Shown here piece after piece: positions 1 to 64,000 of a DNA stretch of 64,000 nucleotides (positions are counted from its first letter, which is position 1; the number at the start of each line of letters is the position of its first letter). The stretch lies in IMG/VR virus record IMGVR_UViG_3300020056_000009. One strand, written 5' to 3'. The position numbers were made by a program, and so were the translations under genes. The DNA comes from an uncultured virus (IMG/VR IMGVR_UViG_3300020056_000009) (lineage: Duplodnaviria > Heunggongvirae > Uroviricota > Caudoviricetes). A model generated the notes under the pieces. The model had not been told where the DNA came from, did not search any database, and was given only the letters and a program-made list of their open reading frames with translations.

Positions 1-60
1 ACAATTTCCATTTGTTTATGGCTTGATGACCATACTCTACAAAGGTAAATGGAGGCCACA

Positions 61-495
61 TCATATCTTCCCACCACCAATCTCCATCAAACTGTTCCTT
101 AGCCTCTTCATAATTACCCCACATTTACTTTCTACTGCCGAAACTATACTTTCATAAGTTGGATTACCCATTTCTGCTTCAGGCTCAATACTACCATAAA
201 AATCCGTATTATCTACCTCATCTAATTGCTTCAATAAACCGACTTGAGTTATTAGAAACGCCGAAAATAATCGAGCCAAATCTGCAGGCACCTCTAAATA
301 TTTAACCATACTTTTAGGACCCATAAACCTTTGTTGCTGGTGGTTGCCGATCGAACTATATTTGCTCCTCCAACACATCGCAGTTAGCAAAGCAAATGTT
401 TCTGCTCGATCATGATGTCTGTCATCTTCTGCGAGTTCACAATCTGTTACAAAGTTTTCACCAACTTTCATTAAAATTGGATTAATTGTAATCAT
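61..495 (-). CDS. hypothetical protein
   Basis: 144-aa ORF coupled to the upstream gene; N-terminus MITINPILMKVGENF resembles the neighbour's MWTIHPLFLEMGEKF. Confidence 0.65.
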   Translation of the reverse strand: MITINPILMKVGENFVTDCELAEDDRHHDRAETFALLTAMCWRSKYSSIGNHQQQRFMGPKSMVKYLEVPADLARLFSAFLITQVGLLKQLDEVDNTDFYGSIEPEAEMGNPTYESIVSAVESKCGVIMKRLRNSLMEIGGGKI

Positions 496-941
496 TGTAA
501 CACCTCTAAAATATTTTTTCGATTGATGGATTCATGATTAATATCAATAAATACAAATCCTTCAATCGGATATGAAAAATCGTTTGTGTTATCAAACAAA
601 ACCTCTTTAGGTTTAATAACTAAATTCACCCCATCAATTCCATGTTTATCATAATTTTCGGCTGTTTCTTTAATAGTGTTTATACTTCCACCCCAAATGG
701 TATTAGAAAAGGTAGAAAAAGTTTTTTTGATTGTAGGCATCCATTCTTGCAAATAACCGTGTGCTAAACTTGACATAGCCTGATCTAAAACCATATCATT
801 TCTTAAATCGGCAGCATCCATTGTATTCCATTTACCATTTCTATATGTAATCATATTCATAAAAGCCAAGGCCCAAAGAGTTGAATCATTTTTTGAAAAT
901 TTTTCACCCATCTCTAAAAACAAGGGATGGATAGTCCACAT
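492..941 (-). CDS. hypothetical protein with C-terminal SIN tag
   Basis: minus-strand TATAAATAG ~30 nt upstream; ends HESINRKNILEVLQ. Confidence 0.75.
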   Translation of the reverse strand: MWTIHPLFLEMGEKFSKNDSTLWALAFMNMITYRNGKWNTMDAADLRNDMVLDQAMSSLAHGYLQEWMPTIKKTFSTFSNTIWGGSINTIKETAENYDKHGIDGVNLVIKPKEVLFDNTNDFSYPIEGFVFIDINHESINRKNILEVLQ

Positions 942-1027
942 AAGAGTATCTTATAATCTCGACTATTTATAGTTGTTTATAACTATATTTATAAATAGGT
1001 GGTCGCTATCAATTAACATCGGGTAAT

Positions 1028-1885
1028 ATGAATGTCATGGCTATTTATCCCGGATTTGGAGCGTCCCTCTTGGGAGCGTTCCTCAGTAGACCAAATGAAA
1101 TCCGACCCCAAGTTATTATCGAGAACCGGGACTATGCAGTTTCCACTCTCATCTCGCACATGGAATCGGGACACTTACCTGCAGTTCCTATCTGGGATGA
1201 CCTTGCCACCTTCAATGCTATACCGTGGACTCAACGAGTGGATTTCGTCCTCGCAGGATGGTCCCACTTGGGTCTCCAAAACAGAGAGTATGAATCGTTG
1301 GGCAACCTGTTGGTCGCACTTGGCAGACCCACAACTATCATGGAGTTCCGTCCCGATGTTTTATACGACCGACCAAGATTTATTGCTTTCGGTGGCTTCT
1401 TACAATCATTGGGTTTCCAACTTCAAGTATCAACCCTCTCGGCAGCACAACTCGGACACACCCACAGCCGACGAAGATTATTTGTGGTCATCACCCCGGC
1501 TATCGCAGGGACTCCTATGGCCGACAATTTCCAATCGAGACCACAAGGGACCGGGAGGTTGGAATCGGACCCTAAAGAAATTAGCAGAAAACAAGGGTCC
1601 GGAATCGATGGCAACAGCGAGTCGTTTATGGATGGAATTGACGGATTCTACTCACAATTACCCCTCCCTCCCGCTCCGAATTCAGACGATTGGACCTCCC
1701 TCTTGGACACACGGCCCGATCTCGCTCCCGCTTTGCCAGAGTCGGTTATCGGCCACCTTTTCGGAATGGCTGATGGGTTTTCCAATCGGTTGGACAGACT
1801 GTGGGTCTTAGGTGGAGAAGGTGTGCCACAAGTATGGGCAACAATTATAACTTCAGTCTTTGATAATTTATTGCCTGTGGATTAG
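1028..1885 (+). CDS. degenerate C5-cytosine DNA methyltransferase-like protein (alpha frame)
   Basis: motif I-like IYPGFGA, IWDDL, motif VIII HSRRRLF, motif X-like RLWVLGGEGVPQV; catalytic PC and ENV absent. Confidence 0.7.
   Translation: MNVMAIYPGFGASLLGAFLSRPNEIRPQVIIENRDYAVSTLISHMESGHLPAVPIWDDLATFNAIPWTQRVDFVLAGWSHLGLQNREYESLGNLLVALGRPTTIMEFRPDVLYDRPRFIAFGGFLQSLGFQLQVSTLSAAQLGHTHSRRRLFVVITPAIAGTPMADNFQSRPQGTGRLESDPKEISRKQGSGIDGNSESFMDGIDGFYSQLPLPPAPNSDDWTSLLDTRPDLAPALPESVIGHLFGMADGFSNRLDRLWVLGGEGVPQVWATIITSVFDNLLPVD
1032..1811 (+). CDS. alternative-frame C5-MTase beta-subunit-like protein
   Basis: 259 open codons nested in the +1 frame; LWPTISNRDHKG and FSEWLMGFPIGWT (motif IX-like). Confidence 0.65.
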   Translation: MSWLFIPDLERPSWERSSVDQMKSDPKLLSRTGTMQFPLSSRTWNRDTYLQFLSGMTLPPSMLYRGLNEWISSSQDGPTWVSKTESMNRWATCWSHLADPQLSWSSVPMFYTTDQDLLLSVASYNHWVSNFKYQPSRQHNSDTPTADEDYLWSSPRLSQGLLWPTISNRDHKGPGGWNRTLKKLAENKGPESMATASRLWMELTDSTHNYPSLPLRIQTIGPPSWTHGPISLPLCQSRLSATFSEWLMGFPIGWTDCGS

Positions 1886-2429
1886 TATATCCCATGTCCA
1901 AATCTTTTACATATTTAATTTCGTATAATCCTTTAGGAACATACCAATTAGTATCCCAACCAAAGTTTTCATTTAATTGGTATTCACTATGACCTACCAT
2001 TGTGCCGTCACCATCAATAAACCAATTTCCAGGCTGCAAACTTGATATCTGTCCATCAAATTTTTCTTCAAGTGGTAATATCGGATTATTAGGATTTTTT
2101 ATTAGCCACTCATTAAATTCATTATTTCCATCTCCAATAAAAGTATCATGACCCCTCCAAACAAGTGGATAATACTCTTCCATAAATTTCTTTAATTTAT
2201 CAAATTTTTTTGGAATTAATTTTTCTAATTCTTCCTCATATAAACCTTGGTCATTTCCCTTTGGTTCTCTTTCAAATAAACTATGACTATATAGAGTAAT
2301 CATATATGATTCTGTATCATCAACCCCAATTAAATCCATTACTTGTGGAATCCATTCGGTCTGTAATTCAATTACTACTGTTTCAGGATCTCTTTCTGAC
2401 ATAGGTATGTCTCCTAACCATCGATCCAT
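1845..2429 (-). CDS. hypothetical protein with C-terminal AIN tag
   Basis: start placed 30 nt from the shared TATA at ~2452-2459; ends NPQAINYQRLKL. Confidence 0.7.
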   Translation of the reverse strand: MDRWLGDIPMSERDPETVVIELQTEWIPQVMDLIGVDDTESYMITLYSHSLFEREPKGNDQGLYEEELEKLIPKKFDKLKKFMEEYYPLVWRGHDTFIGDGNNEFNEWLIKNPNNPILPLEEKFDGQISSLQPGNWFIDGDGTMVGHSEYQLNENFGWDTNWYVPKGLYEIKYVKDLDMGYTNPQAINYQRLKL

Positions 2430-2481
2430 ATTATTAATAATGATAAACAACTATATAAAGGTAATCACTTAATTATAAATC

Positions 2482-2793
2482 ATGACTGACCTACATATCG
2501 GACTTTGTGCTGCTCGACACCCTATGCCTGTCACCGACTTTGTTTTTCCCAACACCATTTCAAATCCTATGGATTTTGAAGGACTAACTGCTGAAGCACT
2601 TGAGTGGATTGAAAATCAAGTTATTGCTGAAAACGATGCTGAAACCTTTTATCTTTATGTTACCGGACTAACTTCTGCCCTCACCAGTTTTTTGTTGGCA
2701 TGGCAAGAAATCGGATTGGATTTGGCAGACCGTTTGGTGCTTATGCATTATGATCGAAGTCAGGATATTTATTTGCCTCAAGAGTGGTATTGA
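2482..2793 (+). CDS. small alpha/beta hypothetical protein
   Basis: TATA 30 nt upstream; RHPMPV, LYVTGLT and LMHYD segments look like conserved motifs. Confidence 0.75.
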   Translation: MTDLHIGLCAARHPMPVTDFVFPNTISNPMDFEGLTAEALEWIENQVIAENDAETFYLYVTGLTSALTSFLLAWQEIGLDLADRLVLMHYDRSQDIYLPQEWY

Positions 2794-2831
2794 CCGAAAT
2801 CTTTATAAGGGTAACTACACAAGGGATTATT

Positions 2832-3812
2832 ATGAGCCGACTTGGTTATGCCTGTATCAATATGACCTTGGGAGGTCCCGATGTCAAGCCTAAGCGTATG
2901 CGTATCACTACTAATCGCAGTTGTATTCTTGCTACTGCTCGTCGTGATGGCTTGCCCTATATCGCCCAACTCGCTTATCACAATGTTATCGACCTTGAAA
3001 AAATTATTCATTGGAATCATAATCAAGGCATTACTTTATTTCGTCTTTCTTCCGACATTTTTCCCTTTATGTCCCATCCCGAGTTCAATTACAAAATTTC
3101 TGACCTTGACAAAATTATGGCTGATTTAGTTAGTCCACCCCCTCGCAACATTACTCAAGTTTTGCAAGATATTGGTAAGTTTGTTCTTGCTAACAACCAC
3201 CGTCTATCCACACACCCCGGACCTTACAATGTTTTGGCTTCTCGCAATCCAGAAGTAATCACCAAGACTTGTCTTGACCTTGATGCTCATGCCCATATTT
3301 TTGACACTATGGGTCTTCCGGCCGACCACAACACTAAGATTAACATTCATGTCGGCGGTGCTTATGGTGAGCCCGATGCGGCTCTTGCTCGCTTCTGTGC
3401 TAACTTTTCCAAGTTGGGTGCTACTACCCAAGCCCGTTTGACTGTCGAAAACGATGACCGTGCCAATCTATACTCTGTGCAAGATCTTTACGATGGTGTT
3501 CACAAGGTTATTGGCATTCCTATTGTTTTTGACTATCATCACCATCAGTTCAATACCGGCGGTTTGTCTGAGCAACAGGCTCTCGAACTTGCCATGTCTA
3601 CTTGGCCCGCCCACATTGTTCCAACTGTGCATTATTCCGAGTCCCGTGAGGTTCATGACAATTCCGGTGACCCCACGCCAGCACACTCTTATCTTATCAA
3701 CGAGGTTCCTGACACCTATGGACATACGGTTGATATTATGGTCGAGGCCAAGGGCAAGGAACTCGCCATTTTGACCCACATGGGTCTTGAAGACATAGAG
3801 GTGGCGGCATGA
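2832..3812 (+). CDS. uvsE: UV damage endonuclease UvsE/UVDE
   Basis: RLGYACIN, LFRLSS, STHPGPY, INIHVGG, RLTVENDD, FDYHHH, HYSE, DIMVEAKGKE. Confidence 0.95.
   Translation: MSRLGYACINMTLGGPDVKPKRMRITTNRSCILATARRDGLPYIAQLAYHNVIDLEKIIHWNHNQGITLFRLSSDIFPFMSHPEFNYKISDLDKIMADLVSPPPRNITQVLQDIGKFVLANNHRLSTHPGPYNVLASRNPEVITKTCLDLDAHAHIFDTMGLPADHNTKINIHVGGAYGEPDAALARFCANFSKLGATTQARLTVENDDRANLYSVQDLYDGVHKVIGIPIVFDYHHHQFNTGGLSEQQALELAMSTWPAHIVPTVHYSESREVHDNSGDPTPAHSYLINEVPDTYGHTVDIMVEAKGKELAILTHMGLEDIEVAA
3782..3795 (+). repeat. GGGTCTTGAAGACA dispersed 14-mer, copy 1
   Basis: exact match to four other copies; core GTCTT-G-AAGAC is palindromic. Confidence 0.9.
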
Positions 3813-4030
3813 AGGTTTGGGTTAAATCTTTTGTCAGACCTTGGTTCGGTTTAATTGCTCTTCAACCCCTAATTTTTATTTATTTATTTTTGGTGTTTCC
3901 AAATGAGTGGTGGTATCATTACAAAACCCAAGCCGGACCTCTCAATATTCTTGGAACTCTTTGGCTAATTCCTGCTTACCACTATTATGATCATTGGTGG
4001 AATATGCATCAGCATCTTGTCGAAGAATAG
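3809..4030 (+). CDS. small membrane protein
   Basis: two hydrophobic stretches; ATGA coupling with uvsE and an upstream GAGGTGG SD. Confidence 0.65.
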   Translation: MKVWVKSFVRPWFGLIALQPLIFIYLFLVFPNEWWYHYKTQAGPLNILGTLWLIPAYHYYDHWWNMHQHLVEE

Positions 4031-4057
4031 ATATAGTAGCGAGAACAAAGTTCTCGC
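4028..4057 (+). promoter_or_regulatory. TATA-like box plus inverted repeat abutting ATG
   Basis: TAGATATAG then GCGAGAAC-aaa-GTTCTCGC-ATG(4058). Confidence 0.7.
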
Positions 4058-4246
4058 ATGGTATACATCTTTTGTCCTTGTGGCAAAGGTCAAATTATCG
4101 GCACTTTACGAGGAATTGTGGAACCACCAAAACCCGAAATCAATTGTCTTACTTGTAGTGAAAAATATTATTGGAAATCATTTCTCAAATGGGATGGTTG
4201 GGAAGGCAGATATTGGTATGAGTGGACTCTTAAAGCCAAATTATAA
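4058..4246 (+). CDS. small Zn-ribbon protein
   Basis: CPCG...CLTC; promoter-hairpin directly upstream. Confidence 0.7.
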   Translation: MVYIFCPCGKGQIIGTLRGIVEPPKPEINCLTCSEKYYWKSFLKWDGWEGRYWYEWTLKAKL

Positions 4247-4271
4247 ATAGTCGAGATAACAATATTATCTC

Positions 4272-6083
4272 ATGCCTGTTCGAAAAGTAGGTCCAAATTC
4301 TTATCAATGGGGAACCTCAGGTAAAGTATATTCAGGAAAAGGTGCTAAGGCCAAAGCCGAGCGTCAAGGTCGTGCTATCTACGCTTCTGGATACAAGGGT
4401 GCTGAAAGTTATAAGCCCCCAGCATCAGCCATAGCCAATGCTAAGCGTGGACTCAAACTTCGTAAAGAATGGGGTCGTGGTGGGCTGTCGCCCAGCGAGG
4501 CTGCTGCTCAAGGAATTGATTCCGGAGTAACTCGGGCTCGTAGGATCGCTTCCGGAACAGTAAGTCGTCATGATGTCCGTCGGATGTCAGCGTTTAATCG
4601 TCATCGCAAAAACTATCGTCCCGACAAGAAGATGTCTGATGGTGGCCCCACCGCTGGAACAATTGCATGGTTACTGTGGGGCGGCACCTCCGGTGTGAAT
4701 TGGGCTAAGAAAAAATCGGCTACTATGGGTGCTGAAACCTTTGGTGCGGAAGAATATTTAACTTCACAAGAAATTAAGCAACACATTGAATACACGCACT
4801 TGGACGAAAACGGAGAACCCGATTACTACTATTGGAATCCCGAATGGGATGATTTAATTTTTTCAAGAGAACAAATACCCATGACTTTGTTTGAAGATTG
4901 GAATTGGGATGACACACCTGTTAGTAGTAGGCGTTTAGAAGATATTTTAATCGGTTCACATATGAATACTCAGTATCCTACTATTGTATTAAGGGAGGAT
5001 GATGGAGAATATGATGTTATTGATGGATTCCATAGGTTGAATGCGATGCACATTCTTGGACATGAATTAGTAGACGCTTATGTTGGAAGAAATAAAAAAT
5101 CCTTAGCGGCAGAAAACTGGGGCGGAGATCCTGATGGTCCACTCGCTAAGGCATTAGCCCAAGCCCGTGAATCATTAAAGCAATCTCGAAAACCATTACA
5201 AATCACACGGTTACCTGACCCTAACCAAAAAACCCTGAAGGATTTTGAAGCCGATGTAATTACAAATCATAGACCCTATCCAGATGTATATGGTCGCTAT
5301 GGATGGAAAATAACAAGTAAATTTTGTTGGAAGTGTGGTGATTTGGACCATCATTATAGCAATTGCAAATCCACACAAAAATATACTGATGCTTTGAGTC
5401 GAAAAAAGGATATGCTGAAAGCGGTCAATGCAGCCATCAAACTTTATTCAAACAATCCAAGTGATGTTAATGACTTAAAGGAACTACGCCGTATGATTAA
5501 AAATAACCACTTTGGAATCGCTCGCCATTATTTTAATAGTTTAGATACTGTTGTAAGAGATAATATCGGTTATGATACAGAAATTAGTTTTGAAGCCGAT
5601 TGGCAAGACCTTCCTCGCAATAAGTTAGGTCAATGGCAACGCCCTGTTTCTATCACCACCCTCAATAACTTAATTGCCACAACCCCCGGCGTTCCCAAGT
5701 TATCAGAATTGTTGAATCTTTATGGTGGCGACACTCCTAATAACCGAGTTCGATTATACAATGATATGCTAACTCTTCGCATCACTACGGAAGATTTTGA
5801 AGATGATATTCCCACCTTTGAACAATCCGATGCTTATGCTTGGATTTTAGAAGAGCCTTTAGATGTCGCTGAAGAAAATCCCCAAATGACTCCGGAATAT
5901 TGGGATCGATATATCCGACATTTAGGAATGACTTCTTCACAAACGGAATTAGAATCCCGTTTAGAAAACTTAATGAATAATTTAGATTTGTTTTCTGATG
6001 AAGAAGAACAATTTGCTGAAATTAGTATGCTCATGGCTGCTCTACGCCAACAAAAGTTCATGGAAAAATATCAGGCGGAATAA
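4272..6083 (+). CDS. multi-module protein: phage-head-associated-like domain, ParB/Srx-like domain, CCHC Zn knuckle
   Basis: AKRGL..RARRIA..IAWLLWGG; PTIVL..VIDGFHRLNA; CWKCGDLDHHYSNC; modules separated by xxAE/FEAD. Confidence 0.8.
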   Translation: MPVRKVGPNSYQWGTSGKVYSGKGAKAKAERQGRAIYASGYKGAESYKPPASAIANAKRGLKLRKEWGRGGLSPSEAAAQGIDSGVTRARRIASGTVSRHDVRRMSAFNRHRKNYRPDKKMSDGGPTAGTIAWLLWGGTSGVNWAKKKSATMGAETFGAEEYLTSQEIKQHIEYTHLDENGEPDYYYWNPEWDDLIFSREQIPMTLFEDWNWDDTPVSSRRLEDILIGSHMNTQYPTIVLREDDGEYDVIDGFHRLNAMHILGHELVDAYVGRNKKSLAAENWGGDPDGPLAKALAQARESLKQSRKPLQITRLPDPNQKTLKDFEADVITNHRPYPDVYGRYGWKITSKFCWKCGDLDHHYSNCKSTQKYTDALSRKKDMLKAVNAAIKLYSNNPSDVNDLKELRRMIKNNHFGIARHYFNSLDTVVRDNIGYDTEISFEADWQDLPRNKLGQWQRPVSITTLNNLIATTPGVPKLSELLNLYGGDTPNNRVRLYNDMLTLRITTEDFEDDIPTFEQSDAYAWILEEPLDVAEENPQMTPEYWDRYIRHLGMTSSQTELESRLENLMNNLDLFSDEEEQFAEISMLMAALRQQKFMEKYQAE

Positions 6084-6114
6084 TCATGCGAGCCGCTAAA
6101 CTTTTGTAGGAAGA

Positions 6115-6144
6115 TATAAATAGCAGAATAATTTATTATTCTGC
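6115..6144 (+). promoter_or_regulatory. TATA box plus 9-bp inverted repeat abutting ATG
   Basis: TATAAATA-GCAGAATAA-ttta-TTATTCTGC-ATG(6145). Confidence 0.8.
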
Positions 6145-6312
6145 ATGGAGTCCCTCAACGACCATTGCGTAGTATGTGGTCAAGTTATTGACTTAGGCAC
6201 CGTATCTATTTCTCTTCAGTATCGACGAGCCCACCCTCATTGTAGTTCCGATCGATATTCTGTTAATCTTGGCCGACCTAAAATCAAGTTGGTAGACAAG
6301 AAAACTAAATAA
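6145..6312 (+). CDS. 55-aa Zn-finger protein (absent from ORF track)
   Basis: MESLNDHCVVCG...AHPHC; canonical promoter directly upstream. Confidence 0.7.
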   Translation: MESLNDHCVVCGQVIDLGTVSISLQYRRAHPHCSSDRYSVNLGRPKIKLVDKKTK

Positions 6313-6335
6313 AGGTAATCACATTAATCATATCT

Positions 6336-6533
6336 GTGCACCCTACTCGGAAGATGATTAATCGGCTTATGGAAAAGGTTGAACAACATAATCAAAAGAT
6401 TTTGGAATGTTACCGTTCTATCGTCGAGTTAGAAAACGAACTCAGGAATAATCCAGACCACGAACACCAATGGCATCGAGAAAATCATGTTGCGGCACAA
6501 TCGGTATGCACAATCTGTGAGGTAATACAATGA
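6336..6533 (+). CDS. small coiled-coil/Zn-finger protein
   Basis: GTG start; HEHQW...CTIC. Confidence 0.6.
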   Translation: MHPTRKMINRLMEKVEQHNQKILECYRSIVELENELRNNPDHEHQWHRENHVAAQSVCTICEVIQ

Positions 6534-6979
6534 AGAAAATTGCAATAATGATGATAGTCTTGATGATGACGGCAGGCTGTTTGGGATCCGAGGGTCTTGA
6601 AGACATGGAGATTGGCGAGATAGTCAATCCCGAAATTATTTGGACTAACAATTCTTATCAATTTGATAATTTGTTGCCTATGGGCAACGGCAATCATACC
6701 GATTTGGTTTTGAACAACACTACGGTTGTTTATTTAGAGGTTTGGGCACGGTTCCACGAACCGTCAGCATGGGAACAAGGTTCTGTGAACCTTACCCTTG
6801 ATGGCCCCAACAATTATTCTTGGAGTTTTCAAACTACCAACACTACCAAAAATCTTTCTATCAATTTTACCGGAGCCGGAAATTATTCTTTCAGAATTAT
6901 GGCAGAAGGATCTGATGACCCCGTAGATAATCTCCCTGGAGATGCTTATGTGGTCTATACCCGTTTTGAAACTTGGTGA
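6530..6979 (+). CDS. putative archaeal lipoprotein, beta-rich
   Basis: MKK + hydrophobic stretch + AGCLG lipobox; several NxS/T sequons. Confidence 0.8.
   Translation: MKKIAIMMIVLMMTAGCLGSEGLEDMEIGEIVNPEIIWTNNSYQFDNLLPMGNGNHTDLVLNNTTVVYLEVWARFHEPSAWEQGSVNLTLDGPNNYSWSFQTTNTTKNLSINFTGAGNYSFRIMAEGSDDPVDNLPGDAYVVYTRFETW
6592..6605 (+). repeat. GGGTCTTGAAGACA copy 2
   Basis: exact match. Confidence 0.9.
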
Positions 6980-6983
6980 TATA

Positions 6984-7517
6984 ATGAATAAATTAAACGG
7001 ACTTAGATGCTACCTTGCCGGACCAATTGACCACGCTGATGATGATGGCGTTGGTTGGAGAGCCCGAGTAGGACTATGGCTTCAACAAAAAGGAGTTCAT
7101 GTTATGGACCCATGCAACAAGCCGACTTCCGATTCTACCTATAAAGAAATTGATGAAGAAAAAGTCAAGATGATGGAACTCAAAGAAAATCGAGATTTCG
7201 ATAGCCTTACCACTTATATGAAAGAAATTGTCCATGTCGATCTTCGGATGTTAGACCGCAGCGATTTCGTTATTGTTTATATTGATATGAACGCCAAGCC
7301 TTTTGGAACCATTTGGGAACTACAAAACGCCTTGAGTCAAAAGAAGCCCACTTTGGTATTTGTAGAAGGCGGAAAGTCCAAGATTTCTAATTGGGCTTAT
7401 GGAATTATGGATCACAATTATATTTTCGATAGTCTTCGAGATTTGTTGATTTATCTTCACGGCATTGATAACGGTGATACTGATGCCGATTTAACTCGGT
7501 GGGTCTTCTTTGAGTGA
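6984..7517 (+). CDS. nucleoside 2-deoxyribosyltransferase-family protein
   Basis: YLAGPID..WR..DP..DL..LDRSD..GTIWEL..A; GGTGA SD upstream. Confidence 0.85.
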   Translation: MNKLNGLRCYLAGPIDHADDDGVGWRARVGLWLQQKGVHVMDPCNKPTSDSTYKEIDEEKVKMMELKENRDFDSLTTYMKEIVHVDLRMLDRSDFVIVYIDMNAKPFGTIWELQNALSQKKPTLVFVEGGKSKISNWAYGIMDHNYIFDSLRDLLIYLHGIDNGDTDADLTRWVFFE

Positions 7518-7884
7518 TTGTAGTTTATGTTTTATTCAATCTGAAAAATTGAATACTGTTACTCATAATGGCTATGATTATCGGTTTTGTGATGAGTGTT
7601 ATTCATCATACTATTGGACCTGTCCGGATTGCTTCAGAAGTTTTTGGATTGGGTTTAATCCTGGAGTTCTTAACTCCCGACATCACGGCCCCCGGCATTA
7701 TCGAGAACTTGATGAGTTAGACCACCGTTGGCGAAGAAAACGAGTAGAGTGTGAGGGTTGGAAATCCGATGGTCGTAAGGCTGCTGACCGATACTATGGT
7801 TTTAATAGAACCCAATATCCTAAACGGCGAGGTCCGGTTATTCATGATGTAACCGATCTTACTCGCTACCCGAAATATCGTTAA
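7510..7884 (+). CDS. Cys-rich Zn-finger protein
   Basis: CSLC, CDEC, CPDC. Confidence 0.6.
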   Translation: MSDCSLCFIQSEKLNTVTHNGYDYRFCDECYSSYYWTCPDCFRSFWIGFNPGVLNSRHHGPRHYRELDELDHRWRRKRVECEGWKSDGRKAADRYYGFNRTQYPKRRGPVIHDVTDLTRYPKYR

Positions 7885-8467
7885 TGAGGGTTTTCATTTC
7901 CTTATTAATGTTTCTCCAACAAAAACTACAAAAACCATATTTGTGTCCCACAGTCATAGGACTACTTCCCCGTTCCCAAATATTTATATCCATTGATTTT
8001 ACCACAGAATTATCATATTTTGAAACAGTTTCATGCCAACAAATATCTTTAATTTGTCTATAATCATTATGGTCAGTATTAGAAAAATAAGGCCCATCAG
8101 GTTTAGAATTTAAACATTCATTCATAGTTTCCAAAAAATCCATTCGGTCTTCTTGACTAACTCCACAACCTGAACAAGCGTCGATTCGCCATCGATTTGG
8201 GTTTTCATAATTATTGGGCCCTACAAGGAAATCTAATAATTTCATAATTAAATTTTCTTTTTGTTTAACAATATAGTTAGGAATCCAACGACTACTTCGG
8301 TTGGGATGTCTTCGGGCTTCCCGATCTTCAGGAGTCATTTTATTAGCCCAATGATAATGATTATCTAAGTTTTGATAGTCTTCAAGATTATCAATAATAA
8401 ATTGTTCTATTTCTCCTCTATAACTCCAATTAATAATTCCTTTGGATAATCGATAACCAAAAGTCAT
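7859..8467 (-). CDS. hypothetical protein (IINW tag, CxxC pairs)
   Basis: shares the palindromic TATA at 8487-8502; GIINWSY near the N-terminus. Confidence 0.7.
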   Translation of the reverse strand: MTFGYRLSKGIINWSYRGEIEQFIIDNLEDYQNLDNHYHWANKMTPEDREARRHPNRSSRWIPNYIVKQKENLIMKLLDFLVGPNNYENPNRWRIDACSGCGVSQEDRMDFLETMNECLNSKPDGPYFSNTDHNDYRQIKDICWHETVSKYDNSVVKSMDINIWERGSSPMTVGHKYGFCSFCWRNINKEMKTLINDISGSE

Positions 8468-8486
8468 ATTATGTGGTTGTTGTGAG

Positions 8487-8502
8487 CAACTATATATAGT
8501 TG
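8487..8502. promoter_or_regulatory. bidirectional palindromic TATA box
   Basis: CAACTATATATAGTTG; ATGs at 8467(-) and 8521(+), each ~30 nt from the TATA start. Confidence 0.8.
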
Positions 8503-8520
8503 ATTATCATATGATAAATT

Positions 8521-9405
8521 ATGTTGCCACTTCCTGTGACCTCATTCCCACCCCAAGAGGTATGGACTTCCGTAGATTCGGGAGAAACTTACCCTCTCGA
8601 ATGGTGGTGGAACAATTATGTTTTGTCTCGAAATCCCGACGGCACCATTACTGCTGATACTAAATATTCTCGGGGAATTCCCCCTATGACGCTTCGTCAA
8701 GTCTCCATTATGGCTTCTGAAGATTCAGAAACTATTAAAATAGGGTGTCGAGATCCTAATTCTGCTGACTATTGTGAAGATTGTGAAGTCAAAGATAATT
8801 CCAAATGTGGCGTTTGTAAATCAGGATACACTCGCACCGAAGATGGCGAATGTTGGAAAATTGGTTACCGAGTTGTCGATTGTAAAACCAATGACATTTA
8901 TTATGGGCCTTTAGGCTATTATCAAAATTGTGATCTCAAACCTAAAGACAAAGATGGATATTGTTATATTCAAGATCCTGAACACTATAAGACTTTTGGT
9001 TCCGTATACAACATTAGTGATAATCGGGATTTTAAAGGACGCTTAAGAACACATCCGTGGATTAAGAAAAAATGGGGAACTTCTGACGAATCTCAAAGAT
9101 ATCATTATGTATCTTCTGACGGCACTAAAAAATTGGGTCGTAATTCTGATACTTGGAAAAAAATCAAAGAAAATTGTGGTGGCGAAGTTACCGAAACCCG
9201 AGTAGATACCGGACCCACTTATTTGGGCACTTTAGCAGGACAAAATCCCGAAGACCCCAAAGTAATAACAATTGATAACAATCAACAACAACAGCAAACA
9301 ACAGATGGTATGCAATCTCAAATTGAACCCGAAACCCCCGGTTTTCCGTGGCTTTGGGTTGGTTTAGGAGGCTTAGCCGTTTTGCCCCTCTTCTTAAATC
9401 GATAA
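8521..9405 (+). CDS. Cys-rich tail-anchored membrane protein
   Basis: GCRDPNSADY and EGF-like Cys; C-terminal WLWVGLGGLAVLPLFLNR. Confidence 0.8.
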   Translation: MLPLPVTSFPPQEVWTSVDSGETYPLEWWWNNYVLSRNPDGTITADTKYSRGIPPMTLRQVSIMASEDSETIKIGCRDPNSADYCEDCEVKDNSKCGVCKSGYTRTEDGECWKIGYRVVDCKTNDIYYGPLGYYQNCDLKPKDKDGYCYIQDPEHYKTFGSVYNISDNRDFKGRLRTHPWIKKKWGTSDESQRYHYVSSDGTKKLGRNSDTWKKIKENCGGEVTETRVDTGPTYLGTLAGQNPEDPKVITIDNNQQQQQTTDGMQSQIEPETPGFPWLWVGLGGLAVLPLFLNR

Positions 9406-9440
9406 GAAACTATAAATAGCAGAATGGATAATAATATCAC

Positions 9441-10208
9441 ATGAGTTTCGCTTGGGGTCAATCTTTGCCCTCCAACCATTATCGCACCAGCGAGTATCGT
9501 CGATCTCTCTACTCCGAAACTCAAACTTTTGAGGCACCTGCAGAAAGAGCAGTTCGTAATTCTATTTTAGACCAAGTAGATGATGCAGTTATTCCGAATA
9601 TCCGCCGACAACTAAAGGATGGTGGTGGCAACGCTGCCCTTAAATCTTTGGGTGATATGGACGATAAACAAATCCGCAAGTTATTTGAGGGATTGGTAGA
9701 TTCTGATAATTTCGATCAAATCGATAAAGGATGGCTTAAGAAAATGATTAAGGGAGAAGCCTTGGATAATGCAGATCTCAATCGTTTAGCCTCTTCAATT
9801 ACTTCTGATAGTCTTCAAAAAACTCTTACTCAAGAATCTCTTAAATCTGCTACCGATGCTGCCGCCGATGCTATTGAGAATGCGGCTGATTTTAGCCCTC
9901 GACAAAAAACCCTTATGCGATATGGATTAGCCGGAACAACAGTAGTTGGCACCGCTGCGGTCTTTATGGGATTGGGCGGTAACGAAGCCATTCAAAAGTT
10001 TATGGATTCCCAAACAGGCCGTGATTGTGATATTAAGGCTATGGACCAAGGATTGACGGAAGGTAGTGTAGAATACACTACGGCTGTTGAAGCCTGTCAA
10101 GAAGGATCTCTAAAAACTCTTCGTAATATGGGATATGCAGTTATCGCTGTTGGTGGTTTGTTAGGTTTTATTGCTATCACTCGTTTAATTCCTAAGAAGG
10201 AGGAATGA
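9441..10208 (+). CDS. membrane protein with C-terminal anchor
   Basis: Gly-rich hydrophobic segment plus C-terminal YAVIAVGGLLGFIAITRLIPKK. Confidence 0.85.
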   Translation: MSFAWGQSLPSNHYRTSEYRRSLYSETQTFEAPAERAVRNSILDQVDDAVIPNIRRQLKDGGGNAALKSLGDMDDKQIRKLFEGLVDSDNFDQIDKGWLKKMIKGEALDNADLNRLASSITSDSLQKTLTQESLKSATDAAADAIENAADFSPRQKTLMRYGLAGTTVVGTAAVFMGLGGNEAIQKFMDSQTGRDCDIKAMDQGLTEGSVEYTTAVEACQEGSLKTLRNMGYAVIAVGGLLGFIAITRLIPKKEE

Positions 10209-11239
10209 TTATGGGTTGGGCAAACCAACAAGGTTTCGAATCTGTTGAAGGCTTATCCACAGGGCTTCAATGGGCTGTCGATAATGCTGGAAAAGTAGCC
10301 TGTAAAACCGAATTTAAATCTCGTGTTAAAATCGTAGATGCGTCTGATAAAGATTTGAAAATTGATACTCAAAATGGAAACTTTATGTGGATGGAAGTTC
10401 CCGAAGGTTCTTCTATCTACTATGAGGTCGAAACTCTTGCTGACAAGAAAAAGGGTGCTTCAGATCGAGTTACTTTAGAAATCACCTATATGGATACTTC
10501 TTATTTGGGACGCATGATTAACTTGGCTTTAGAAGAGTTGGATGAAGATAGTTTGGTTAAAGTTCTTACGGGCGATACAGAACCGATTACCACATGGTTA
10601 GAAGGCAATCCTGATTTGGTAGACCCTTCATTACTTATGGCAACTATTTATTCCGAAACCATCACTACCAATGAAGAAGGCAAAGCCTCCGGAATTATTC
10701 CCATTGATAAATCTTGGCCGCTTTCCAATTATACTCTCAATTTCCATTATGGTTATTCTGCTTTGGCAGAACAATCTACGGGAGAGAAAACTTCTCGTTT
10801 GTGGATTGATGATATTGGACCCATTGTAGCCGAATTGTTACTGACTGCTGCTATTGGCGTTATTTCAGGAGGGGCTGCTTTAGGTATTAAGGCTGCCCAA
10901 GCCCTTAAAGCCGGACAAACCGTTGCTCGAATTAACAAGGCTCGTCGAATTGCCGAAGTAGTTGGTCTAATTCAATTAGCCAAGCAATATTTTAAACAAG
11001 GTTTTGGTATTGTAGGGTTAAACAAATATGATTGTTCTTTTCCCCTGTTAGGATTTAATCATACCTATGGGTTTGATAACAATTTTGAAACGGCCCTTTA
11101 TGATGAGTCGGGAAATCTTGATTTTTCCACTATTGATGAAAACAAATTAGAAGCCCTCATTAAGAAAAATTTGGCTCGTAACCTTGCCATTGGAGTTATT
11201 TTCACAGGATTATTAATTGCGGGATTGAGGAGGAAATAA
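10205..11239 (+). CDS. membrane protein with C-terminal anchor
   Basis: GGAGG SD; internal LLLTAAIGVISGGAALG; ends LAIGVIFTGLLIAGLRRK. Confidence 0.85.
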   Translation: MIMGWANQQGFESVEGLSTGLQWAVDNAGKVACKTEFKSRVKIVDASDKDLKIDTQNGNFMWMEVPEGSSIYYEVETLADKKKGASDRVTLEITYMDTSYLGRMINLALEELDEDSLVKVLTGDTEPITTWLEGNPDLVDPSLLMATIYSETITTNEEGKASGIIPIDKSWPLSNYTLNFHYGYSALAEQSTGEKTSRLWIDDIGPIVAELLLTAAIGVISGGAALGIKAAQALKAGQTVARINKARRIAEVVGLIQLAKQYFKQGFGIVGLNKYDCSFPLLGFNHTYGFDNNFETALYDESGNLDFSTIDENKLEALIKKNLARNLAIGVIFTGLLIAGLRRK

Positions 11240-11240
11240 G

Positions 11241-12170
11241 ATGGCTCTACAAGATAAGTTGTTAGGCTCTCCCGTAATTCTTTTGGGGCAAGATTCTGCA
11301 TCCATTGATACCGTATCTCTTTGTGGTTCTAAACATGAAGCATGGGTTTGGGTAACTGACGAAGACGAATCAGGATCTCCTAATGCTTTACAAGATAGTA
11401 TTATCGTAGGATTCAAAGGTTTAGATTCCAGCGGAGCCGGATGCATTGATGCTATTACCGAAGGTGCTCTTACCTATATCACCGATTTTAAACAATGGAG
11501 TGATACTGTTCAAGAAGGATATCAAGTTCTCAAAGACCGTGCAGATAATTGTCAAGGGGCTTGGGACTGCACTAAAGATTACACTAAATTAGGAATTTAT
11601 TCCAGTGCTGCTGGATTAACTACTGCTGCCGGAACTATTGGTTCGGGAGTAGCCTCCACTACCAAAAAGGGATGGAAAAAGGTCAAAGGATGGTTTTCGG
11701 CAGAATCCTTTTCAGCAGATACGATTCAAAACTGCACCGATAATTTTGGAGGAACTTTGTTTCACAATCAAAGTGGATCTGAACACAAAGTTAAAATTAT
11801 TGTAAATAAGTTATATCAAGGCGTAACAACCAAAGTTCACGAAGTTGAATTAGCAGGATCTTCCGAATACAAAAAGGTAGATAACAAACTATGGTTCGAA
11901 CCCGCCTATAAAAAATTAAAACTTACTGGACCGGGTATGTATACTATTCAAATCAAATCTTTGGCTGCTAATCAGGAATGTGGCACACCCGATTTAGATT
12001 TTACCACTACGGTTGAAGTTCTTCCTGATACTTCTGTTACTGAAGATACTTCAGGAGATGCGGTCGGATCTTTAGTAGCCTCTACCGGAGTTCGCCCACT
12101 TTATGTTTATGGAGGCATTATTTTATTTGGTGGTTTACTACTCTCCAAATTATACTCTCCAAGAAAATAG
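11241..12170 (+). CDS. membrane protein with C-terminal anchor
   Basis: GAGGAGG SD; FSAESFSAD; ends LYVYGGIILFGGLLLSKLYSPRK. Confidence 0.85.
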   Translation: MALQDKLLGSPVILLGQDSASIDTVSLCGSKHEAWVWVTDEDESGSPNALQDSIIVGFKGLDSSGAGCIDAITEGALTYITDFKQWSDTVQEGYQVLKDRADNCQGAWDCTKDYTKLGIYSSAAGLTTAAGTIGSGVASTTKKGWKKVKGWFSAESFSADTIQNCTDNFGGTLFHNQSGSEHKVKIIVNKLYQGVTTKVHEVELAGSSEYKKVDNKLWFEPAYKKLKLTGPGMYTIQIKSLAANQECGTPDLDFTTTVEVLPDTSVTEDTSGDAVGSLVASTGVRPLYVYGGIILFGGLLLSKLYSPRK

Positions 12171-12205
12171 ATACATATAAATAGGTGCGAGTTTAAACAC
12201 TCGCC

Positions 12206-12424
12206 ATGGACTGCCCCCTTTGCAATTGGAAACTTAAAAATCTGCGAGAGTGGGTTACTCAAGACGGTTATTTTGGCGAAGCCAAATGTAGTCCTTGTGG
12301 CGTAACTCTCTTAGCCCAAATGGATTTATACAAAGCCTATGATAACAAACATATTCCACCTCACCTAATTTCTGAAGCCGAACAGTTGTTGTTAGCATCG
12401 GGAAAGTTAGCCACACCTCCTTAA
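12206..12424 (+). CDS. small Zn-ribbon protein
   Basis: CPLC...CSPC; TATAAATAG upstream. Confidence 0.75.
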   Translation: MDCPLCNWKLKNLREWVTQDGYFGEAKCSPCGVTLLAQMDLYKAYDNKHIPPHLISEAEQLLLASGKLATPP

Positions 12425-12440
12425 TTTTGGAGAAATAATT

Positions 12441-13448
12441 ATGTATGTTCTCATTGATGCGGGATTCTTTGTCTCTCGTTTAGCACGAAATTGGGCACCA
12501 CAAGGTAGATTCCGTAAGTGGATGAATCGAGTCGAAGCCAAGAAAATGTCTATCGGACATTACTATAACAAAGTTCGCAAATCCTTGTATGGAGAACTTA
12601 GTTATCTTCAGATGCGAATCAACCAAGCCGGATTTGGCACCGCCGAAATCCACATGATGTTTGACGGCACCGAAGGTCGTCAAGCCCGTGGAACTTTGTT
12701 CCCCCAATACAAAGCCAACCGAGTTCCTAATTCGGTAGAAGAATATAACGCTTCTGAATATTCTATTCGGGACATTCGTGATGAATTACGAGCCGTCGGC
12801 ATGAATCCTGATAATCTTCGCAAGAAGTGGATTTCACATTATGAAGCCGAAAAAGAGGCTGACGATCTTATTGCCGAGTTTGTCGCTGAACACCCTGAAG
12901 ACACCATTATGATTTTCACCCAAGATTCCGACCTTTATCAACTTCGGGCTATCAATGAAACTATTCGTTTTCATAATTTTACGGAAGAGATTAATCCCAT
13001 CGATAACGGGTTTAGTTACCAGCATTATGCTGATTGGAAAGCCTTGGCAGGAGATTCTTCTGACAACATCCCCGGCGTTTCCAACTTGGGTCCCAAGCAA
13101 GCCGCCGATTTAGTTATCAATTATGGTTCTCTCGAAAATATACCTGACCCTTACTTTTTGTATTACACCTGCACCGAAACTGCCGCTTTGGTTTTAGCCA
13201 ATGTAATCACCCAATATCAAACTGACAATGATATTACGGATGCTACTATGAAGCGAAAATGGGGTGCTGCAATTATGAATCTCAAAAACGGTCAAGCCGT
13301 CAAACTCAATCAATCTCAATACGAAAAGTTAGTTAATTGTGAGGCCATCGATGAAGGCTATTTTCAACAACATAATGATCGGGACAACATTATGAACTAC
13401 CGAACCATTATTAAATTGCCCAGTCCACTTCATGATGGAAACATATAA
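12441..13448 (+). CDS. 5'-3' exonuclease/flap endonuclease (PolI-N/T5 D15/T4 RNase H type)
   Basis: LIDAG, MFDG..R..LFPQYKANR, EADDLIA, QDSDLYQL, LAGDSSDNIPGV..LGPK. Confidence 0.92.
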   Translation: MYVLIDAGFFVSRLARNWAPQGRFRKWMNRVEAKKMSIGHYYNKVRKSLYGELSYLQMRINQAGFGTAEIHMMFDGTEGRQARGTLFPQYKANRVPNSVEEYNASEYSIRDIRDELRAVGMNPDNLRKKWISHYEAEKEADDLIAEFVAEHPEDTIMIFTQDSDLYQLRAINETIRFHNFTEEINPIDNGFSYQHYADWKALAGDSSDNIPGVSNLGPKQAADLVINYGSLENIPDPYFLYYTCTETAALVLANVITQYQTDNDITDATMKRKWGAAIMNLKNGQAVKLNQSQYEKLVNCEAIDEGYFQQHNDRDNIMNYRTIIKLPSPLHDGNI

Positions 13449-13474
13449 ATAGGTAATCTAACCTATGGTTAATT

Positions 13475-13705
13475 ATGCCTTCTGAACTACGAATTGACCT
13501 TGAATCTTTGCAAGGATATATTGCGGCTACGGCTTCCGGAGCCGTTTCAGAACATAAGGCCGTCCATTATCTCCTCAAATCTATTTTAGATATGGGTTGT
13601 CGTTGGCGAGATAATCCCACTATTGTTATTACTCGTAACGATGTTGAGGCCGAATTAGATTCGGATTTAGCACAAGATTTAGACGACCTTTTGGGAGGCT
13701 TCTGA
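13475..13705 (+). CDS. hypothetical protein with acidic tail
   Basis: TATAAATAG 30 nt upstream; ends DLDDLLGGF. Confidence 0.75.
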   Translation: MPSELRIDLESLQGYIAATASGAVSEHKAVHYLLKSILDMGCRWRDNPTIVITRNDVEAELDSDLAQDLDDLLGGF

Positions 13706-13810
13706 TTGACCTGCCCTGTTTGTTCTTGTTGTCGTTTTGAAAAGCAAATGGAATTGTCTAATGGTTATTGGGTATGTGGTTGTGGCTATGCCATTAAATC
13801 ACTTGAATAA
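13706..13810 (+). CDS. 34-aa Zn-ribbon peptide (absent from ORF track)
   Basis: TTG start after GGAGG; CPVC...WVCGCG. Confidence 0.45.
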   Translation: MTCPVCSCCRFEKQMELSNGYWVCGCGYAIKSLE

Positions 13811-14029
13811 ACTTCCCAAACCATCAAACATTTCATCGTCACATTTGCCACAGAATTTTGTCTCATCGATGCCATGTTTACAACGAATAATTTTCTTAAA
13901 AACTTCTAAGACATTTTGTCTATTGATAGCATCAATGAAAAAACTATTACTACCGATATACTTACCATCATAAATCTTTTGAACCACATCTCTTACAATA
14001 TCATTTGAACCCCCTAATTGTTTCCTCAT
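13799..14029 (-). CDS. hypothetical protein with ribosomal-stalk-like C-terminus
   Basis: CKHG..CGKC; ends DDEMFDGLGSLFK; the frame is open ~35 codons upstream of this ATG. Confidence 0.65.
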   Translation of the reverse strand: MRKQLGGSNDIVRDVVQKIYDGKYIGSNSFFIDAINRQNVLEVFKKIIRCKHGIDETKFCGKCDDEMFDGLGSLFK

Positions 14030-14076
14030 TAGGTTGATATCTTGATCATCAAAATGACGATTTAATTGACCTGTGG

Positions 14077-14478
14077 CTAATTCTTCCCAAGTCCAAAAAT
14101 CATTTTTATCCTTTCTCCGAATAAAGATCCCAAACCTTCAAATCCCATTTCTTCTTCGGTAATAATACCATTTGCACTTCTAACATATTTTTTATCATCA
14201 CCCATAAACTCAAATTTAAATTCGTAAACTTTTGTTTGGTCATTAAATTTAAATTCCCAAGTTCTTGGAGTTCTAAACCACCAATCCCAAATATCCTCAT
14301 ATCCAGAACTCGATTCAAAAATATTAGTTATACCGGCATTATTCATAGTTGCCTCTATTTCATAATGAGACATCTTAATTACATCAATCCACCTTCTGTC
14401 ATTTGCCATTATATGAGCCGCCGATTCTGACCAACCAGAATCCATTAACTTTTTCTTAGTGGCTGATTTAACTACCAT
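14077..14478 (-). CDS. hypothetical protein with stalk-like EEEMGFEGLGSLFG motif
   Basis: GGAGGTAA SD upstream; motif near the C-terminus. Confidence 0.75.
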   Translation of the reverse strand: MVVKSATKKKLMDSGWSESAAHIMANDRRWIDVIKMSHYEIEATMNNAGITNIFESSSGYEDIWDWWFRTPRTWEFKFNDQTKVYEFKFEFMGDDKKYVRSANGIITEEEMGFEGLGSLFGERIKMIFGLGKN

Positions 14479-14479
14479 A

Positions 14480-15013
14480 TTAGATTACCTCCTGTTTGTT
14501 AATGGCTTGCCAAATTATATTTTCTTCGGGTGGTCGCCACGCCCACATAATCGCAGGATTGTTCATATCAAAGTTTTCTTGATTCAGCATTCCCATAGGT
14601 GCTTCATTATCAAAGTAATAGCGAGCATTATGAATATAATCTTCCGGGCTGGTAGTATAAGCATTAGGCTCACTACTACTTAATGGATCATCAAAAGGTT
14701 TTATCCATTCATTATACCATTCCCGCTCATCTTTATTAGAAAACCACGATTTATTATTAGCATAAGCATGATGTAATCTTGTCCAAAAACCCTTTCTGGG
14801 CAGGGGTGTTTCAGCAACGATTCTTTCATCATTTGTAGTTAAGTCACCCAAATCATAAAAAGTCCACCAATCTGCTGCTGACATTCCCGGATACCATTGT
14901 AAACTATCATCAGATCCAAAAATTGCTTTTGTTATGGCCGATTTTGACCATTCCATTATATCATCAGTTTTAAACCGATTATGAATAATCGCCCACACTT
15001 CCGATTTAAACAT
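14480..15013 (-). CDS. hypothetical Trp-rich protein, AIN tag
   Basis: coupled in operon; ends WQAINKQEVI. Confidence 0.75.
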   Translation of the reverse strand: MFKSEVWAIIHNRFKTDDIMEWSKSAITKAIFGSDDSLQWYPGMSAADWWTFYDLGDLTTNDERIVAETPLPRKGFWTRLHHAYANNKSWFSNKDEREWYNEWIKPFDDPLSSSEPNAYTTSPEDYIHNARYYFDNEAPMGMLNQENFDMNNPAIMWAWRPPEENIIWQAINKQEVI

Positions 15014-15531
15014 TATAACACCTTCCTTTTGTTTATAGCATCATAGCCTATTTTTTCCTGATGATACTCTTGCAACCATCGATCTACTTTAGAAATAAAA
15101 CGCTTATCCAATTGATAAAAATCATAAACCGAACCATCATAATCATCGCTAAATGGAATACCATCATAAGTGTTATTATCTAAATCTAACAACCATACAT
15201 CTCGGGGTTCTAATCTAAATGTTTCAGAATTATGTTCTATTAACATGGGAATTGCTATTAAATTATCTCCTAAACCCACTTCACCATGACTGCGATTAGT
15301 TAAGAAAAATATCCCATGTTGTTTTGCTAACTCTAATATATAGTCATCATAGTCTGGACCAAAAGAAACCTGTGTAATGGGGCGACCCCCTAAGTTTTCT
15401 TTAGCCAATTTTAATAGCAGATCAAAGGAATCTTTTTCATCTAAGACCTCAGTTTTTCCTTTAAGAAAGTTATTATAATCACCCATGCAAAATAGCATAT
15501 TAATCCATTTTTCTCCTGGATAATAAGTCAT
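15013..15531 (-). CDS. hypothetical protein, AIN tag
   Basis: coupled; ends GYDAINKRKVL. Confidence 0.75.
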   Translation of the reverse strand: MTYYPGEKWINMLFCMGDYNNFLKGKTEVLDEKDSFDLLLKLAKENLGGRPITQVSFGPDYDDYILELAKQHGIFFLTNRSHGEVGLGDNLIAIPMLIEHNSETFRLEPRDVWLLDLDNNTYDGIPFSDDYDGSVYDFYQLDKRFISKVDRWLQEYHQEKIGYDAINKRKVL

Positions 15532-16067
15532 TAAATCTTCCCCCGGTTAATAGCCATTGGAATTATAATTTCCTCAAACCAAATTTTTAATTGATCATTT
15601 TCACTTCCTGTTTTTTCCCAAGCCAATAATAATTCTCGATACAAAAAACTTGGAATATCTTTAAAATTTGGAGTAATATAATAGTTACCAACTTTAACCC
15701 AAATAGCCCATTTTTCTGATAAAATTGACTCGTAATAACCACCCCAAAAATTTTTAGCAAATGGTCCCGTAACTTGTTCTTCTTCTGGAATTTTCTGCAT
15801 CTTAATTGGTGGTGATTTTTTCCAATGCAAGTTTTTAGTATCAATACCATTTAACCAAAACCCCTGCCAGAGAATTGCCCAATAACGAGAACTGTGACTC
15901 CCAGACTCTGCTTTTTTGACAGTAAATCTATATGTATCATAATTGGTTTCTACCCACATATAATAATTTTTATTAGCCTCAAATTTATCTAAAAATTCTA
16001 AACCTACATTAAATTGTTCCAAAGCATTTTCTTCATCCATTTTAAAAATGACAGGCTCAGAAATCAT
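15531..16067 (-). CDS. hypothetical protein, AIN tag
   Basis: coupled; ends PMAINRGKI. Confidence 0.75.
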   Translation of the reverse strand: MISEPVIFKMDEENALEQFNVGLEFLDKFEANKNYYMWVETNYDTYRFTVKKAESGSHSSRYWAILWQGFWLNGIDTKNLHWKKSPPIKMQKIPEEEQVTGPFAKNFWGGYYESILSEKWAIWVKVGNYYITPNFKDIPSFLYRELLLAWEKTGSENDQLKIWFEEIIIPMAINRGKI

Positions 16068-16069
16068 AA

Positions 16070-16537
16070 TTAATCCTCATATTGCTTTCTTATTGAATCC
16101 AAAGTGTCAAAATTATTTTCTACTATCCAACCAAATCTACAATCAAGTTCATTATCAAGAACCGCATAATAATCATTGCCATCAAAATTCCATTTGACAG
16201 CCCACACCGGAAGGTAAGATTGTCCATAATCTATTTTCCAAGCCACCTCATCAAAAAAATTTTTTTCATCATAGGATTCTAAAACATATCTTTGAGATTC
16301 CGAAAAATACATTTCAGACCATTTAAATAAACCTGATGTATCCGTTGATACTTGATCAATTTTGATAACTTGTTGAGCATTTTCCTTAGCAAAATCCTCA
16401 GCGTCATCGATAATATTTACTAATAATTGACTTTCTAAAGTTGAAACTATCTCATCTGCATTTTTGTCTTGTTTTGTAATAAGAATTACTTGACCTCCGG
16501 CTTCGGAAGTCCGTAACCAATTGACAATTCCAGTCAT
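16070..16537 (-). CDS. hypothetical protein, IINWL-type N-terminus
   Basis: MTGIVNWLRT; minus-strand TATATAG promoter ~30 nt upstream. Confidence 0.75.
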   Translation of the reverse strand: MTGIVNWLRTSEAGGQVILITKQDKNADEIVSTLESQLLVNIIDDAEDFAKENAQQVIKIDQVSTDTSGLFKWSEMYFSESQRYVLESYDEKNFFDEVAWKIDYGQSYLPVWAVKWNFDGNDYYAVLDNELDCRFGWIVENNFDTLDSIRKQYED

Positions 16538-16612
16538 GTCGAATGATTCTTCTTCCGACTATATATAATCTCCGACATAACATATAAGTAGGTGCAAACC
16601 ACAGGTTTGCCC

Positions 16613-17380
16613 ATGATCGCTATCAGCATTGATTCCAAAGAATCTGATAACACCAAACATCTTTTTGAAATGTTATTGAACGCCGATGTTGTCAATCTTC
16701 CCGAAGGTGACATCAAAGTATATGAATATGACAATCCTGATAACTTTTCTCTTTTTGAACGCAAAACTTGGTCTGATGCTTATTCTTCATGGACCAGCAA
16801 GCGAATGCAAGAGCAAATCAGCCGATTGGTTGCCTCCGGAGGTCGTAACTATTTGATTATCGAAGGATCTCCTCGTGATATTTTCACCGCCAATCCTAAT
16901 CAGATTCAATCCCTCCAACAGTTTTTTAATCGTCTTACCAGCGAGGCCATTCCGGTGATTTACACCGAGTCCCTTGATGAAACTATTCGCTTTATTAGAA
17001 GTCACGCTCTCCGTATGGAAGAAAATGAGTTATATCAATTGATTCGTCCTGTCACCGTTGTAACTTCTACCAGCAATAAACATCACGCCGTTTTAGAACA
17101 AATCCCCCGGGTCGGGAAGAAACTCGCTAAGAAAATCTATCAAACCTATGGTTCTTTAGGAGATTTCGTAGTTAATTTCAAAACCACTTCCGAAGAAGTT
17201 GGCGTCAAACCTAAATCTGTTACCTATCAGAAAATCGTAGAGTTCTTAGACCAAACATGGAATCCCCAAGTAGATCGAGAAATTATCTTCCAAGCCGTCG
17301 GAACCGACCCAGACCTTACGGGTCTTGAAGACATTGCTTCTGAGCCCGAAGAAGAGAGTGAACAAAAGACGCTCTTCTGA
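16613..17380 (+). CDS. ERCC4/XPF-family structure-specific endonuclease with HhH
   Basis: IDSKE, GD, ERKTWSD, RMQEQ, LIIEG, QIPRVGKKLA; C-terminal QKTLF; start set by promoter-hairpin GCAAACC-aca-GGTTTGC. Confidence 0.9.
   Translation: MIAISIDSKESDNTKHLFEMLLNADVVNLPEGDIKVYEYDNPDNFSLFERKTWSDAYSSWTSKRMQEQISRLVASGGRNYLIIEGSPRDIFTANPNQIQSLQQFFNRLTSEAIPVIYTESLDETIRFIRSHALRMEENELYQLIRPVTVVTSTSNKHHAVLEQIPRVGKKLAKKIYQTYGSLGDFVVNFKTTSEEVGVKPKSVTYQKIVEFLDQTWNPQVDREIIFQAVGTDPDLTGLEDIASEPEEESEQKTLF
17320..17333 (+). repeat. GGGTCTTGAAGACA copy 3
   Basis: exact match. Confidence 0.9.
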
Positions 17381-17415
17381 TAAACTATATATTGGTGGTT
17401 TCATAAACCATAACT

Positions 17416-18162
17416 ATGGCTCATCGTTTTATGAATCTTGATGTCGTTTCGGCACTCAACCAACTGCAAACCGAATCGCAAGAAATCAACACCGCTTTCT
17501 TTGACCCACCTTACAACATCGGTTTTAGATACTCTAATCTTGTTGATGACAACCTTCCCGAAAACGAATATCACGATCTTATCGGAGATACTTTTGAAGC
17601 CCTCAAACCCATTTTGGCAGCCGATGGTTCGGCTTTCTTGGTTCACTATCCCGAAGCCTGTGCTCGATTACTTCCCATTATTGAGTCCAAAGGTTATCGA
17701 CTTCAACAATGGATTTCTTGGGTTTATCCCAGCAACATTGGTATGACCAAAAAGCGATTCACTACGGCTCACCGTGCTCTTCTGTGGTTTGTTCATGTAG
17801 ATTGCGAACAACCTAAGTTTAACAACAAGGCTGACCCTATGCCCTACAAAAATCCGACCGACCCCCGAGTTCAAAAGCAAATCGCCAAAGGCAGTAAGGG
17901 CGTTAGTCCTTATGATTGGTGGGAAATTAACATGGTTAAAGCAGGTTCGGCAGAACATAAAGGATGGTATAACCAAATCCCCTATGACTTGATTAAACGC
18001 ATGGTGTTGTCTACCACCGACCCCAACGATGTAGTCTTGGATGGTTTCGCAGGGTCTTGTAGCACATGGCCGGTATGCAACGACCACAATCGCACCGCCA
18101 TTTTGGTTGATTTAGATCCCAACTCTAAGAAACACTTTGATGATTTTATGAATGGGTCTTGA
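17416..18162 (+). CDS. beta-class amino-DNA methyltransferase (DPPY, probably N6-adenine)
   Basis: FDPPY N-terminal; VLDGFAGS C-terminal. Confidence 0.9.
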   Translation: MAHRFMNLDVVSALNQLQTESQEINTAFFDPPYNIGFRYSNLVDDNLPENEYHDLIGDTFEALKPILAADGSAFLVHYPEACARLLPIIESKGYRLQQWISWVYPSNIGMTKKRFTTAHRALLWFVHVDCEQPKFNNKADPMPYKNPTDPRVQKQIAKGSKGVSPYDWWEINMVKAGSAEHKGWYNQIPYDLIKRMVLSTTDPNDVVLDGFAGSCSTWPVCNDHNRTAILVDLDPNSKKHFDDFMNGS

Positions 18163-18167
18163 AGACA
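18154..18167 (+). repeat. GGGTCTTGAAGACA copy 4
   Basis: exact match; spans the MTase stop codon in a different frame from copies 1-3. Confidence 0.9.
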
Positions 18168-18179
18168 TTTGGTGGTGTC

Positions 18180-18317
18180 ATGTTAGGATGGTTGTTTTCA
18201 CTTTTGGGCTATAATAAAAAGCCCCAACGCCACGAATTCGATCAAGCGTTGGAAGTTATTGAAGAGTATAATGATGAATCGAAACTCCGTAGGGAAAGAA
18301 TGAAAAATAATAAATAG
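18180..18317 (+). CDS. 45-aa peptide (absent from ORF track)
   Basis: GGTGGTG SD; MLGWLFSLLGY...; fills the intergenic gap. Confidence 0.5.
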   Translation: MLGWLFSLLGYNKKPQRHEFDQALEVIEEYNDESKLRRERMKNNK

Positions 18318-18338
18318 TCGATTAGATGACTAATCGAC
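18309..18338 (+). promoter_or_regulatory. TATA box plus 9-bp inverted repeat abutting ATG
   Basis: AATAAATA-GTCGATTAG-atga-CTAATCGAC-ATG(18339). Confidence 0.8.
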
Positions 18339-18803
18339 ATGGCAATTTATTCGCTGTGGGGTGAAACCGATTTGCCAAAATCGGAAAAAATTGTTGTGGG
18401 TCAAATAGATTTAGACACCGGAGCCATTTACTTAAATTATAAGGCTCATAATGTTGGCATATACATTACTTCTGATGGACAAAAGTATCAAAGTTTTACT
18501 TCTGATATGGGAGATATCCCCAGCATAGCCAATCAGCATGGACTTTCCGAAGAAGCCAGTTTAGCCGGATACGCTCGTCGATCAGATTCTTTAGGTGGCT
18601 TTAAATATAGTATTCTTAAAGAAGTGGTTGATGAAGTATTATCTCTACCACCTCAATTATTTGTTGGCCTTCGGGCTTTAGAAAAAATTAAAAATGGAGA
18701 GCGAGCAGTTACTACTATTCTTTGGGACCACCTTATCAGCGAACCAAAGGTTCCTATGGCTATCAATTATTTGAGTTTACTCAAAACCGAAAAGCATAAA
18801 TAG
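18339..18803 (+). CDS. hypothetical protein, AIN tag
   Basis: ends PMAINYLSLLKTEKHK. Confidence 0.75.
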   Translation: MAIYSLWGETDLPKSEKIVVGQIDLDTGAIYLNYKAHNVGIYITSDGQKYQSFTSDMGDIPSIANQHGLSEEASLAGYARRSDSLGGFKYSILKEVVDEVLSLPPQLFVGLRALEKIKNGERAVTTILWDHLISEPKVPMAINYLSLLKTEKHK

Positions 18804-18824
18804 GTGGTCTCCCCAAATCAACCT

Positions 18825-19442
18825 ATGGTTGAATTAACTTGTCAAGTTATTCCCGATGAGTTCACGGATTACCTCTCCTCGTCCTTTGATTATGAATTCG
18901 ATGGAACTTCTAAGTTCACCCTTCCCGATTTCACAACCCCGGAAAATTTTAAGATTGGATTAATTGTCGGATCTTCCGGATCTGGAAAATCACAGATTCT
19001 AAAAAATTATTTTAATTTTAGCGAAGAGGGTCACGAATGGCAACCCGATAAGGCTATTGTTTCGCATTTCAATAATCCTGAAGAGGCTGTCAAAAAACTC
19101 ATGGCTTGTGGACTTTCTTCTATTCCCAGCATGACTAAGCCTTACCGAGTCTTGTCTAACGGAGAACGATTTCGAGCCGATGTAGCCCGACAATTATCCG
19201 ATGGAGCCATTATTGATGAATACACTTCCGTAGTAAACCGTGAAGTAGCCAAGTCGCTTTCTATCGCTCTTCATAATTATGTCCATACTGAAGGACTAAC
19301 TCACATTGTTTTGGCTTCTTGTCATCGTGATATTATTGATTGGCTTAAACCTGATTGGATTTTCGATACAGATAGTATGGATTTGGCCGAAATGGATGTA
19401 ACCCACCGTCGGAGAGTGGCTCGAATTGAAATTGAATATTGA
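18825..19442 (+). CDS. ABC-type ATPase (phage ABC-ATPase/GNAT type)
   Basis: GSSGSGKS, LSNGERFRA, IIDEYTSVV, ASCH, LKPDWIFD. Confidence 0.9.
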   Translation: MVELTCQVIPDEFTDYLSSSFDYEFDGTSKFTLPDFTTPENFKIGLIVGSSGSGKSQILKNYFNFSEEGHEWQPDKAIVSHFNNPEEAVKKLMACGLSSIPSMTKPYRVLSNGERFRADVARQLSDGAIIDEYTSVVNREVAKSLSIALHNYVHTEGLTHIVLASCHRDIIDWLKPDWIFDTDSMDLAEMDVTHRRRVARIEIEY

Positions 19443-19908
19443 GGTCTTTGAAATTTTCGGTGCCGACGCTAAGCGTTCCTACTGGAAAATTTTTGAGAAG
19501 CACCACTATTTATCTAACCAATTAAATGTGGCGGCCCGGTGTTTTATAGCCACCCTCAATGGAGAATTAGTAGGTTTTAACTCGGTTTTACCCCAACCCA
19601 GTGGAACCCTTTCCAATGCTTTTAGAGAACACCGATTGGTTATCCTTGCCGACTTTCAAGGCATGGGCTTAGGAACTTCGCTTTCCGAATGTATCGGCAC
19701 CATTATGAGATCCGAAAACAAACGCTATTATAGCAAAACTACCAATCCCAAATTAGGAGTATATCGTAATAAATCACCTCAATGGCGAGCCACCAGCAAA
19801 AACGGAATCGCCCGAAAACTACATGAAGGTCGTAACCGCAACATGAGTAATGACGCTGTGCGTTATGGAGTAGTATGCTACTCCCACGAATATATTGGAG
19901 AAGATTAA
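19426..19908 (+). CDS. GNAT/Mom-like acetyltransferase
   Basis: WKIFEKHHYL, REHRLVILADFQGMGLG; TTG start overlapping the ATPase end in the +1 frame. Confidence 0.85.
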   Translation: MKLNIEVFEIFGADAKRSYWKIFEKHHYLSNQLNVAARCFIATLNGELVGFNSVLPQPSGTLSNAFREHRLVILADFQGMGLGTSLSECIGTIMRSENKRYYSKTTNPKLGVYRNKSPQWRATSKNGIARKLHEGRNRNMSNDAVRYGVVCYSHEYIGED

Positions 19909-19909
19909 G

Positions 19910-20632
19910 ATGACCCGACTACAAGCCAAACTACGAGTGCCCCTTGCCAAAAATATCCTACGGGCTTTAGAAGCCATTAACGAAGAAGGTATTCTGCAAT
20001 GGGATGAAAACGGATTGTCTACCATGTTGGTAGATGGCAATCGTTTCAAAATGCTTCGAGTGGTAGCCCCTGCGGATAGTTTTATTGATTATTCTTATGT
20101 CGGCTTAAACCCGATTAGAGTCGGCGTTATTTTTAGTCGTATGGGACAAATCATCAAAACCCTGACCGCTAAAGATGAATTGGTCTTCACTTATGAAAAC
20201 GATCGGTTTTATCTCCAAGCCAACGGGATTCAGCAAAATATCAAGTTATTGAGATTAGACCTCATGCATGAAGTTACCGAATGGCCTTCTTTAGACCACA
20301 CCTATGATGCCACTATCCCCGGCAAAGAGGCTAACGATTTCCTCAAAACTTCTGGCAAAAATCTCACCTTCGTTATTTCTTCTTCCGAAGATTCCGAAGA
20401 AATCCAATGGAACACCGGTTCCGGCGATGAAGCAATTTCATGGACTCCGATTAACCAACAAGTTACCGGAACGATTGGATCTTCTCAATTTACGACTGAA
20501 GAAGTTAAATCTGCCCTAACTGCTGCTCCTAAAGAAGACCTCACCCTACGAGGTTCTGCTGATAGCCCTATTGAGTTTCAATGGACTTTTGAAAACATCA
20601 ATATGACCGCCTTAGTCGCCCCAAGGAAGTGA
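19910..20632 (+). CDS. pcna: PCNA-like sliding clamp (divergent)
   Basis: ~240 aa; INEEGIL..GLSTMLVD..F.DY; ends PIEF..ALVAPRK. Confidence 0.8.
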   Translation: MTRLQAKLRVPLAKNILRALEAINEEGILQWDENGLSTMLVDGNRFKMLRVVAPADSFIDYSYVGLNPIRVGVIFSRMGQIIKTLTAKDELVFTYENDRFYLQANGIQQNIKLLRLDLMHEVTEWPSLDHTYDATIPGKEANDFLKTSGKNLTFVISSSEDSEEIQWNTGSGDEAISWTPINQQVTGTIGSSQFTTEEVKSALTAAPKEDLTLRGSADSPIEFQWTFENINMTALVAPRK

Positions 20633-20636
20633 TAAC

Positions 20637-20873
20637 ATGACCAAAATTATTAGAAAGAAAAACAAGCCGACCTCATACCAAGCCGCCAAATCGTTAGTAG
20701 ACTTAAATGAGGTTGTTACCGCCCAAATTATGATTGACCGATTATTTGATGTGGGTCGTCGAGAAATCCCACCCAAGCGAAGTTTGTCGGCTCTTATGAA
20801 GCAAGACCCTGATTTTGAACAACTACCCAAAACCACCACTCGTGGCCCTGCCACCTTTAAGCGAATTGCGTGA
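20637..20873 (+). CDS. small basic, putative winged-helix protein
   Basis: basic; REIPPKRSLSALM resembles the ORFs at 27904 and 45416. Confidence 0.6.
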   Translation: MTKIIRKKNKPTSYQAAKSLVDLNEVVTAQIMIDRLFDVGRREIPPKRSLSALMKQDPDFEQLPKTTTRGPATFKRIA

Positions 20874-20877
20874 TCTC

Positions 20878-21012
20878 ATGAAATACAATCCCACCACTAA
20901 TAAGGTCTACTGTAAAAAATGTCATCTTTTAGTTCCCGAATCAAATTGGCTTATCAAAAAGGGAGTGCGAGTTGGCTACCGCTGTGATAATTGTGCTGGA
21001 GGGAGAAAATGA
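20878..21012 (+). CDS. small Zn-ribbon protein
   Basis: CKKC...CDNC. Confidence 0.6.
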   Translation: MKYNPTTNKVYCKKCHLLVPESNWLIKKGVRVGYRCDNCAGGRK

Positions 21013-21740
21013 TTCTTTGTGGCGATAGTTTGTCATTGTTAAATGATGTTGAAGATAAATCTATTCAACTTACCGTAACTTCACCACCTTATTTCAATGC
21101 TCGGGATTATTCTCAGTATTCTTCGGTAGAAGATTACATGGAACAAATGAAAGAAATTTTTTCTTTATTGCATCAGAAAACTGCTGATTCCCGAATGTGT
21201 GTTATCAACATTTCTCCGGTCTTAGTTCCTCGTGAATCTCGATCCCAACAATCTTTTCGGATTCCACTTCCTTATTATTATGTTCCTATGATGGAATCAA
21301 TTGGATGGGAATTTTTAGAAGATATCATTTGGAAAAAACCCGATGGGGCTGCACCCAATCGTAATGGTGGATTTTTTAAACATCGCAAGCCTTTGGCTTA
21401 CAAACCTAATATCGTTACCGAATATATTTTGGTTTTCAAAAAGAAATCTGATAAATTATTAGACAAGTTTATTCGCAACGAATCTTTGGTTCCTGATGGT
21501 TATGAACGCACAAATGTTTGGGAAATTAATCCCGAGACTAAATCTCAACACCCAGCACCCTATCCTGTTGGATTAGTAGAAAGAATTATCCAATATTATT
21601 CTTACGAAGGTGATTTAGTTTTCGATCCTTTCATGGGTTCGGGAACTACGGCTTTGGCTGCTAAAAATCTTAATCGAAAGTGGTTAGGCTTTGAATTGCA
21701 CCAAAAGTATGTAGACATGGCGTTAGAAAGACTTAAGTAG
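21009..21740 (+). CDS. beta-class DNA methyltransferase (SPPY, probably N4-cytosine)
   Basis: TSPPY, IIWKK, HPAPYP, DPFMGSGTT. Confidence 0.93.
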   Translation: MILCGDSLSLLNDVEDKSIQLTVTSPPYFNARDYSQYSSVEDYMEQMKEIFSLLHQKTADSRMCVINISPVLVPRESRSQQSFRIPLPYYYVPMMESIGWEFLEDIIWKKPDGAAPNRNGGFFKHRKPLAYKPNIVTEYILVFKKKSDKLLDKFIRNESLVPDGYERTNVWEINPETKSQHPAPYPVGLVERIIQYYSYEGDLVFDPFMGSGTTALAAKNLNRKWLGFELHQKYVDMALERLK

Positions 21741-21761
21741 TTAAAAAGGAGATAATCATTA

Positions 21762-21887
21762 ATGTCATGGGAACTCCACGACCCCGAACCCCCGGAAGAT
21801 ATTCCGTGGCATTCTAAAATCTTAATCTTACTTTTCATGTTTGGCATTTTTGGTATGGGTGCTTTGACACAAAGTATATATTGGTGA
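21762..21887 (+). CDS. 41-aa tail-anchored peptide (absent from ORF track)
   Basis: AGGAG SD; acidic N-terminus plus ILILLFMFGIFGMGAL. Confidence 0.55.
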   Translation: MSWELHDPEPPEDIPWHSKILILLFMFGIFGMGALTQSIYW

Positions 21888-21905
21888 CCGAAACATTGTT
21901 TCGGT

Positions 21906-22268
21906 ATGTTGTTTAAGGAAGGCGACACCTTATCGCAGACCAAAATGAAATCCATGATGACAGGCCATACCCAGCGTCGTTGGACTAAGCATGAGAATCC
22001 CGACGAAGGAGAACCGAAGGCGTCTTTTATTCCTGTGGCCTTAACTACGCTTTTTCATGGCAGTTCGGTAACAATTACTTCTGCAGTTAGTATGAAAAAT
22101 TATGAAGTTTATGCGGCTACTTCTGAAACCCAAAAGTTCCGTTGGATTTACGATAGTAAGAAAAAACAATTTTTTAAATTTTCAATCATGGATCTTGCCG
22201 ACTTAGATATGGGGGCTCGTCGAGCCCGAAATGCCGAGCGTAAAAAGTTAAATAGTAGTGAGGAGTAA
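21906..22268 (+). CDS. hypothetical protein
   Basis: promoter-hairpin ACCGAAAC-att-GTTTCGGT-ATG. Confidence 0.75.
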   Translation: MLFKEGDTLSQTKMKSMMTGHTQRRWTKHENPDEGEPKASFIPVALTTLFHGSSVTITSAVSMKNYEVYAATSETQKFRWIYDSKKKQFFKFSIMDLADLDMGARRARNAERKKLNSSEE

Positions 22269-22277
22269 TGTCATCAT

Positions 22278-22706
22278 ATGGATGCAAAGCCTCAGTCGGA
22301 TACAATTGTTGATTTGATGTGGCACCCAGACCTCATAAAACTATTCTTTCAATGTAAATCGTGGCAACAAAGAGTTAATTTATTAGAAGGTCTTAATACA
22401 GGTAATAAAATAAATTGGCCGACCAAGGGAACATATGACAATAAGGTGGTATCGGCGTATGTCAATCATGACATGATGAAGAAGGAGTTTGTTGGTGGCG
22501 GAGAATGGAAAGAAAAATTTCAAGATTATTTAAAATTAGAATCCGTAATAGTAAAACCTTTTAAGGGCTATTGGGAGCAAGCCGACAATAGTTGGTATCT
22601 TAGTGAAGGAAATTATGGGGATATTGGATATTATGTTATGGAATATTGTTTAGTTCCGGTTAAAAAACCACAATCGATTAATTATCTGACTTTAAAATTG
22701 GATTAA
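22278..22706 (+). CDS. hypothetical protein, SIN tag
   Basis: ends PQSINYLTLKLD. Confidence 0.7.
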   Translation: MDAKPQSDTIVDLMWHPDLIKLFFQCKSWQQRVNLLEGLNTGNKINWPTKGTYDNKVVSAYVNHDMMKKEFVGGGEWKEKFQDYLKLESVIVKPFKGYWEQADNSWYLSEGNYGDIGYYVMEYCLVPVKKPQSINYLTLKLD

Positions 22707-23061
22707 TAATCGTATACAAAATTTGGTAATCGTGTTCATCATTATCTCTATACCATAATGAAATTGTCCAACTATTTTCTATATATTGGGAAGGATCTGC
22801 ACAAATTCTTTTGATTGTGCTACGGATTTCATCTCTTTCTGAAGGTCTTGGATTATTATATTGTAAAATTATTGGATTTGGTGCATATACCCCCCAGTCA
22901 TCATGCTCACTACAATACTCCCACCATTCATCGTTTAAAATGATTTGAGCATCAACAGGAGTCACCCCCACCAAAGTAGTATGAGATTCTGTAAAATTAA
23001 TTGTGCGTTGAATCATAACATATTCTGCCGTGCTTGAGCGAAGCCAATTGATAATCTCCAT
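22678..23061 (-). CDS. hypothetical protein, IINWL N-terminus
   Basis: MEIINWLRS; minus-strand promoter-hairpin TGGTTATC-aaa-GATAACCA. Confidence 0.75.
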   Translation of the reverse strand: MEIINWLRSSTAEYVMIQRTINFTESHTTLVGVTPVDAQIILNDEWWEYCSEHDDWGVYAPNPIILQYNNPRPSERDEIRSTIKRICADPSQYIENSWTISLWYRDNDEHDYQILYTIINPILKSDN

Positions 23062-23133
23062 GTGGTTATCTTTGATAACCAACTATATAAAGATTCATAA
23101 ATTATAAATAGGTGCCAACCACAAAGTTTGCTC

Positions 23134-23322
23134 ATGAAGATTCCAGAAATGTTTGTCGCCAAAGTTCGTGATTATCTTCGTTTTCCTCACAACCGCCAAC
23201 TAAAACGGGTGTTGTTGGAAATGATTGATGACATGGAAGGCGAAGAAGTAGATCGAGAAGCCCTTCGAGAAATGGTTGTTGAAATCGAAATGGGTGCTAT
23301 TACTTTAGGTGAAGAAGAATGA
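23134..23322 (+). CDS. hypothetical protein
   Basis: TATAAATAG 31 nt upstream. Confidence 0.7.
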   Translation: MKIPEMFVAKVRDYLRFPHNRQLKRVLLEMIDDMEGEEVDREALREMVVEIEMGAITLGEEE

Positions 23323-23567
23323 ATGATGACTTTATTCCCGTAGTTATCCAAACCCTACGGGTTATGTTGTTTAATGACAATTCTCGTTTTACCGATTTTT
23401 TAGTTGCCTATATGCATTCTAATTCCGGACACTCACTATATCCCTCTGCTGAAAGGTTATTCAATGAGTTTTTTGATTTTATGGAAACTAATCCTACGGA
23501 AGAAGAAAAAATCTTCTTAGAAGAACATCTTCAAAAGGTTTGGGAAGAAAAGGAGTGGGCCCCATGA
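23319..23567 (+). CDS. hypothetical protein
   Basis: ATGA coupling; AGGTGA SD. Confidence 0.65.
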   Translation: MNDDFIPVVIQTLRVMLFNDNSRFTDFLVAYMHSNSGHSLYPSAERLFNEFFDFMETNPTEEEKIFLEEHLQKVWEEKEWAP

Positions 23568-23689
23568 GTATCTTTGCCAACATCATTTTGGTATTTATTA
23601 TCATAAATACCATCATGGGAATTTCCGAATGGCTTTATTTTCGATATGCCGAGTAAAAGTTTATATAGGTAGTTTGATAATGTATTATC

Positions 23690-25693
23690 ATGGCTGATTT
23701 TTCAGACCCCACTATTCGGGCAAATTGGCTACAAGATGTCAAAGTAAAACTTGGTCTTGACTATCAAGATTTTTATAATCTTAAATTTAAGGACATTAGA
23801 CATATCCCTCTTTTTAGCCAATTCCAAAGAAATTGTGCCGATTGGATCTCAGAAGTAGAAAATGCCTTCCCGCAATACGATTGGAAGTTTTATAGATTTG
23901 ATAGAGTAATCAACCGATGGCAACATTCACATTATCAAAAACAATGGTGGCAAGATTTTAAAAATGATTTAAACATTACTACTCAAGAACAAATGTATAA
24001 ATTAAGTAGAAAAGATTTAGTTAATCATACTCGATCCACAATTAATCTCTTTCGTATTGATTACAATAATGAACATTCTTCATTCATTATGGCAATGGAG
24101 CCACAATTTGATTGGAAACCCTATCGTTTTGTTAATACTCCTTTTTGGTATTGGAAAGACCTAAAAAATCAGCGTCAATGGTTTGAAGACTTAATGGAAC
24201 ATGAAGGTTGGCAAACATGGGAAGATTGTTATCAAATCACTCAAAAGAAAATTAAAAATTTTAATGGTGATGCCTTAATTTCAAAATCCAGCCCACATTG
24301 TTCCAGCATTATTGAATTATTACAAACCCTTGTTCCAGAGTGTGATTGGAAATTTTATAAATTAGGTCAAGCCCCGGCAGGTTATTGGGATGACCCACAA
24401 AATCAACAAATGTGGTGGGATGATTTTTATCAACACATGGGTTGTCCAAGTCAAAAAGAAATGTATAAAATTACTCACGATGATGTTATTGCTTTTTATG
24501 GTTGTAGTTTACTTAATAGAAGATATTCTATTTACGATTTAATCAAAAATTTCAACCCTCATTTAGAATGGGACGATTCTTTATTTGCTGTAGTCCCATA
24601 TGGATTTTATGAAGATTGGAATAATAGAAAAAAATTGTTTGATCGATTTTGCGATTATTATAACATTACTAATTGGGAACAATTATACGATATTGAACAT
24701 GAACAAGTTGCAGAAGTTATTTCCATGACTATGTTTGGTGGGACATCAAAAGGTTATTATGATAGTATCAAGCAATGGTTTATAGACATGGTTCCGGAAT
24801 TTAAATTCAAGGGATATCTTTTTAGTATGGTAGAAAGAAATTATTGGGATTCTATGGAAAATCGAAGGGAAGTTATTTATGATTTAATGGAAGCAAAAGG
24901 TTGGCAATTAGAAGATCTTTATCAACTAAAAATTCAAGATATTAGAGATATGGGGGCTGCAACAATGGCTGCGAGATATATGGATTCTACTCTTGATATG
25001 CTTTGTGATTTATTTCCTGAGTTTAATTGGAAACCCCATAGATTTAAAAAGGTTGGTGGAGGCTATTGGGGAACTCGGGAAAAACCCAATCGTAAATCAA
25101 TTGAATTATATTGGCAAGATTTGTGTAAACATTTTTCATTATCAGCCTTAGAAGATTTTCCACAAATGACTCAAAAAGAATTAACTTCTTTTTATGGTGG
25201 TGGACCAATGGCTTCTTGCGGCCCTCGTTTTTCTTGGTATGAATTGTGTTGTTATATGATGCCGGATATAGATTGGGACAGATCTGTTTTCGATAAAAAG
25301 GGGAAAAATCAAGGATTGCTTTATCGAATTTTACGAGATAATTTAGATTCCTCAGCCATTCTTGAATGGAAATCAGAAGGAAAATTCTCACAATCAGGAA
25401 GAAGAATGGGTTATGATATCTATCTACCCAAATTTAATGCTGTGATCGAATATCAAGGATTTCAACACTATACTTGGAAAGAAAATGTTTTTGGAGGGGA
25501 AAAATCTCACAAACAATTAGTTCTAAGAGATGCCGAAAAGAAAAAATGGGCCTTAGATAATAATTACATTTATCTTGAAATTCCCAATCTTGATGGATAT
25601 ACTAACCTTCCCGGTTGGCAGCATAATTTAGAATCATTTTTAGAAATTGCAAAACTTCAAGGAGTAGATTTCGATCTCGAAATCGGGTCTTGA
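23690..25693 (+). CDS. tandem-repeat protein with C-terminal PD-(D/E)xK (Vsr/DUF559-like) endonuclease
   Basis: ~7 repeats of ~75 aa (W..N..WF..Y.I..G..P..W..F); YDIYLPKFNAVIEYQGFQHY..RDAEK. Confidence 0.8.
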   Translation: MADFSDPTIRANWLQDVKVKLGLDYQDFYNLKFKDIRHIPLFSQFQRNCADWISEVENAFPQYDWKFYRFDRVINRWQHSHYQKQWWQDFKNDLNITTQEQMYKLSRKDLVNHTRSTINLFRIDYNNEHSSFIMAMEPQFDWKPYRFVNTPFWYWKDLKNQRQWFEDLMEHEGWQTWEDCYQITQKKIKNFNGDALISKSSPHCSSIIELLQTLVPECDWKFYKLGQAPAGYWDDPQNQQMWWDDFYQHMGCPSQKEMYKITHDDVIAFYGCSLLNRRYSIYDLIKNFNPHLEWDDSLFAVVPYGFYEDWNNRKKLFDRFCDYYNITNWEQLYDIEHEQVAEVISMTMFGGTSKGYYDSIKQWFIDMVPEFKFKGYLFSMVERNYWDSMENRREVIYDLMEAKGWQLEDLYQLKIQDIRDMGAATMAARYMDSTLDMLCDLFPEFNWKPHRFKKVGGGYWGTREKPNRKSIELYWQDLCKHFSLSALEDFPQMTQKELTSFYGGGPMASCGPRFSWYELCCYMMPDIDWDRSVFDKKGKNQGLLYRILRDNLDSSAILEWKSEGKFSQSGRRMGYDIYLPKFNAVIEYQGFQHYTWKENVFGGEKSHKQLVLRDAEKKKWALDNNYIYLEIPNLDGYTNLPGWQHNLESFLEIAKLQGVDFDLEIGS

Positions 25694-25808
25694 GTCCGGT
25701 GAATACCAAACAACTATAATCAACCCAAATAAAACTAAACAAAAATAAAGAGGGTTTAGAAACCACCATAACAAAGTATAAATAGATGGGGTGCAGATGA
25801 TTAAATCC

Positions 25809-27830
25809 ATGTCCGAAAGCAAGTTCTACCTCACCGATTCATTCGTCGAAAAATACCGTCGCAAGAAGGCTCCATTTGGTTTCAACGGTCTTGGAGAGTT
25901 GGTTTACAACCGCACATACAGTCGCCTTAAGGACGATGGCAAAAACGAACAATGGTTTGAAACGGTTCGTCGTGTTGTCGAAGGAACTTACAATATGCAA
26001 AAGCGACATATCGAAATGCATGGTTTGGGTTGGAACGCTTGGAAAGCCCAACACTCCGCTCAAGAGATGTATGATCGAATTTGGAATATGAAGTTCTTGC
26101 CCCCCGGACGCGGTTTATGGGCCATGGGAACACCGATTACCGAAGAAAAGGGCTTGTTTGCTGCTCTCAATAACTGTGCTTTTGTCTCCACCGAAAACCT
26201 CAAAGAAGATCTTGCCGCACCTTTTGTATTCCTTATGGATGCTTCCATGCTGGGTGTTGGCGTCGGATTCGATGTCAAGGGTGCTGGAAAAGTTATGGTT
26301 AAAGGCCCCTCCGATACTCGTCGCCCCGAACAATTTGTGATTCCCGATACCCGAGAAGGATGGGTAGATTCTGTCAAGATGCAAATTGAATCATATTTAT
26401 TGGGCACCGCCCCGGTAACTTTTGACTATTCGCAAATCCGACCCGCTGGTGAACCTATTCGTGGTTTTGGTGGCGAATCTTCCGGACCTCGACCTTTGGT
26501 AGATCTCCACACTCACATTGATTCCGTTTTGTCTAAAGAAATTGGATCTCCCATTAGTCAAACCGCTATTGTGGATATCATGAACCTAATCGGTAAGTGT
26601 GTTGTCGCCGGCAATGTCCGACGCACCGCTGAAATTGTGTTTGGTCCTGCTGATTCTGAAGAGTATATTGACCTCAAAAATTACGAAGTCAATCCACACC
26701 GTATGGATTATGGATGGACCAGTAACAACTCTGTTTTCGCAACCGTTGGTATGGATTATGGACCTACTGCGGAACGGGTAAACCTCAATGGTGAACCCGG
26801 CTATGCGTGGTTGGACAACATGAGGGCATATGGCCGAATGAAAGATCCGATTAATAACAAAGACCACCGAGCCAAAGGTGGTAATCCTTGTCTTGAGCAA
26901 ACTTTAGAATCCTATGAGTTGTGTTGCCTTGTGGAAACCTTCCCCAATAACCATGAGTCTTTAGAGGATTATCTCAAGACTCTCAAATACGCTTACCTAT
27001 ATGCTAAGACTGTTACCCTTGGAAAAACGCATTGGCCGGAAACCAACAAAGTGATGCTACGAAACCGCCGAATCGGTTGCAGCATGAGTGGTATTGCCCA
27101 ATTCCTCGCAGACCGTGGTATGAGTAATCTTATTGATTGGATGGATGCGGGATATGACCACATTCAAAGATTAGACACCGAGTATTCTGATTGGTTCGCT
27201 ATTCCCAAGTCTATCAAAACTACGAGTATCAAGCCTTCGGGCACGGTTTCACTCTTGGCGGGAGCAACCCCCGGCATTCACTTTCCCGAATCCCGATATT
27301 ATATCCGTCGTATGCGATTAGGCAAAATCTCTAATCTTGTTCCGGCTTTAGTTAAGGCTGGATACAAGGTAGAACCTTGTGTCGGTGCTGAAGAAGATAC
27401 TGTTGTTGTCGAAATCCCCGTAGATGTAGGCGAAGGAGTTCGCACCGTCGATCAAGTTTCTATGTGGGAACAATTATCGTTGGCGGCTGTGGCTCAACGC
27501 TATTGGGCTGATAACCAAGTGTCTTGCACCGTGACCTTCCAACCGGAAACCGAAGGAAGTCAAATTGCCTCCGCCCTTGATGTTTTCCAATATCAATTGA
27601 AGGGAATCTCCTTCCTTCCCAAACTTGATTTCGGGGCTTTCCCGCAAATGCCCTATGAGGCTATCGATTTGGAAACCTATACCGAGATGAAGTCCGAATT
27701 AGGAAAACTCAACTTTGGTCGTGTTAAGGGCGAAGAAATTATTGCTGAGCGATTCTGTGATAACGATGTTTGTGATATTGACTTTGTTTCGGTATCTTCT
27801 GATACTGAAGAATTGGTTGCTGATGAGTAA
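25809..27830 (+). CDS. nrdJ: class II (adenosylcobalamin) ribonucleotide reductase, monomeric RTPR type
   Basis: RTYSR, PPGRGLW, LNNC, GNVRRTAE, NPCLEQ, LCCLVE, IKPSGT, C-terminal CDNDVC. Confidence 0.96.
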   Translation: MSESKFYLTDSFVEKYRRKKAPFGFNGLGELVYNRTYSRLKDDGKNEQWFETVRRVVEGTYNMQKRHIEMHGLGWNAWKAQHSAQEMYDRIWNMKFLPPGRGLWAMGTPITEEKGLFAALNNCAFVSTENLKEDLAAPFVFLMDASMLGVGVGFDVKGAGKVMVKGPSDTRRPEQFVIPDTREGWVDSVKMQIESYLLGTAPVTFDYSQIRPAGEPIRGFGGESSGPRPLVDLHTHIDSVLSKEIGSPISQTAIVDIMNLIGKCVVAGNVRRTAEIVFGPADSEEYIDLKNYEVNPHRMDYGWTSNNSVFATVGMDYGPTAERVNLNGEPGYAWLDNMRAYGRMKDPINNKDHRAKGGNPCLEQTLESYELCCLVETFPNNHESLEDYLKTLKYAYLYAKTVTLGKTHWPETNKVMLRNRRIGCSMSGIAQFLADRGMSNLIDWMDAGYDHIQRLDTEYSDWFAIPKSIKTTSIKPSGTVSLLAGATPGIHFPESRYYIRRMRLGKISNLVPALVKAGYKVEPCVGAEEDTVVVEIPVDVGEGVRTVDQVSMWEQLSLAAVAQRYWADNQVSCTVTFQPETEGSQIASALDVFQYQLKGISFLPKLDFGAFPQMPYEAIDLETYTEMKSELGKLNFGRVKGEEIIAERFCDNDVCDIDFVSVSSDTEELVADE

Positions 27831-27873
27831 ATTACTCACAGAGTAGTTTACATTGTTTGATATAACCGAAACA

Positions 27874-27903
27874 TACAAATAGCAGAATAGCAAACTATTC
27901 TGC
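27874..27903 (+). promoter_or_regulatory. TATA-like box plus 9-bp inverted repeat abutting ATG
   Basis: TACAAATA-GCAGAATAG-caaa-CTATTCTGC-ATG(27904). Confidence 0.75.
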
Positions 27904-28158
27904 ATGGGTCGCTCTAAACAACAGGTCATCATCGATCATGCTAAAACTATTTTAGTTCGCCGTCCGGCAACTTCCGAAGAAATCCGAAATTCTATCGTGG
28001 CTTCCGGTCGTCGCCATGTGCCGACGGCACGAGAAATCACCTTTGCCCTTCGTGGTTCCCGAGAATTTGTTTTGTTAGATAAAGTAGATACCAGTTCTCT
28101 AAGTCGGGTTCGTAGTCATCAAGTAAACCTTTGGGGATTGCGTGGACGCAACTATTAA
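27904..28158 (+). CDS. putative winged-helix DNA-binding protein
   Basis: basic; TSEEI..VPTAREI..LRG..F..NLWGL. Confidence 0.7.
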   Translation: MGRSKQQVIIDHAKTILVRRPATSEEIRNSIVASGRRHVPTAREITFALRGSREFVLLDKVDTSSLSRVRSHQVNLWGLRGRNY

Positions 28159-28222
28159 TGCTTTGTATTAAAAAGCATAAATAATCATAAACTATAAATA
28201 GTAGCGATGATAATATCGCCAC

Positions 28223-28369
28223 ATGGAGTTCGAATTAGCGGTGCAAAAGGCAGAACACTCCGCCATTGTTACCCAAATGCAATGCAATAATGTTCAACAC
28301 CGCTTATCACATCTTAATCAATGTGCTCGGGTATTATTGGCTAAATCACTTCGATTTTTGAAGGAGTGA
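28223..28369 (+). CDS. 48-aa peptide (absent from ORF track)
   Basis: TATAAATAG 30 nt upstream with an imperfect hairpin; stop overlaps the next GTG. Confidence 0.6.
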   Translation: MEFELAVQKAEHSAIVTQMQCNNVQHRLSHLNQCARVLLAKSLRFLKE

Positions 28370-28689
28370 TTATCTTGTCAGATACCGATTTATCAGGAGT
28401 CGAAGAGGCTCTACGAGATTTCGCTCTTATGATGGAGGGGTTTTTAGCCGACTCCGATAGTTATGCTGTGGCTCTTAACAATTTAGAACATACTGTTGGT
28501 GACCTCAAAGAAGACCTTTCCGGATTATTGAAAACAGTTCGTGATGGTAATGGACAACCACCGCTTACTACCCGTTTGGCAGTTATCGAAGAAAAAGTGG
28601 CTGAAGCCGATCGAAAACTAAATCGATGGTGGGCTTTGTTAGTAGCCGCCGTTCCAGGTTTCTTGGCTTTCTTGCAAAACATGATGTGA
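28366..28689 (+). CDS. coiled-coil tail-anchored protein
   Basis: heptads, GNGQPPL, C-terminal WWALLVAAVPGFLAFL. Confidence 0.75.
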   Translation: MIILSDTDLSGVEEALRDFALMMEGFLADSDSYAVALNNLEHTVGDLKEDLSGLLKTVRDGNGQPPLTTRLAVIEEKVAEADRKLNRWWALLVAAVPGFLAFLQNMM

Positions 28690-28711
28690 TATTTTACCGT
28701 TGTAAAATATC
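28688..28711. terminator. perfect 10-bp stem hairpin after gene end
   Basis: GATATTTTAC-cgtt-GTAAAATATC; function inferred from position only. Confidence 0.4.
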
Positions 28712-28725
28712 GGGTCTTGAAGACA
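28712..28725 (+). repeat. GGGTCTTGAAGACA copy 5 (intergenic)
   Basis: exact match, between the hairpin and a TATA box. Confidence 0.9.
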
Positions 28726-28759
28726 AATTATAAATAGTCGGAAGGGTTTATTATATACC

Positions 28760-29098
28760 ATGCCTTATTCCAATCCTGAGAAAAAGAAGCAGTATATGGC
28801 TCAATACAATAAAAAGTATTATCAAGCCAATGCTGAAGATATCAAGCCTCGTGCTAAATCCAATAAGAAATCCCTTCGTCAAGAAAAACACGATTGGTTG
28901 GTTTCTGCTTTAGGAGGTTCTTGCCCCCATTGTAATCAAACTACTTGGCAATATCTAAGAATTAGATCTCTTGATGAATCAGTCTTGCCCATGCCCGTCG
29001 AAGATCAATCTTGGGAAAAAATCCGTAGTTATACTTCGGAGGCTCGTTTGATTTGCACGGTTTGTGAATTAGATTCTAAACGACGAAACCCAAACTAA
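28760..29098 (+). CDS. degenerate HNH-like protein
   Basis: MPYSNPEKKKQY..LGGSCPHC..LICTVC; paralog of 33115 lacking the His residues. Confidence 0.7.
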   Translation: MPYSNPEKKKQYMAQYNKKYYQANAEDIKPRAKSNKKSLRQEKHDWLVSALGGSCPHCNQTTWQYLRIRSLDESVLPMPVEDQSWEKIRSYTSEARLICTVCELDSKRRNPN

Positions 29099-29131
29099 AA
29101 CTTTATATAGATGATATCCCTAATGGATATC

Positions 29132-30283
29132 ATGGCGAACTTAATCGTTCTCGGACCCACCAATTTGTATAAAATCGATACTACGGGATCTATCCGACAT
29201 TGGAAAGGTTGGGTAGAACAAGTTGGCTCTAATCATGTCATCAAAGTTTCTACGGGTGTTAAAGGAGGAAAAATGACTACTACTAAGGGTGTAGTGGTTA
29301 CCAAAGGAAAAGCCGGACGCACTTTGGGACAACAATCTAAATCACAATTTGATTCTATTGTTCAAAAGAAAAAAGATTCGGGATATACTACCAATGCTTC
29401 TGGAAAAGGGTCTTCCGGAGGAGTTAGGGTTTCGGCTATGTTGGCTCAAAACTATGAAAAACACGCTAAGAAAATTAAATTACCTGCGGTGGCACAACCC
29501 AAATTAGACGGAGTTCGTTGCTTGGCACAAATGCACAAAGGAAAAGTAATTTTGCTATCTCGTAATAACAAACCCTTCCCAGAACTCCCCGGTATTAGAG
29601 ATGCTATTAAAAAGATTAAACTCCCTGAAGGCATTATTTTGGATGGAGAGTTATATTCTACGGAACTTGGAAAAGACCAAGCCGAAAACTTCCAACGAGT
29701 CGTGGGCTTAGTAAGGAAACAAAAATTGAAGCCACAAGATGTAGATGATTCTAAGAAAGTAAAACTCAATGTTTTCGATCTTATTGATACCGCCGACCCC
29801 GGCAAAACTTTTGCTAAGCGATATAAAGAGGCTACTTCTTGGGTAAAAAAAGATTCTTCTAAGCGATTGACGATGGTTCCAATTTATCAAGTTAAATCCG
29901 ATAACGATATTCAAAAACTGCTCACCAAAAATCTTCAAGATGGCTACGAAGGAGTCATGATTCGCAATGTTGCCAGCCCCTATGAAGGAAAGCGATCTTA
30001 CAATCTTCAAAAGTATAAGAAATTCGATGATGAAGAATTCAAAATTGTAGGTTATCAAGAAGGACAAGGCAATGATGCCGGCACAGTTATTTGGACTTGT
30101 GAAGTTCCCAAAACCAAGAAACGATTTACGGTGCGTCCTAAAGGCACTCGTGCTGAAAGAGCCAAATTACTCAAGGATGGCAAAAAGTATGTCGGCAAAA
30201 AATTGACGGTTAAGTTCCAAGATTACACTTCTGCCGGAATTCCACGATTCCCTGTGGGCTTAACTATTCGTGATTACGAGTGA
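29132..30283 (+). CDS. lig: ATP-dependent DNA ligase with N-terminal WGR-like domain
   Basis: QPKLDGVR, LDGELY, VFDL, EGVMIR, LQKYK, PRFP. Confidence 0.95.
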   Translation: MANLIVLGPTNLYKIDTTGSIRHWKGWVEQVGSNHVIKVSTGVKGGKMTTTKGVVVTKGKAGRTLGQQSKSQFDSIVQKKKDSGYTTNASGKGSSGGVRVSAMLAQNYEKHAKKIKLPAVAQPKLDGVRCLAQMHKGKVILLSRNNKPFPELPGIRDAIKKIKLPEGIILDGELYSTELGKDQAENFQRVVGLVRKQKLKPQDVDDSKKVKLNVFDLIDTADPGKTFAKRYKEATSWVKKDSSKRLTMVPIYQVKSDNDIQKLLTKNLQDGYEGVMIRNVASPYEGKRSYNLQKYKKFDDEEFKIVGYQEGQGNDAGTVIWTCEVPKTKKRFTVRPKGTRAERAKLLKDGKKYVGKKLTVKFQDYTSAGIPRFPVGLTIRDYE

Positions 30284-30316
30284 AATTATAAGTAGTAGTG
30301 ATGATAACATCATCAC

Positions 30317-30718
30317 ATGGAAATCATTAATTGGATTAAGGAAACTCCTGAAATCTTTTTTGTGGCTTCTTACGGCAGTTATGACCAAGACCAAACCATT
30401 CAGTTTTTCACACGAAAAAATTATGAAAAAATTATTTTTAATTGGCATATTTCACCTCTCGTTGATTATTGGAATACTGGTGAATGTAAACTTTTAGAAC
30501 TCAAAATGATGCCGGATATTAGTGAGCGTCCCATGTGGCGAGAAATCTATCAAAATTATTCTCCTGAAGAGGACAATTATGTTCCCACACCCGAACAAAT
30601 TGAAGTAGTTTTACAAAATAGAATTGGAGAGATTTTATCAGGAGAGATCTTTCAAATTAGTTTTACTTCTTCGGATGACCAATATTATGCCCTTACTACC
30701 GGAGTTGTAAGATTATGA
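30317..30718 (+). CDS. hypothetical protein, IINW N-terminus
   Basis: MEIINWIKE; promoter-hairpin GTGATGAT-aac-ATCATCAC-ATG. Confidence 0.75.
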   Translation: MEIINWIKETPEIFFVASYGSYDQDQTIQFFTRKNYEKIIFNWHISPLVDYWNTGECKLLELKMMPDISERPMWREIYQNYSPEEDNYVPTPEQIEVVLQNRIGEILSGEIFQISFTSSDDQYYALTTGVVRL

Positions 30719-31095
30719 GTGGCATTATCAATTGGCTAAAAACTGGATATGAACCTCCCTTTTGGATTGTAATCCAATATAATGTTGCTGCCATGAGAGT
30801 AAAAAAAGTAAAAAACTTTGCAAGCGGAATCAATCTAATTTTGGAAAGCATCCATAGTTTTTGGGAATTAGATGGAGATGGCGATAATTACTCTTTACAA
30901 GATGGAGATGCATTAACCTTTATTATAGGCAAACAAGATCCAATACAATATGGAGAAACAATTATTTTTGAAAATGATCTTCTTGAATTAAAAGAAGAAC
31001 CATTTATACAAGTTAAACAGTATATTGAAGATAATGGTGATTATTCTGATTGGATTATTTGTAAATCTACGGATCTTACGGAGGCATGGCAATGA
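30715..31095 (+). CDS. hypothetical protein, IINWL N-terminus
   Basis: MSGIINWLKT; coupled to upstream gene. Confidence 0.75.
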   Translation: MSGIINWLKTGYEPPFWIVIQYNVAAMRVKKVKNFASGINLILESIHSFWELDGDGDNYSLQDGDALTFIIGKQDPIQYGETIIFENDLLELKEEPFIQVKQYIEDNGDYSDWIICKSTDLTEAWQ

Positions 31096-31439
31096 ATCTA
31101 ATTAATTGGCTACGACGACCCGATCGATATTGGATATGGATTAACATTGGTCAAAATCAATATGAAGGTCCTCTTATGGAGGTCCAAGTTATGTTATTTC
31201 CAGAAGTTGTTGATGAATATGTGGCTTGGCAAATAGAAGAGTTTACTTATGATGATTACGAAATGGTAAAAGTTAAAACTGACCTCAATGAATTATCTCG
31301 TTCCTTTTTATCAAAATTTATTTACACTCCCGAAGTAGACGGTGACCCCACGAAAGAAATTATCAGTTTCCAAAGATATCGAGGTAAAAAAGGAGATCGT
31401 TATCTAACTACTTCCTATTTATTTGAGGTGAAAGCATGA
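31092..31439 (+). CDS. hypothetical protein, LINWL N-terminus
   Basis: MNLINWLRR; GGAGG SD. Confidence 0.75.
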   Translation: MNLINWLRRPDRYWIWINIGQNQYEGPLMEVQVMLFPEVVDEYVAWQIEEFTYDDYEMVKVKTDLNELSRSFLSKFIYTPEVDGDPTKEIISFQRYRGKKGDRYLTTSYLFEVKA

Positions 31440-31708
31440 CGACTAAAGAAGATATTTTAAAGGCTATGGAAGCCGAAAAGCATAAAATCATGGCTTCCAG
31501 CGTTAAACCCCAAATGCAACCCAATCTAACTGCCCAAGATATTGTTAATGCTCATTATGAGGCCATCCGTCCTGGAAAAGGTGGTCAAAAGATTGGAGCC
31601 GACAGTAAATTAGGAGCACCTAAACCCGCTACCGATATTACGAAAGCACCCAATGTTGATTTCGAAATCCCCGGAATTCGAGAGATGCTCAAAAAAGATA
31701 GGCGTTGA
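31436..31708 (+). CDS. hypothetical protein
   Basis: GAGGTGA SD; ATGA coupling. Confidence 0.7.
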   Translation: MTTKEDILKAMEAEKHKIMASSVKPQMQPNLTAQDIVNAHYEAIRPGKGGQKIGADSKLGAPKPATDITKAPNVDFEIPGIREMLKKDRR

Positions 31709-31712
31709 TTTT

Positions 31713-32111
31713 ATGACGGATATACAACCACACCAACAGAAAGTTTTAGATTATCTTGGAACTGATGTATCTACTACTGGCATAACTTCTATGGATTTTC
31801 AAGATGCTCTACGATGGTTATATTCTGAAGGTTGGTATTTTGATACCGATCCGGAGGCATGGGATGAAACTGATAACTTGATAACCTATTTAATAAAAGA
31901 CATACAAACTAATGGTGATTTTAGTGATTATATGGATGCATTTGGGGTGAAAGGAACATATCTCTATTTTGCATCATTCACTATGAATGACCCAATTTTA
32001 ATGAGGTGGGGAATTACTAATCCCGGATACGATATGTGGCCTAATGATTATATCAAGTTTGCACTTGGAATTGGATATCATGCTATCAACAAAAGAAATA
32101 TATTGAGGTGA
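31713..32111 (+). CDS. hypothetical protein, AIN tag
   Basis: ends GYHAINKRNILR. Confidence 0.7.
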   Translation: MTDIQPHQQKVLDYLGTDVSTTGITSMDFQDALRWLYSEGWYFDTDPEAWDETDNLITYLIKDIQTNGDFSDYMDAFGVKGTYLYFASFTMNDPILMRWGITNPGYDMWPNDYIKFALGIGYHAINKRNILR

Positions 32112-32115
32112 TATT

Positions 32116-32748
32116 ATGTTTGCAATTAATTATTTTTCACCTTGGAAATTCGGACCTATCGTCCCTGAAATACCGATTAGTAAGTATCAAGATAAACTTC
32201 AGGAAATCAACGATGTGGTAGAGTTCGGCTATCCCGATGAATGGTTGGAAATACATAACTTTCAAGTTGTTGGTAATTTGGAGCATCTTCTGACAGGGGC
32301 TCTTTTTAGGCTTCACATAGGTTTCGATGCTATGGTGGAGCAACATCGAGAGGGTTTCTCTTTCATGAATTATTTTGTTAGCATGGAACCTCTCAACCAA
32401 GCCGCCAAGGATTTCCAGAAACATCCCGAGGTTAGGGAACTGGTTCCCGATACCGATCCAAGTTGGAATGGCGATGCTCTATCGAGTTACTCGGCACCCT
32501 ACCATACATGGATTCAACTCGCTAATGGGATGGAGGATAGGGAATACAGGGCGAAACCAATTATAGATTTTTCAAAAAGGTGGAACATTCCACTTCAACC
32601 CCTCGATCTTCGTAAGATATGGCATGATTTTGTTGATCTCTCTAAATATCCTAATTTAGAGTTGGAAGCGAATCTTTCCCACCCGACTCAGAATCCAAGG
32701 TCTCAAGGTCTGACCCATTATTTCAAGGTGGCGGCTGCACATAAATAA
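32116..32748 (+). CDS. hypothetical protein, N-terminal AINY
   Basis: GAGGTGATATTATG SD; MFAINYF. Confidence 0.75.
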   Translation: MFAINYFSPWKFGPIVPEIPISKYQDKLQEINDVVEFGYPDEWLEIHNFQVVGNLEHLLTGALFRLHIGFDAMVEQHREGFSFMNYFVSMEPLNQAAKDFQKHPEVRELVPDTDPSWNGDALSSYSAPYHTWIQLANGMEDREYRAKPIIDFSKRWNIPLQPLDLRKIWHDFVDLSKYPNLELEANLSHPTQNPRSQGLTHYFKVAAAHK

Positions 32749-32797
32749 AAGAAAGATATAAGTAGGTGGTCACCTACAAACTTTTTAGTTGATAATT

Positions 32798-33109
32798 ATG
32801 TGGGATGATATCTTTAACAATTATTTTAGAACATACCGAAGACCTTATACGACCCGTCGATTTGACAACTTTTATGTCGATCTTTATCGTATGATGGAAG
32901 AAGCCCTTGATGAAGTAGAACCCAAACCTGAACCACCCAAGCCGGAATTCAAAATTGTGTCTACTAAAACGGTTAAGCGAAACGGTAATACTTACCGTGT
33001 TACTGTCGAAAAATTATCAGATTCAGAAGAATCCGATGACACCCCTGAAGTTCAAATTGATGAATCGGCGGAAGACTTTGACGAAGACACCAAGAATGAT
33101 ATGGCTTGA
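32798..33109 (+). CDS. hypothetical protein with acidic tail
   Basis: TATAAGTAG promoter with GTAGGTG-gt-CACCTAC palindrome. Confidence 0.7.
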   Translation: MWDDIFNNYFRTYRRPYTTRRFDNFYVDLYRMMEEALDEVEPKPEPPKPEFKIVSTKTVKRNGNTYRVTVEKLSDSEESDDTPEVQIDESAEDFDEDTKNDMA

Positions 33110-33114
33110 TAGTT

Positions 33115-33516
33115 ATGCCTTTCAAAGATCCGGAAAAGCGAAAGGAATATCAAAAACAGTATCAACGCAAGTATTATCTCAACAATAAAACTGCGTTTAT
33201 CAATAGATCTGTTGCCAATAAGCGTTTGCGTCGTCAAGAAAAGAAAGATTGGCTCCATGCCCAATTGGGTGGTGTCTGTCAAAAATGTGGCTACAATAAC
33301 CCCGCCGGATTAGATGTTCATCACACCGATTCTACCCTCAAACAGAATTGGGGCACCATTCGTCCCGGACAACAAGGAGGTAGCGGAGTCATCCGACCTA
33401 AAGGCATCACAGATTATTCTTGGAAAGACCTCAAAGCCAAACTTCACACTTTAGAATTACTCTGTTCTAATTGTCATCGAGAACATCATGCCGAATCCGA
33501 TGATTCGGAAGAATGA
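33115..33516 (+). CDS. HNH endonuclease-like protein
   Basis: MPFKDPEKRKEY..CQKCG..LDVHH..LCSNCHREHH. Confidence 0.8.
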   Translation: MPFKDPEKRKEYQKQYQRKYYLNNKTAFINRSVANKRLRRQEKKDWLHAQLGGVCQKCGYNNPAGLDVHHTDSTLKQNWGTIRPGQQGGSGVIRPKGITDYSWKDLKAKLHTLELLCSNCHREHHAESDDSEE

Positions 33517-33606
33517 TACATAAAACCATAAACTATAAATAGGAGAAAACATTTACTTATAGGTTAGAGGGAACAGAGGGTTCCCTATGAATAACTATAT
33601 AGGAAA

Positions 33607-35334
33607 ATGATTACTATGAAAACTAATACATTCAAAAACACGATGCTTACAATTTTAACTGCCCTAATGCTTGCTATGTCAGCAGGCGTTGTAGCCGCAG
33701 CCGGTTCCGATCCTTTGGACCCTGCTGACGGTGGTGCTGATTGGGACGGCGATGGTCTAACCAACTCCGAAGAACAATCTCAAGGCACTAACATGAACAA
33801 CGCTGACTCGGATGGCGATGGACTTCCTGATGGATGGGAAGTAAACAATGGACTTAATCCCACTTCAGGCGGCGATGCAAACGCCGACCCTGATGGTGAT
33901 GGTCTAACCAACGCTCAAGAGTATGCTAAGGGCACAAACCCCAACAACGCTGATACTGATGGTGATGGTAAACCCGATAACACCGACCAGTTCCCAACCG
34001 ATCCTAATGATGGTGAATACTCTGATTCTGATGGCGACGGTATTCCTGATGCTTACGACCCCGATTTCCAAGAATCCCAAGCCGGTAGCGGCGACGGTGG
34101 CACCGAAGGCGGTGGCGAATCCGAAGCCGGTGGCCAAGGTCAAGGTCAAGGACAGGGACAAGGACAAGGTCAAGGACAGGGACAAGGTCAAGGTCAAGGA
34201 CAAGGTCAGGGTCAAGGTCAAGGACAAGGACAAGGACAGGGTCAGGGACAAGGTCAGGGTCAAGGTCAGGGACAGGGACAAGGACAAGGTCAAGGACAGG
34301 GACAAGGTCAAGGTCAAGGACAAGGTCAGGGTCAAGGACAGGGTCAAGGACAAGGCCAAGGCCAAGGACAATCACAAGGTCAAGGACAAAGCGGCCAGCA
34401 GGGTCAGCAAGGCCAACAAGGACAACAGGGCCAACAGGGACAACAGGGGCAACAAGGCCAGCAAGGTCAGCAAGGTCAGCAAGGCCAACAGGGACAGTCC
34501 GGCCAACAGGGGCAACAAGGACAACAAGGCCAACAACAAGATAATGGTCAAGGCCAACAACAACAAGGTGGACAACAGGGTGGTCAGCAAGGCGATCAAC
34601 AAGCCGGAGACCAAAATGGTGCTAACCAAAACGGACAAAACGAGCAACAGCAAGGTCAAACCCAGAATGGACAACAAGGCCAACAGGGGCAACAAAGCGA
34701 CCAACAACAAGGACAACAATTGGACGGCCAATCCGAGTTTGATAACGACGGTGACGGCATTCCTGACGAGTTGGACAACGATGATGACAATGACGGTATT
34801 CCCGATATTCTCGACGACAACCCTATGGACCACGACAACGATGGAATTGCCGACTTTGAAGACGACGATGATGACGGCGACGGCATCGCTGACGATGAAG
34901 AAGTCAATGATGGCGACCCCAACACCAACATCTATGACCATGATAACGACGGCATTTCCGATGTAGTCGATTTGGACATCGACAATGATGGTATTGACAA
35001 CCGCATGGACTTCTATGATAACGGTAGCGATGCTTCCCGTGACCACGACAACGATGGTCTCAACGATGCTGTGGATTCTGATGATGACAATGACGACATC
35101 CTCGATGTTGATGAAGTGGATGGTGCTTTCGGATCTTACCGCTACGACCACGACAACGATGGTATTTGGGATTCTACCGATACCGACGATGACAACGATG
35201 GTCTATCAGATTGGTTCGAGAACAACGACGGAAACGACCTCACGGGTCAATTTGACCACGACAACGACGGTGCTGACGACCACGAAGACTCCGACGACGA
35301 CAACGACGGTATCATCGACAACTTGGAACTGTGA
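33607..35334 (+). CDS. secreted protein with TSP3-like Ca-binding DxDGDG repeats flanking a GQ/GQQ low-complexity tract
   Basis: signal peptide; many D[SH]D[GN]DG repeats; ~40 GQ then GQQ units. Confidence 0.9.
   Translation: MITMKTNTFKNTMLTILTALMLAMSAGVVAAAGSDPLDPADGGADWDGDGLTNSEEQSQGTNMNNADSDGDGLPDGWEVNNGLNPTSGGDANADPDGDGLTNAQEYAKGTNPNNADTDGDGKPDNTDQFPTDPNDGEYSDSDGDGIPDAYDPDFQESQAGSGDGGTEGGGESEAGGQGQGQGQGQGQGQGQGQGQGQGQGQGQGQGQGQGQGQGQGQGQGQGQGQGQGQGQGQGQGQGQGQGQGQGQGQGQGQGQSQGQGQSGQQGQQGQQGQQGQQGQQGQQGQQGQQGQQGQQGQSGQQGQQGQQGQQQDNGQGQQQQGGQQGGQQGDQQAGDQNGANQNGQNEQQQGQTQNGQQGQQGQQSDQQQGQQLDGQSEFDNDGDGIPDELDNDDDNDGIPDILDDNPMDHDNDGIADFEDDDDDGDGIADDEEVNDGDPNTNIYDHDNDGISDVVDLDIDNDGIDNRMDFYDNGSDASRDHDNDGLNDAVDSDDDNDDILDVDEVDGAFGSYRYDHDNDGIWDSTDTDDDNDGLSDWFENNDGNDLTGQFDHDNDGADDHEDSDDDNDGIIDNLEL
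34132..34540 (+). repeat. coding tandem repeat (GGN CAR)n then (GGN CAR CAR)n
   Basis: 6-nt and 9-nt periodicity; 34150-34217 identical to 34270-34337. Confidence 0.95.
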
Positions 35335-35367
35335 AGATTACTACCCACATAATAGGTAATGATGGAC

Positions 35368-35387
35368 GGGATTCTACATAGAATCCC
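35368..35387. terminator. 9-bp stem hairpin downstream of the GQ gene
   Basis: GGGATTCTA-ca-TAGAATCCC. Confidence 0.4.
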
Positions 35388-35457
35388 CTCTGGAACTTAT
35401 TTCGTGGCTATTATCTTAACGCAAAGTAATAAATAGTAGAGAGATTAATTATTTAAC

Positions 35458-36318
35458 ATGGGTCGTTACACAATAACTTCCGCAACACAGTTGTGGGGTT
35501 TAATAACTAATTCCTTTACCACCAGCGGTTGGCGAGCCCATGGGTTTTTCAATTGGAGTTATGCCCCCCAGCCATCCACACATATAATTGATCAGGCTAT
35601 TGAAACTACTCAATCTACTGTTTGGGGTCATTTTTCAGCATTAATGGCTTGGTATTCATTAGATATTGCAAAACCTACTTGGGTGACAGACCCTAATTGG
35701 CTAAATATTTGGGCTCAGATACAACAAAAAAATTATTTTGAAGTTGATAATATCAACACTCGGAGATATGGAAACCGAAACATTGATTTCAATGATTTTT
35801 TTCAATGGTTAAAAGGTCATACTGCAGATGCTACTCGGGAAGTTTATGATTGGTATCCGGCCAACCGACCAGCCGGTTGGAAGGCTCAATTAGGACCTGC
35901 TAAAACCTTTCCCGGATTACTTGTTATTGATGCCAAAGGCAACGCCCCCAATCAATTTAAACCCAAAGGGCCTTTGCTACAATATACCTATAATGCTGGC
36001 ACCAAAAATGCCATTACTAATACCATTATGGTTGCCAAAACCCATGAAGTTGTCAAAGATTATGCAAAATACAAAGCCTCACCCGGGTGGCGAGGGCAGC
36101 CCTATGACCTCAATCAAATGTGGTCTCAAGGCTCTGCAAAAATGCCTTATCAAGATTGGATCGATGAATTAGAATCGGGTAATAGAAATCGAAATTGGAT
36201 GATGTATTCTGATGCTAATTCTCCAATTTTTTCTAAATTTATATCCGGCGTGGTTAAGGAAAAACAAACATTTATTCCCACTATCAATTACGAATATCGT
36301 TATTATGAGTTATTGTAA
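35458..36318 (+). CDS. hypothetical Trp-rich protein, TIN tag
   Basis: AATAAATAG 30 nt upstream; ends IPTINYEYRYYELL. Confidence 0.8.
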   Translation: MGRYTITSATQLWGLITNSFTTSGWRAHGFFNWSYAPQPSTHIIDQAIETTQSTVWGHFSALMAWYSLDIAKPTWVTDPNWLNIWAQIQQKNYFEVDNINTRRYGNRNIDFNDFFQWLKGHTADATREVYDWYPANRPAGWKAQLGPAKTFPGLLVIDAKGNAPNQFKPKGPLLQYTYNAGTKNAITNTIMVAKTHEVVKDYAKYKASPGWRGQPYDLNQMWSQGSAKMPYQDWIDELESGNRNRNWMMYSDANSPIFSKFISGVVKEKQTFIPTINYEYRYYELL

Positions 36319-36357
36319 ATCTAAAATTATAAATAGTCGAATGAGGAACCATTCGAC

Positions 36358-36621
36358 ATGAGATCTCTACGACAGAATGACCTCACCGAATTGTTTGCCG
36401 AGTTTGAAACTCTGCGTCGTAAATATGAACAAATGGTGGCAGATTATTCTTCTAAGGTAGTTAGTGCTGGAAAAGCCAAAAATCTTAAATTGGCTTTAAG
36501 ATATTCTTCCCAAGTTGCCGTTTATCGAGAAAGACTCGGATATTGTGTGGGCGTGTTAGCCATGATTCGTTGGCTTAGCGGTGGTCGCCAACCCCGGCTA
36601 AATCCCACCCGTCACAGATAA
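36358..36621 (+). CDS. hypothetical helical protein
   Basis: promoter-hairpin GTCGAATG-aggaac-CATTCGAC-ATG. Confidence 0.75.
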   Translation: MRSLRQNDLTELFAEFETLRRKYEQMVADYSSKVVSAGKAKNLKLALRYSSQVAVYRERLGYCVGVLAMIRWLSGGRQPRLNPTRHR

Positions 36622-36652
36622 TTATAAATAGTCGAATGGATAACCATTTGAC

Positions 36653-36850
36653 ATGAATTGGACACAAGTTGCAGGAATCGCTGCTATTGTCGGCGGTGGA
36701 TATTTTGCTATCGCCAATCTTCGTGCCCTTTATGGCATGGGCTGTCACCGACCTGCTTCGCTTTTAGTAGGTTCTATCGGAGCCATCTATCTCGGTCTAC
36801 GGTTGGTGCAATCAACACCTAAGGCTGAGGAGGCTTCTTCAGATGAGTAA
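36653..36850 (+). CDS. small two-TM membrane protein
   Basis: two hydrophobic helices; promoter-hairpin upstream. Confidence 0.75.
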   Translation: MNWTQVAGIAAIVGGGYFAIANLRALYGMGCHRPASLLVGSIGAIYLGLRLVQSTPKAEEASSDE

Positions 36851-37190
36851 TTATTCTGAGTTTATGGCTGCCCTTCGTGAGCAACGCCAAAAGGAACTTC
36901 GCCAGCAAGCCGTCTTAGGATTGAATCAAAAACACCAAGAGTCTCCCGATACCCGATTGCTCCCCCTCCCCTCAGACCCCACCCCCTTCCATCCGGAAAA
37001 TCAAAAACCCTCGTGGATTAACCAAGTAAATCACCACATGGACCTTCCGGAAATCAAAGCCGAATTAGACCGTGAAAAACGCCGAGAACAAATTAATTCT
37101 ACTCTTTATGGACAAAAACAACGGGTTTCTCTTACCCAATTGATCACTCGCCGTGCTCTTCGTCGCTTAAACCACCATGATGATAGGTGA
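36843..37190 (+). CDS. hypothetical protein
   Basis: GAGGAGG SD. Confidence 0.7.
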   Translation: MSNYSEFMAALREQRQKELRQQAVLGLNQKHQESPDTRLLPLPSDPTPFHPENQKPSWINQVNHHMDLPEIKAELDREKRREQINSTLYGQKQRVSLTQLITRRALRRLNHHDDR

Positions 37191-37756
37191 TTTCGGTGAC
37201 TGAAATTATTAATTGGTTGCGGACGACATCCGAGATTTATATCGTTCATAACTCGGCTTTTAGACCCAATAATTATTATTTTTCTAATTTACAGTTGGCT
37301 ACTCAATTCTTTAATACTCTAATTTTGTTTATTGGAGTTCACCATTCTTCTGACGAAGACATGATGGGAGATCTTTATCACCCTCGAAATGTTAAGGATT
37401 TCTCTACCCTTCGATTTAGGCAAGATTGGCCTGACGATGCCGTTGATCTCGACGAGATGAATTTAATATTTTATGTTGGTCATCGATGGGCGAGTCCCAA
37501 AAGCACCTCAGAGGATATTTTATATCAGGGAACTCTAATGTCTCCCTACAACGACATCAAAATCAAAGGTCCTGATTATAAAGATTATATTGGCATTTGG
37601 AAAGGCAGAAATTATTTACCTGCTGCTATTGAATCCGATGAAGCCCATAAATTTAATCATCCGGCTTCGCAAGTAGATTTTATTAAAGGATATTGGTTAG
37701 AAACCTTAGGTGGCACCTACGAAATCTCTTTAGGAAAGATTAATATAGATGAATGA
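37187..37756 (+). CDS. hypothetical protein, IINWL N-terminus
   Basis: EIINWLRT; probable start is GTG at 37196 after AGGTGA. Confidence 0.75.
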   Translation: MISVTEIINWLRTTSEIYIVHNSAFRPNNYYFSNLQLATQFFNTLILFIGVHHSSDEDMMGDLYHPRNVKDFSTLRFRQDWPDDAVDLDEMNLIFYVGHRWASPKSTSEDILYQGTLMSPYNDIKIKGPDYKDYIGIWKGRNYLPAAIESDEAHKFNHPASQVDFIKGYWLETLGGTYEISLGKINIDE

Positions 37757-37770
37757 ATTATTTATAATTC

Positions 37771-38277
37771 ATGTCTATCCGCCGACAAGGATATGAGTTC
37801 GAATTTACCGATCTCGGTAATCTGCCTAAGAAAAGATTAGATGTTTTATCAGAACGAGAACAATCAGTCTTAGTGGGTGCTGATATTCAAGATGGTTTCG
37901 GAGTTCTTACCAAATCGTTATATACTGAAGCCGATGAATATATTGTTTTAGATTATATTGGCTCCACCCCCGGCGGATTCCAAGCCGATGAATTAAAAGG
38001 AGCCGATTGGGGTCCTCGTGGTTTCGTTAATGTCGTTATTGATGATACTGGGTATTATCAAACCCTTGATGGACGAGATTATGATGGAATGTCGGGAATT
38101 GCAGCCCCATATCCTATTTCGACGGCTTACCAGCCGGCTTACAAAACTAAAATTCCTATTGAGGTTCCCCCGGGAACTTGGTGGGATATTAGATATGTGG
38201 CCTACAATCGTGTTATCGATGTTCCCACTACTTTTGCAGGAGTTACTTCGGAATGGACACCTACGGATACTATATGA
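37771..38277 (+). CDS. hypothetical (possibly structural) protein
   Basis: promoter-hairpin ATGAATTA-ttta-TAATTCAT overlapping the ATG. Confidence 0.8.
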   Translation: MSIRRQGYEFEFTDLGNLPKKRLDVLSEREQSVLVGADIQDGFGVLTKSLYTEADEYIVLDYIGSTPGGFQADELKGADWGPRGFVNVVIDDTGYYQTLDGRDYDGMSGIAAPYPISTAYQPAYKTKIPIEVPPGTWWDIRYVAYNRVIDVPTTFAGVTSEWTPTDTI

Positions 38278-38300
38278 TACGATAGTATCATATCGTTAGA

Positions 38301-38330
38301 TATAAATAGAAGAATCACTCATGATTCTTC
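38301..38330 (+). promoter_or_regulatory. TATA box plus 9-bp inverted repeat abutting ATG
   Basis: TATAAATA-GAAGAATCA-ctca-TGATTCTTC-ATG(38331). Confidence 0.8.
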
Positions 38331-41300
38331 ATGGGTATTTCTTTTGACCTCACGGTAGAAGAATTGCCGACCGGCATTTTAGACCGAGTTATTGCGGGCG
38401 GATATCATCTCAAAGATCTCTTTTCAGAATGTCGTTGGGATGGAATCTCAGTTACTGCGGATTCTTGGATTATTAACGATCTTCAAGTGGCTAACAACAT
38501 GGTATTCCTGTGTGGGTCTTATGAAGCCACATGGGATTCCTTCAATGCTGACGATACGATAGGCTCAGGATATCAATCTACTTCTATTTCTCAACCTATT
38601 CAACCTTGGAGAGATGGCTTTTTTGCTGCCGTGGCTTTTGATAATTTGGCTAATCCTGAGGGTTGGCATATTGTTCCCTGTCGTAATCTAATTGAACAAA
38701 TCACCTTTAATCCACCCACTAATGCTGATTCTAATGAAACGGGACTTAAATCTATGGTGATTGATCATAGAACTACTACTCTTAATGCTGAAACGGGTTC
38801 GGTATACATTACTGCCGTTGGATATGCAGGAATCGAAAATGCAGATTTATCGGGAAGATTTCTTCCACCACCCAATCAATACACGCCTTATTTAGATTCT
38901 ATTTATTCTAATCAAGATTTTTATCCTTATATTTACACCTTTAAAATTAGTTCTGCACCTTCAGAAGTCGCCAACATGACTGCACAATCTATCGGTAATT
39001 CCGATTTTGATGGCTTATTGGCTATCGACCAATTGGGGAAAGGATTTCACCTTGCCGGTCTAACTGCAGATCCTAATACGGGTCCTAATTCTCTTGATTT
39101 AGCAAATTCTTATGGTCTTTGGGGTGGAATCGCTGTATTTCCTATGGAACAATTTACTTATCGAGGTCATGAAATTGGGATTTTATTTACTCCTGTTACC
39201 AATTATAGTAATACTAACCCATATGGTCGTGCTTTCGGACCTTTCTTTTGTCCTACGGCTTATGAAGGAATGTTTCCCGTAATTAAACCTATGGAATTCT
39301 TGTGGACACACCCCGGCTATCAGGCCAGCCGAGCCAACGATATTAGTCAAGATTTGTTTAATCCCGAAACCGTATCTACGGGTGATGAAGTGCACTCCGA
39401 TGCTCTTTTTTGGCGACGAGGACATATTCCTCGACGACTTCATGATGTCGCTATGGCAACCTCAGTTCCCTCTATCCAAGACCCCAACAACTCGGCTTTT
39501 TCGTTTCAACCCGATACCAAATTGGGAACTTTAGTTTTCGTGGGCGATTGTCTTACTAAATCAACTTGTAGTTCGGCCAATGATCCTGCGACGGAATATG
39601 AACCGTTGTTAGGTTATGCTACTAATGGTTATTCGGATGTCGTTTCGTGGAATCAAGGGGTTATTTACGGATATTCTTCGGATAATATCTCTTTAGAAGA
39701 TGTAGCCACTTATTCCGGAGGCACTAACACTTCTGTGGTCGGTGCTACAATTAAATGGGTAGCCCCTTCTTTTGAAATTCCCGATCCTGCTGGCACAGCC
39801 ATTTATCATATTTTATTAGGCTTAGAGGCTACCAGCCCAGAATCTCGTGCCGAGATTTTAGATTTCCAACCGTGGCTAACCAATCCTTATGTATCTCCTT
39901 CGGCATATGTTAATGATTTCAAGGTTATTGGACCCTATGCTTCTTGGGATGGTATTTGGGAAACCACTACTGGATTGGAACTTCCAGAACAATGGACTAA
40001 CATTCTTGCACAACCACGAGAGTTTACCGACGATGAGGTTGCCAATGGATTATGGCTTCAAAATTATAAACGCTATACCGGAACTACGGGCGTTCCTACG
40101 GGAAGGTCTCAAGTAGCCTTAGGTTTTATTGATCGCACCCGCACGGGACCATATATGTTGGCTTATGACCCCGGGTCAATCGACCAAGATATCAATCCCT
40201 CTTTTAATAATTTTGGACAACCGCAATTGCTACAAGGACAACAAATGTTCAAACGAGGCACTAATGGAGGCACAGGATTTGCTGGACCTCCCGAATTGAC
40301 AACTTGGACTTCTTCAGGAGCCAATTCTAATCAAGTTTATTATCATGTCATTAATTCTGATGGTTGTTATCCCGATGCGGTTCCCGCTGCCGGATTTACT
40401 TGGTCAGGAGTTACCCTTAATGGTTTTGATATTTCGGCTATTTATCCTGGAGCCACATCTCCACCACCTACCTTAACTTATACCACTATTGCTTCTTTAG
40501 TTTCGGATCTTAATGCGGCTCTGTCTTATGTTATTTCCGCCGGTCCACCTTTTAATCAAAACACACCCATAGGAGTTAATGGTCTTAGATTTGCCGCCAC
40601 TTCTGATGGCTTAGGAGTTTACATCAAAGTAGACAATGCTATTTTAGTTGCTAATGGAGGTTCCGACCCCACAAGTTATGGTTCTGGATTACGAGTCAAT
40701 GAACCTACCTTTTTAGGTTCTCCTACTAATTATCCCTATCAGGCTGGAGGTGGAATTGATTATCCTTTTATCGGAGCCCAAGCCGTTGATGTAGATCCAC
40801 TTACCGTTACCAATGCGGTAGGCTCTTTCTTAGAAGTTGGAGAACAATTTAATGATGCTATTGGAGATTCATCTACTACTCGTCGCCCTATTAGCGGTGA
40901 TTATGATACTGACCGTGACCAATGGATTTTTACTTTTGCCGATACTCAATTTTCTGTGGTCGCCGCCACTACGGATTATTCTGAGATTTTAGACCAAACT
41001 GATAACTTTGTTCGCAATACTTCCGGGCCGATTGCGGCTGCCATGCTGTTTGCCAACCGTCAAGAAACCTTTTTCTTGGACGGCGTGGCGGTGGCAGGAT
41101 CTTATTATGGACCTGATGGTGACCCCACGGGAGTTGCCAACGATAATGAATATGTCGTCACAGGAACTACGGGTCGTAATGTCAAGGTATTCCTTAATTA
41201 TGTCTTATATGATGAATTAGACGCTCTTATTGCCGTTGAAGTAGCCAATTTGGGACTTCGAGTAACCCCCGAAAATGTCTTATGGTATAAAACTACGATT

Positions 41301-41600
41301 TTGAACCAAAATGCCGACCACGAAGTAACTTTGGAAGAAATCCAATCTTGGATGGCTCTTCAAAGAGCCCAATATGAAGAAATGCAACGCAATAAGAAAC
41401 CCGTCAATTATGACGACGGTGGCAAAGCCACCGTCAAAGACTTTATTCTTGATGAATCTACGATTCAAGATCTTCTTCCAGAATTAACTCGATTACCTCC
41501 CAATCCTGATTCCGATGATTCTGATGCCGATTTCTTAGGCAACGATCTTTCGGGATACATTAAAGACGAAGAAGAATCCCGTCGAGAAACTGATAATTAA
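38331..41600 (+). CDS. large 1089-aa protein, G/T/S/N/P-rich, possibly structural
   Basis: long ORF with beta-type composition and an acidic helical C-terminus; no motif recognised. Confidence 0.85.
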   Translation: MGISFDLTVEELPTGILDRVIAGGYHLKDLFSECRWDGISVTADSWIINDLQVANNMVFLCGSYEATWDSFNADDTIGSGYQSTSISQPIQPWRDGFFAAVAFDNLANPEGWHIVPCRNLIEQITFNPPTNADSNETGLKSMVIDHRTTTLNAETGSVYITAVGYAGIENADLSGRFLPPPNQYTPYLDSIYSNQDFYPYIYTFKISSAPSEVANMTAQSIGNSDFDGLLAIDQLGKGFHLAGLTADPNTGPNSLDLANSYGLWGGIAVFPMEQFTYRGHEIGILFTPVTNYSNTNPYGRAFGPFFCPTAYEGMFPVIKPMEFLWTHPGYQASRANDISQDLFNPETVSTGDEVHSDALFWRRGHIPRRLHDVAMATSVPSIQDPNNSAFSFQPDTKLGTLVFVGDCLTKSTCSSANDPATEYEPLLGYATNGYSDVVSWNQGVIYGYSSDNISLEDVATYSGGTNTSVVGATIKWVAPSFEIPDPAGTAIYHILLGLEATSPESRAEILDFQPWLTNPYVSPSAYVNDFKVIGPYASWDGIWETTTGLELPEQWTNILAQPREFTDDEVANGLWLQNYKRYTGTTGVPTGRSQVALGFIDRTRTGPYMLAYDPGSIDQDINPSFNNFGQPQLLQGQQMFKRGTNGGTGFAGPPELTTWTSSGANSNQVYYHVINSDGCYPDAVPAAGFTWSGVTLNGFDISAIYPGATSPPPTLTYTTIASLVSDLNAALSYVISAGPPFNQNTPIGVNGLRFAATSDGLGVYIKVDNAILVANGGSDPTSYGSGLRVNEPTFLGSPTNYPYQAGGGIDYPFIGAQAVDVDPLTVTNAVGSFLEVGEQFNDAIGDSSTTRRPISGDYDTDRDQWIFTFADTQFSVVAATTDYSEILDQTDNFVRNTSGPIAAAMLFANRQETFFLDGVAVAGSYYGPDGDPTGVANDNEYVVTGTTGRNVKVFLNYVLYDELDALIAVEVANLGLRVTPENVLWYKTTILNQNADHEVTLEEIQSWMALQRAQYEEMQRNKKPVNYDDGGKATVKDFILDESTIQDLLPELTRLPPNPDSDDSDADFLGNDLSGYIKDEEESRRETDN

Positions 41601-41726
41601 TATTTATTTATTGCAAATATACGGAAATTTATTTCCCGATTACGAAATAAATGTGATGCATAAACCCTATAACTATTTATAGTCGAAAATCTAATTCTTA
41701 TTTGGATTTTTCCAGAAGGGAAAATT

Positions 41727-42146
41727 ATGCGGTTTAGAAAAGAATTTGAAATGCCCATGAATAAATCTTCGACTGTTATTGCTACCATCGAAATCATGGA
41801 ATCAAATTGTTTAGAACAAATTATCGTGCACCCCATCCCCGGATTTTCCGCCAATGATTATGCCACTATTTCTATCACTCATGGATCTCAAGAATTATAT
41901 CGTGGAGAATTAGTATCAGATGGCATGGTAATTGATTTAGAACAATGTTTATTAGGTGGTTCCGACACCCCCGAAATTACCGTTTCCGTAGAATGCAGTT
42001 CCTTATGGGCAGCCCTGACCGGAGATTCCAGCGATACCGATCAAGAAACTTATTGGTGCAAAATGTCTATGGTCTTCCTTGATAACCATGTCAATTACGA
42101 GGAAATCGAAGAATTCGATTCCGGATTCCAATCCCAATGGGCATAG
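41727..42146 (+). CDS. hypothetical beta-rich protein
   Basis: 139-aa ORF filling the gap; start uncertain. Confidence 0.7.
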   Translation: MRFRKEFEMPMNKSSTVIATIEIMESNCLEQIIVHPIPGFSANDYATISITHGSQELYRGELVSDGMVIDLEQCLLGGSDTPEITVSVECSSLWAALTGDSSDTDQETYWCKMSMVFLDNHVNYEEIEEFDSGFQSQWA

Positions 42147-42177
42147 ATATAAATAGAAGAATCACCTATGGTTCGCC

Positions 42178-43173
42178 ATGAAGTTGCTTTTGTTCACCGG
42201 CAAAGGCGGTGTAGGCAAGTCTACCAGTTCGGCTGCCACCGCACTTTATTATTCTCGATTGGGCCTAAAAACCCTTTTGGTATCTTCCGACCCAGCCCAT
42301 AGCACCGATGATACTGTCGGCACTAAAATTGGAGATACTCCCCGAGAGATTAGTCCTAATTTATGGGCTATGAATATCAATGCTTCGGTAGTCACTCACG
42401 CTCGACAACAAGAGATGCATTCGGCCTTTGTCAAAACTTTTGGCAAGTTTATTCCTTCGCTTTCGGATGATGATTCCGGAATGTCAAAAGTCTTTTCTAT
42501 TAACAATGCTATTCCCGGAATTGACGAATGGGGTGCTGCCGAAGTTATGTCCCAACAATTTCAATCAGGACACTACGATCTTGTCGTTTTTGATACGGCT
42601 CCTACGGGACACACTCTCAAGGCTTTAGCAGCCCCCGCCCATGTCAAACAATTTATTTTACAACTCCGCCGACTCAAATCTAAAGTATTAGGAAAACTAA
42701 TGTTGTTTAAAAACCGAAATGAAATTGATGAATTAGAATTGGTTTTAGGAAAGTTTTGCGATGAAATCGATGAACTACGAACTAATCTATCGGACCCCAC
42801 GAAATCTAAAGTAGTTTTGGTAAGCATTCCTACGGAAGCCGGATTCATGGAGTTTTTCCGAACCGTTAAATATCTGCAATCCCTTAATCTAAATCCACAC
42901 ACTTTGGTATTAAATCATTTAGTTCCTGACATGGGATCTGAAGTTTGGGCTACGGCGAAAGATAATCCTGCTGTGACTATGGTTTATCATGAATATCGTA
43001 ATCAACAACCGTGGATTCAAAAATACCAAAAGGTTTGTGCTGATAATAACATTCGTTTAGTAGGTTCTGTTAGACTACCTTATGAGCCCAAAGGAGTTAC
43101 GACCGACTCTCATTTAGGTGATTTTGCGGAACTAATTTGTGGACCTGATAAAGTATCACCTCCGGAGGAATAA
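42178..43173 (+). CDS. Get3/TRC40/ArsA-family ATPase (single domain)
   Basis: GKGGVGKST, SSDPAHS, PGIDE, FDTAPTGHTL, helical insert after switch II. Confidence 0.93.
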   Translation: MKLLLFTGKGGVGKSTSSAATALYYSRLGLKTLLVSSDPAHSTDDTVGTKIGDTPREISPNLWAMNINASVVTHARQQEMHSAFVKTFGKFIPSLSDDDSGMSKVFSINNAIPGIDEWGAAEVMSQQFQSGHYDLVVFDTAPTGHTLKALAAPAHVKQFILQLRRLKSKVLGKLMLFKNRNEIDELELVLGKFCDEIDELRTNLSDPTKSKVVLVSIPTEAGFMEFFRTVKYLQSLNLNPHTLVLNHLVPDMGSEVWATAKDNPAVTMVYHEYRNQQPWIQKYQKVCADNNIRLVGSVRLPYEPKGVTTDSHLGDFAELICGPDKVSPPEE

Positions 43174-43175
43174 TA

Positions 43176-43481
43176 ATGGATTTAGAAATAATTGTATGGA
43201 TTTTAGTAGCCACGGTATTAGCACAGGGCGGATTATCTCTGTGGTTTGTTAATTGGGTTCTTTGGCGAAATAAATCTCTGACGGATTTAATTGTATGGAA
43301 ACAAGTTAATGGGGAAAAGTTAGATATTTTAGCCTCTCGTTTTAGAATTTCCACGCCTAAACCTCTTTGCGATTGGTGTGATACCGTTGGTCATAAAAAA
43401 GAAGACTGCCCCTCTAATCCCGATAATTATCATATCAATCAAGTAGAAGTCAAACCCATTACTCTTACCTTAGAGGATTAA
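43176..43481 (+). CDS. membrane-anchored CCHC Zn-knuckle protein
   Basis: N-terminal TM; CDWCDTVGHKKEDC; GGAGG SD. Confidence 0.75.
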   Translation: MDLEIIVWILVATVLAQGGLSLWFVNWVLWRNKSLTDLIVWKQVNGEKLDILASRFRISTPKPLCDWCDTVGHKKEDCPSNPDNYHINQVEVKPITLTLED

Positions 43482-43518
43482 GCAAAAATATATATAGTCG
43501 ATTGACGAATCAATCGTC

Positions 43519-44016
43519 ATGGGATTCTACGAATACAACTCATTTGGTAAGTTCCAAGCCGAAGCCGATTATAGTGATGCTCTTCCTGCTAACGCAGAAT
43601 TGATTGCTGGTTACGAAAGGGCTTTAGGAGAACAACACGAAATTTTTACCGATTTTGATGTTTCCGCTGGCAAAACCGCTAAGTTGGCAGTTTACAAAAA
43701 CGGCGACAAGTTCGATTTGATTGCTCTTGAAGGCACGGGTGCTTCCGATTATAAACTCCTTAAGCACTATGGAGAATTTGAGACACAAGATGCGGCTACG
43801 GCAGAGTTCGATACTTTGGTAGGCGAATGTTCCGATCCCAATGCTACTTACAACCAATCTACTAACAAGTGTGATTGTAACGAAGGATACCTTCTTAACT
43901 CTGATACCGGACTCTGTGAAGCCGAAGATGAAGGATTCCTCAAGGAAAACGCTATGGCTATCGGTATTGGGGCTGTGGCTTTAGCCCTTATGGGAATTGT
44001 TCTCAGCCGACGGTGA
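43519..44016 (+). CDS. tail-anchored protein with EGF-like Cys module
   Basis: FQAE; CSDPNA..CDCNEGY..C; ends AIGIGAVALALMGIVLSRR. Confidence 0.85.
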   Translation: MGFYEYNSFGKFQAEADYSDALPANAELIAGYERALGEQHEIFTDFDVSAGKTAKLAVYKNGDKFDLIALEGTGASDYKLLKHYGEFETQDAATAEFDTLVGECSDPNATYNQSTNKCDCNEGYLLNSDTGLCEAEDEGFLKENAMAIGIGAVALALMGIVLSRR

Positions 44017-44020
44017 TTAG

Positions 44021-44428
44021 TTGATTTGGACCGCAGTTTTAATTGGTGCTGCACCTATGGCAATTATGTTGCTTACTACTGATAAATTATTAAAGAATCA
44101 ACGACCTGTCGTTTATTACGGTGGACTTATTGGAGCCGGATTATTGGCTTGGCAAATTACCGAATGGTTAGACCGTCGATACCGACTTTCTCGACCCGAT
44201 CTTTTTGGTGCTGAATATATGATGGGTTTCGATAATGGTGATTTCGAAATGTGGCATTGGGCAGATGTCCCCGAAGATATTATCAAGCAAGGAAAAAATG
44301 CTATTGCTGAGTATATTTGGATGGAAGGCGAACTCTGTGATGGTGAAGAATGGGATGGGATGGAAGAAGACTTGGAAGATTCTGGCGATGATTGGCAACC
44401 TCTTTTAGATACGCTCCAAAAAGTATAA
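44021..44428 (+). CDS. membrane protein with acidic C-terminal module
   Basis: two TM segments, then LFGAE, then an acidic domain. Confidence 0.75.
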   Translation: MIWTAVLIGAAPMAIMLLTTDKLLKNQRPVVYYGGLIGAGLLAWQITEWLDRRYRLSRPDLFGAEYMMGFDNGDFEMWHWADVPEDIIKQGKNAIAEYIWMEGELCDGEEWDGMEEDLEDSGDDWQPLLDTLQKV

Positions 44429-44454
44429 ATAAGAGATAACCCTCAGTTATCTCT
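44424..44454 (+). promoter_or_regulatory. TATA box plus 9-bp inverted repeat abutting ATG
   Basis: TATAAATA-AGAGATAAC-cctca-GTTATCTCT-ATG(44455). Confidence 0.8.
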
Positions 44455-44829
44455 ATGAACTTTGATTGGGACGATGTTTCTATCTCTAATCCCCAAGTAA
44501 TCATGGCTCTCAATCAATTAAACCAAAAGTTTGGATTGGGCAAAGTTTGGTATAGAACTTCTTCATCTGGCACCGGACTTCATGTCATGATTGCCGATTT
44601 ATATCCTGTAAACAAAAATCCCTATCATTTAGAATTGCGACCCTTTGATTTTGCTGATGATTTGGTATTCCAATGGCGACAGTATTTAGCCGCCGAACCT
44701 TTTGATTTGGAGTGTTCGGGAAGACTTACGGCTGACCGAGAACGAGCGGCTCACGGTTTCCGAATTGGTCGGATCTTTTCTAATAAAAATGGCTCGAATT
44801 CGGGACCTTGGGAGTGTTATTATGGATGA
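44455..44829 (+). CDS. small AEP/primase-polymerase-like protein (tentative)
   Basis: N-terminal FDWDD and RTSSSGTGLHV (SGxGxH). Confidence 0.5.
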   Translation: MNFDWDDVSISNPQVIMALNQLNQKFGLGKVWYRTSSSGTGLHVMIADLYPVNKNPYHLELRPFDFADDLVFQWRQYLAAEPFDLECSGRLTADRERAAHGFRIGRIFSNKNGSNSGPWECYYG

Positions 44830-44974
44830 ATTATCTCGGGCTACGGCTTTAATGATTTCTCACCTTATGATTTCTAACAATTTCTTTATTGAGGGTAAAC
44901 CCACCGAAGACCCCCACGAAGTAGTTGCTGCCATGCATCAAAGTAAAAAAATTATGTCAGTTCCAAAAAAATAA
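44822..44974 (+). CDS. 50-aa hypothetical protein
   Basis: GGGAGTG SD; overlaps the upstream stop. Confidence 0.5.
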   Translation: MDELSRATALMISHLMISNNFFIEGKPTEDPHEVVAAMHQSKKIMSVPKK

Positions 44975-45026
44975 TCGTTATTTTATAACGATAGATATAA
45001 ATAGGAATGAATGAGAATCATTCATT

Positions 45027-45419
45027 ATGACCGAACTAAGATATTGGGACAGGGTAGGCTTTATGGTTACCCGAGAGCAAGCCGAAGATATTGCTGGACG
45101 CATGAATGGTGCTACCGGAAAGACTCTTGATGATGATATTGAAGAGTTCGTAGAAAACCGAGTCGATCTTTCAGAAGTTCTTATTGAAATCAAAACTCTT
45201 TTCGACAATCCCCCGGCTTCTGACCAACAACTTAGTGACGATAACTTGGCTATTTTGGCTCTCATGGATTTTGAAAACAACAAGAAATCGTTTATCAAAG
45301 CCAAAAAGGAAGAAGGCATGGAATTGGCTGAAGCCAAAGAAGCCTATGAGTTTGAAAAGGCTCGCTTAGTGCGAGAATCTTTGGGACTCCCCGAACCCGA
45401 GGATCTTGAAGAGGAGTGA
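45027..45419 (+). CDS. hypothetical acidic helical protein
   Basis: promoter-hairpin AATGAATGA-gaa-TCATTCATT-ATG. Confidence 0.8.
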   Translation: MTELRYWDRVGFMVTREQAEDIAGRMNGATGKTLDDDIEEFVENRVDLSEVLIEIKTLFDNPPASDQQLSDDNLAILALMDFENNKKSFIKAKKEEGMELAEAKEAYEFEKARLVRESLGLPEPEDLEEE

Positions 45420-45862
45420 TTCCTTTGGGATCCTCTAAACCATTACCACTAACGGAATCGTTAGTCTTTGATATTGTAGAATATTTGTTAGACAACGACG
45501 GTTATGGCTTTAGCACTCAAATCTCGGAAACTATGGTGGCTAACAAACCTCGAAGATATACCAGCCGTGAAGTTATTGGTGTTCTTCGCAACCGACCTAT
45601 GTTTAAACACGCTCAATCTAAAGATCGTCGAGGAGGCATTCGTTGGCGATTAGACCTTCTTTCTTTAGTCAAATATTTTGAAAATAAAAATTATGTTGAG
45701 CGAGCCGAAGATAGATCTATCTATGACCGAGTTCGAGAATTAAAATGGAAACAATTAATTCGCACCGTGGCGGCTATGGAATCTCTCCTTCCCGAAATTG
45801 AAAACCCTCGTCCCGAAACTATTGACGAATGTTATGAGATTTTGGCAAATCTATGGTCGTGA
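45416..45862 (+). CDS. putative winged-helix protein
   Basis: STQISE..YTSREVIGVLRNRPMF..RWRL. Confidence 0.65.
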   Translation: MIPLGSSKPLPLTESLVFDIVEYLLDNDGYGFSTQISETMVANKPRRYTSREVIGVLRNRPMFKHAQSKDRRGGIRWRLDLLSLVKYFENKNYVERAEDRSIYDRVRELKWKQLIRTVAAMESLLPEIENPRPETIDECYEILANLWS

Positions 45863-45866
45863 TTGG

Positions 45867-46646
45867 ATGACTCTTCCTTTGGCCTATTACCAACATTCCG
45901 ATGGTTCCGGAAATTTTGGCGATGAAATATCTCGCTATATTGTTTCTCAAGTATCGGGTCAAGAAGTGGTTTTGGCCCAACCCGATGAACCCAAACTATT
46001 TGCCGTAGGCAGTTTACTGCATATGAAAGAATTATCATCTTCAGATCATATTTGGGGCACGGGTATGATGGCTTATGTGCTTCGTTGTAGTCATCTGCCC
46101 CACATTCATGCCGTTAGAGGTCCCCTAACCCGACAATTCTTAATGGGTTGTGGACAACAAGTTCCCGAAGTTTATGGTGACCCGGCCCTCTTATTGCCCC
46201 GATATTATCAACCCGAATTAATTCCCGAACTAAAAAATAAAATTGTAGTAGTTCCTCATTGGTCACAATGGGGTGAAATGAATCACCTTGCGGAAGAATT
46301 AGAAATTTTTTATGGTGCTGTGGTAATCAACCCTACGGATGATTGGCAAACCGTAGTAAATCAAATTGCTTCTGCTAAGGCCGTGGTCTCCACCTCACTT
46401 CATGGTCTTATTATTGCTGATGCTTATGACATTCCAAATATATGGTTGAATTCCGGAGACTTAGTAGGCCACCAATCTACTCTCAAGTTTCAAGATTATC
46501 TTTTGTCTCAAAATCGAGCCATAACCAGTATTTCATCCGTAGAAGAAATCGAATCTGCAGATTATTACTCTGAGGGAAATCAAATTGATTTAGATCTTTT
46601 AGTTGAGGCGTTTCCTTCGGACCTATCCGAATACCTTATCCGATAG
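45867..46646 (+). CDS. polysaccharide pyruvyl transferase family protein
   Basis: GNFGD, WGTG, AVRGPLT, GDPALLLP, STSLHGLIIADAYDIP. Confidence 0.9.
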   Translation: MTLPLAYYQHSDGSGNFGDEISRYIVSQVSGQEVVLAQPDEPKLFAVGSLLHMKELSSSDHIWGTGMMAYVLRCSHLPHIHAVRGPLTRQFLMGCGQQVPEVYGDPALLLPRYYQPELIPELKNKIVVVPHWSQWGEMNHLAEELEIFYGAVVINPTDDWQTVVNQIASAKAVVSTSLHGLIIADAYDIPNIWLNSGDLVGHQSTLKFQDYLLSQNRAITSISSVEEIESADYYSEGNQIDLDLLVEAFPSDLSEYLIR

Positions 46647-46677
46647 ATATAAATAGTTGAAGCGATTAAAAAAGGGT

Positions 46678-47466
46678 ATGGCCTATTTCATTCGTCGTTA
46701 TCAATCAGGCGTCAAAAATTCAGGCACACAAGATATTCTTACTTCCGAAGTAGAAATTCCAATTCCAACTTTTGTTATGTTGGCTGAATCTACGGGACCC
46801 GGTAAGTATTTACTTTGTGAGCGTGGACCCGGTATTCGTGGCTTCCGCAAAATTACAGATTGCGTTATCGAACCCCCGGTTATCGACACCGTATCTAATG
46901 ATTATTTAGAAGACGAAGAACTTTTGTTTGCTGCCGAAAACTCAGTTTCGGTCAAGCGTAATCTCAAACTCTCTGATATGAGTAATGAAGACCTCATGGA
47001 TTTAATGTCTTCTATGGAATCTGCCAGCATTAGTTCTGATGCTGAATTTTCCAAGTTCCGCAAAGATCTTGCGGCAGTTAATCGTGAAATGCGTCGTCGT
47101 ATGATGACGGCAGAACATTCTGCCGAAAACGCTTTCACCGGACCCTCTACTGCTAAAATGCCTGTGGCTTCGGCCATGTTTGGTATTAGTCCTATGACCG
47201 CAGGGGCCATTGGAGCCTTAGTGGGTGGACTCGGTGGAGTATTGGCTACGGCATTTTACTATCGTAGCAAAATTGATAATTTGGGTGCTGAAATGGAATC
47301 GGTCAAGAAAATGCTTTCTGAAGCCGAAGTTGCTATTAAGCGAGCCGAAAGTAACGCTGAAAAAGCAGCCCAAACAGCACAAAAGGTTTCGGAGTTCGAT
47401 CAAAATAAGTTTTTTGACATGAACCTGCTTTCCAATTATCAAACTCGAACTCGCCCCGGTTTCTGA
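46678..47466 (+). CDS. membrane-anchored coiled-coil protein
   Basis: TATAAATAG upstream; FAAE/HSAE/LGAE; TM AIGALVGGLGGVLATAFY. Confidence 0.8.
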   Translation: MAYFIRRYQSGVKNSGTQDILTSEVEIPIPTFVMLAESTGPGKYLLCERGPGIRGFRKITDCVIEPPVIDTVSNDYLEDEELLFAAENSVSVKRNLKLSDMSNEDLMDLMSSMESASISSDAEFSKFRKDLAAVNREMRRRMMTAEHSAENAFTGPSTAKMPVASAMFGISPMTAGAIGALVGGLGGVLATAFYYRSKIDNLGAEMESVKKMLSEAEVAIKRAESNAEKAAQTAQKVSEFDQNKFFDMNLLSNYQTRTRPGF

Positions 47467-47477
47467 GGTGATCCGTA

Positions 47478-47969
47478 ATGGATATGGAAAAAATGGCATC
47501 AATGTTGGACTCGTATAGAAAGTTGTTAGAAAAAGAGCGTGATGTAGTTATTAGAGAACAATTTGGACAATTTATGGACCAAATCGGTATTTCTGATCCT
47601 ACGGTTATTGATAATTATTACGAATCTTTTCAATCTATGCTTTCTGAAATCGATCATGATGAAGTATCTCTTCATGAAAAACTAAAAGGCTGTATCGAAT
47701 CTGATTTCTTTCATCAAGTTTTAACTGCTAAAACCAGCAACCGAGAACGAGAACTTCGTAAAATCACTTCACTTCTATCGGAGTTTATCCAAAAATCTGC
47801 AGATAATTCTACTTCTGACGAACAATTCTTGCAATCAATTTTAGCCGAAACTCTTCGCACCGCTGCCGATGCATTAGAAACTAACCGAGATTCAGAACAA
47901 TCGGTTAATGAGGCTTGGGTTGATGCTTTACGATTAGGATATGATATCTTTATTGGCCGAAAGTTATAA
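47478..47969 (+). CDS. hypothetical helical protein
   Basis: GAGGTGA SD. Confidence 0.8.
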   Translation: MDMEKMASMLDSYRKLLEKERDVVIREQFGQFMDQIGISDPTVIDNYYESFQSMLSEIDHDEVSLHEKLKGCIESDFFHQVLTAKTSNRERELRKITSLLSEFIQKSADNSTSDEQFLQSILAETLRTAADALETNRDSEQSVNEAWVDALRLGYDIFIGRKL

Positions 47970-47994
47970 ATATGATTGTGACTAAGGGATAATT

Positions 47995-49050
47995 ATGTCT
48001 GATTTCGACAATCTTATTCGTTCCGATGATTTCGATGAGGTCGAAAGACTTTTAGCCAAGGAACGAGCCGAAAAGAAAACTTCTAAAACCGAAAAGAAAA
48101 AGTCCCTCATGGAAATGGTTGCCGGTTCTAACGATGCTGCTGCTTTGGCTCGTCGTCTTAATGTAGATCCCGATATGTCGGAAAAGGTTTTAGTGCCTCT
48201 CTTAAATTTCCTTGATAAATATGGTGTTGGTGGGGCAGTAGCCGAATCATCTACGGCTCAAGCCGCCACAGGACTCTTTGAATTTTTGGGAGATATTACG
48301 CCTGTAATCAAACAAAGTATGGATTATTTTGCAGGACGACAAAATGAACTTAGCCAACAAGACCTTGATTTCCTAAATCAAATTAAGGATGCCCAAACCG
48401 GAGATATGGATGGTTTATTTATTGGAGAAACTATGGAAGAAACTCCTGCCGAACCTACACCACCTCCGGCACCCAAAGAACAACCGGGACAAATCCCCTT
48501 AGATGTAGACCCCTTCCGAGATGGTGTCGATTGGACTAAGGTAGTGGGAGAACAACCAAAACAAACCGTTATTCCTGAAGCCGAGCCTAATGAAGCCTAT
48601 ATTCAAAATTTGGAAAGATTGGCGGCTGCTTCGGGAATGAGTATGGACGATGTTAAGCGTTCTGATCGACAAGCCAAGACTAATAACTTTGGACGAGTAG
48701 AAAAAGAAATTGATTATTCTGATGCTTTCAATATTGATTTAGGATTAGAAAAGATTAATGCCGCTATGAATCAAGAAAAGAACAAATTGCAATCCTCTTC
48801 TAAAATCCAATTTGATGAGTCCGTTCCTGTTCCCGATTCGGCTACGGCTTTTGACCCTCTCGAAACTCCTAATTACACCACCCCATCATTTACCGGAACT
48901 TTACAATCCGTAGACCAATTAGCAGAAAATGCTGGAGTAGACCTTGACGCTCCGTGGGTTGAAGAAGATTATGACCCTGCTGATGATGATATTGGCTATG
49001 ATTTACCCACCATAGAACCTGATGAGGAGGTTTTAGGGGATGACGACTGA
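47995..49050 (+). CDS. hypothetical acidic protein
   Basis: TATAAATA 30 nt upstream; 351 aa. Confidence 0.85.
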   Translation: MSDFDNLIRSDDFDEVERLLAKERAEKKTSKTEKKKSLMEMVAGSNDAAALARRLNVDPDMSEKVLVPLLNFLDKYGVGGAVAESSTAQAATGLFEFLGDITPVIKQSMDYFAGRQNELSQQDLDFLNQIKDAQTGDMDGLFIGETMEETPAEPTPPPAPKEQPGQIPLDVDPFRDGVDWTKVVGEQPKQTVIPEAEPNEAYIQNLERLAAASGMSMDDVKRSDRQAKTNNFGRVEKEIDYSDAFNIDLGLEKINAAMNQEKNKLQSSSKIQFDESVPVPDSATAFDPLETPNYTTPSFTGTLQSVDQLAENAGVDLDAPWVEEDYDPADDDIGYDLPTIEPDEEVLGDDD

Positions 49051-49456
49051 TATTAATCCGGTTTGGAGTCGTTTTTGTGCTATCCAATTAGAAACTTGGT
49101 TGGAATGGCTTCGTAATATCCATTTGCGATCTTATTTTGATTTGGGTGACCGTTTTATTATGCTTAATCCTTATTATTATCCCTCCGCAGAAGACCAAGA
49201 AGCCTTGCCTATTTTTAATCGTTTAATGATTAACGAAGATTTTATTGGCTCATTATCTGATAAAGGAATCTCGGTTTGGGCTAATTCTGGTTTCCAAGAT
49301 TTTGTCGAGGCTTTGCGACCCTATGGCAATCGTTATCCCGAAATTGCCCAAATTATTACTTATTTTGAAACTCACTTGCAATGGTTCCGACGAGTGTATC
49401 AATTCCTTCGTGCAGAAATGATTATGCAATTACGAGAAGAAGGTCGTTCAATTTGA
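49040..49456 (+). CDS. hypothetical protein
   Basis: overlaps the upstream stop; GAGGAGG SD. Confidence 0.75.
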   Translation: MTTDINPVWSRFCAIQLETWLEWLRNIHLRSYFDLGDRFIMLNPYYYPSAEDQEALPIFNRLMINEDFIGSLSDKGISVWANSGFQDFVEALRPYGNRYPEIAQIITYFETHLQWFRRVYQFLRAEMIMQLREEGRSI

Positions 49457-49494
49457 TGCGAAGTTTTATATAGTTGGCGTAATCAATATAGAAT

Positions 49495-51639
49495 ATGCCT
49501 ACGCTGACGATTGACCAATGTATGACCATCATGGGTTATCTCAATATGGAGGCGTTTTCCAAGAAAACTCTTACTGCTATTGATGATGATGTTGTTGCCT
49601 TTTTAAACAATAATGGATATACTATTCCTGTTTGGGGTTCAGGTCGTGGAGCCAATAACCCGGTTATCGGTGGAGGATCTCAATATTCTGCCATGCTTTC
49701 TGATAAAAAGTTTTGGAATGATGCCAATATTCAAGCCTATTTAGGATTTACGGGACAAGGCGAGGCCGACGATTATACTCGAAATGTTTCTGCCCCACCT
49801 GCCACTAATACCGGAACTTCTTCCGGTGCAAAATTGAATTCTGCTGGAGATAAACTTCCTTCTCGAAATCTTGGACCTGAATATTTTGACCACAATGGCA
49901 TGATGGCAAAAAACATTTTGTCTATCGCTTCCACAGGTATGCCTGATACTACATGGATTGCCTCCGCTAAAAAGGTAGCCGCTGGTGCTAACTATCTTTC
50001 AGAATTTCCGGCCCAATTAGGTGACACCTATGTTCTTGGAAATGCTTTGTTACATCCACAATTAGCGTCTACAACGCCTACAACGCCTACGGCGACGCCA
50101 ACTCCTGCCCCTACGACACCTATGGTGTCAGATGATGAAGAAACGACTACTGAACCTGCGGTGTCAGAAGAAACCGTAGAAGAAGTTGTTACTCCACCTG
50201 CTGCTAACAATAACTTTGGAACCCAACCTGATAAAGAACTTGTAGTTAGCATTTCTAATTCAGGACGGGCCCTCAATGATGCTACTTTCGCTTCTCGTGA
50301 AACCAACAACAATGGATTTTATCCTTATCCCGGAACTTTGATTGTTCCTCTTCTTGCTGACACGCAAAATGCTCTCTTACAGCCCCCGGCAACTGCTAAA
50401 GCCGCCCCTGTTTTAGATCTTTTTGCTGACAATGTAGATACATCTTCTGTCGCTCCGGCATCAACTCCCCGAGCACAATTAGTTTTTAATGGCGATATTG
50501 TTCTTAACACCCCCCATGGCAGTTATAAATTAACTTCTTACGATGAACTCCAAGTTCGTTGGGTTCGTGGAAAAGAAGAAGTCTCCGGATTACTTGCGAA
50601 AAAGGGAGGCACAGAAATTTTCCGAATTGATTCTTTGTCGATTCAACCTTTTACATTCTCTGATGTTTTCAATTATATTGATGGCATTTCTACTCCAGGA
50701 CCTTGGGTAGCCCCCGATGTTCTTGCTAACGCTTCCGAAGTATCACTTCCATTTATTTATGCAGGACCTCAACGAGATTCCGATTATGGAATTACTACCG
50801 TTAGTAGTAGCAAAGATGATTACAACGAAGCCCTTAATGAACTTCGTGATAATGGCGTAATCTTTGGATACTATGGCGTTACTACTCAACCTATTCAAGC
50901 CAGCCTTTCGGTTTATGAAGGTGGAATCGCAGATAGTGATGGCACTTTGCGTGATGAAAATTATTGGTTATCTCGTGTGGCTGGAGAAACCTCTGACGAT
51001 CTCGATGTTTCTACTTCCTACTTGGCAGTTAATCTTTTGATGTCGGGCGATACGGGACAAAACTCCGATCTCTTTGTTGGTTCCGGAGAAATGCGTCAAG
51101 AAACTTTAATTTTCCCAGGCGATGAGCAAGATTTGGATTTGTTGCTAACACCCTTTATTGATGATAAAACTGTTATTGGAGAATTAGAAATTGATTCCGA
51201 AGGTCTTCGACAACTAATGCTCAAAGATATTATGACTTCCACCCCACAAACTGAAGTAGATGATGATGGTAATCCTACGGGAGAAACCACCGTTACGGAT
51301 GCTACTTTAGTCTTTGAAAACCTAACGACCTCCGAAGAAGTCAAGATTTCTATTCCCAATCCTGATGACGAATTCGCTGCAAAAGACCTTTTGGGTAATT
51401 TAATTCGAGGCACCGTCGAATCTATTGAACTCCGTTCTGGTGATGCTGCTGCTGCTCACGAAAAGCAAAAAATCCTCCGACGCCAAGAGCGTATGGGTTC
51501 TAATTGGAATATTCGTAACAGTAGCAAGACTGATCAAAATGCTACCAGCACCGTTGCCTTTGAAAAGGGCCGAAAATACTATATAGTAGGGCGACACGAT
51601 GGTAAACCAATCCTATTGGAATTGGAATTGGAGTTCTGA
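49495..51639 (+). CDS. 714-aa hypothetical protein with Pro/Thr linker
   Basis: long ORF; first gene of the MoxR block. Confidence 0.85.
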   Translation: MPTLTIDQCMTIMGYLNMEAFSKKTLTAIDDDVVAFLNNNGYTIPVWGSGRGANNPVIGGGSQYSAMLSDKKFWNDANIQAYLGFTGQGEADDYTRNVSAPPATNTGTSSGAKLNSAGDKLPSRNLGPEYFDHNGMMAKNILSIASTGMPDTTWIASAKKVAAGANYLSEFPAQLGDTYVLGNALLHPQLASTTPTTPTATPTPAPTTPMVSDDEETTTEPAVSEETVEEVVTPPAANNNFGTQPDKELVVSISNSGRALNDATFASRETNNNGFYPYPGTLIVPLLADTQNALLQPPATAKAAPVLDLFADNVDTSSVAPASTPRAQLVFNGDIVLNTPHGSYKLTSYDELQVRWVRGKEEVSGLLAKKGGTEIFRIDSLSIQPFTFSDVFNYIDGISTPGPWVAPDVLANASEVSLPFIYAGPQRDSDYGITTVSSSKDDYNEALNELRDNGVIFGYYGVTTQPIQASLSVYEGGIADSDGTLRDENYWLSRVAGETSDDLDVSTSYLAVNLLMSGDTGQNSDLFVGSGEMRQETLIFPGDEQDLDLLLTPFIDDKTVIGELEIDSEGLRQLMLKDIMTSTPQTEVDDDGNPTGETTVTDATLVFENLTTSEEVKISIPNPDDEFAAKDLLGNLIRGTVESIELRSGDAAAAHEKQKILRRQERMGSNWNIRNSSKTDQNATSTVAFEKGRKYYIVGRHDGKPILLELELEF

Positions 51640-51648
51640 GGTGATATT

Positions 51649-54600
51649 ATGGATGATGACGAAATCAATGACGAAATCGACGAGTTAGGAGACCTTTTTA
51701 GCGATCTTCCTGAAGATACCGAAGAAATTAACACCGATGTTGATGAGGTTCCTACGGAAGCCCCACAAGATGACTCTTCTGAAGAAGAAACTATGGATGA
51801 TATCGTAGAAACTACCATTCCCGAAGAAGAAGGAACTAACATTCCTTTCCATCCTGATGTAATGCAAGAATTGTCTAATTTCGTTGGCACCGAAGAACTT
51901 GATGCTATTGCCAAGTTTATTATGCCCGAATATGACGAAGAAGGCGAAATTATTTCCCCACTTGTTACTTCACCACAAGCCCCGGATTCTATTAAGTTTG
52001 TTCGTTCCATTTTGGGTGGTAATACTGCCGACCTTCTCAACAAGGTAGCCGACCTTCGAGGAACCACTCTCAATGAGATGGTCAAAGTAGTAGAACTACC
52101 TGAAGATCTTAACCGTATCGATATTCTTAACGATGGTCTTGGCGGTGCCCGATTTATTCAAATGTTCGATGCTCAAGGTAATGATATTACCAGCGTTCTA
52201 AATTTGGATTTGGATGATATTGGACAACTTAAAGTAGACAAGGTTTTCCGTGGCTCCACTATGACCGCTTTAGATAATGGTGAAGGTCAATGGTCTCCCG
52301 ACAGCATGGGCAAGGCCGTATCTCCACCTTTCCAAGAGTATTACAATTTGATTTCACAACGAGAAACTCGTAAGCAACGAGTTGATACTCTCCAATGGCT
52401 CCGTAAACTTATTAACCGTCTTAACTCCGTTTTCGGTTTCGACGATTACCGACAATTAGAAGCATTTATGGCCGCATGGCTAATGAAGAACGCTACTTGC
52501 CGATTGTCAGGTATTCCAGGAACAGGAAAGACTACGGTTATTAACTGTGCTGCTACCCTTATGGGTAACTCCTATGGATTCCATATCAACAAAACCTATT
52601 TGGCTACCGATTCTACGATGGAAAAATATCCTCTCGATTATACCGGTAACCACACCCTCCCTGATTTCACGATGATTTATGCCGATAACTCTATGGTTTC
52701 CAATGCTCACATGGTTGATGTTGCTCCTTCAGGACAACAATACAATGTTTTGTATAACGACCAACGCAACGAATCCATTTATCGTAATTGGAATGGATGG
52801 CGTTTCCGAGATTGGCAACCTACGGCTCCCGGAACGGTGCGACTATCAGGATCTTATTCCTTTGATTTCAATTTCCTTCGACGCTACGAACCAGCCTATG
52901 AAAAATTAGGTCTTCCTGCTATCGATGGTGACCGATTGTCCAAAGCCCCCATGACCCCTGAAAAGTTCCACAAGGTTCTAAACAACTGTTGGGAAGTTGA
53001 AGTTGCTCAAGATTTCGATCTTAAAGCACACCTCAAGGGACAATCAATGTCCCATTGGGACCCCAACTCTGAAGGCTTCAAAGAGGCTAAAAAGGCTGGT
53101 AAAACTCGTATGATGGTTAAGCCAATTCAATATTTCGGTAGAGATGGTTCAGTATCTTTCTTTAATAACAATACTGGACCCACTTACGGACCCTACCAAA
53201 TGCGATTGCGATTCCCTGAAATTGATTCCGCTGTTATGGAAGATGGCTTTAAGCATATTACTGATTTGGCTACCTATATCGGTGCTACGGGACAACAAGG
53301 ATTGTTCTCCGATACGGGTCGTAACGAAGGTTATTGGCTCCGACATCTAATGTGCCATTGGTTTGTTGATGACCGCACTAACTCCGATCGCGGTTTGTTC
53401 GATATCAGCGTAGAAATGCTCCGAGAAATCGGTGTGGCAAAGATTGACTTCGACAAGCGACCTGATGAAGTTCTTTATGGTCTTGAAATCCGTGCTGTTG
53501 AAGCCGTAAACCAAGCCGGAGAAACAGTCAGCACCTATGAGTTCGAACCTGTGCCTCGTGAAATTGTAACGCAACCGGTTAAGTTCTTCAACGAAGCCAA
53601 CCGTTCTCAATCTGGTGTTGAAGACGCCGTTCTTGGTCTAATTGCTGAAAAGTTAGTCGAATATCGTGGTAAAACTTTCAAGTCTCCCGATTTCGTAGCA
53701 TGGATGGACACCAACCCTCACCAAAAGGGTAACGACTTGGCATTTACTGACCGTATCGATATGGAACTACTCTTTAAGTCAGTTTCTCTCGGTGGCCGAT
53801 ATGACCAATTGTCCAACAAATTCGGTGGGGCCGGTGGAAAAGAACCTCAACTAATCTTGGTAGATTATCTTACTAAGGATGGTAATGACCCCAATTCTTT
53901 CCGTCCTATGCGTATCGTTAATCTGTTCAGTCTATGGAAGACTGTCGGCAAAGATATGAAGTTTACATCCCCCGGTTCAACCTTTGATGGTCTGCGTGAT
54001 ATTTCAGTTATCTCGGTTCTGTTTTCCCAAATTTTCGCCAAGCGACCCTCTTCGATCACTTTTGGTGATAACGCCTACAACTACACTTTCGCTGAAGATG
54101 ATAATCTCAATCTTTACGAATCACCTCTTTTGGATTATTCTACCACTACCAACACCAACACTTCTGATAAGGGAACCACTTCTCCTGTGCTAACTGATGA
54201 TGCCAACCTAATTTTCGGTAGCATGGATGCTGGACAAGGACAACTACCAATTGTCTTTACTCGTGTTCTTGGTTTCCGTTTCACCAACTCTTTGGTAAAA
54301 CTATCTCAAGCCTTCGCATTCTTGCGAGGCAAAGATTTCGTTTCTCGCCAAGAAATTTTGGATGCTGTGCCTTATGTAATTGCACACCGTATGGGTCGTG
54401 CTAAGGCGGGTGCTAAAGACATGGAAGGAAACAACAAGGGTCTTGATGGAAACCGTTTGGGATATGTCAATGAACAAGAATTCATTCGAGAATTCATCGT
54501 TAAGGGCTATCTTGAAGGTAAAATCGGTGATGTTTCACCCTTTAACGAAGACAATAACAACCTCTTGGACAATGTAGATTATTTCTACAATCATTGTCGC

Positions 54601-55947
54601 ACCATGATGGATTCTGTGCCAAATGTTTGGGAATATGAATCTTTGGTAATGGAACCCATTTACCGCAATATCTTGGAAGGCGATGTTGATGATATCACTC
54701 CAATTCACTGGCACATTGCTACCATGGTTGTCGAAGAAGAACGCAAGGGTCGTGGACGAACCGTTATGCGAGATTATTCCAAGTCATTTGCAGGTCCTCG
54801 TGGCACCCCACTAATTACCAAGGCCCCTACCAATTATCATGAAATGTATAGTAATTACGAATTCATGATTTTGAATCCCTCTCCTAACGGAGAACCATCA
54901 GCATGGGACTACTACCGTCTGCGTGGTTTGGTATCTCGTGAACCCAACTTGTTTACTCATGACCGTGAACGATTGCTAACCATGATTTCTGGTGAAATGC
55001 GATCTACTGTTGGTGCTGAAGGTCTTCAACTTCGCAACGATATTGGTAGTGTATCAGTTATTCCCTTCCCACAAGCCGTATCATCTGGTCGAATGCGATA
55101 CTATCCTGAAGGAGATGAATCTCCGTGGCCCCGTCCCGACCAAATTTATTGGCCTGTTTATGATGACGCTCAAGGAGCATGGGGAACTCTTATTGGTTTT
55201 GGTGCTGCCGAAACCTATGATAACACTCAAGTTGCCACACCATTGTCAGTTCAAAATGATTTCTCCTTAGCGGCGGCTAACCAATCCCTCCGAGTTTCAG
55301 GACGATATCTCCAATCAGGCGGTGTCACTTCCCTCTCTAAATACGATGTGGCCTCTACCCTCAAGAAGTTTTACGATAACTTTACGCCTTATGTCGGTGC
55401 AGGTTGGGACATGGAAGATACCTTCCCTAACGCTGATGTCAAAAACTCCAATGCTGGAAAGGCTATTACCTTTGAATCATGGATTAAAAAGGCTCAAGAG
55501 TTCTTGAAGCGTAAAATCCGAGATCCTGTGGGCGATGCTTACAATGATATCTATGCTTGTTTTGAATTGGACCACGCTCCAATTTCTGTTCCACAGGCTG
55601 CCCTACGAGGAATCACGGGAGATGACAAACTTCGCTTGTGGCTCCGACTCAGTTATGTTGGTTCCAACATTACCGAAACGGGTGCTGATTTGGTAGATAT
55701 TCTCTTTACCGTCGGTATTTCTTCGGCTTTGGCAACTACCAGCAAGAACAATCTTGGTTTGTTGGCTCAAGGTGCTGACTTTACCATTGTTCCTGTCACG
55801 GAAGATAAGCAATACACGCAACGCTATTATAGCAACGGTGCATCACAACCAGGATACAAAACCAACACGGCTTTGGTAGACTCAGGTAACATGATGTCTT
55901 CCGATCGCAACTATTATAACAACCTCTTTGCAGAATCTTTGCAATGA
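51649..55947 (+). CDS. giant MoxR-like AAA+ ATPase with large insertions
   Basis: Walker A SGIPGTGKT, Walker B-like FFNEANR, sensor-1 MDTNP, AFTDRID, lid AFAFLRGKDFV..VIAHR. Confidence 0.85.
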   Translation: MDDDEINDEIDELGDLFSDLPEDTEEINTDVDEVPTEAPQDDSSEEETMDDIVETTIPEEEGTNIPFHPDVMQELSNFVGTEELDAIAKFIMPEYDEEGEIISPLVTSPQAPDSIKFVRSILGGNTADLLNKVADLRGTTLNEMVKVVELPEDLNRIDILNDGLGGARFIQMFDAQGNDITSVLNLDLDDIGQLKVDKVFRGSTMTALDNGEGQWSPDSMGKAVSPPFQEYYNLISQRETRKQRVDTLQWLRKLINRLNSVFGFDDYRQLEAFMAAWLMKNATCRLSGIPGTGKTTVINCAATLMGNSYGFHINKTYLATDSTMEKYPLDYTGNHTLPDFTMIYADNSMVSNAHMVDVAPSGQQYNVLYNDQRNESIYRNWNGWRFRDWQPTAPGTVRLSGSYSFDFNFLRRYEPAYEKLGLPAIDGDRLSKAPMTPEKFHKVLNNCWEVEVAQDFDLKAHLKGQSMSHWDPNSEGFKEAKKAGKTRMMVKPIQYFGRDGSVSFFNNNTGPTYGPYQMRLRFPEIDSAVMEDGFKHITDLATYIGATGQQGLFSDTGRNEGYWLRHLMCHWFVDDRTNSDRGLFDISVEMLREIGVAKIDFDKRPDEVLYGLEIRAVEAVNQAGETVSTYEFEPVPREIVTQPVKFFNEANRSQSGVEDAVLGLIAEKLVEYRGKTFKSPDFVAWMDTNPHQKGNDLAFTDRIDMELLFKSVSLGGRYDQLSNKFGGAGGKEPQLILVDYLTKDGNDPNSFRPMRIVNLFSLWKTVGKDMKFTSPGSTFDGLRDISVISVLFSQIFAKRPSSITFGDNAYNYTFAEDDNLNLYESPLLDYSTTTNTNTSDKGTTSPVLTDDANLIFGSMDAGQGQLPIVFTRVLGFRFTNSLVKLSQAFAFLRGKDFVSRQEILDAVPYVIAHRMGRAKAGAKDMEGNNKGLDGNRLGYVNEQEFIREFIVKGYLEGKIGDVSPFNEDNNNLLDNVDYFYNHCRTMMDSVPNVWEYESLVMEPIYRNILEGDVDDITPIHWHIATMVVEEERKGRGRTVMRDYSKSFAGPRGTPLITKAPTNYHEMYSNYEFMILNPSPNGEPSAWDYYRLRGLVSREPNLFTHDRERLLTMISGEMRSTVGAEGLQLRNDIGSVSVIPFPQAVSSGRMRYYPEGDESPWPRPDQIYWPVYDDAQGAWGTLIGFGAAETYDNTQVATPLSVQNDFSLAAANQSLRVSGRYLQSGGVTSLSKYDVASTLKKFYDNFTPYVGAGWDMEDTFPNADVKNSNAGKAITFESWIKKAQEFLKRKIRDPVGDAYNDIYACFELDHAPISVPQAALRGITGDDKLRLWLRLSYVGSNITETGADLVDILFTVGISSALATTSKNNLGLLAQGADFTIVPVTEDKQYTQRYYSNGASQPGYKTNTALVDSGNMMSSDRNYYNNLFAESLQ

Positions 55948-55986
55948 CCCAAAAGTTAATATAGTTGATGACCTTAAGATAGTCAT

Positions 55987-57237
55987 ATGGCTAAGTTGCC
56001 CTCGACTTCGGTTCGTGCGTCAGCCCACTTGCCAGCCAATTTTATTGATACCTATAAAGTATTCAAGAAAATGACGGGTATTCCTTCCGATACTCAAATG
56101 GTTTTGTCTACCTCGCTTCACAATGCTTATACCAATTCTAAGCAAGTTTGTTTTGGACCGGAATGGGTAGACTCATCAATTCCTGCCAATTTTCATGGTT
56201 TCGATAATCTTGATGAAGTTATTGCCATGAATCAATTCGTTATTGCCCACGAAGTTGGACATCTTTCGGTTCAACCCGGGTGGGAAGTATCTTGGGGAAA
56301 AGACATTGGTGAATGGCCTATCGACCACGCTCGCCAACCCCGATGGAGCAATGTTTTCTCGGATGTCTTGGTAAACACCCACATTATGCAGGCTCGTGAT
56401 TGGTCACGCACCGGTTCAGATCCCGAAACTCAAAAGATTCTTGATTTGATGCCGTGGTCACAACGATGGCACTTAAAATCTCGCATTTGCGAAAATACTC
56501 TTAAACACGATATGCTTCGAGCCGCTGGCACTCTCCCTGATAACCGATATCAAGCCCCCGGTTTAGTTCGTGGTGCTTACGATCCTTCTGACCCTGATGA
56601 CCAATTTACTCCTGATGAAGCCTTGACTCCTCTTTATCAAGTTAAAACCGGACACGGAAGAGGATTCCAAGTTTACCCACCCCTTTCTCATTGTGTTTCC
56701 AAACCAGACAAATGGCGACAAGTAGTTGTTAAAACTGATTATAATTTAGTCCAATGTAGCCAATGTGAAGAGATTTTCCCCGATAAACTCCAAATTCGTG
56801 GTCGTTGTCCTCGATGTAACAAAAGTTGTTCCGCTTACAAAACTATTTCTGCTGGAACTTATACCGTTACCAAAACTAAAGATTTAAATCAAGAAGTTAA
56901 TCCTACCAATCCTACTTTTCCCCATTATTATGAAATTAATAATTCTTGGATTCCCTTTTATATTTGTCAAGAACTTTGTCCTGATTGTGGAGAAGCCGCT
57001 TCTTGCGATCTTACCGAAGGTTTTTCTACGGTAATCAACGACCCTGCAGCATCGGCTTGTTCCGAACAATCTACCCTTTGGCGAGTATTAGTTATGCAAG
57101 AATATGCTGGATTCCGTGCTCTCCAAGATGGTTTTAGAGGAAAAACAGGCATAGAAGCCGGATTAGCCTTTTTAGAGGCCATCGGTATTATTGCGGATTT
57201 TGCAGAAATGAAGTGTCAAGACTTCCCGGCGAGGTGA
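55987..57237 (+). CDS. HExxH metallopeptidase-like protein (DUF2201-N-like) with Zn ribbons
   Basis: IAHEVGH..NVFSDVLVN; CSQC, CPRC, CPDC. Confidence 0.7.
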   Translation: MAKLPSTSVRASAHLPANFIDTYKVFKKMTGIPSDTQMVLSTSLHNAYTNSKQVCFGPEWVDSSIPANFHGFDNLDEVIAMNQFVIAHEVGHLSVQPGWEVSWGKDIGEWPIDHARQPRWSNVFSDVLVNTHIMQARDWSRTGSDPETQKILDLMPWSQRWHLKSRICENTLKHDMLRAAGTLPDNRYQAPGLVRGAYDPSDPDDQFTPDEALTPLYQVKTGHGRGFQVYPPLSHCVSKPDKWRQVVVKTDYNLVQCSQCEEIFPDKLQIRGRCPRCNKSCSAYKTISAGTYTVTKTKDLNQEVNPTNPTFPHYYEINNSWIPFYICQELCPDCGEAASCDLTEGFSTVINDPAASACSEQSTLWRVLVMQEYAGFRALQDGFRGKTGIEAGLAFLEAIGIIADFAEMKCQDFPAR

Positions 57238-57241
57238 TATT

Positions 57242-59869
57242 ATGTATGATAACAATCCTTTTCCATCTATGGCTGGTAGCCAAATCCTAAAAGATATGTT
57301 TAAGGCCATTTATCGACCAGACCCTTCTGACGACAATAAGTTAGCCGAAGGAGTTCGAGAAAATAGAAATTATTTCAATTCTCATAAAGCGGCTATGGTA
57401 AATCTTATGAAGCGTTTTTTGGGAGGTTATGAACCTATCGAAGAAAATAACTCTATGGATTCCGGAATCTATGTTTGTGATCCTAATTTTGGTGGTTGCG
57501 GTCGAGCCGATTTCATGTATAATTGGGAATTTGTAGACATGGGAGTTTATGATGCTCGTAATTGGTTAGGTTCTTTAGAATTAAAACAAGATAAAATTTG
57601 GGCTCAACGAGGATTCCCCGTCATTACCCGAGTTCGCTGCAATGATTACAATCATTGTCAAGACTGTAATGCTACTTTTGCAACTCGAACCAGAGGCCGT
57701 AGTTGTATTTATTGTGGTAGTAATAACACCCAAGGTGGTGGTTGTGGAAAAGAACATTTTGCAGTCCATTTAGTTCGTGAAACTACGGCTGATAATATTG
57801 AGGCCCAAACCCTTCCGGCTATTAAACCCACTAACTATGTTTTGGGAACTATGCGTGGTAAACCAGCACAAATTTCTTCCAGTAAACCGTTTGCTTTTAG
57901 ATTGACTTATGCCGGAGTTCCTAACGACCAAAGAATTACTTCTTTTCAACAGGCTTGTGATTATATTCCTAATTTAGAAGTAGGTTATGAAGCCTCTTCA
58001 GATGGTTATACCTTTTATCGACCTAATCGATTGGTTTCTTCCGAGGGTGAGGAAACTTTCTTTGGAACGCCCTCACTTAATCCTACTGATAGCAGACAAA
58101 TTATGAATGGTCAAACTGATTCTAAAGGCAATAGTTGGTTTTTAGACCCTGAAGTTGCCGATCTTGAATTCATTGATATGAATCGATATAGTAGTTCCTC
58201 TGAAAAAATGAGATCTAAATTATTGGATTTTAACTCTGAACCTTCTCGCTATCCACTCAGTAAACTTCGTTTTGCCTTTACTATGGAACCGCAATTAGTT
58301 TGCACTAATCACGCTTCCTATTATGGTTCCGGAAACCGAATGTTGTGGGGACTTGCGGGGCAAGTCACTTGTCCTAAATGTGGTCGAACCAATCAACCGT
58401 ATGAACGAAGAGATCGATCTACCGGAGCGATTACCCGAGAATGTCGGTCTTGTAATTTTGATATTACTCTTCTACCTCCTTTTTCATCACCCCGTCCTCT
58501 TAGTTTGTGTCCCGAATGCGGTAATAACACCGACCCTATTAACATTCGAGAAATTAAATCGGGAGTTAAGGGTAAATTGATTTATCCTCGTAAAAAATTA
58601 TTTATTAAAGCCGACCCCAAGATTTTCCCACTCCAAGTTCAAGGAAAAGCCAACACTCTTCCCGGAAGCAGAACACTTTTGATGGTTACTGACGATGATG
58701 AAGATGGATACAGTTACGAATTACATTTGGCCGATAAATACACTACCCTGATGGTTCCTAATTCTTTAGAACAGGCTCAAGGATTATTAGGAATGGGTGA
58801 TGGTGCTTCTGGCTCGGCTTCAGATTCTTGCCCCAAAGATAATATGTGCTCTCTTACCGGAGAACCCTTATCAGCATCTATGGGACCCTCAGGACCTATT
58901 GCACCTGCCGGAGCACCGGTTCCCGACCCCGAAGGATGTTGTATTCTTCCTGATGGAAATCTAATCAATACTACGGAATTAGGCTGTTTGGCCCTTAATG
59001 GAAATTATCAAGGCGATGGCACAGATGTGGCAGATTATATGACTACTCGTTCTGCTTCTCTAACTTATCCCGAATCAGGAGTTTCCTTCCCAGCGTTTTC
59101 ATGGATTGTTTGTGAAGGTCACGCCCAATCAGCCTATCGAAATAATCGTCGAAAGTGGGTTGATATGTCAGTTCCTAATAGAGTTTATCGAGATCCTAAT
59201 ACCGGAGAATCAGGAACTTTGCGAACATTCCCTCGCTTTAGTGAAGGGCCCAATTATGACCCTCGAACCAAAATTATGGTAGGTTCTCCCCCTGCACCTG
59301 AAATGGCTCGTCGCAGTAAATATCAATGGATGAATCCTCGGACTCACATGATGATGGATATTTTTAAGCATTGTTCTATTAACTTGCGAGGCAGATCTCC
59401 TGACTCGGCTTTTGCCAACCCCACTCACCGACCTAAGGCTCGGGGTTATGTTGAACTTGATGCTAATACCATTGCTCCTCTCTACACTTGTCGCACTTGT
59501 TTGAGTATGATGACTTATGGAAGAGATTTAGCCTTTAAGAATGACTCTTCAGGAGCCGGTAATCCCTATGGTAAACCTTGGACTACTATTGGAGGTGCTG
59601 CTAATCTAAGAGAGGCATGGAATGATGGACGCCCTGAAAAGTATTATCCCGGAGTCGAAGTCATGTGGGAACGACGAAAAGCAGGACAATATACAGGATG
59701 GATTGATGATAACACCCCCAGTTTCTTGCCTCGTCGTATCGATGTTTATTCGGAAGCCATTTTGCATATGGAGATTAAAACTACGCAACAAGAAAACGGA
59801 TGGTGGGCGTGGATTCATGACCAAACCATTTATCAGATGTCAAAAACCCCCGGTTCATATATTATTTAG
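57242..59869 (+). CDS. 875-aa multi-Zn-ribbon protein
   Basis: CQDC, CIYC, CPKC, CRSC, CPEC, CRTC; GAGGTGATATTATG SD. Confidence 0.85.
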   Translation: MYDNNPFPSMAGSQILKDMFKAIYRPDPSDDNKLAEGVRENRNYFNSHKAAMVNLMKRFLGGYEPIEENNSMDSGIYVCDPNFGGCGRADFMYNWEFVDMGVYDARNWLGSLELKQDKIWAQRGFPVITRVRCNDYNHCQDCNATFATRTRGRSCIYCGSNNTQGGGCGKEHFAVHLVRETTADNIEAQTLPAIKPTNYVLGTMRGKPAQISSSKPFAFRLTYAGVPNDQRITSFQQACDYIPNLEVGYEASSDGYTFYRPNRLVSSEGEETFFGTPSLNPTDSRQIMNGQTDSKGNSWFLDPEVADLEFIDMNRYSSSSEKMRSKLLDFNSEPSRYPLSKLRFAFTMEPQLVCTNHASYYGSGNRMLWGLAGQVTCPKCGRTNQPYERRDRSTGAITRECRSCNFDITLLPPFSSPRPLSLCPECGNNTDPINIREIKSGVKGKLIYPRKKLFIKADPKIFPLQVQGKANTLPGSRTLLMVTDDDEDGYSYELHLADKYTTLMVPNSLEQAQGLLGMGDGASGSASDSCPKDNMCSLTGEPLSASMGPSGPIAPAGAPVPDPEGCCILPDGNLINTTELGCLALNGNYQGDGTDVADYMTTRSASLTYPESGVSFPAFSWIVCEGHAQSAYRNNRRKWVDMSVPNRVYRDPNTGESGTLRTFPRFSEGPNYDPRTKIMVGSPPAPEMARRSKYQWMNPRTHMMMDIFKHCSINLRGRSPDSAFANPTHRPKARGYVELDANTIAPLYTCRTCLSMMTYGRDLAFKNDSSGAGNPYGKPWTTIGGAANLREAWNDGRPEKYYPGVEVMWERRKAGQYTGWIDDNTPSFLPRRIDVYSEAILHMEIKTTQQENGWWAWIHDQTIYQMSKTPGSYII

Positions 59870-59880
59870 GAAGTGAAAAA

Positions 59881-60918
59881 ATGAGTGGAATTAGTAGTAG
59901 TGCCTCGGGCGGACCTTGTAATTATCAAGGTAATAGTGTTGCCATTGAAGATGAAGATGATGATAACGATTTCGTTAATCCTTTGGAATACTTCTTTGAA
60001 GAAATTGCCCCACCCTATGTAGATTCTCCTAAAGCCCAACGCTATCCTGAAGTTCCTATTCGCACCACAGATTGGGATATCAGTCAAGGAACCAAACCAG
60101 CCATTAAATCTACTTTAGTGCCATTCCCTTTTCCAGGAACAGGTCCTGCTATGCTGGTAGACCAACCGATTCCTAAAGGCACCGAAGGAAAAAACACCGC
60201 TATTTTGATTTCTATTGATCGTTCAGGATCTATGGGTGGCAATGCCTTCCCCGTTCAAGGTCGAAGTCTAAGCCGTATTGAAGTGGCTCGTGGAATTGTT
60301 TGTGCTCTCATTAGATTGGCTCAAAATCAAGGTGACCATTTCGCAGTATTATCATGGGGCTCCGGTGTTTATACCGAATGGCCCCAATCACCACCCGGCA
60401 ATTTGGATTCGTGGGCGATGCCTTTGTCTACCAACTATGATGAAGCCTTAGATTATTTTAAACAATATGAATCAGGAGGCAACTGTCCTTATCCACCTAT
60501 TCCTTGCACCGATGGAACTACTTTCCAATTTGCTACCCAAGCCTTAGTAGATAAAATTCGTGGGACGGGAATGGAATCCGTTATTTCTTTTGTAGTCACC
60601 GATGCTTTTGCAGATTATGGTAGCAACGGGGCCCGAAATATGTTTTCAGGATTCTTTAGTCCTGATCAAGCCACCGGAATTCCGATGGACACTATGCTTC
60701 GTCGTGGGGATTCTGCAGTTTATTATTTCGGTATTGACAACTTAGGCAACGCTCCTACTTGCCGAAGAACTGCCGAACAATTGAATCAAATGATTGACGA
60801 CCATTATGGAAAACCACAACGACCCAAATCGGCTCACTTCTTCCCCTTAGACCCCGCTAATCCTAATGCGGCTCGTGAAATGGCAGAACTTATGTTAGAA
60901 TTGGCAGAACACGATTAA
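59881..60918 (+). CDS. von Willebrand factor A domain protein
   Basis: MIDAS IDRSGSM, DGTTF, FVVTDA. Confidence 0.88.
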   Translation: MSGISSSASGGPCNYQGNSVAIEDEDDDNDFVNPLEYFFEEIAPPYVDSPKAQRYPEVPIRTTDWDISQGTKPAIKSTLVPFPFPGTGPAMLVDQPIPKGTEGKNTAILISIDRSGSMGGNAFPVQGRSLSRIEVARGIVCALIRLAQNQGDHFAVLSWGSGVYTEWPQSPPGNLDSWAMPLSTNYDEALDYFKQYESGGNCPYPPIPCTDGTTFQFATQALVDKIRGTGMESVISFVVTDAFADYGSNGARNMFSGFFSPDQATGIPMDTMLRRGDSAVYYFGIDNLGNAPTCRRTAEQLNQMIDDHYGKPQRPKSAHFFPLDPANPNAAREMAELMLELAEHD

Positions 60919-60960
60919 GCAACATAAAAGTTCATATAGTAGAACCGCCTAAGAATAATC

Positions 60961-62124
60961 ATGTCTGAAGTAATTGATTTACCAGACCGTGTGGTTTTGG
61001 GTAAAGATATTCACTTCCCTGCTTATGGCAGCGATTCTATTATTTCTCAAGTGCTTTTCGTTACCGGAAAGCGTGGCTCTGGGAAATCTTGGACTGCTGC
61101 CGTGATTATGGAAGAGTATCATCGATTAGGACTCCAATTCGTTTGTTTCGATGCTCTTGACGCTCACGGTCATATTGGCGAACAATTACCCAATGTAGTT
61201 CCCCTTCGTCCCGGACCAGCGGAAACCATTAATATGAAAGAATTGGTAGAAACTCTCCGAAACACTCCCAAATCAGTTATTATTTCTATGGCGGGAATGC
61301 CCTTAGCCAAACAACAAGAAATGATTACCGAATATTGTGAGGCATTGTTAGAAGGCACTTTAGGAAAAGGAATTATGACTGTCTTTGAAGAATGTCAAGA
61401 CTTTATTCCTCAAATGGGCAAACCTAACTCGGCTGATGCTATTGTCCGACTTTGTAAATTGGGTCGGGCTTTAGGCTATGGAGCCACTTTGATTTCTCAG
61501 CGACCTGCGGGTGTTGGCAAAGAAGCACTTTCTCAGGCTTCTATTTACCTCGTTCACAATGTTATTAACGCTCGGGATCTCAAAGCCCTTGATGACCAAT
61601 TGTCTTTCGGAACTGATAAAAAAACCATTAAGCGAATGTTGGATGGTATCGCTAAAGCCAAAAAAGGAGAAGTTATTGCCTATGCTCCCGAGTTTTATCG
61701 AGATCGAGGTTATGTCGTCGTTGGTAAAATCCGAGGAGATCGAAAAACCGAACACAAAGGTCACAACATTGAAGTCAAAGATGCTCGGGAACGATTTTCT
61801 GAAGAAATTGATGACCATCGATCGTTATCTTCTTTAGACCGTCCTTTAGAAATCAACAAACCCCCGGTATCTAAACCCACTTTTTCTACTAATGTTGGTG
61901 GTGGCGTAGTCCCCCCATCAACTAAGGAAATTTTGATTCCTACCGAAAAGAAATCCGAGTGGTCACCAGAACCCGAAGAACCTGATTTTGAATATGATTT
62001 AGAATCCGAATCGGATTCGGAAGAATCTGATGTTAATCCTGTTGTCGTAGCCACTTTTGTCGGCGGAGTTATTCTCACCGGAACTTTAGGTTTCTTGGTT
62101 TATCGTGGCTTTAATTCAGCATGA
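60961..62124 (+). CDS. HerA/FtsK-superfamily ATPase with C-terminal membrane anchor
   Basis: GKRGSGKS, VFEECQ, LGRALG, ISQRP; ends VVVATFVGGVILTGTLGFLVYR. Confidence 0.88.
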   Translation: MSEVIDLPDRVVLGKDIHFPAYGSDSIISQVLFVTGKRGSGKSWTAAVIMEEYHRLGLQFVCFDALDAHGHIGEQLPNVVPLRPGPAETINMKELVETLRNTPKSVIISMAGMPLAKQQEMITEYCEALLEGTLGKGIMTVFEECQDFIPQMGKPNSADAIVRLCKLGRALGYGATLISQRPAGVGKEALSQASIYLVHNVINARDLKALDDQLSFGTDKKTIKRMLDGIAKAKKGEVIAYAPEFYRDRGYVVVGKIRGDRKTEHKGHNIEVKDARERFSEEIDDHRSLSSLDRPLEINKPPVSKPTFSTNVGGGVVPPSTKEILIPTEKKSEWSPEPEEPDFEYDLESESDSEESDVNPVVVATFVGGVILTGTLGFLVYRGFNSA

Positions 62125-62167
62125 TTTTAGGGAAAATCATAAATAGGTGGCAACCAAAAGGTTGCCC

Positions 62168-62959
62168 ATGATGTTAGGCGAAGCCTATTACAAAAGATTT
62201 CATTTACAGATTCCTGAAGAAGATCTGCGACTCTCCGACCATGATTTTAGTCTTAAATATGAGGGCTTAAGCCCTCAAGACCTCTTTTCAGGACTAACTC
62301 TTTATTTTTATGCTCGTAAAACCACTCGTTCTGAAGGACGCAACCGATCTTTATTTGTTAATTCTCAATCAGGATTACAAGAAGCCTGTTTTGATGAAGA
62401 TATGGTAGGCCCAATTGCTTGGACTATTACCGGAGATACTAAACGATGGATTCCAATTACTCCTGCAAACAATCCTGTAGAACCTCTCAAACCACAGGGG
62501 TCTTCAAACCAAATTGATTTTGCGGCAGAATCAACCGAAGGCCAAATTTCTTGGACTATTCCTATTCGGTGGCAAACTTGTGCGGAATTTAGGGTGCCTC
62601 GTTTAAACATCAAAGAATGCAATCCTCAATTTGTCGTCGGGGCCCCCGGTTTTACCAATCGTAATTACAAGTTTAAAGGTAAATCTAAACCCAAATTAGG
62701 TGCGGGATTTATTGTTAAGGCTGAACAAGTAACTTATGATGAACGAGAATATGATAATCACCATATCAAAAATTTATCAGACCTACAAGGCAAACCCGCT
62801 TGGTTTTATGTTCCCGTCAATTATGTTAATCCCAAAGCACTTTGGGAAGGCAACAAAACTTTAGGAATTACTATTAATTATCCCGTTACAGGCTTTTTAG
62901 AGTCTTTAGGATTAGTAGAAAGATTACCACCCAAATTCCATATGAATGCTAAACTATAA
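62168..62959 (+). CDS. hypothetical protein
   Basis: promoter-hairpin GGCAACC-aaaa-GGTTGCC; internal FAAE. Confidence 0.8.
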   Translation: MMLGEAYYKRFHLQIPEEDLRLSDHDFSLKYEGLSPQDLFSGLTLYFYARKTTRSEGRNRSLFVNSQSGLQEACFDEDMVGPIAWTITGDTKRWIPITPANNPVEPLKPQGSSNQIDFAAESTEGQISWTIPIRWQTCAEFRVPRLNIKECNPQFVVGAPGFTNRNYKFKGKSKPKLGAGFIVKAEQVTYDEREYDNHHIKNLSDLQGKPAWFYVPVNYVNPKALWEGNKTLGITINYPVTGFLESLGLVERLPPKFHMNAKL

Positions 62960-62985
62960 ATAGTCGGAACGATACTATTCTAACT

Positions 62986-63339
62986 ATGCTTCTAAACGAT
63001 GTGCCTGTAATTCAAGACCAAAACACCGGAGTATCTTGCTTCCCTTGGGAATCAGATATGGGTGCAGTCCACTCTTTTGACCTCAACAACTCTTCCGCTA
63101 TGACGGATTCTACTTTGGGCATGGTCGCTAAGGAAGATACCATGACGGAAGCCAATGTTACCAAAGAAGATGAAGAATCTGTCCAACAAGATGATGGTCA
63201 AGGCGAATCCGAATCAGATCTTGAAACCAAGGCTGCAGAAGGCACGACTTCCGGAATCGATTTCAAGAAGTTGGGTGTTATGGCTTTGGTAGGCGTTGGT
63301 GCTTACTCTGTTGTCACCATGATTCTTAACCGATATTGA
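62986..63339 (+). CDS. acidic tail-anchored protein
   Basis: KAAE; ends LGVMALVGVGAYSVVTMILNRY. Confidence 0.8.
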   Translation: MLLNDVPVIQDQNTGVSCFPWESDMGAVHSFDLNNSSAMTDSTLGMVAKEDTMTEANVTKEDEESVQQDDGQGESESDLETKAAEGTTSGIDFKKLGVMALVGVGAYSVVTMILNRY

Positions 63340-63376
63340 GTAAAAGTATAAATAGTAGAAGCAAGGAGTAATCATT

Positions 63377-64000
63377 ATGGCACGAGTAATCGGAAAATCC
63401 ACAGTATTGCCTGATGGACCTTACCAACCTAACCTACCTCAATTACCACAAGTCTCTTTGACTCGTGATACTTTGTCGGCTCACAACGCTATGGGTCAAT
63501 CACTCAGCGTAGCCGCCCCTCGACCCGCAGCACCCGTTATTAACACCCCTGCTTTTAATGTTCCTGAAGGTGAAGGACTTTCTCTTGAAGAAATCCTACT
63601 TGGTGGTGGATTCGGACAAGGTGTTGTTCCTAACGCTCCTCGCCCCGCACCAACCAAGATTGGTATGCCTAAACTAAATCTCAGTTCACTTCAACAATCA
63701 CGACAATCCGATTTCGATGTTAATGCTTACGCCCTTATGGGACAACGCATTACACCTGAAGGACAATACCTACGACCCAGCCATATGCAAGAAATCTATG
63801 GTGATATGGACCACACTCCCAATGTGGCTCACTTAGACCGTGTTCGTCCTGAAACTATGATGCCTACTTTTGATGTGCATCAACCCACAGAATACTTCGG
63901 TAACAACCCTGCTTTCGAAGTAGACCGTGCTGCAATTCGACCCACCAACCCCCGTCTACTTAGTAGCGGTGCCCCACAAGTGAATGTGCCTCGCACCGAG
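63377..64000 (+). CDS. Pro-rich hypothetical protein, truncated by the window end
   Basis: TATAAATAG 30 nt upstream; MARVIGKSTVLP... open to 64000. Confidence 0.75.
   Translation, partial: MARVIGKSTVLPDGPYQPNLPQLPQVSLTRDTLSAHNAMGQSLSVAAPRPAAPVINTPAFNVPEGEGLSLEEILLGGGFGQGVVPNAPRPAPTKIGMPKLNLSSLQQSRQSDFDVNAYALMGQRITPEGQYLRPSHMQEIYGDMDHTPNVAHLDRVRPETMMPTFDVHQPTEYFGNNPAFEVDRAAIRPTNPRLLSSGAPQVNVPRTE

Follow-up and report, generated by a model that had tools for sequence, protein, structure and literature searches.

Promoters and the hairpins in their spacers

The window, that is the whole stretch of 64,000 nucleotides analysed here, is part of a large dsDNA archaeal virus. Its syntenic relatives (84-166 kb) carry genes for PolD, PCNA, TBP and TFB, the family's own TBP being found in 4/4 relatives and TFB in 3/4. 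The motif TATAWATAG has 25 exact matches in the window against 1.52 expected, a count reached in 0/100 shuffles, and 80 boxes are obtained with at most one mismatch. A promoter was defined as such a box with an ATG 29-32 nt after its first T, which holds for 45 of the 80; 32 boxes have an offset of 30 nt and 10 have one of 31 nt, and each remaining offset in the 20-44 range is seen for at most eight boxes. An ORF of at least 40 aa lies behind 40 of the 45 boxes, in line with an earlier note on this DNA that counted about 40 genes some 30 nt behind a TATA box. The other five (18602, 22787-, 7988-, 1049- and 849-) head ORFs of 2-32 aa, carry no hairpin and look like chance matches.

The promoter logo consists of a purine-rich BRE-like block and a TATA 8-mer at -30 to -23 from the ATG, with G at box position 12 in 36/45, A at -10 in 38/45 and a pyrimidine at -1 in 41/45. 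It fits BRE/TATA/Inr, which supports an archaeal promoter type. An SD of -6 kcal/mol or stronger precedes 0/40 promoter-led genes compared with 35% of the 51 other starts, and operon-internal genes are SD-led, with GGAGG or GGTGA sites. The natural reading of this lack of SD is that transcription starts at or next to the ATG, as the earlier note had assumed, and together with the promoter anatomy it makes the 40 genes look leaderless. A uniform BRE/TATA promoter starts the transcription units, with the ATG at the expected archaeal start site.

In each spacer, from G9 to -1, the longest perfect stem was scored, loops of 3-8 being allowed. Stems of at least 6, 7 and 8 bp are present in 18, 16 and 11 of the 45 spacers respectively. 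For stems of at least 7 bp, the 16 observed compare with a mean of 0.45 (maximum 3) in 1000 dinucleotide shuffles, and the 13 found in the 32 offset-30 spacers with 0.07 (maximum 2) in 1000 column-preserving shuffles. Such stems occur at 0/51 other called gene starts and in 0.5% of random 22-mers (n=5000). By a looser rule (stem of at least 6 bp or RNA MFE <=-5 kcal/mol) 21 of the 40 real promoters qualify, so that the proportion of about one-half claimed earlier holds, and all 14 stems then listed were recovered in place (Table 1). The hairpin pattern is real. Enrichment in spacers is about 36-fold compared with 1.8-fold elsewhere, the window outside promoter junctions holding 46 perfect hairpins of at least 7 bp against 25.9 expected (sd 4.7); a hairpin-poor relative, G001, has a weak excess there (73 against 59.6, sd 6.5).

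Table 1. Boxes, hairpins and start codons at promoters and gene junctions of the window
Region (strand)	Box	Hairpin	ATG	Gene or remark
4028..4060 (+)	TAGATATAG, 4028-4036	8 bp, 4039-4057	4058	62-aa Zn-ribbon ORF 4058-4246, not the longer other-frame ORF 3987-4250
4242..4274 (+)	TATAAATAG	7 bp, 4253-4271	4272	603 aa
6115..6147 (+)	box	9 bp, 6123-6144 (GCAGAATAA/TTATTCTGC)	6145	
12176..12208 (+)	box	6 bp (GCGAGT/ACTCGC, -8.0 kcal/mol)	12206	
16538..16615, minus side	16567-16559	imperfect, 16538-16559	16537	divergent pair; no co-directional upstream gene
16538..16615, plus side	16583-16591	7 bp, 16594-16610 (GCAAACC/GGTTTGC)	16613	divergent pair; no co-directional upstream gene
17386..17418 (+)	TATATATTG	6 bp	17416	DNA methylase
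18309..18341 (+)	AATAAATAG	9 bp, 18317-18338	18339	
21875..21908 (+)	TATATATTG	8 bp, 21887-21905	21906	offset 31
23059..23091 (-)	23091-23083	8 bp, 23063-23081	23061	palindrome also 22 nt upstream of plus-strand box 23103
27874..27906 (+)	TACAAATAG	9 bp, 27882-27903 (GCAGAATAG/CTATTCTGC)	27904	
28158..28225 (+)	28193	28158-28178, right behind upstream stop codon; second, imperfect, in spacer	28223	
28688..28762 (+)	28729	10 bp, 28688-28711, at upstream stop codon; none in spacer	28760	
29102..29134 (+)	TTTATATAG	9 bp, 29111-29133, including AT of the start	29132 (most likely)	ligase
30287..30319 (+)	TATAAGTAG	8 bp, 30298-30316	30317	
35368..35460 (+)	35428	8 bp, 35368-35387, behind upstream gene; spacer bare	35458	
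36328..36360 (+)	box	8 bp, 36336-36357	36358	
36623..36655 (+)	box	9 pairs with one G:T, 36631-36652	36653	
37740..37773 (+)	TTAATATAG, weaker (2 mismatches)	8 bp, 37753-37772, including AT of the ATG	37771	left out of the 45-box set
38266..38333 (+)	38301	38266-38293, over upstream stop codon; 9 bp in spacer, 38309-38330	38331	1089 aa
42148..42180 (+)	box	mismatched, decayed copy of the 38309 hairpin (GAAGAATCA..)	42178	ArsA-type ATPase
43489..43521 (+)	TATATATAG	7 bp, 43499-43516	43519	
44424..44457 (+)	TATAAATAA	9 bp, 44432-44454	44455	
44968..45029 (+)	44996	44968-44992, upstream of box; 9 bp in spacer, 45006-45026	45027	
46648..49497 (+)	46648, 47965, 49465	none		same promoter; boxes lead large-gene operons with SD-led internal genes
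62121..62170 (+)	CATAAATAG, 62138	62121-62140, over upstream stop codon; 7 bp in spacer, 62149-62166 (GGCAACC/GGTTGCC)	62168	

Hairpin spacers of the window and its relatives were pooled into a set of 43 distinct ones. In 27 of these the stem reaches the ATG with its 3' end, and in 40 the distance is at most 2 nt, confirming the placement described earlier. The register is not uniform, the stem starting at G9 or at G12; the dyad centre is restricted to box positions 19.5-21, and the conserved A(-10) is always in the loop. The 43 spacers include more than 25 unrelated arm sequences, some of which group in small families (GNNGAAT, GCGATGAT, GCAACC and GATAAC). Among 14 hand-picked one-register spacers 95.2% of cells pair compared with 75.2% in shuffles (0/500), with changes on both sides in 5/9 pairs, and the stems at 6123 and 27882 do differ, as had been pointed out, by a compensated A-T to G-C pair. 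RNA folds of the sense and antisense strands are equally stable (-4.48 and -4.62 kcal/mol); G:T and A:C mismatches in stems stand at 4:3, 5:1 and 6:5, with no G:U preference.

One explanation for the palindromes is that they are operators, dimeric repressor sites that would block polymerase recruitment in the manner of many archaeal repressors. The interval between TATA and start, which they fill, is the classical position of archaeal repressor sites, an example being the TrmB-family TGM palindrome. The small arm families would fit, as would a hairpin (GAAGAATCAC..) that is 20/22 identical ahead of proteins just 39% identical. However, operators of one regulator share a half-site, whereas the arms here are largely unrelated and covary; every stem position keeps pairing, even the freely varying ones, so that many regulators would be needed, and a fixed protein specificity does not predict compensated changes. 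No DNA-binding family was detected in the 41 small window proteins scanned, and we consider operators highly improbable.

Gain, loss and exchange of hairpins among relatives

Hairpins are common only in the lineage of the window. Relatives with the identical box and spacing mostly do without them (5/60, 4/78 and 4/188 promoters), and the hairpins they have are enriched in the spacer, not upstream. At orthologous promoters of close relatives, pairs have changed in a compensated way, entire stems have been swapped and hairpins have been lost. Two compensated pairs separate promoter 36328 from its orthologue in L015 (protein 93% identical), and two more, with a G:T to G:C change, separate 36623 from that in L016; a loss is seen in a relative with a 94% identical query protein. 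These compensated pairs, with covariation beyond column composition, support the earlier proposal that pairing and not sequence is selected. Whole spacers have been replaced between relatives with 81-94% identical proteins, and the same families of palindromes are met again at promoters that are not orthologous. In at least three further lineages, with an overall hairpin rate of 2-5%, unrelated hairpins are present at the orthologues of promoter 44424. Within clusters of near-identical spacers 18/128 stem columns vary compared with 11/50 loop columns (p=0.26), and in the GGAAACAA cluster all three variable columns fall within the eight non-stem positions.

Another possibility is that the hairpins are largely a non-adaptive by-product of template-switch (fold-back) errors and gene conversion among about 100 near-identical promoters. 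Such errors would create and repair perfect inverted repeats, which would survive mainly in the unconstrained TATA-ATG spacer, provided that G(-22/-19), A(-10) and Y(-1) are kept. This would agree with the excess of perfect hairpins outside junctions (weak in G001), the replacement of whole spacers, the recurring palindrome families, the missing strand signal and the lineage-specific abundance; the stems also look born perfect and decaying later, with stem and non-stem columns varying alike. However, to keep about 40% of spacers perfect, births per spacer would, by our estimate, have to be on a par with the point-mutation rate summed over about 17 sites. The hairpins at the 44424 orthologues, the non-stem changes of the GGAAACAA cluster and the far greater enrichment in spacers than elsewhere also argue against such an origin, which we regard as doubtful.

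Gene junctions and expected read-through

The median distance between upstream stop codon and TATA box is 6 nt, and a T-run of at least five between stop codon and ATG was found at 0/27 window junctions. With so short a gap and no oligo-T terminators, a junction has hardly any non-coding DNA other than the free bases, roughly 18 of them, that separate TATA from ATG. Spacer hairpins occur at 16 of the 29 tandem junctions and hairpins between stop and TATA at 6; 19 junctions have at least one of the two. At the 8 junctions with at least 20 nt of stop-to-TATA room, a hairpin lies there in 5, compared with 0.23 in shuffles (maximum 2, n=500). We note that one of these five, at 23589-23612, may fall within a 30-aa ORF. 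Junctions of the relatives are equally compact and terminator-less, with T-runs of at least five in 0-2%. Sense T-runs of at least six number 16 within plus-strand genes, and A-runs 45, which suggests that oligo-T is a live terminator avoided by the virus. RNA-library contigs of a strain that is 95-99% identical run across junctions 29102 and 42148. Oligo-T runs guard the incoming strands on both sides of the divergent junction 16538-16612, and it is unlikely that its two hairpins are transcribed from either side. A hairpin is also present at 5 of the 11 promoters that have no long co-directional ORF upstream.

The hairpins could be a DNA-level promoter control, the palindrome extruding as a hairpin or cruciform or altering the cost of melting, and so tuning or switching initiation by the host RNA polymerase with viral TBP and TFB; hairpin promoters might, for instance, form a temporal class that depends on supercoiling or replication. 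The centre of the palindrome falls at -10/-11, where melting of archaeal promoters begins, and varies little, A(-10) being looped; the stems are almost purely Watson-Crick. Control of this kind would also suit the family's own TBP and TFB, the spacer preference in the relatives, the divergent junction, where RNA is not expected, and the rarity of hairpin promoters in the large-gene block beyond 46 kb (1/6 compared with 20/34 elsewhere). However, 7-9 bp is little for arms that are to extrude as a cruciform in a mesophile, and GC-containing arms adjoining the start site should impede melting. The main idea of the earlier note made the hairpin part of the promoter's working architecture. This did not stand: half of the promoters and most same-box relatives work without one, orthologous promoters have lost it, and comparable hairpins lie upstream of BRE/TATA given room. 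The note's suggestion of N4-type recognition found no support either. In coliphage N4 the virion RNA polymerase, a phage-encoded single-subunit enzyme, reads hairpin promoters conserved in form. The two systems share a DNA inverted repeat just upstream of the start, centred in N4 near -11/-12, but searches of the window and the relatives' proteins found no N4-kind RNA polymerase gene, and the TATA box is presumably read by TBP/TFB. Control at the DNA level is, in our view, unlikely.

A processing signal would place the function in RNA. At the hairpin's 3' foot, read-through RNA would be cut by an endonuclease, which would free a 5'-terminal AUG, making the downstream gene translatable from long transcripts too. 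The abutment of stem and ATG, the genes without SD and the expected read-through would all suit this. However, abutment also follows from a loop over A(-10) and pairing of G(-22/-19) with the -1 base, hairpins upstream of BRE/TATA would give leaders of 60-90 nt, each such gene already has its own promoter, and no nuclease candidate for hairpin processing was found among the proteins scanned. We judge such processing to be very unlikely.

We tentatively propose that the junction hairpins act on read-through RNA and are an archaeal counterpart of the promoter-early stem-loop (PeSL) cassettes of T4-type phages (Arbiol et al. 2010, PMC2839356). Polymerases started upstream would read through the junctions, and the palindromes would fold into hairpins within that RNA. 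There they may define where the upstream message ends, by hindering 3'-to-5' decay or by serving as a point of attenuation or processing, and may also block use of the next SD-less AUG on the long transcript, so that expression of each gene would come mainly from a leaderless mRNA of its own. The hairpin would be inside the promoter only because there is room, with the loop kept over the conserved A(-10), and with the arms using the conserved G, at either -22 or -19, and the -1 pyrimidine. The occurrence of hairpins at tandem junctions, including upstream of TATA, points to a logic of the junction and not of the promoter. The repeated cassettes probably recombine as well, as in T4-type phages, which would account for the whole-spacer swaps between close relatives. 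The proposal is consistent with the absence of stems of at least 7 bp from other gene starts, with terminator-less junctions and bridging RNA contigs, from which read-through is expected, with the SD-less leaderless heads, with the conservation of structure over sequence (column shuffles, compensated pairs and unrelated arms) and with the promoter-embedded stem-loops described for T4-type phages (PMC2839356).

An RNA hairpin acting on read-through transcripts was the better of the two ideas in the earlier note; termination, which that idea included, found no support. T-runs of at least four follow 3/20 hairpin and 4/20 hairpin-less genes (p=0.40), and since archaeal termination reportedly relies on U-tracts and aCPSF1 (PMC8716108, PMC7515710), a plain terminator role is unsupported. 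Other observations also weigh against action on RNA. There is no strand signal, although selection on RNA should favour G:U; hairpins occur at the divergent junction and at promoters without a long co-directional upstream ORF; the equally compact junctions of the relatives mostly lack them; stems vary about as much as loops in near-identical clusters; the 1.8-fold excess lies where such a function is impossible; and the hairpin at 23589-23612 may be inside an ORF.

Comparison with known systems

In polycistronic mRNAs of bacteria, 3'-exonucleases are halted by intercistronic stem-loops and REP elements, which set a stable 3' end of the upstream message. Like the hairpins of the virus they are sequence-variable, lack U-tracts and lie at cistron boundaries, but they are known from bacteria and not from inside a promoter. 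Our literature search found no comparable architecture for archaeal viruses, as the earlier note had supposed; in T4-type phages, PeSL stem-loops can lie inside promoters. As far as the published account of PeSL goes (PMC2839356), these stem-loops separate the -35/-10 boxes, overlap them or closely precede the start, and are described as terminators of upstream transcription. With the virus they share a strong repeated consensus promoter joined to a stem-loop where small and mostly unknown genes meet, possible occupation of the untranscribed promoter core, a stem-loop position that varies by cassette, upstream stop codons at the cassette edge and a recombinogenic appearance. The virus differs in its archaeal BRE/TATA promoters and leaderless genes, where PeSL has sigma70 -35/-10 boxes and SD, and in its AT-rich to mixed, mutually unrelated stems, where PeSL has GGGG...CCCC. 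Its hairpins, unlike PeSL, come without a U-tract or other terminator proxy.

The halovirus HF2, another archaeal virus, also has intergenic repeats carrying promoters, so that a single promoter cassette is present in many copies where its genes meet (PMC8707807). Sequence conservation of these repeats extends over 29-58 bp, and variable, structure-only hairpins between TATA and start do not feature in that account of them (PMC8707807). The HF2 class I repeat contains CTTTAAGT, which resembles the TTTAAGTA box of relatives G001-G004, and in one HF2 repeat a 9-bp inverted repeat replaces a conserved motif (PMC8707807).

Promoters and gene starts

The motif TATAWATAG has 25 matches in the window, compared with 1.5 expected, and at one mismatch or fewer there are 80 boxes, 45 of which are followed by an ATG 29–32 nt past the first T (exactly 30 nt in 32 of the 45 and 31 nt in 10). 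ORFs of at least 40 aa are headed by 40 of these boxes; the remaining five are without any hairpin and look like chance boxes. In the logo of the 45 boxes TATAWATA is nearly invariant and is preceded by a purine-rich, BRE-like block (A in 27–38 of 45 at positions -3 to -1 upstream of the box). Box position 9 is G in 42 of them and position 12 in 36; position 21, which lies at -10 from the ATG, is A in 38, the base at -1 is a pyrimidine in 41, and G directly follows the ATG in 28. This logo has the archaeal combination of a BRE-like block, an 8-bp TATA element about 23–30 nt before the start and a pyrimidine (-1)/purine (+1) step. A scan with an assumed anti-SD string and a cutoff of -6 kcal/mol gave an SD at none of the 40 promoter-led genes, compared with 35% of 51 other called starts and 4% of sites picked at random; the SD sites of the other starts are GGAGG or GAGGTGAT, 5–8 nt 5' of the ATG. 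The arrangement indicated by these sequences is the archaeal one, in which first genes are leaderless and internal genes SD-led.

Three other promoter types were considered and ruled out: one like the T4 late promoter (TATAAATA), one of T7 or yeast-mitochondrial kind with its start at the G of TATAG, and a bacterial -10 box. Against all three stand the ATG at a constant 30/31 nt, the absent SD, the BRE/Inr logo and the PolD, TBP and TFB of relatives. SD sites concealed in hairpin-less spacers, the spacer being the stretch from box to ATG, were excluded by the scan of promoter-led genes. We note that longest-ORF calls mislead at four places: at 3987–4250 the promoter position points to a gene in another frame, 4058–4246, encoding a 62-aa Zn-ribbon protein; at 29111–30283 it indicates a ligase start at 29132; at 6485–6926 there is a single SD-led gene, 6530–6979, with a lipoprotein-like signal MKKIAIMMIVLMMTAGC; and at 23564–23656 a hydrophobic 30-aa ORF overlaps the preceding stop codon by ATGA.

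The virus family and its promoter-recognition factors

No match to the window was found in a phage collection by megablast or tblastn, no tRNA genes or Rfam families were detected in it, a PHROGs search returned almost nothing, and a protein atlas search with the ArsA-type ATPase gave mixed taxa with no pointer to a host. With a HerA/FtsK-type ATPase and a 109-aa protein as queries, four IMG/VR contigs of 84–166 kb were recovered (CheckV completeness 34–65%), two of them with inverted terminal repeats. One of these relatives, G001, is syntenic with the window and encodes the PolD subunit DP2 with a DP1-like subunit, PCNA, an MCM-like protein, a TFB with a Zn ribbon and a TBP; TBP is present in all four relative contigs and TFB in three. 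Further genes of the family encode a Hjc-related nuclease, Endo VII, Fpg, a Cu/Zn SOD fusion and several DNA methylases. The window has a PCNA homologue at 19910–20632, missed by Pfam and found only by tblastn with the PCNA of G001 (34% identity, 1e-32). Cellular matches of the relative's PolD in a scan of genome contigs reach only 36–39% identity (Methanolobus and a Halobacteriales MAG) and point to no host.

Replication and transcription genes of G001, the relative syntenic with the window (L002–L010)
Gene	Location	Strand
TFB	L003:1914–2900	+
TBP	L009:8369–8932	-
PolD DP2	L004:14782–18348	+
DP1-like	L009:5642–7006	-

Given the PolD, TBP and TFB of its relatives, we infer that the window is part of an archaeal virus that supplies its own promoter-recognition factors, and virus-supplied TBP and TFB would explain the unusual uniformity of the promoters. 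A metagenome scan gave 315 relatives, and the best 80 of the 315 were analysed. In all of these, as in the window, the ATG stands 30/31 nt from a TATA-like 9-mer (TATAAATAG, TATAAGTAG, CTTAAATAG, ATTAAATAG, TTTATATAG or TTTAAGTAG); the box thus varies between lineages while the G at -22 and -19, the A at -10 and the distance are kept. Such lineage-specific boxes would fit co-evolution of the promoters with virus-encoded TBP and TFB. The excerpts available of papers on magroviruses and Poseidoniales viruses, including PMC11706807, make no mention of PolD, TBP or TFB, and no account of this virus family was found in the papers searched. With genomes that reach at least 150–166 kb and its own TBP, TFB and PolD, the family is notable in itself.

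Window (25797–27830) and G001 (127176–129191) share a class II (B12-dependent) ribonucleotide reductase at 78% identity, and most other proteins common to the two are 27–67% identical; upstream of the reductase lies a 667-aa protein with an HNH/homing-endonuclease-like C-terminus.

Inverted repeats in spacers, junctions and relatives

Each spacer, taken from the G of box position 9 (G9) up to the last base ahead of the ATG, was scored for a perfect stem of at least 7 bp with a loop of 3–8 nt, and 16 of the 45 have one. The excess of inverted repeats on which the earlier note had built its case for structure-selected hairpins held against both controls, dinucleotide shuffling giving 0.45 (maximum 3 in 1000 shuffles) and column shuffling of the 32 offset-30 promoters 0.07 against 13 observed; all 14 stems it had named were found where it had placed them. 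Such stems occur at none of the 51 other called gene starts and in 0.5% of random 22-mers, and under a looser rule (stem of at least 6 bp, or RNA MFE of -5 kcal/mol or lower) 21 of the 40 real promoters have a spacer hairpin. The enrichment is real. When 14 spacers (nine from the window, five from relatives) were set in a shared register from G9 to -1, 95.2% of cells fell in standard pairs compared with 75.2% after shuffling (0/500), with both sides changing in five of nine pairs; this set was hand-picked for looking paired, so that weight rests only on its controls.

Stems are 6–9 bp with loops of 3–8 nt; the arms start at G9 or G12, both conserved, and the loop always includes the A conserved at -10. 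In 27 of the 43 distinct hairpin spacers the 3' arm runs right up to the ATG, and in 40 it stops at most 2 nt away. The stem sequences are unrelated between promoters. One reading of these palindromes is that they are operators, which we consider very unlikely: there is no common half-site, covariation exceeds what column composition gives, and more than 25 unrelated arm sequences among the 43 spacers make a set of sequence-specific regulators improbable.

Hairpins are not confined to spacers. The whole window has 71 perfect hairpins of at least 7 bp, compared with 18–33 in ten shuffles, and outside promoter junctions 46 remain against 25.9 expected (sd 4.7), a 1.8-fold excess that extends even inside genes; the corresponding figures for G001 are 73 and 59.6 (sd 6.5), or 1.2-fold. 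This genome-wide excess may be a lineage-specific template-switch bias. At the 29 tandem junctions, where a stop codon is followed by a box and the ATG of the next co-directional gene, a hairpin lies in the spacer in 16, between stop codon and TATA in six and in at least one of the two places in 19. The stop codon is a median 6 nt from the box and often inside it; where there is room of at least 20 nt before the box, a hairpin is found there in five of eight junctions, compared with 0.23 expected; one of these five may lie within a 30-aa ORF.

Stems of at least 7 bp were found in 6 of 21 distinct spacers of the window's own lineage (L015, L016 and L030), in 5 of 60 in G001, in 4 of 78 in relatives about 80–83% identical in the query protein and in 4 of 188 in more distant ones; each group exceeds its own shuffles, and hairpins are far rarer beyond the window's lineage. 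Covariation between relatives, which the earlier note had named as a check, was seen at two promoters: at 36328, whose protein is 93% identical to that of the L015 counterpart, two pairs differ and both are fully compensated, and 36623 differs from its L016 counterpart by two compensated pairs and a G:T to G:C change. A largely non-adaptive origin, by template switching and promoter-to-promoter conversion, is in our estimate somewhat unlikely. Whole spacers are replaced between close relatives, and the same palindrome recurs at non-orthologous promoters. L016 has an unrelated palindrome in place of the hairpin at 38301 and none at its orthologues of 43489, 44424 and 44996; in three lineages further away, the orthologues of 44424 have unrelated hairpins; and a hairpin beginning GAAGAATCAC is 20/22 identical before proteins just 39% identical. 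Within clusters of near-identical spacers decayed copies of hairpins are common, and variable columns make up 18 of 128 in stems versus 11 of 50 outside them, with no clear difference (p=0.26).

Possible roles of the hairpins

No T-run of at least 5 was found in any tandem junction of the window, and such runs occur in 0–2% of those in relatives; therefore there are no canonical archaeal terminators between the genes. T-runs of at least 6 on the sense strand inside plus-strand genes number 16 versus 45 A-runs. Taken with the junctions that are free of T-runs, this suggests that oligo-T is avoided on the sense strand and that read-through of the junctions seems to be built in. Directly behind the stems there is no U-tract; what follows is the ATG and coding sequence of ordinary T content (0.305 versus 0.329). 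An intrinsic terminator of hairpin and U-tract in either orientation was thus ruled out, as was the use of oligo-T by relatives where the window uses hairpins, since oligo-T is missing there too. Archaeal termination is reported, in the available parts of two papers, to rest on U-tracts and aCPSF1 (PMC8716108; PMC7515710).

We tentatively propose, as the explanation we would place first and still short of an even chance, that the junction hairpins act in read-through RNA. They would set or shield the 3' end of the upstream message and would prevent use of the next, SD-less AUG on long transcripts; they would be lodged in the TATA–ATG spacer since hardly any other DNA is free. If so, an archaeal genome without terminators would still give each gene its own message. 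RNA-library contigs of a 95–99% identical strain span the junctions at 29102 and 42148, and others begin 15–27 nt past the ATG at 43519 (4/4 runs), 46678 (2 runs) and 37771 (1 run); these are low-depth assembled contigs (about 1–20) that are blind to starts, ends and strand, from four libraries with 9–13% of the sampled words at 95–99% identity, with DNA carry-over possible. The contig starts are a weak hint of transcription start near the ATG. Cleavage of RNA at the hairpins, making leaderless mRNAs, is a further reading, which we regard as quite improbable. Word depth over the TSP3-repeat gene at 33503–35503 runs to hundreds or thousands in all four RNA libraries, and joints and loose ends are numerous there, most likely through cross-matching of repeat-rich genes of other organisms and not through expression. 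Neither this depth nor the stretches lacking coverage are informative.

Another possibility, the main idea of the earlier note, is that the hairpins control promoter melting at the DNA level. Strand comparisons favour neither RNA nor DNA: sense and antisense folds are equally stable, and the stems have about as few G:T as A:C mismatches. At the divergent junction 16538–16612, oligo-T runs on both incoming strands screen off the two hairpins, which are hard to explain by RNA. We hold DNA-level control to be somewhat unlikely. A specific and rather doubtful form of it is a structure-coded promoter class, in which the viral TBP and TFB, together with the host RNA polymerase, would use a hairpin or cruciform formed by the DNA at the -10 melting point as a sequence-independent switch (responding, for example, to supercoiling, replication or ssDNA) and so keep temporal classes of genes apart. 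Archaea would then have a parallel to the N4-style hairpin promoters, which is not known for TBP-dependent systems, and hairpins acting as DNA would make these the first structure-dependent TATA promoters. A virus-encoded RNA polymerase that reads hairpins, as in phage N4, which the earlier note had mentioned, found no support: no RNA polymerase family was detected among 39 + 41 window proteins or 127 G001 proteins of at least 150 aa. PDB sequence searches with the window's four largest proteins gave no relative, and a very divergent viral RNA polymerase would therefore be possible. Moreover, the N4 hairpin is conserved in form in every promoter of its class, whereas here 21 of 40 promoters have one, with unrelated sequences.

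The closest known design is the promoter/stem-loop (PeSL) cassette of T4-type phages, in which, according to the available part of the description, stem-loops overlap the promoter boxes, lie in the gap between them or immediately precede the start site, and are described as terminators and recombination sites (PMC2839356). As in PeSLs, the window has a strong consensus promoter repeated at small-gene junctions and a stem-loop of variable position in or beside it (in the spacer at 21 of 40 promoters, between stop codon and TATA at 6 of 29 tandem junctions). PeSLs, however, have sigma70 -35/-10 boxes and an SD, whereas the window has an archaeal TATA promoter and genes without an SD; and although PeSL stem-loops are described, in that same part, as terminators of upstream transcription, the sequence proxy for this, a U-tract, is negative here. 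The arrangement is, in our view, a PeSL-like cassette built on a leaderless promoter of archaeal type, and hairpins acting as RNA would widen the cassette idea from T4-type phages to an archaeal TBP/TFB system. As far as their available text goes, a paper on anti-defence promoters describes sequence-conserved motifs with inverted repeats over the BRE (PMC11065993) and one on HF2 sequence-conserved intergenic repeats (PMC8707807). Palindromes between TATA box and start codon are not described in the archaeal-virus literature consulted, in keeping with the earlier note, which knew of no such architecture.

The roughly 40 near-identical promoters, half of them with a hairpin, form together with the compensatory variants of relatives a ready-made mutant series, usable for archaeal transcription in vitro and for mapping of 5' and 3' ends. 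The hairpin-less spacer of 47965, ahead of a 351-aa gene, has TTGTGACT in common with the orthologous G001 promoter 108236 (proteins 32% identical), and this may be a sequence-specific site.

Follow-up and report, generated by a model that had tools for sequence, protein, structure and literature searches.

Why should a virus encode the tail of a ribosomal stalk? In archaea and eukaryotes that tail is the universal handle by which translational GTPases are recruited to the ribosome; the C-terminal domain of aP1 and aP0 binds aEF1A, aEF2, aIF5B and ABCE1, and each archaeal ribosome carries seven such tails. The DNA considered here is a stretch of 64,000 nucleotides (the window) that looks viral. 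A sequence-only reading had drawn attention to two adjacent small proteins in it, encoded at 13799 and 14077, that carry an acidic GLGSLF motif of the stalk type. It took them for mimics that capture or redirect host translation factors, and suggested a likeness between the N terminus of one of them and an extension of a Poseidoniales RNA polymerase subunit.

The gene, its family and its neighborhood

The motif is present in both ORFs, as that reading had said, and a count made on the six-frame translation of the whole window (64,000 bases) finds exactly two copies of GLGSLF, both within 13799..14478. The ORF at 13799-14029 (minus strand) ends ...CDDEMFDGLGSLFK-stop, and upstream of it the frame remains open (...KDKNDFWTWEELATGQ...). 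The 133-aa ORF at 14077-14478 (minus strand) carries ...EEEMGFEGLGSLFG, followed by 13 more residues that are out of frame with respect to the intact protein. The serine codon of the motif differs between the two copies (TCT versus AGT), while most other codons are common to both.

The two ORFs are parts of one gene. Logan contigs from three DNA runs (X1, a possible source of the window, and the further runs X5 and X6) align to 13000-15600 with no other letter changed and with one gap each, a T inserted after 14111 on the plus strand that lengthens an A-run of the coding strand; the run GAAAAGG is one A shorter in the window than in the intact form. The extra base fuses ORFs 14077-14478 and 13799-14029 into a single 226-aa frame, and residues 1-122 of the window followed by 104 residues of the second frame are exactly identical to the database protein P0001 (226 aa). 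Because the contigs of all three runs give this continuous frame, the split at 14112..14114 is an error or a rare variant of the window record, and the first GLGSLF is internal in the intact protein, at residues 115-120. The features of the gene are as follows.

13799..14478, minus strand: fused gene for the 226-aa protein (= P0001), broken in the window record by one missing base
14112..14114, minus strand: site of the 1-nt gap; TTT (plus) or AAA (coding) in the window, TTTT or AAAA in the contigs, where the frame reads ...GLGSLFGEKDKNDFW...
14260..14478, minus strand: N-terminal module, residues 1-73; invariant start MVVKSATKKKLMD.G; four short helices
14116..14142, minus strand: FEGLGSLFG, the internal copy of the stalk tail (residues 113-121), with EEEMG before it; modeled as part of a linker of low confidence
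13799..13828, minus strand: C-terminal stalk-tail copy FDGLGSLFK and stop; preceded by acidic CDDEM

Elsewhere in the window, ORFs 18804-19442 and 19426-19908 overlap and match positions 3-203 and 210-351 (of 357) of phrog_11143. They are probably another gene split by an indel, a hint that the record contains more errors of this kind.

When the 133-aa ORF was used to search 5.8 billion proteins, 50 relatives (protein clusters) came back; 47 of these have the full length (205-229 aa) and extend over both window ORFs. In an alignment of 48 sequences (A1), most of which are only about 30% identical to P0001, three near-invariant islands stand out: the N terminus, an internal F[RE]GLGSLF block and the C terminus. 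Invariant positions are M1-D13 (position 12 excepted), G15, L116, S118-F120 and S223. The sequence-only reading had named loss of the motif in homologs as grounds for abandoning it, and the motif is conserved. The internal GLGSLF-type motif occurs in 50/50 homologs, exactly so in 49, and a C terminus of ...SLF plus one residue in 46/50. That ending is usually F[DE]GLGSLFG, and GLGSLFG closes 36 of the proteins; the window protein's own last residue is K rather than G. The remaining C termini comprise one SIFG and three (P0021, P0024, P0046) that are truncated or divergent.

The surroundings of the internal motif are distinctive. Most homologs have arginine, not acidic residues, before it (FRGLGSLFS), and a conserved D-W follows; the motif belongs to a more extended conserved stretch, F[RE]GLGSLFxxxxx(x)DW, which is absent from stalk proteins. 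Across 22 related loci (201,690 bases) the family gene is the only plausible one that contains the motif; four stray contexts were seen, none of them stalk-like. Two relatives, L104:10001-10564 (ending ...SINRANITELFW) and L117:2755-3342 (ending ...DNQLKRLYD), have no C-terminal tail, and the second also lacks the internal motif; these tail-less forms may be natural loss variants or errors.

Searches of viral collections were negative within their scope. Neither blastn of 13400-16600 nor tblastn of the homolog P0039 matched the phage collection, and scans of IMG/VR with a single protein and with A1 gave 340 pattern matches and no confirmed relative. A narrow pattern scan of IMG/VR for proteins ending GLGALFG-TAA, which covers that stop codon and that tail variant only, gave seven loci, none with an acidic stalk-like tail, the ends being Gly/Ala-rich or membrane-like. 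A word search with the tail region of the family member P0010 yielded no short protein as a candidate, and the same search also missed host aP1.

The stalk-tail gene is the last of a five-gene minus-strand block (16537-13799) and faces convergent genes on the other strand.

16070-16537, 15531-16067, 15013-15531 and 14480-15013, minus strand: four tightly packed upstream genes with no family match
13706..13810, plus strand: 34-aa Cys-rich, zinc-ribbon-like ORF, convergent with the gene and sharing its last 12 bases; kept in 18 related loci
13475..13705, plus strand: convergent 76-aa gene whose product ends DLDDLLGGF; the protein is conserved, the tail is not

Past the gene, the order is the 34-aa Cys-rich ORF, the 76-aa gene and a FEN-like exonuclease. 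About 20 metagenome loci share this gene order, including one on a contig of 168,910 bases. Among related viral loci, the 14480-15013 gene is found in 18 of 21 and the 15013-15531 gene in six; of the more distal genes, 15531-16067 is found in eight loci, mostly as weak partial matches, and 16070-16537 in one (L102). DLDDLLGGF had been put forward alongside the two GLGSLF motifs. This ending is indeed present on the 13475-13705 ORF, but it is absent from 16/16 homologs of the 76-aa protein, which end ...LDKISRNEL, ...LDKYTGLES, ...LDDLARGRHQ and similar; it was rejected as a third stalk-like tail and is not part of the mimicry. Contigs from an RNA run (X19) are 90-99% alike to the window over 13689-14042 and 14200-14659; they belong to a relative, with DNA possibly among them, and they are not counted here as expression of the stalk-tail gene.

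The window also encodes an ATP-dependent DNA ligase, the FEN-like exonuclease, ERCC4 and UvdE nucleases, a class II ribonucleotide reductase, methyltransferases, ArsA-like and MoxR-like ATPases, a vWA protein and a terminase/HerA-like ATPase; it contains no tRNA genes. The available text of PMC5434244 gives DNAP, MCM, RFC, clamp and AEP, with an HK97-type structural module, as hallmarks of magroviruses, and notes that group D contigs have genes labeled "DNA-dependent RNA polymerase A". No match to DNAP, MCM or capsid was found in the 64-kb window, and the hallmark magrovirus genes of that paper were not seen there. Two further regions may be recorded. A 667-aa ORF (23690-25693), whose C-terminal part matches homing/HNH endonuclease families, immediately precedes the class II ribonucleotide reductase gene (25791-27830). 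The block 51649-60918 holds very large genes, encoding a 1432-aa protein with an AAA lid domain (MoxR-like) and 416-aa and 875-aa proteins without assignment, together with a protein that has a weak, sub-threshold vWA match; the terminase/HerA-like ATPase gene (60961-62124) follows.

Host counterparts of the N terminus and the tails

The suggested likeness of the N terminus to a Poseidoniales RNA polymerase subunit proved to be real, and it extends to two subunits. A scan of one genome per species with A1 gave at least 610 pattern-matching stretches, of which 539 were confirmed as relatives. In the best 80 of the 539 (76 loci), the matches are confined to residues 1-33 to 1-71, with 41-73% identity; these 76 loci are labeled as Poseidoniales-lineage (39), generic archaeal (35) or bacterial MAGs (2). 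At L039:8001-9566 the module starts a 521-aa ORF that lies directly after rpoA' and matches RNA_pol_Rpb1_5 over residues 122-467. This ORF is RpoA'' (Rpo1C) with an N-terminal extension of about 120 residues. A second copy of the module forms the start of a 216-aa ORF that immediately precedes rpoB (L178:1293-1943) and has RNA_pol_Rpb5_C at residues 145-212; this ORF is therefore RpoH (Rpo5). A 60-residue probe found the module in 64/301 genomes of the phylum, nearly always in two copies (RpoA'' and RpoH); among the phylum members sampled, it is a feature of Poseidoniales alone.

The viral module begins at residue 1 with the block MVVKSATKK[KR]LM[DE].G...AH.LA.DR. Its residues 1-41 are 52-73% identical to the host RpoA'' extension; against the host extensions in general, the first 33-56 residues are 52-73% identical, and a 60-residue comparison gives 42-43%. 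The sequence-only reading had proposed a search with residues 1-50; tblastn matches host rpoA'' at E about 1e-9, and the suggestion of a double mimic is borne out by this identity together with the stalk tails. When the profile that defines the Poseidoniales polymerase module (A3) was run against 1.84 billion representative proteins, 213 clusters, many of them fragments, matched at E<=0.001, nearly all from residue 1.

The module also heads other proteins. Among them are P0146, which has a TFIIB repeat; P0165, which has AAA_15/AAA_21 ATPase domains; and a family of 316-337 aa (P0097, P0123, P0124) ending ...AINW..F..HIG. It is found on zinc-ribbon-ended proteins such as L172:9944-10543, which adjoins ThyX- and TFB-like genes as read from ORF translations, and on an unrelated protein at L119:3585-4571. 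Viruses of Poseidoniales seem to have a targeting module in common.

Prediction of the structure offers a view of how these parts are arranged. The AF2 model built with A1 (pLDDT 73.8, pTM 0.63) has four helices in residues 3-47 and one at 63-69, with pLDDT of 74-92 per 10-residue block over residues 1-70. A four-stranded sheet (74-110) and helices (131-173) follow, and from residue 175 to the end, where the C-terminal motif lies, the chain is unstructured and of low confidence. The internal motif falls in a low-confidence linker, so that both motifs are in flexible parts. The fold of residues 1-73 resembles (HhH)2 and SAM domains over 57-62 residues (rmsd 2.2-2.9 A) at Z 5.0-5.9, a weak score in a range common for helical models; the matches include topoisomerase V (Z 5.9), FAAP24, Hef and NusA, and SAM domains score alike. 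Pfam gave no HhH hit to the module, only stray weak hits, and PDB sequences gave only weak Noc matches. Foldseek of the full model against the PDB found nothing at E<=0.001, and the ESM Atlas returned no usable feature hit for residues 52-180 (structure TM <=0.39). The middle part folded alone (A2, 10 sequences) reached a pLDDT of only 44.8 and is unusable.

The tails were compared with those of candidate hosts, as the sequence-only reading had advised. In four Poseidoniales MAGs, aP1 ends ...EEEEGGFDGLGSLFG or ...AAFEGLGSLFG, and aP0 ends ...GGFDGLGSLFG or ...GFGGLGDLFG. In five further genomes with the polymerase add-on, aP1 ends GF[DE]GLGSLFG, so that the aP1 tail F[DE]GLGSLFG is present in 9/9 examined genomes that have the add-on (L077-L080, L221-L225). 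Where genomes of this phylum lack the add-on, the ending is ...AAGL[GSN]ALFG, in 29/29 loci (L181-L209). By this comparison the GLGSLFG-type tail is specific to the Poseidoniales lineage within the sampled phylum, and the viral C terminus F[DE]GLGSLFG is identical to the Poseidoniales aP1/aP0 tails, unlike the GL[GSN]ALFG of the rest of the phylum. In five host genomes exact GLGSLF occurs in P0 and P1 only, apart from one internal occurrence in a TldD/PmbA-like ORF, which is a chance hit. The host codons for GLGSLF differ from the viral codons, and thus the identity is held at the level of protein. Mimicry of the stalk tail, in terms of sequence, is strongly supported. The likeness does not extend to the stalk family profile: host aP1 scores 51-60 bits with PF00428 (Ribosomal_60s), while no Pfam family was found at E up to 0.1 in either window ORF or in P0001, P0039 or P0022.

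The residues that are kept are among those that matter in the solved complex of a stalk tail with aEF1A. The accessible part of PMC4267659 describes, for Pyrococcus horikoshii, contacts of aP1 residues L100, L103, S104, L106 and F107, and of the carboxylate of the terminal G108, with aEF1A; binding is lost with L103S, L106S and F107S, and aEF2 binding uses these three residues as well. When positions are numbered back from the C terminus, the viral F-D-G-L-G-S-L-F-G retains the counterparts of L103, L106, F107 and G108, and at positions 104 and 105 it has exactly the Poseidoniales substitutions. On the side of the factor, host aEF1A (L210:1498-2787, 429 aa), as read by hand from its alignment with 3wy9_A, keeps K125, F129, L166 and L359, and the changes read from P. 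horikoshii are R132K, I384L, K324V, A360E and S423K. Host aEF1A thus differs, on this hand reading, at 3/9 named contact residues (K324V, A360E, S423K). In the solved complex K324 pairs with the C-terminal carboxylate of the stalk tail. Since positions 324 and 423 both adjoin that carboxylate, loss of K324 and gain of K423 in the host factor may be a compensating swap.

Possible roles and competing explanations

The element is virus-like and associated with Poseidoniales (Marine Group II archaea). What is established is that a single gene encodes a 226-aa protein in which three conserved, host-copying elements, identical to host-specific sequences, are joined by fast-evolving domains. We favor the view, to which we assign a probability of roughly 0.55, that the protein is a viral adaptor or decoy whose two stalk tails bind aEF1A, aEF2, aIF5B or ABCE1 and whose polymerase-type module places it. 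The N-terminal module (about 60-70 residues, the first 13 invariant) would be an (HhH)2-like part that contacts DNA or polymerase and so sets the protein's place. The tails would dock where the ribosomal stalk tails do, in the hydrophobic grooves of aEF1A, aEF2, aIF5B and ABCE1, and the protein would in this way capture translation factors. As a decoy it would keep the factors from host ribosomes; as an adaptor it would concentrate them near transcribing or viral DNA. Depletion of factors would starve the virus's own translation too, which speaks against the decoy. The terminal K of the window's own tail and the three changed contact residues of host aEF1A likewise count against factor binding, and the low fold scores count against an (HhH)2-like module. 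A point against factor binding by the internal copy is that this copy has no free carboxylate, the group that contacts aEF1A in the solved complex. With an arginine before it and the conserved D-W after it, the internal copy may be partly structural.

A more specific proposal is a bridge between transcription and translation. Here the module would sit on host polymerase or on the DNA that it transcribes, perhaps at the downstream-DNA jaws, where it could displace the RpoA''/RpoH modules or pair with them. The tails would keep aEF1A, aEF2 and aIF5B there as a reserve, and ribosomes that trail the polymerase along viral genes would receive factors first. The proteins in which the module is joined to other cargo (TFIIB repeat, AAA ATPases, zinc ribbons) would then form a viral effector toolkit directed at one host site. 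We regard this version as tentative and rather improbable.

Other explanations must be set against the adaptor or decoy reading. The tails might instead soak up a host protein that docks on the stalk, for example a ribosome-inactivating toxin of abortive infection. We know of no stalk-docking toxin in archaea. An exact, host-specific tail would be equally expected of such an anti-defense decoy, and a target of low abundance should be easier to titrate than the abundant elongation factors; the idea leaves the polymerase-type module without a role. There is precedent in the trichosanthin-type toxins, which dock on eukaryotic stalk tails according to the available portions of PMC4379515 and PMC2632931, and we consider this explanation unlikely. 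An unrelated function, such as self-assembly or contact with a partner from the operon, with the stalk likeness being coincidental or a relic of an old capture of a gene fragment, would fit the placement of the internal motif within a longer block that stalk proteins lack. It accounts poorly for a nine-residue, lineage-specific identity at the very C terminus, after an acidic disordered stretch as in aP1 and aP0, and for retention of the tail in 46/50 clusters that are otherwise about 30% identical. Because the codons of virus and host differ, a recent relic in particular is unlikely, and the explanation as a whole seems an improbable one.

Two further alternatives concern the record rather than the function. 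It could be held that the region encodes two separate small proteins, perhaps through a real or programmed frameshift, as the two ORFs of the window would suggest and as the cluster P0021 (135 aa), which also stops soon after the first motif, might illustrate. The extra base is present in 3/3 DNA runs (X1 being a possible source) that are otherwise identical to the window, 47/50 clusters are full length, and the split PHROG pair suggests indel errors in the record. A programmed frameshift was rejected on the strength of these contigs and because the site, GGAGAAAGG, is by our own reading no classical slippery heptamer; we consider two proteins very improbable, and the claim of two adjacent proteins gives way to one gene. 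A chimeric assembly or host contamination, with fragments of P1 and rpoA'' misjoined to viral DNA, is suggested by the host likeness itself and by nothing more. About 20 independent metagenome loci have the gene with its synteny conserved, 50 protein clusters contain it, and the host codons for the motif differ from the viral ones; an artifact of this kind is next to impossible.

If the tails of the preferred adaptor or decoy do bind the factors, the protein would be the first viral stalk mimic known to us and a new viral route to the control of translation, in viruses whose hosts rank among the most abundant surface-ocean archaea. In the literature searched (stalk-factor biochemistry and magrovirus papers) we found no description of a viral stalk-tail mimic, nor in the literature searched any of the Poseidoniales RpoA''/RpoH extension. 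PMC5434244, in its available text, and PMC11706807 contain nothing on the ribosomal stalk, mimicry or elongation factors, the word "translation" occurring only in the reference list of PMC11706807; the accessible part of a 2026 review (PMC13712778) mentions no viral stalk-tail mimic. Since both the tail and the polymerase module that the virus has copied are Poseidoniales-specific, the gene can be used as a sequence-based host marker for uncultured viruses. It also exposes two undescribed features of the host, the N-terminal module common to RpoA'' and RpoH and the lineage-specific stalk tail, and the former may bear on the linkage of transcription and translation in archaea.

Relation to known systems

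The closest counterparts of the viral protein are the stalk proteins aP1 and aP0, with which it shares an acidic flexible stretch ending in the identical nine residues F[DE]GLGSLFG. The presence of several tails per viral molecule recalls the multi-copy stalk. Yet the viral protein has neither the dimerization domain of P1 nor the rRNA-binding domain of P0; a short acidic run takes the place of the long Ala/Glu hinge of the stalk proteins; one of its copies is internal; and its gene lies on a virus-like element, outside a ribosomal protein operon.

At the other end of the chain the counterparts are RpoA'' and RpoH, which have the same start, MVVKSATKK[KR]LM[DE].G..E..AH.LA.DR., and in which the module is likewise always at residue 1. 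In the host subunits a basic linker and RNA_pol_Rpb1_5 or RNA_pol_Rpb5_C follow, whereas in the viral protein a small beta-sheet domain, as predicted, and then the stalk motifs come after the module. The DNA-binding and dimerizing (HhH)2 domains of topoisomerase V, Hef/XPF-ERCC1, FAAP24 and the C-terminal repeats of NusA, like SAM domains, offer a weak fold match to residues 1-73, but the viral module has no sequence-profile match to them. A different parallel is provided by the ribosome-inactivating proteins of the trichosanthin and ricin type, which exploit the same short stalk peptide as a hub of interactions, as the available portions of PMC4379515 and PMC2632931 describe. Those proteins bind the stalk tail; the viral protein carries it.

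What the first reader, a model, noticed from the sequence alone, without database searches (positions are those of the whole stretch)
42178..44016. Element-encoded Get3/TRC40-like ATPase together with a large set of tail-anchored proteins
Seen: a single-domain Get3/ArsA ATPase with a helical insert after DTAPTGH, no ars genes nearby, and membrane-protein neighbours. The window has about nine proteins ending in a TM helix with no signal peptide (8521, 9441, 10205, 11241, 21762, 28366, 43519, 60961, 62986). Established: Get3/TRC40 delivers tail-anchored proteins to membranes, and archaeal homologs bind TA substrates. Inference: the element brings its own post-translational membrane-targeting pathway to build an envelope or vesicle. 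I am not aware of this being described for a virus.
Basis: partly seen in the sequence, partly recalled or inferred. Interest (0 to 1): 0.82.

Follow-up and report, generated by a model that had tools for sequence, protein, structure and literature searches.

The report
Virus-encoded Get3 chaperone with partner microprotein
A large uncultured virus-like element, probably of archaea, carries its own copy of Get3, the cell's chaperone for tail-anchored membrane proteins, always paired with a tiny membrane protein, which suggests that it helps to mount the element's many single-anchor membrane proteins.

Summary
ORF 42178-43173 is an intact single-domain Get3/TRC40/ArsA-family ATPase: TIGR00345 182 bits, and archaeal Get3 structures are the best fold matches. 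It lacks the ArsA cysteine ligands and the CXXC motif, and no ars genes were found in the window.

It belongs to a clade found only on large virus-like contigs (up to 84-166 kb in IMG/VR, two with inverted terminal repeats). The best hits in 185,579 species genomes are 27-34% identical over most of the protein. One relative encodes PolD and TBP. The window uses a TATA-like box placed 30 nt before the ATG, so the host is probably an archaeon.

C-terminally anchored proteins without signal peptides are about 3.5 times enriched: 6 of 84 and 15 of 201 ORFs, against 21 of 999 cellular and 3 of 144 reference-virus ORFs. They include the HerA-type packaging ATPase.

New here: a 48-101-aa membrane microprotein abuts the Get3 stop codon in 11 of 13 loci.

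Not supported: a complete pathway (no insertase found) or a demonstrated envelope. Client binding is inferred. I found no paper describing a virus-encoded Get3. Interest 0.68.

The parts
42148..42156 (+). Promoter-like TATA motif (TATAAATAG). Its first base lies 30 nt before the Get3 ATG.
   Evidence: The motif occurs 25 times in the window against 1.5 expected by chance. In 22 of the 25 an ATG ORF begins 29-32 nt after the motif's first base, against 7% of random positions.
42178..43173 (+). Single-domain Get3/TRC40/ArsA-family ATPase, 331 aa. It has no CXXC motif, no ArsA cysteine ligands and no C-terminal extra domain.
   Evidence: The P-loop, switch I Asp38 and switch II DTAPT are invariant in 102 aligned sequences.
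43176..43481 (+). Get3-coupled membrane microprotein. It has an N-terminal TM segment followed by the motif F-V-x-W-x-L-W-R-(W)-N. Here it is 101 aa long, with a C-x2-C-x4-H-x4-C extension. It starts 2 nt after the Get3 stop codon and has no promoter motif of its own.
   Evidence: A homologue lies within 50 nt of the Get3 stop in 11 of 13 viral-clade loci.
43489..43497 (+). Promoter-like TATA motif (TATATATAG), 30 nt before the ATG of the tail-anchored protein gene.
43519..44016 (+). Tail-anchored-type protein of 165 aa. The TM segment covers residues 143-165 and the protein ends in ...LSRR. It has no signal peptide. A stretch with four cysteines precedes the anchor.
   Evidence: Contigs from RNA libraries, identical to the window, lie on this gene in runs X23 and X24.
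44021..44428 (+). Protein of 135 aa with an N-terminal TM segment.
41727..42146 (+). Upstream 139-aa ORF that is syntenic with relatives but only weakly similar to them.
   Evidence: 22% identity to L004 at E=1e-4.
60961..62124 (+). HerA/FtsK-superfamily putative packaging ATPase with a C-terminal TM segment (residues 358-381 of 387). It is the best-founded tail-anchored client, because the ATPase domain must stay in the cytoplasm.
   Evidence: Family assignment. The C-terminal TM segment is present in 4 of 4 orthologues.
62986..63339 (+). Tail-anchored-type protein of 117 aa with its own TATA motif at 62955.
   Evidence: The anchor is conserved in the G001 orthologue.
8521..9405 (+). Tail-anchored-type protein of 294 aa (TM segment 274-292) with a TATA motif at 8491.
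9441..10208 (+). Tail-anchored-type protein of 255 aa (TM segment 229-252) with a TATA motif at 9411.
10205..11239 (+). Protein of 344 aa with a C-terminal TM segment (323-341) and a second hydrophobic segment (203-230).
   Evidence: Both segments are conserved in the G001 orthologue.
11241..12170 (+). Protein of 309 aa with a weaker C-terminal hydrophobic segment (283-305, score 1.51).
   Evidence: The G001 orthologue's anchor scores 2.17.
28366..28689 (+). Protein of 107 aa with a C-terminal hydrophobic segment (85-107, score 1.59).
   Evidence: The G001 orthologue's anchor scores 2.04.
21762..21887 (+). 41-codon ORF with a hydrophobic C-terminal half. It is unverified as a gene.

Best explanation
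**What it is.** The gene encodes a functional Get3/TRC40-type ATPase of the prokaryotic kind that lacks CXXC. It is a conserved gene in a long same-strand block of an undescribed family of large (about 150-170 kb) linear virus-like elements. These occur in coastal and marine metagenomes and most probably infect archaea.

**Shown here.**
- Family, fold and intact ATPase motifs.
- A virus-only clade.
- Conserved synteny, and the gene's own TATA-type promoter.
- Tight coupling to a small membrane protein.
- Enrichment and conservation of C-terminally anchored proteins.

**Inferred mechanism.** As a homodimer, the ATPase captures hydrophobic anchors that leave the ribosome too late for co-translational targeting. 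These are the C-terminal TM segments of the element's many single-pass proteins, including the HerA-type packaging ATPase, and possibly the TM segments of very short proteins. It keeps them soluble and hands them to the membrane that the particle is built on or from.

Insertion itself would use a host insertase or be unassisted, since the element encodes none that I could recognise. The co-transcribed microprotein is either the membrane docking site for the ATPase or its first client.
For: **Identity.**
- PF02374 at 185 bits and TIGR00345 at 182 bits against a cutoff of 135.
- The best solved sequence relatives are Chlamydomonas ARSA1 and the archaeal Get3 entries 3zq6 and 3ug6.
- The AF2 model has pLDDT 85.4.
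- All 29 Foldseek rows shown among ranks 1-50 are Get3/TRC40, with the archaeal entries 3zq6 and 3ug7 first and no ArsA.
- The P-loop, Asp38 and DTAPT are invariant in 102 sequences.

**Not ArsA.** The positions aligned to the two N-domain cysteine ligands of ArsA hold no cysteine, and the helical region is about 14 aa longer than in ArsA. No ars genes were found.

**Element-specific and conserved.**
- 120 of the 120 listed homologues are 40-98% identical.
- The best of 518 relatives in 185,579 species genomes are 27-34% identical over most of the protein; one reaches 40% over only 153 residues.
- In a FastTree the clade (51 rows) sits on one side of a branch with support 100.
- The same 5 IMG/VR contigs are found with the Get3 profile and with the ATPase profile.
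- 38 of 84 window ORFs have homologues in relative G001, and the genes flanking Get3 keep the same order in L001-L004.

**Clients.**
- TA-type ORFs: 6 of 84 in the window and 15 of 201 in G001, against 21 of 999 in cellular loci (p=0.014 and p=2.9e-4) and 3 of 144 in ATV, PRD1, STIV and SH1.
- The anchors are conserved in 5 orthologue pairs, and in 4 of 4 packaging ATPases.
- None has a signal peptide.

**Coupling.** The microprotein is adjacent to the Get3 stop in 11 of 13 loci. TATA motifs stand before Get3 and before the next gene but not before the microprotein.

**RNA libraries.** Contigs from four metatranscriptome runs lie on Get3 and its neighbours.
Against: - No binding or insertion was tested. 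The complex predictor was unavailable.
- The helical subdomain is not methionine-rich (4 Met in 128 residues), and its helices are no more amphipathic than control helices. A hydrophobic groove is therefore not shown.
- The insert region is 7-12 aa shorter than in the archaeal Get3 proteins that have been solved.
- CXXC is absent.
- No insertase was found.
- No virion or envelope protein was identified, so a membrane-containing particle is an assumption.
- Most anchors end in one to three basic residues. By the positive-inside rule this disfavours a C-terminus-out orientation.
- The neighbouring TA protein has a stretch with four cysteines before its anchor, of a kind more usual outside the cell.
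- PMC6593721 (passages read) found no correlation between the number of TA proteins and Get3-like genes in most bacteria, and proposes a general chaperone role.
- The TM predictor and the ORF caller are crude. The window and G001 are relatives, not independent samples.
- RNA-library contigs do not prove transcription (note).
Confidence: 0.55

Rival explanations
1. General holdase. The ATPase is a broad chaperone for aggregation-prone or hydrophobic proteins of the element, or for host proteins under infection stress. It would have no dedicated tail-anchor targeting role and would not deliver anything to a membrane.
For: - PMC6593721 (passages read) argues that prokaryotic Get3 homologues may be general chaperones and that the TRC40 insert does not predict targeting.
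- The nearest cellular relatives are the ArsA_ATPase + ArsA_HSP20 type, whose function is unknown (7 of 7 tested).
- No insertase or receptor homologue was found.
- A groove is not demonstrable from the sequence.
Against: - The ATPase motifs are strictly conserved.
- The window form has no HSP20-like domain, and the extension of the long viral forms shows no HSP20 similarity (hhalign probability 0.8%).
- The tight pairing with a membrane microprotein (11 of 13 loci) and the neighbourhood rich in membrane proteins point to the membrane.
- TA-type proteins are enriched.
Confidence: 0.2
2. Another SIMIBI-type role. The protein would act as a membrane-associated switch or positioning ATPase (like ParA/MinD, or a regulator of assembly or packaging) and would be recruited by the microprotein. 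It would not carry client proteins.
For: - There are weak secondary hits to the ParA/MinD/CbiA families and to PHROG 'ParA-like partition protein' at E=1.8e-10.
- It is paired with a small membrane protein, as MinD-type systems pair with membrane or topology factors.
- In one relative the gene lies about 5 kb from the packaging ATPase.
Against: - The Get3/ArsA models score far higher (185 bits against 22-31 bits).
- The DTAPTGHT signature and the Get3-type helical subdomain are present.
- All shown fold matches are Get3.
Confidence: 0.1
3. Host takeover. The viral Get3 competes with the host Get3 or replaces it, or supplies the function in a host that lacks one. It would redirect membrane insertion to viral proteins or block insertion of host tail-anchored proteins.
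For: - The viral clade is highly diverged from every cellular homologue, with a long stem in the tree.
- The gene has its own promoter.
Against: - The host is unknown, so nothing can be compared.
- This reading overlaps the main explanation rather than excluding it.
Confidence: 0.08
4. ArsA-type arsenite-resistance auxiliary gene that energises a host ArsB or Acr3 pump.
For: - Some sources name homologues 'arsenite-transporting ATPase'.
- Phage and prophage records do carry two-domain ArsA proteins of about 590 aa.
Against: - The ArsA equivalog model scores 104.6 bits against a cutoff of 650.
- The protein has a single domain.
- The positions aligned to the ArsA cysteine ligands hold no cysteine.
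- No ars genes were found in the window or in the 134 G001 ORFs scanned outside the window-matching part.
- The best fold matches are Get3.
Confidence: 0.02

Closest known systems
Archaeal Get3/TRC40 (solved: Methanothermobacter 3zq6, Methanocaldococcus 3ug6/3ug7)
   Same: - Single-domain SIMIBI ATPase with GKGGVGK, DPAHS and DTAPTGHT motifs and a helical subdomain after switch II.
- These are the best sequence matches among single-domain chains (E 7e-36 and 2e-33) and the best fold matches (TM about 0.7, 27-29% identity).
- According to PMC6593721 (passages read), archaeal homologues bind tail-anchored proteins, including at least one that lacks CXXC.
   Different: - Only 27-29% identical.
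- The region between switch II and the next strand is 57 aa against about 64-69 aa.
- No CXXC motif.
- Encoded by a virus-like element.
- Always paired with a microprotein.
Prokaryotic Get3-like proteins with a C-terminal alpha-crystallin/HSP20-like domain (Pfam ArsA_ATPase + ArsA_HSP20)
   Same: - These are the nearest cellular sequences (27-34% identity).
- They are single-domain proteins with a TRC40-type insert region of 60-66 aa.
- They are similar in length (381-408 aa) to the long viral forms.
   Different: - The window protein has no C-terminal domain.
- The extension of the long viral forms hits PF17886 in 0 of 8 cases and has hhalign probability 0.8% against the cellular domain.
- Only 3 of 79 cellular loci have any small hydrophobic ORF at the stop codon, and none carries the motif.
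Eukaryotic GET/TRC pathway (Get3/TRC40 with the Get1/Get2 or WRB/CAML receptor-insertase)
   Same: - A homologous targeting ATPase.
- A proposed logic of capturing C-terminal anchors after translation.
- A membrane partner is plausible.
   Different: - No Get1/Get2/EMC3/YidC-like protein was found in the element.
- No CXXC motif.
- The residues that bind Get1, Get2 and Get4 were not examined.
- The candidate partner is a single-pass protein of 48-101 aa with no known family.
ArsA arsenite-pump ATPase (1f48, 9nbl)
   Same: The same Pfam family and the same nucleotide-binding core (E about 1e-27 to 5e-29).
   Different: - ArsA has two fused domains and cysteine metalloid ligands, and it lacks the extended helical insert.
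- None of this applies here.
Membrane-anchored packaging vertex of membrane-containing viruses such as PRD1 (ATPase P9 with small membrane proteins P20 and P22; roles recalled from the literature, gene list seen)
   Same: A packaging-type ATPase that works at a membrane, surrounded by many small single-pass proteins.
   Different: - Here the ATPase itself carries the anchor (4 of 4 orthologues).
- No double-jelly-roll capsid gene was recognised.
- PRD1, STIV, SH1 and ATV have few TA-type ORFs (3 of 144).
- None of those four records appeared among the 7 weak matches when the Get3 was searched against 50,697 phage and archaeal-virus records.

Membership tests
Get3/TRC40/ArsA family (TIGR00345, PF02374) | A match above the curated cutoff of the family model. 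| tested here: met
   TIGR00345 scores 182.3 bits against a cutoff of 135. PF02374 scores 185 bits against a cutoff of 24.3.
Get3/TRC40/ArsA family (TIGR00345, PF02374) | Deviant Walker A motif (GKGGVGK), switch I (DPAHS, with the catalytic Asp) and switch II (DTAPTGHT). | tested here: met
   All three are present in the ORF. G8, K9, G10, G11, G13, K14, D38, H41, S42, D139, A141, P142 and T143 are invariant in 102 sequences.
Get3/TRC40 proper (tail-anchor targeting factor) | An extended helical subdomain with a TRC40-type insert (helices 7-9) in place of ArsA's short metal-binding helix. | tested here: met
   The region is 57 aa and helical, with a low-confidence lid-like stretch at 175-181. 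It is about 14 aa longer than the ArsA N-domain but 7-12 aa shorter than in 3zq6 and 3ug6.
Get3/TRC40 proper (tail-anchor targeting factor) | A hydrophobic, methionine-rich client groove. | tested here: inconclusive
   There are 4 Met in the 128 residues of the subdomain. The hydrophobic moments of helices 4, 6, 7 and 9 (z = 3.3, 0.2, 0.8, 1.7) are no higher than those of control helices.
Get3/TRC40 proper (tail-anchor targeting factor) | CXXC zinc motif at the dimer interface. | tested here: not met
   The protein has three cysteines (C194, C290, C320) and none lies in a CXXC. According to PMC6593721, some functional archaeal and plant Get3 proteins also lack it.
Get3/TRC40 proper (tail-anchor targeting factor) | Residues that bind Get1/Get2/Get4, and a cognate membrane receptor. 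| not tested
   The binding residues were not mapped. No Get1/EMC3/YidC-like gene was found in the window or in G001. The microprotein is only a candidate partner.
Get3/TRC40 proper (tail-anchor targeting factor) | Binds the C-terminal TM segments of clients and delivers them to a membrane. | not testable with these tools
This needs biochemistry.
ArsA arsenite-pump ATPase (TIGR04291) | Two tandem ATPase domains, and a match above the equivalog cutoff. | tested here: not met
   The protein has one domain of 331 aa. It scores 104.6 bits against a cutoff of 650.
ArsA arsenite-pump ATPase (TIGR04291) | Cysteine metalloid ligands. | tested here: not met
   In the alignment to 9nbl, the two N-domain ArsA cysteines align to residues that are not cysteine.
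ArsA arsenite-pump ATPase (TIGR04291) | An ars operon context (ArsB/Acr3, ArsD, ArsR, ArsC). | tested here: not met
   No such Pfam hit appeared among 83 window ORFs or among 134 ORFs of relative G001.
Get3-like with alpha-crystallin domain (ArsA_ATPase + ArsA_HSP20) | A C-terminal HSP20-like domain (PF17886). | tested here: not met
   The window protein ends about 60-70 aa earlier than the cellular proteins. None of 8 long viral forms hits PF17886, against 7 of 7 cellular ones. hhalign gives probability 0.8%.

The most novel reading that the evidence does not exclude
The element encodes a minimal two-part membrane-targeting device. One part is a Get3 ATPase. The other is a co-translated single-pass microprotein with the conserved motif F-V-x-W-x-L-W-R-(W)-N and a short acidic cytoplasmic tail. 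The microprotein would serve as the ATPase's membrane receptor, in place of Get1/Get2. The device would be dedicated to loading the element's tail-anchored proteins, including the DNA-packaging ATPase, onto the membrane of the nascent particle. This would be the first virus-encoded protein-targeting pathway. It would also give a handle on the still unknown Get3 receptor of archaea.
Probability: 0.15. Interest if true: 0.88.

Novelty: new variant of a known kind. Interest (0 to 1): 0.68.

Why it matters
Viruses are known to borrow host machinery to insert their membrane proteins. I found no report of one that carries its own targeting factor; the searches were made, with passages checked.

A Get3 that is conserved in a whole family of large, probably archaeal, viruses would show that post-translational membrane targeting can limit virion assembly. 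It sits beside many conserved tail-anchored proteins and is always paired with a tiny membrane protein.

It would also offer a compact natural system of two genes plus defined clients for studying how CXXC-less prokaryotic Get3 proteins work and what they dock to. PMC6593721 describes this as an open question (passages read).

The family itself also appears to be undescribed. It has linear genomes of about 160 kb with terminal repeats, and one member encodes PolD and TBP.

Tried and rejected
**Identifying the particle type.**
- Pfam and PHROGs on 83 window ORFs, Pfam on 134 G001 ORFs and PHROGs on 44 of them gave no capsid, portal, terminase or tail family. The only packaging-type hit was the HerA-like ATPase.
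- The ESM Atlas found only unnamed viral clusters for 47995-49050 (score 0.92). For 55987-57237 the best row, also unnamed, scored 0.92, and rows carrying DUF2201_N scored 0.85-0.87, which is a lead only.
- The 351-aa protein has 59 homologues but looks helical and acidic, not capsid-like, so I did not fold it.

**Finding the host.** The PolD large subunit of G001 is 40-46% identical in the listed matches to 300 of 301 genomes of the phylum of G004 (a MAG titled Thermoplasmatota archaeon), and 40-43% identical to an Archaeoglobaceae MAG and an unclassified archaeal MAG. No host signal emerged. There are no tRNAs in the window and one tRNA-Ala in G001.

**Finding the donor of the gene.** The viral clade sits on a very long stem, about 3 substitutions per site to every cellular tip. 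The FastTree gives no sister group and the tool itself warns of long-branch joins.

**HSP20 likeness of the long-form C-terminus.** Rejected.

**Groove hydrophobicity from helical moments.** Uninformative.

**A PGF-CTERM-like reading of the tail of 8521-9405 (…PGF + TM + NR).** Considered only. There is no signal peptide, and it was not scanned against the NCBIfam model.

- Complex prediction for the Get3 dimer plus the microprotein was unavailable.
- No whole genome is held for the window.
- This scan's earlier findings held nothing by place or by sequence.

**RNA runs.** In X23 and X24 most of the 6-kb stretch has no contig laid on it. That says nothing about silence. Depths were not used to rank genes.
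Full report
**1. The gene**

ORF 42178-43173 (+) encodes 331 aa that begin MKLLLFTGKGGVGKS. It matches Pfam ArsA_ATPase at 185 bits. It matches NCBIfam TIGR00345 'TRC40/GET3/ArsA family' at 182.3 bits against a cutoff of 135. The ArsA equivalog TIGR04291 reaches only 104.6 bits against a cutoff of 650.

Among solved structures, the best sequence matches are Chlamydomonas ARSA1 (5zme, E 2e-42) and the archaeal Get3 entries 3zq6 (7e-36) and 3ug6 (2e-33). ArsA (1f48, 9nbl) follows at about 1e-27 to 5e-29.

An AlphaFold2 model built on 102 sequences has mean pLDDT 85.4 and pTM 0.83. Its low-confidence stretches are 100-102 and 175-181. All 29 Foldseek rows shown among ranks 1-50 are Get3/TRC40, led by 3zq6 and 3ug7 (TM about 0.7). 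No ArsA is among them.

**2. Get3 or ArsA**

In the residue-by-residue alignment to the ArsA entry 9nbl, the two N-domain cysteine ligands of ArsA align to non-cysteine residues. ArsA also shows gaps of 10 and 4 residues in the helical region after DTAPTGHT. That region is 57 aa here and 56-59 aa throughout the viral clade. It is 60-66 aa in the nearest cellular homologues and about 64-69 aa in 3zq6 and 3ug6.

- The protein has three cysteines and no CXXC.
- The P-loop, Asp38, His41/Ser42 and DTAPT are invariant in 102 aligned sequences, so the ATPase should be active.
- None of 83 window ORFs hits an ars family.
- A hydrophobic groove could not be shown. There are 4 Met in 128 subdomain residues, and the helical hydrophobic moments are no greater than those of control helices.

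**3. The element**

The window has no tRNA. Its genes include:
- UvdE;
- a 5'-3' exonuclease;
- an ERCC4 nuclease;
- two N6/N4 DNA methylases;
- a class II ribonucleotide reductase;
- an ATP-dependent ligase;
- a 1432-aa MoxR-like protein and a VWA protein;
- a HerA/FtsK-type ATPase.

Most ORFs have no family.

IMG/VR holds five related contigs of 84-166 kb. Two of them are recorded with inverted terminal repeats. I read 160,000 bases of one, G001. 38 of 84 window ORFs have homologues in it, and the genes flanking Get3 keep the same order in L001-L004. Outside the part that matches the window, G001 encodes:
- TBP;
- the large subunit of the archaea-specific PolD;
- a PolX;
- an archaeo-eukaryotic primase;
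- an XPD-like helicase;
- an archaeal-type Holliday-junction nuclease.

Independent evidence comes from the window itself. The motif TATAWATAG occurs 25 times against 1.5 expected; 0 of 100 shuffles reach 25. In 22 of the 25 an ATG-initiated ORF starts 29-32 nt after the motif's first base, against 7% of random positions. A TATA-like box centred about 26 nt before the start codon is the arrangement of archaeal promoters of leaderless mRNAs; this interpretation rests on established knowledge and not on a tool.

The element is therefore most probably an archaeal virus, but two things remain open:
- No capsid, portal or terminase family was found, so the particle type is unknown.
- The host could not be narrowed down.

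The stretch is held by 18 salt-marsh metagenome runs of one year. Four of them are flagged as possible sources of this DNA.

**4. A virus-only Get3 clade**

All 120 listed homologues are 40-98% identical and share C-terminal motifs. A scan of one genome for each of 185,579 prokaryotic species used motifs that are invariant in the clade. It found 518 relatives, and the best 80 were kept. These are 27-34% identical over most of the protein, and one reaches 40% over only 153 residues. They are mostly bacteria, with five archaea. All seven that I tested carry the ArsA_HSP20 domain.

In a FastTree of 123 rows, the 51 viral-clade rows sit on one side of a branch with support 100. The stem is very long, so no donor can be named.

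A profile of the packaging ATPase finds exactly the same five IMG/VR contigs as the Get3 profile, so I found no relative that lacks Get3. Ten more clade members came from metagenome contigs.

Many relatives have a 50-80-aa C-terminal extension that the window form lacks. This extension shows no detectable HSP20 similarity.

**5. Tail-anchored proteins**

I used the same crude ORF caller and hydropathy scan everywhere. A TA-type ORF was defined as having one TM segment that ends within 30 aa of the C-terminus and none near the N-terminus.

| Set | TA-type ORFs |
|---|---|
| Window | 6 of 84 (one ORF doubtful) |
| G001 | 15 of 201 |
| 80 cellular loci | 21 of 999 |
| ATV, PRD1, STIV, SH1 | 3 of 144 |

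- Fisher tests against the cellular loci give p=0.014 for the window and p=2.9e-4 for G001.
- The window and G001 pooled against the four viruses give p=0.026. The window and G001 are relatives, so the pooled tests overstate independence.
- The anchor is conserved in the G001 orthologues of 10205, 11241, 28366, 60961 and 62986, and in 4 of 4 packaging-ATPase orthologues.
- None of the eight longer candidates has a signal-peptide-like N-terminus.
- No ORF of G001 has three or more TM segments.

The packaging ATPase is the firmest case. Its ATPase domain must be cytoplasmic, so its C-terminal segment is a true tail anchor.

There are two caveats:
- Most tails end in one to three basic residues.
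- The neighbour 43519-44016 has a stretch with four cysteines before its anchor.

**6. The coupled microprotein**

ORF 43176-43481 starts 2 nt after the Get3 stop codon. Homologues of 48-64 aa have an N-terminal 'MD', a TM segment, the motif F-V-x-W-x-L-W-R-(W)-N and a short acidic tail.

- They lie within 50 nt of the Get3 stop, often overlapping it, in 11 of 13 distinct viral-clade loci that have downstream sequence.
- In one lineage the gene is displaced by about 2 kb.
- In one lineage it was not found.
- Among 79 cellular loci only 3 have any small hydrophobic ORF at that place, and none carries the motif.

TATA motifs stand 30 nt before Get3 (42148) and before the next gene (43489), but not before the microprotein. 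The pair is therefore probably one transcript. TATA-like variants occupy the same position before Get3 in 9 of 12 relatives (read from the sequences printed).

I did not check that locus.

**7. RNA libraries**

Contigs from four metatranscriptome runs lie on the region:
- In X19 and X20, a relative that is about 90-98% identical across the listed pieces covers most of Get3 and the genes up to 45859.
- In X23 and X24, short contigs identical to the window lie at 42009-42194, on the TA gene, and at 44166-44386.

Such contigs do not prove transcription, because DNA can be present in RNA libraries.

**8. Reading**

The identity as a Get3-type ATPase is secure. The function rests on inference from four things: family, conservation, the membrane-protein context and the enriched, conserved anchors.

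The review PMC6593721 (passages read) cautions that prokaryotic Get3 homologues may be general chaperones. I therefore give 0.55 to targeting or chaperoning of the element's anchored proteins, 0.2 to a general holdase, and the rest to other roles.

Searches of the paper library found no virus-encoded Get3 and no description of this virus family. Supplements were not consulted.

Noticed in passing
window-wide; for example 42148, 43489, 38301, 36328, 62955 and 8491: The motif TATAWATAG occurs 25 times against 1.5 expected. In 22 of the 25 an ATG ORF starts exactly 29-32 nt after it. This looks like an archaeal-type TATA box driving leaderless mRNAs. It also corrects some start codons: the ORF listed from 46657 probably starts at 46678.
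   Followed up: yes
window, upstream of 36358, 18339, 45027, 38331 and 27904: Many genes have their own perfect 8-9-bp palindrome between the TATA-like motif and the ATG. The sequence differs from gene to gene but the position is the same. Whether it is an operator or a 5' hairpin is unexplained.
   Followed up: no
L013:6624-10190 (-), L008:15740-16381 (+) and other ORFs of IMG/VR relative G001: The 160-kb relative encodes the large subunit of the archaea-specific DNA polymerase D (three DP2 Pfam domains, E 1e-83 to 1e-105), a TBP, a PolX fusion, an archaeo-eukaryotic primase, three C5 DNA methylases and a CDC48-like AAA ATPase. My literature searches found no report of a virus-encoded PolD.
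   Followed up: partly
window 51649-60918: A conserved block holds a 1432-aa protein with a MoxR-type AAA lid, a 416-aa protein whose ESM Atlas rows carrying a metallopeptidase-like domain (DUF2201_N) scored 0.85-0.87, an 875-aa protein and a VWA-like protein. It lies just upstream of the packaging ATPase. It recalls the MoxR/VWA pair of Acidianus two-tailed virus; that comparison is from memory and was not tested.
   Followed up: no
window 43176-43481, C-terminal half: Only the window's version of the microprotein carries a 45-aa extension with a zinc-knuckle-like C-x2-C-x4-H-x4-C motif.
   Followed up: no
window 36653-36850: A 65-aa protein with two hydrophobic segments has its own TATA motif at 36623. 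Similar two-segment proteins of 67-72 aa occur in relatives (L100 9266-9469; G001 68155-68373). It is a candidate small hydrophobic structural protein.
   Followed up: no
protein P0130, a 68%-identical homologue of window 47995-49050: This protein cluster is listed as seen on a contig of 104,430,999 bases, the size of a eukaryotic chromosome scaffold. It may reflect contamination or scaffolding of a symbiont's virus.
   Followed up: no
window 44018-44420: The close relative in RNA-library runs X19 and X20 replaces 44018-44088 and lacks 44218-44420 (201 nt). The N-terminally anchored protein gene 44021-44428 is therefore an indel hot spot. The genes between Get3 and the conserved 124-aa gene also differ between relatives.
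   Followed up: partly
window 23690-25693 and 33106-33516: A 667-aa protein with a C-terminal homing-endonuclease or HNH-like region lies just before the ribonucleotide reductase gene. A separate 136-aa HNH endonuclease is also present. These are probably mobile nucleases.
   Followed up: no
L136 and L137 (metagenome contigs): Two Get3 homologues are 33% identical over the full length, between the viral clade (39-46%) and the usual cellular level. Their context was not examined. They might mark a sister lineage or a host-side relative.
   Followed up: no
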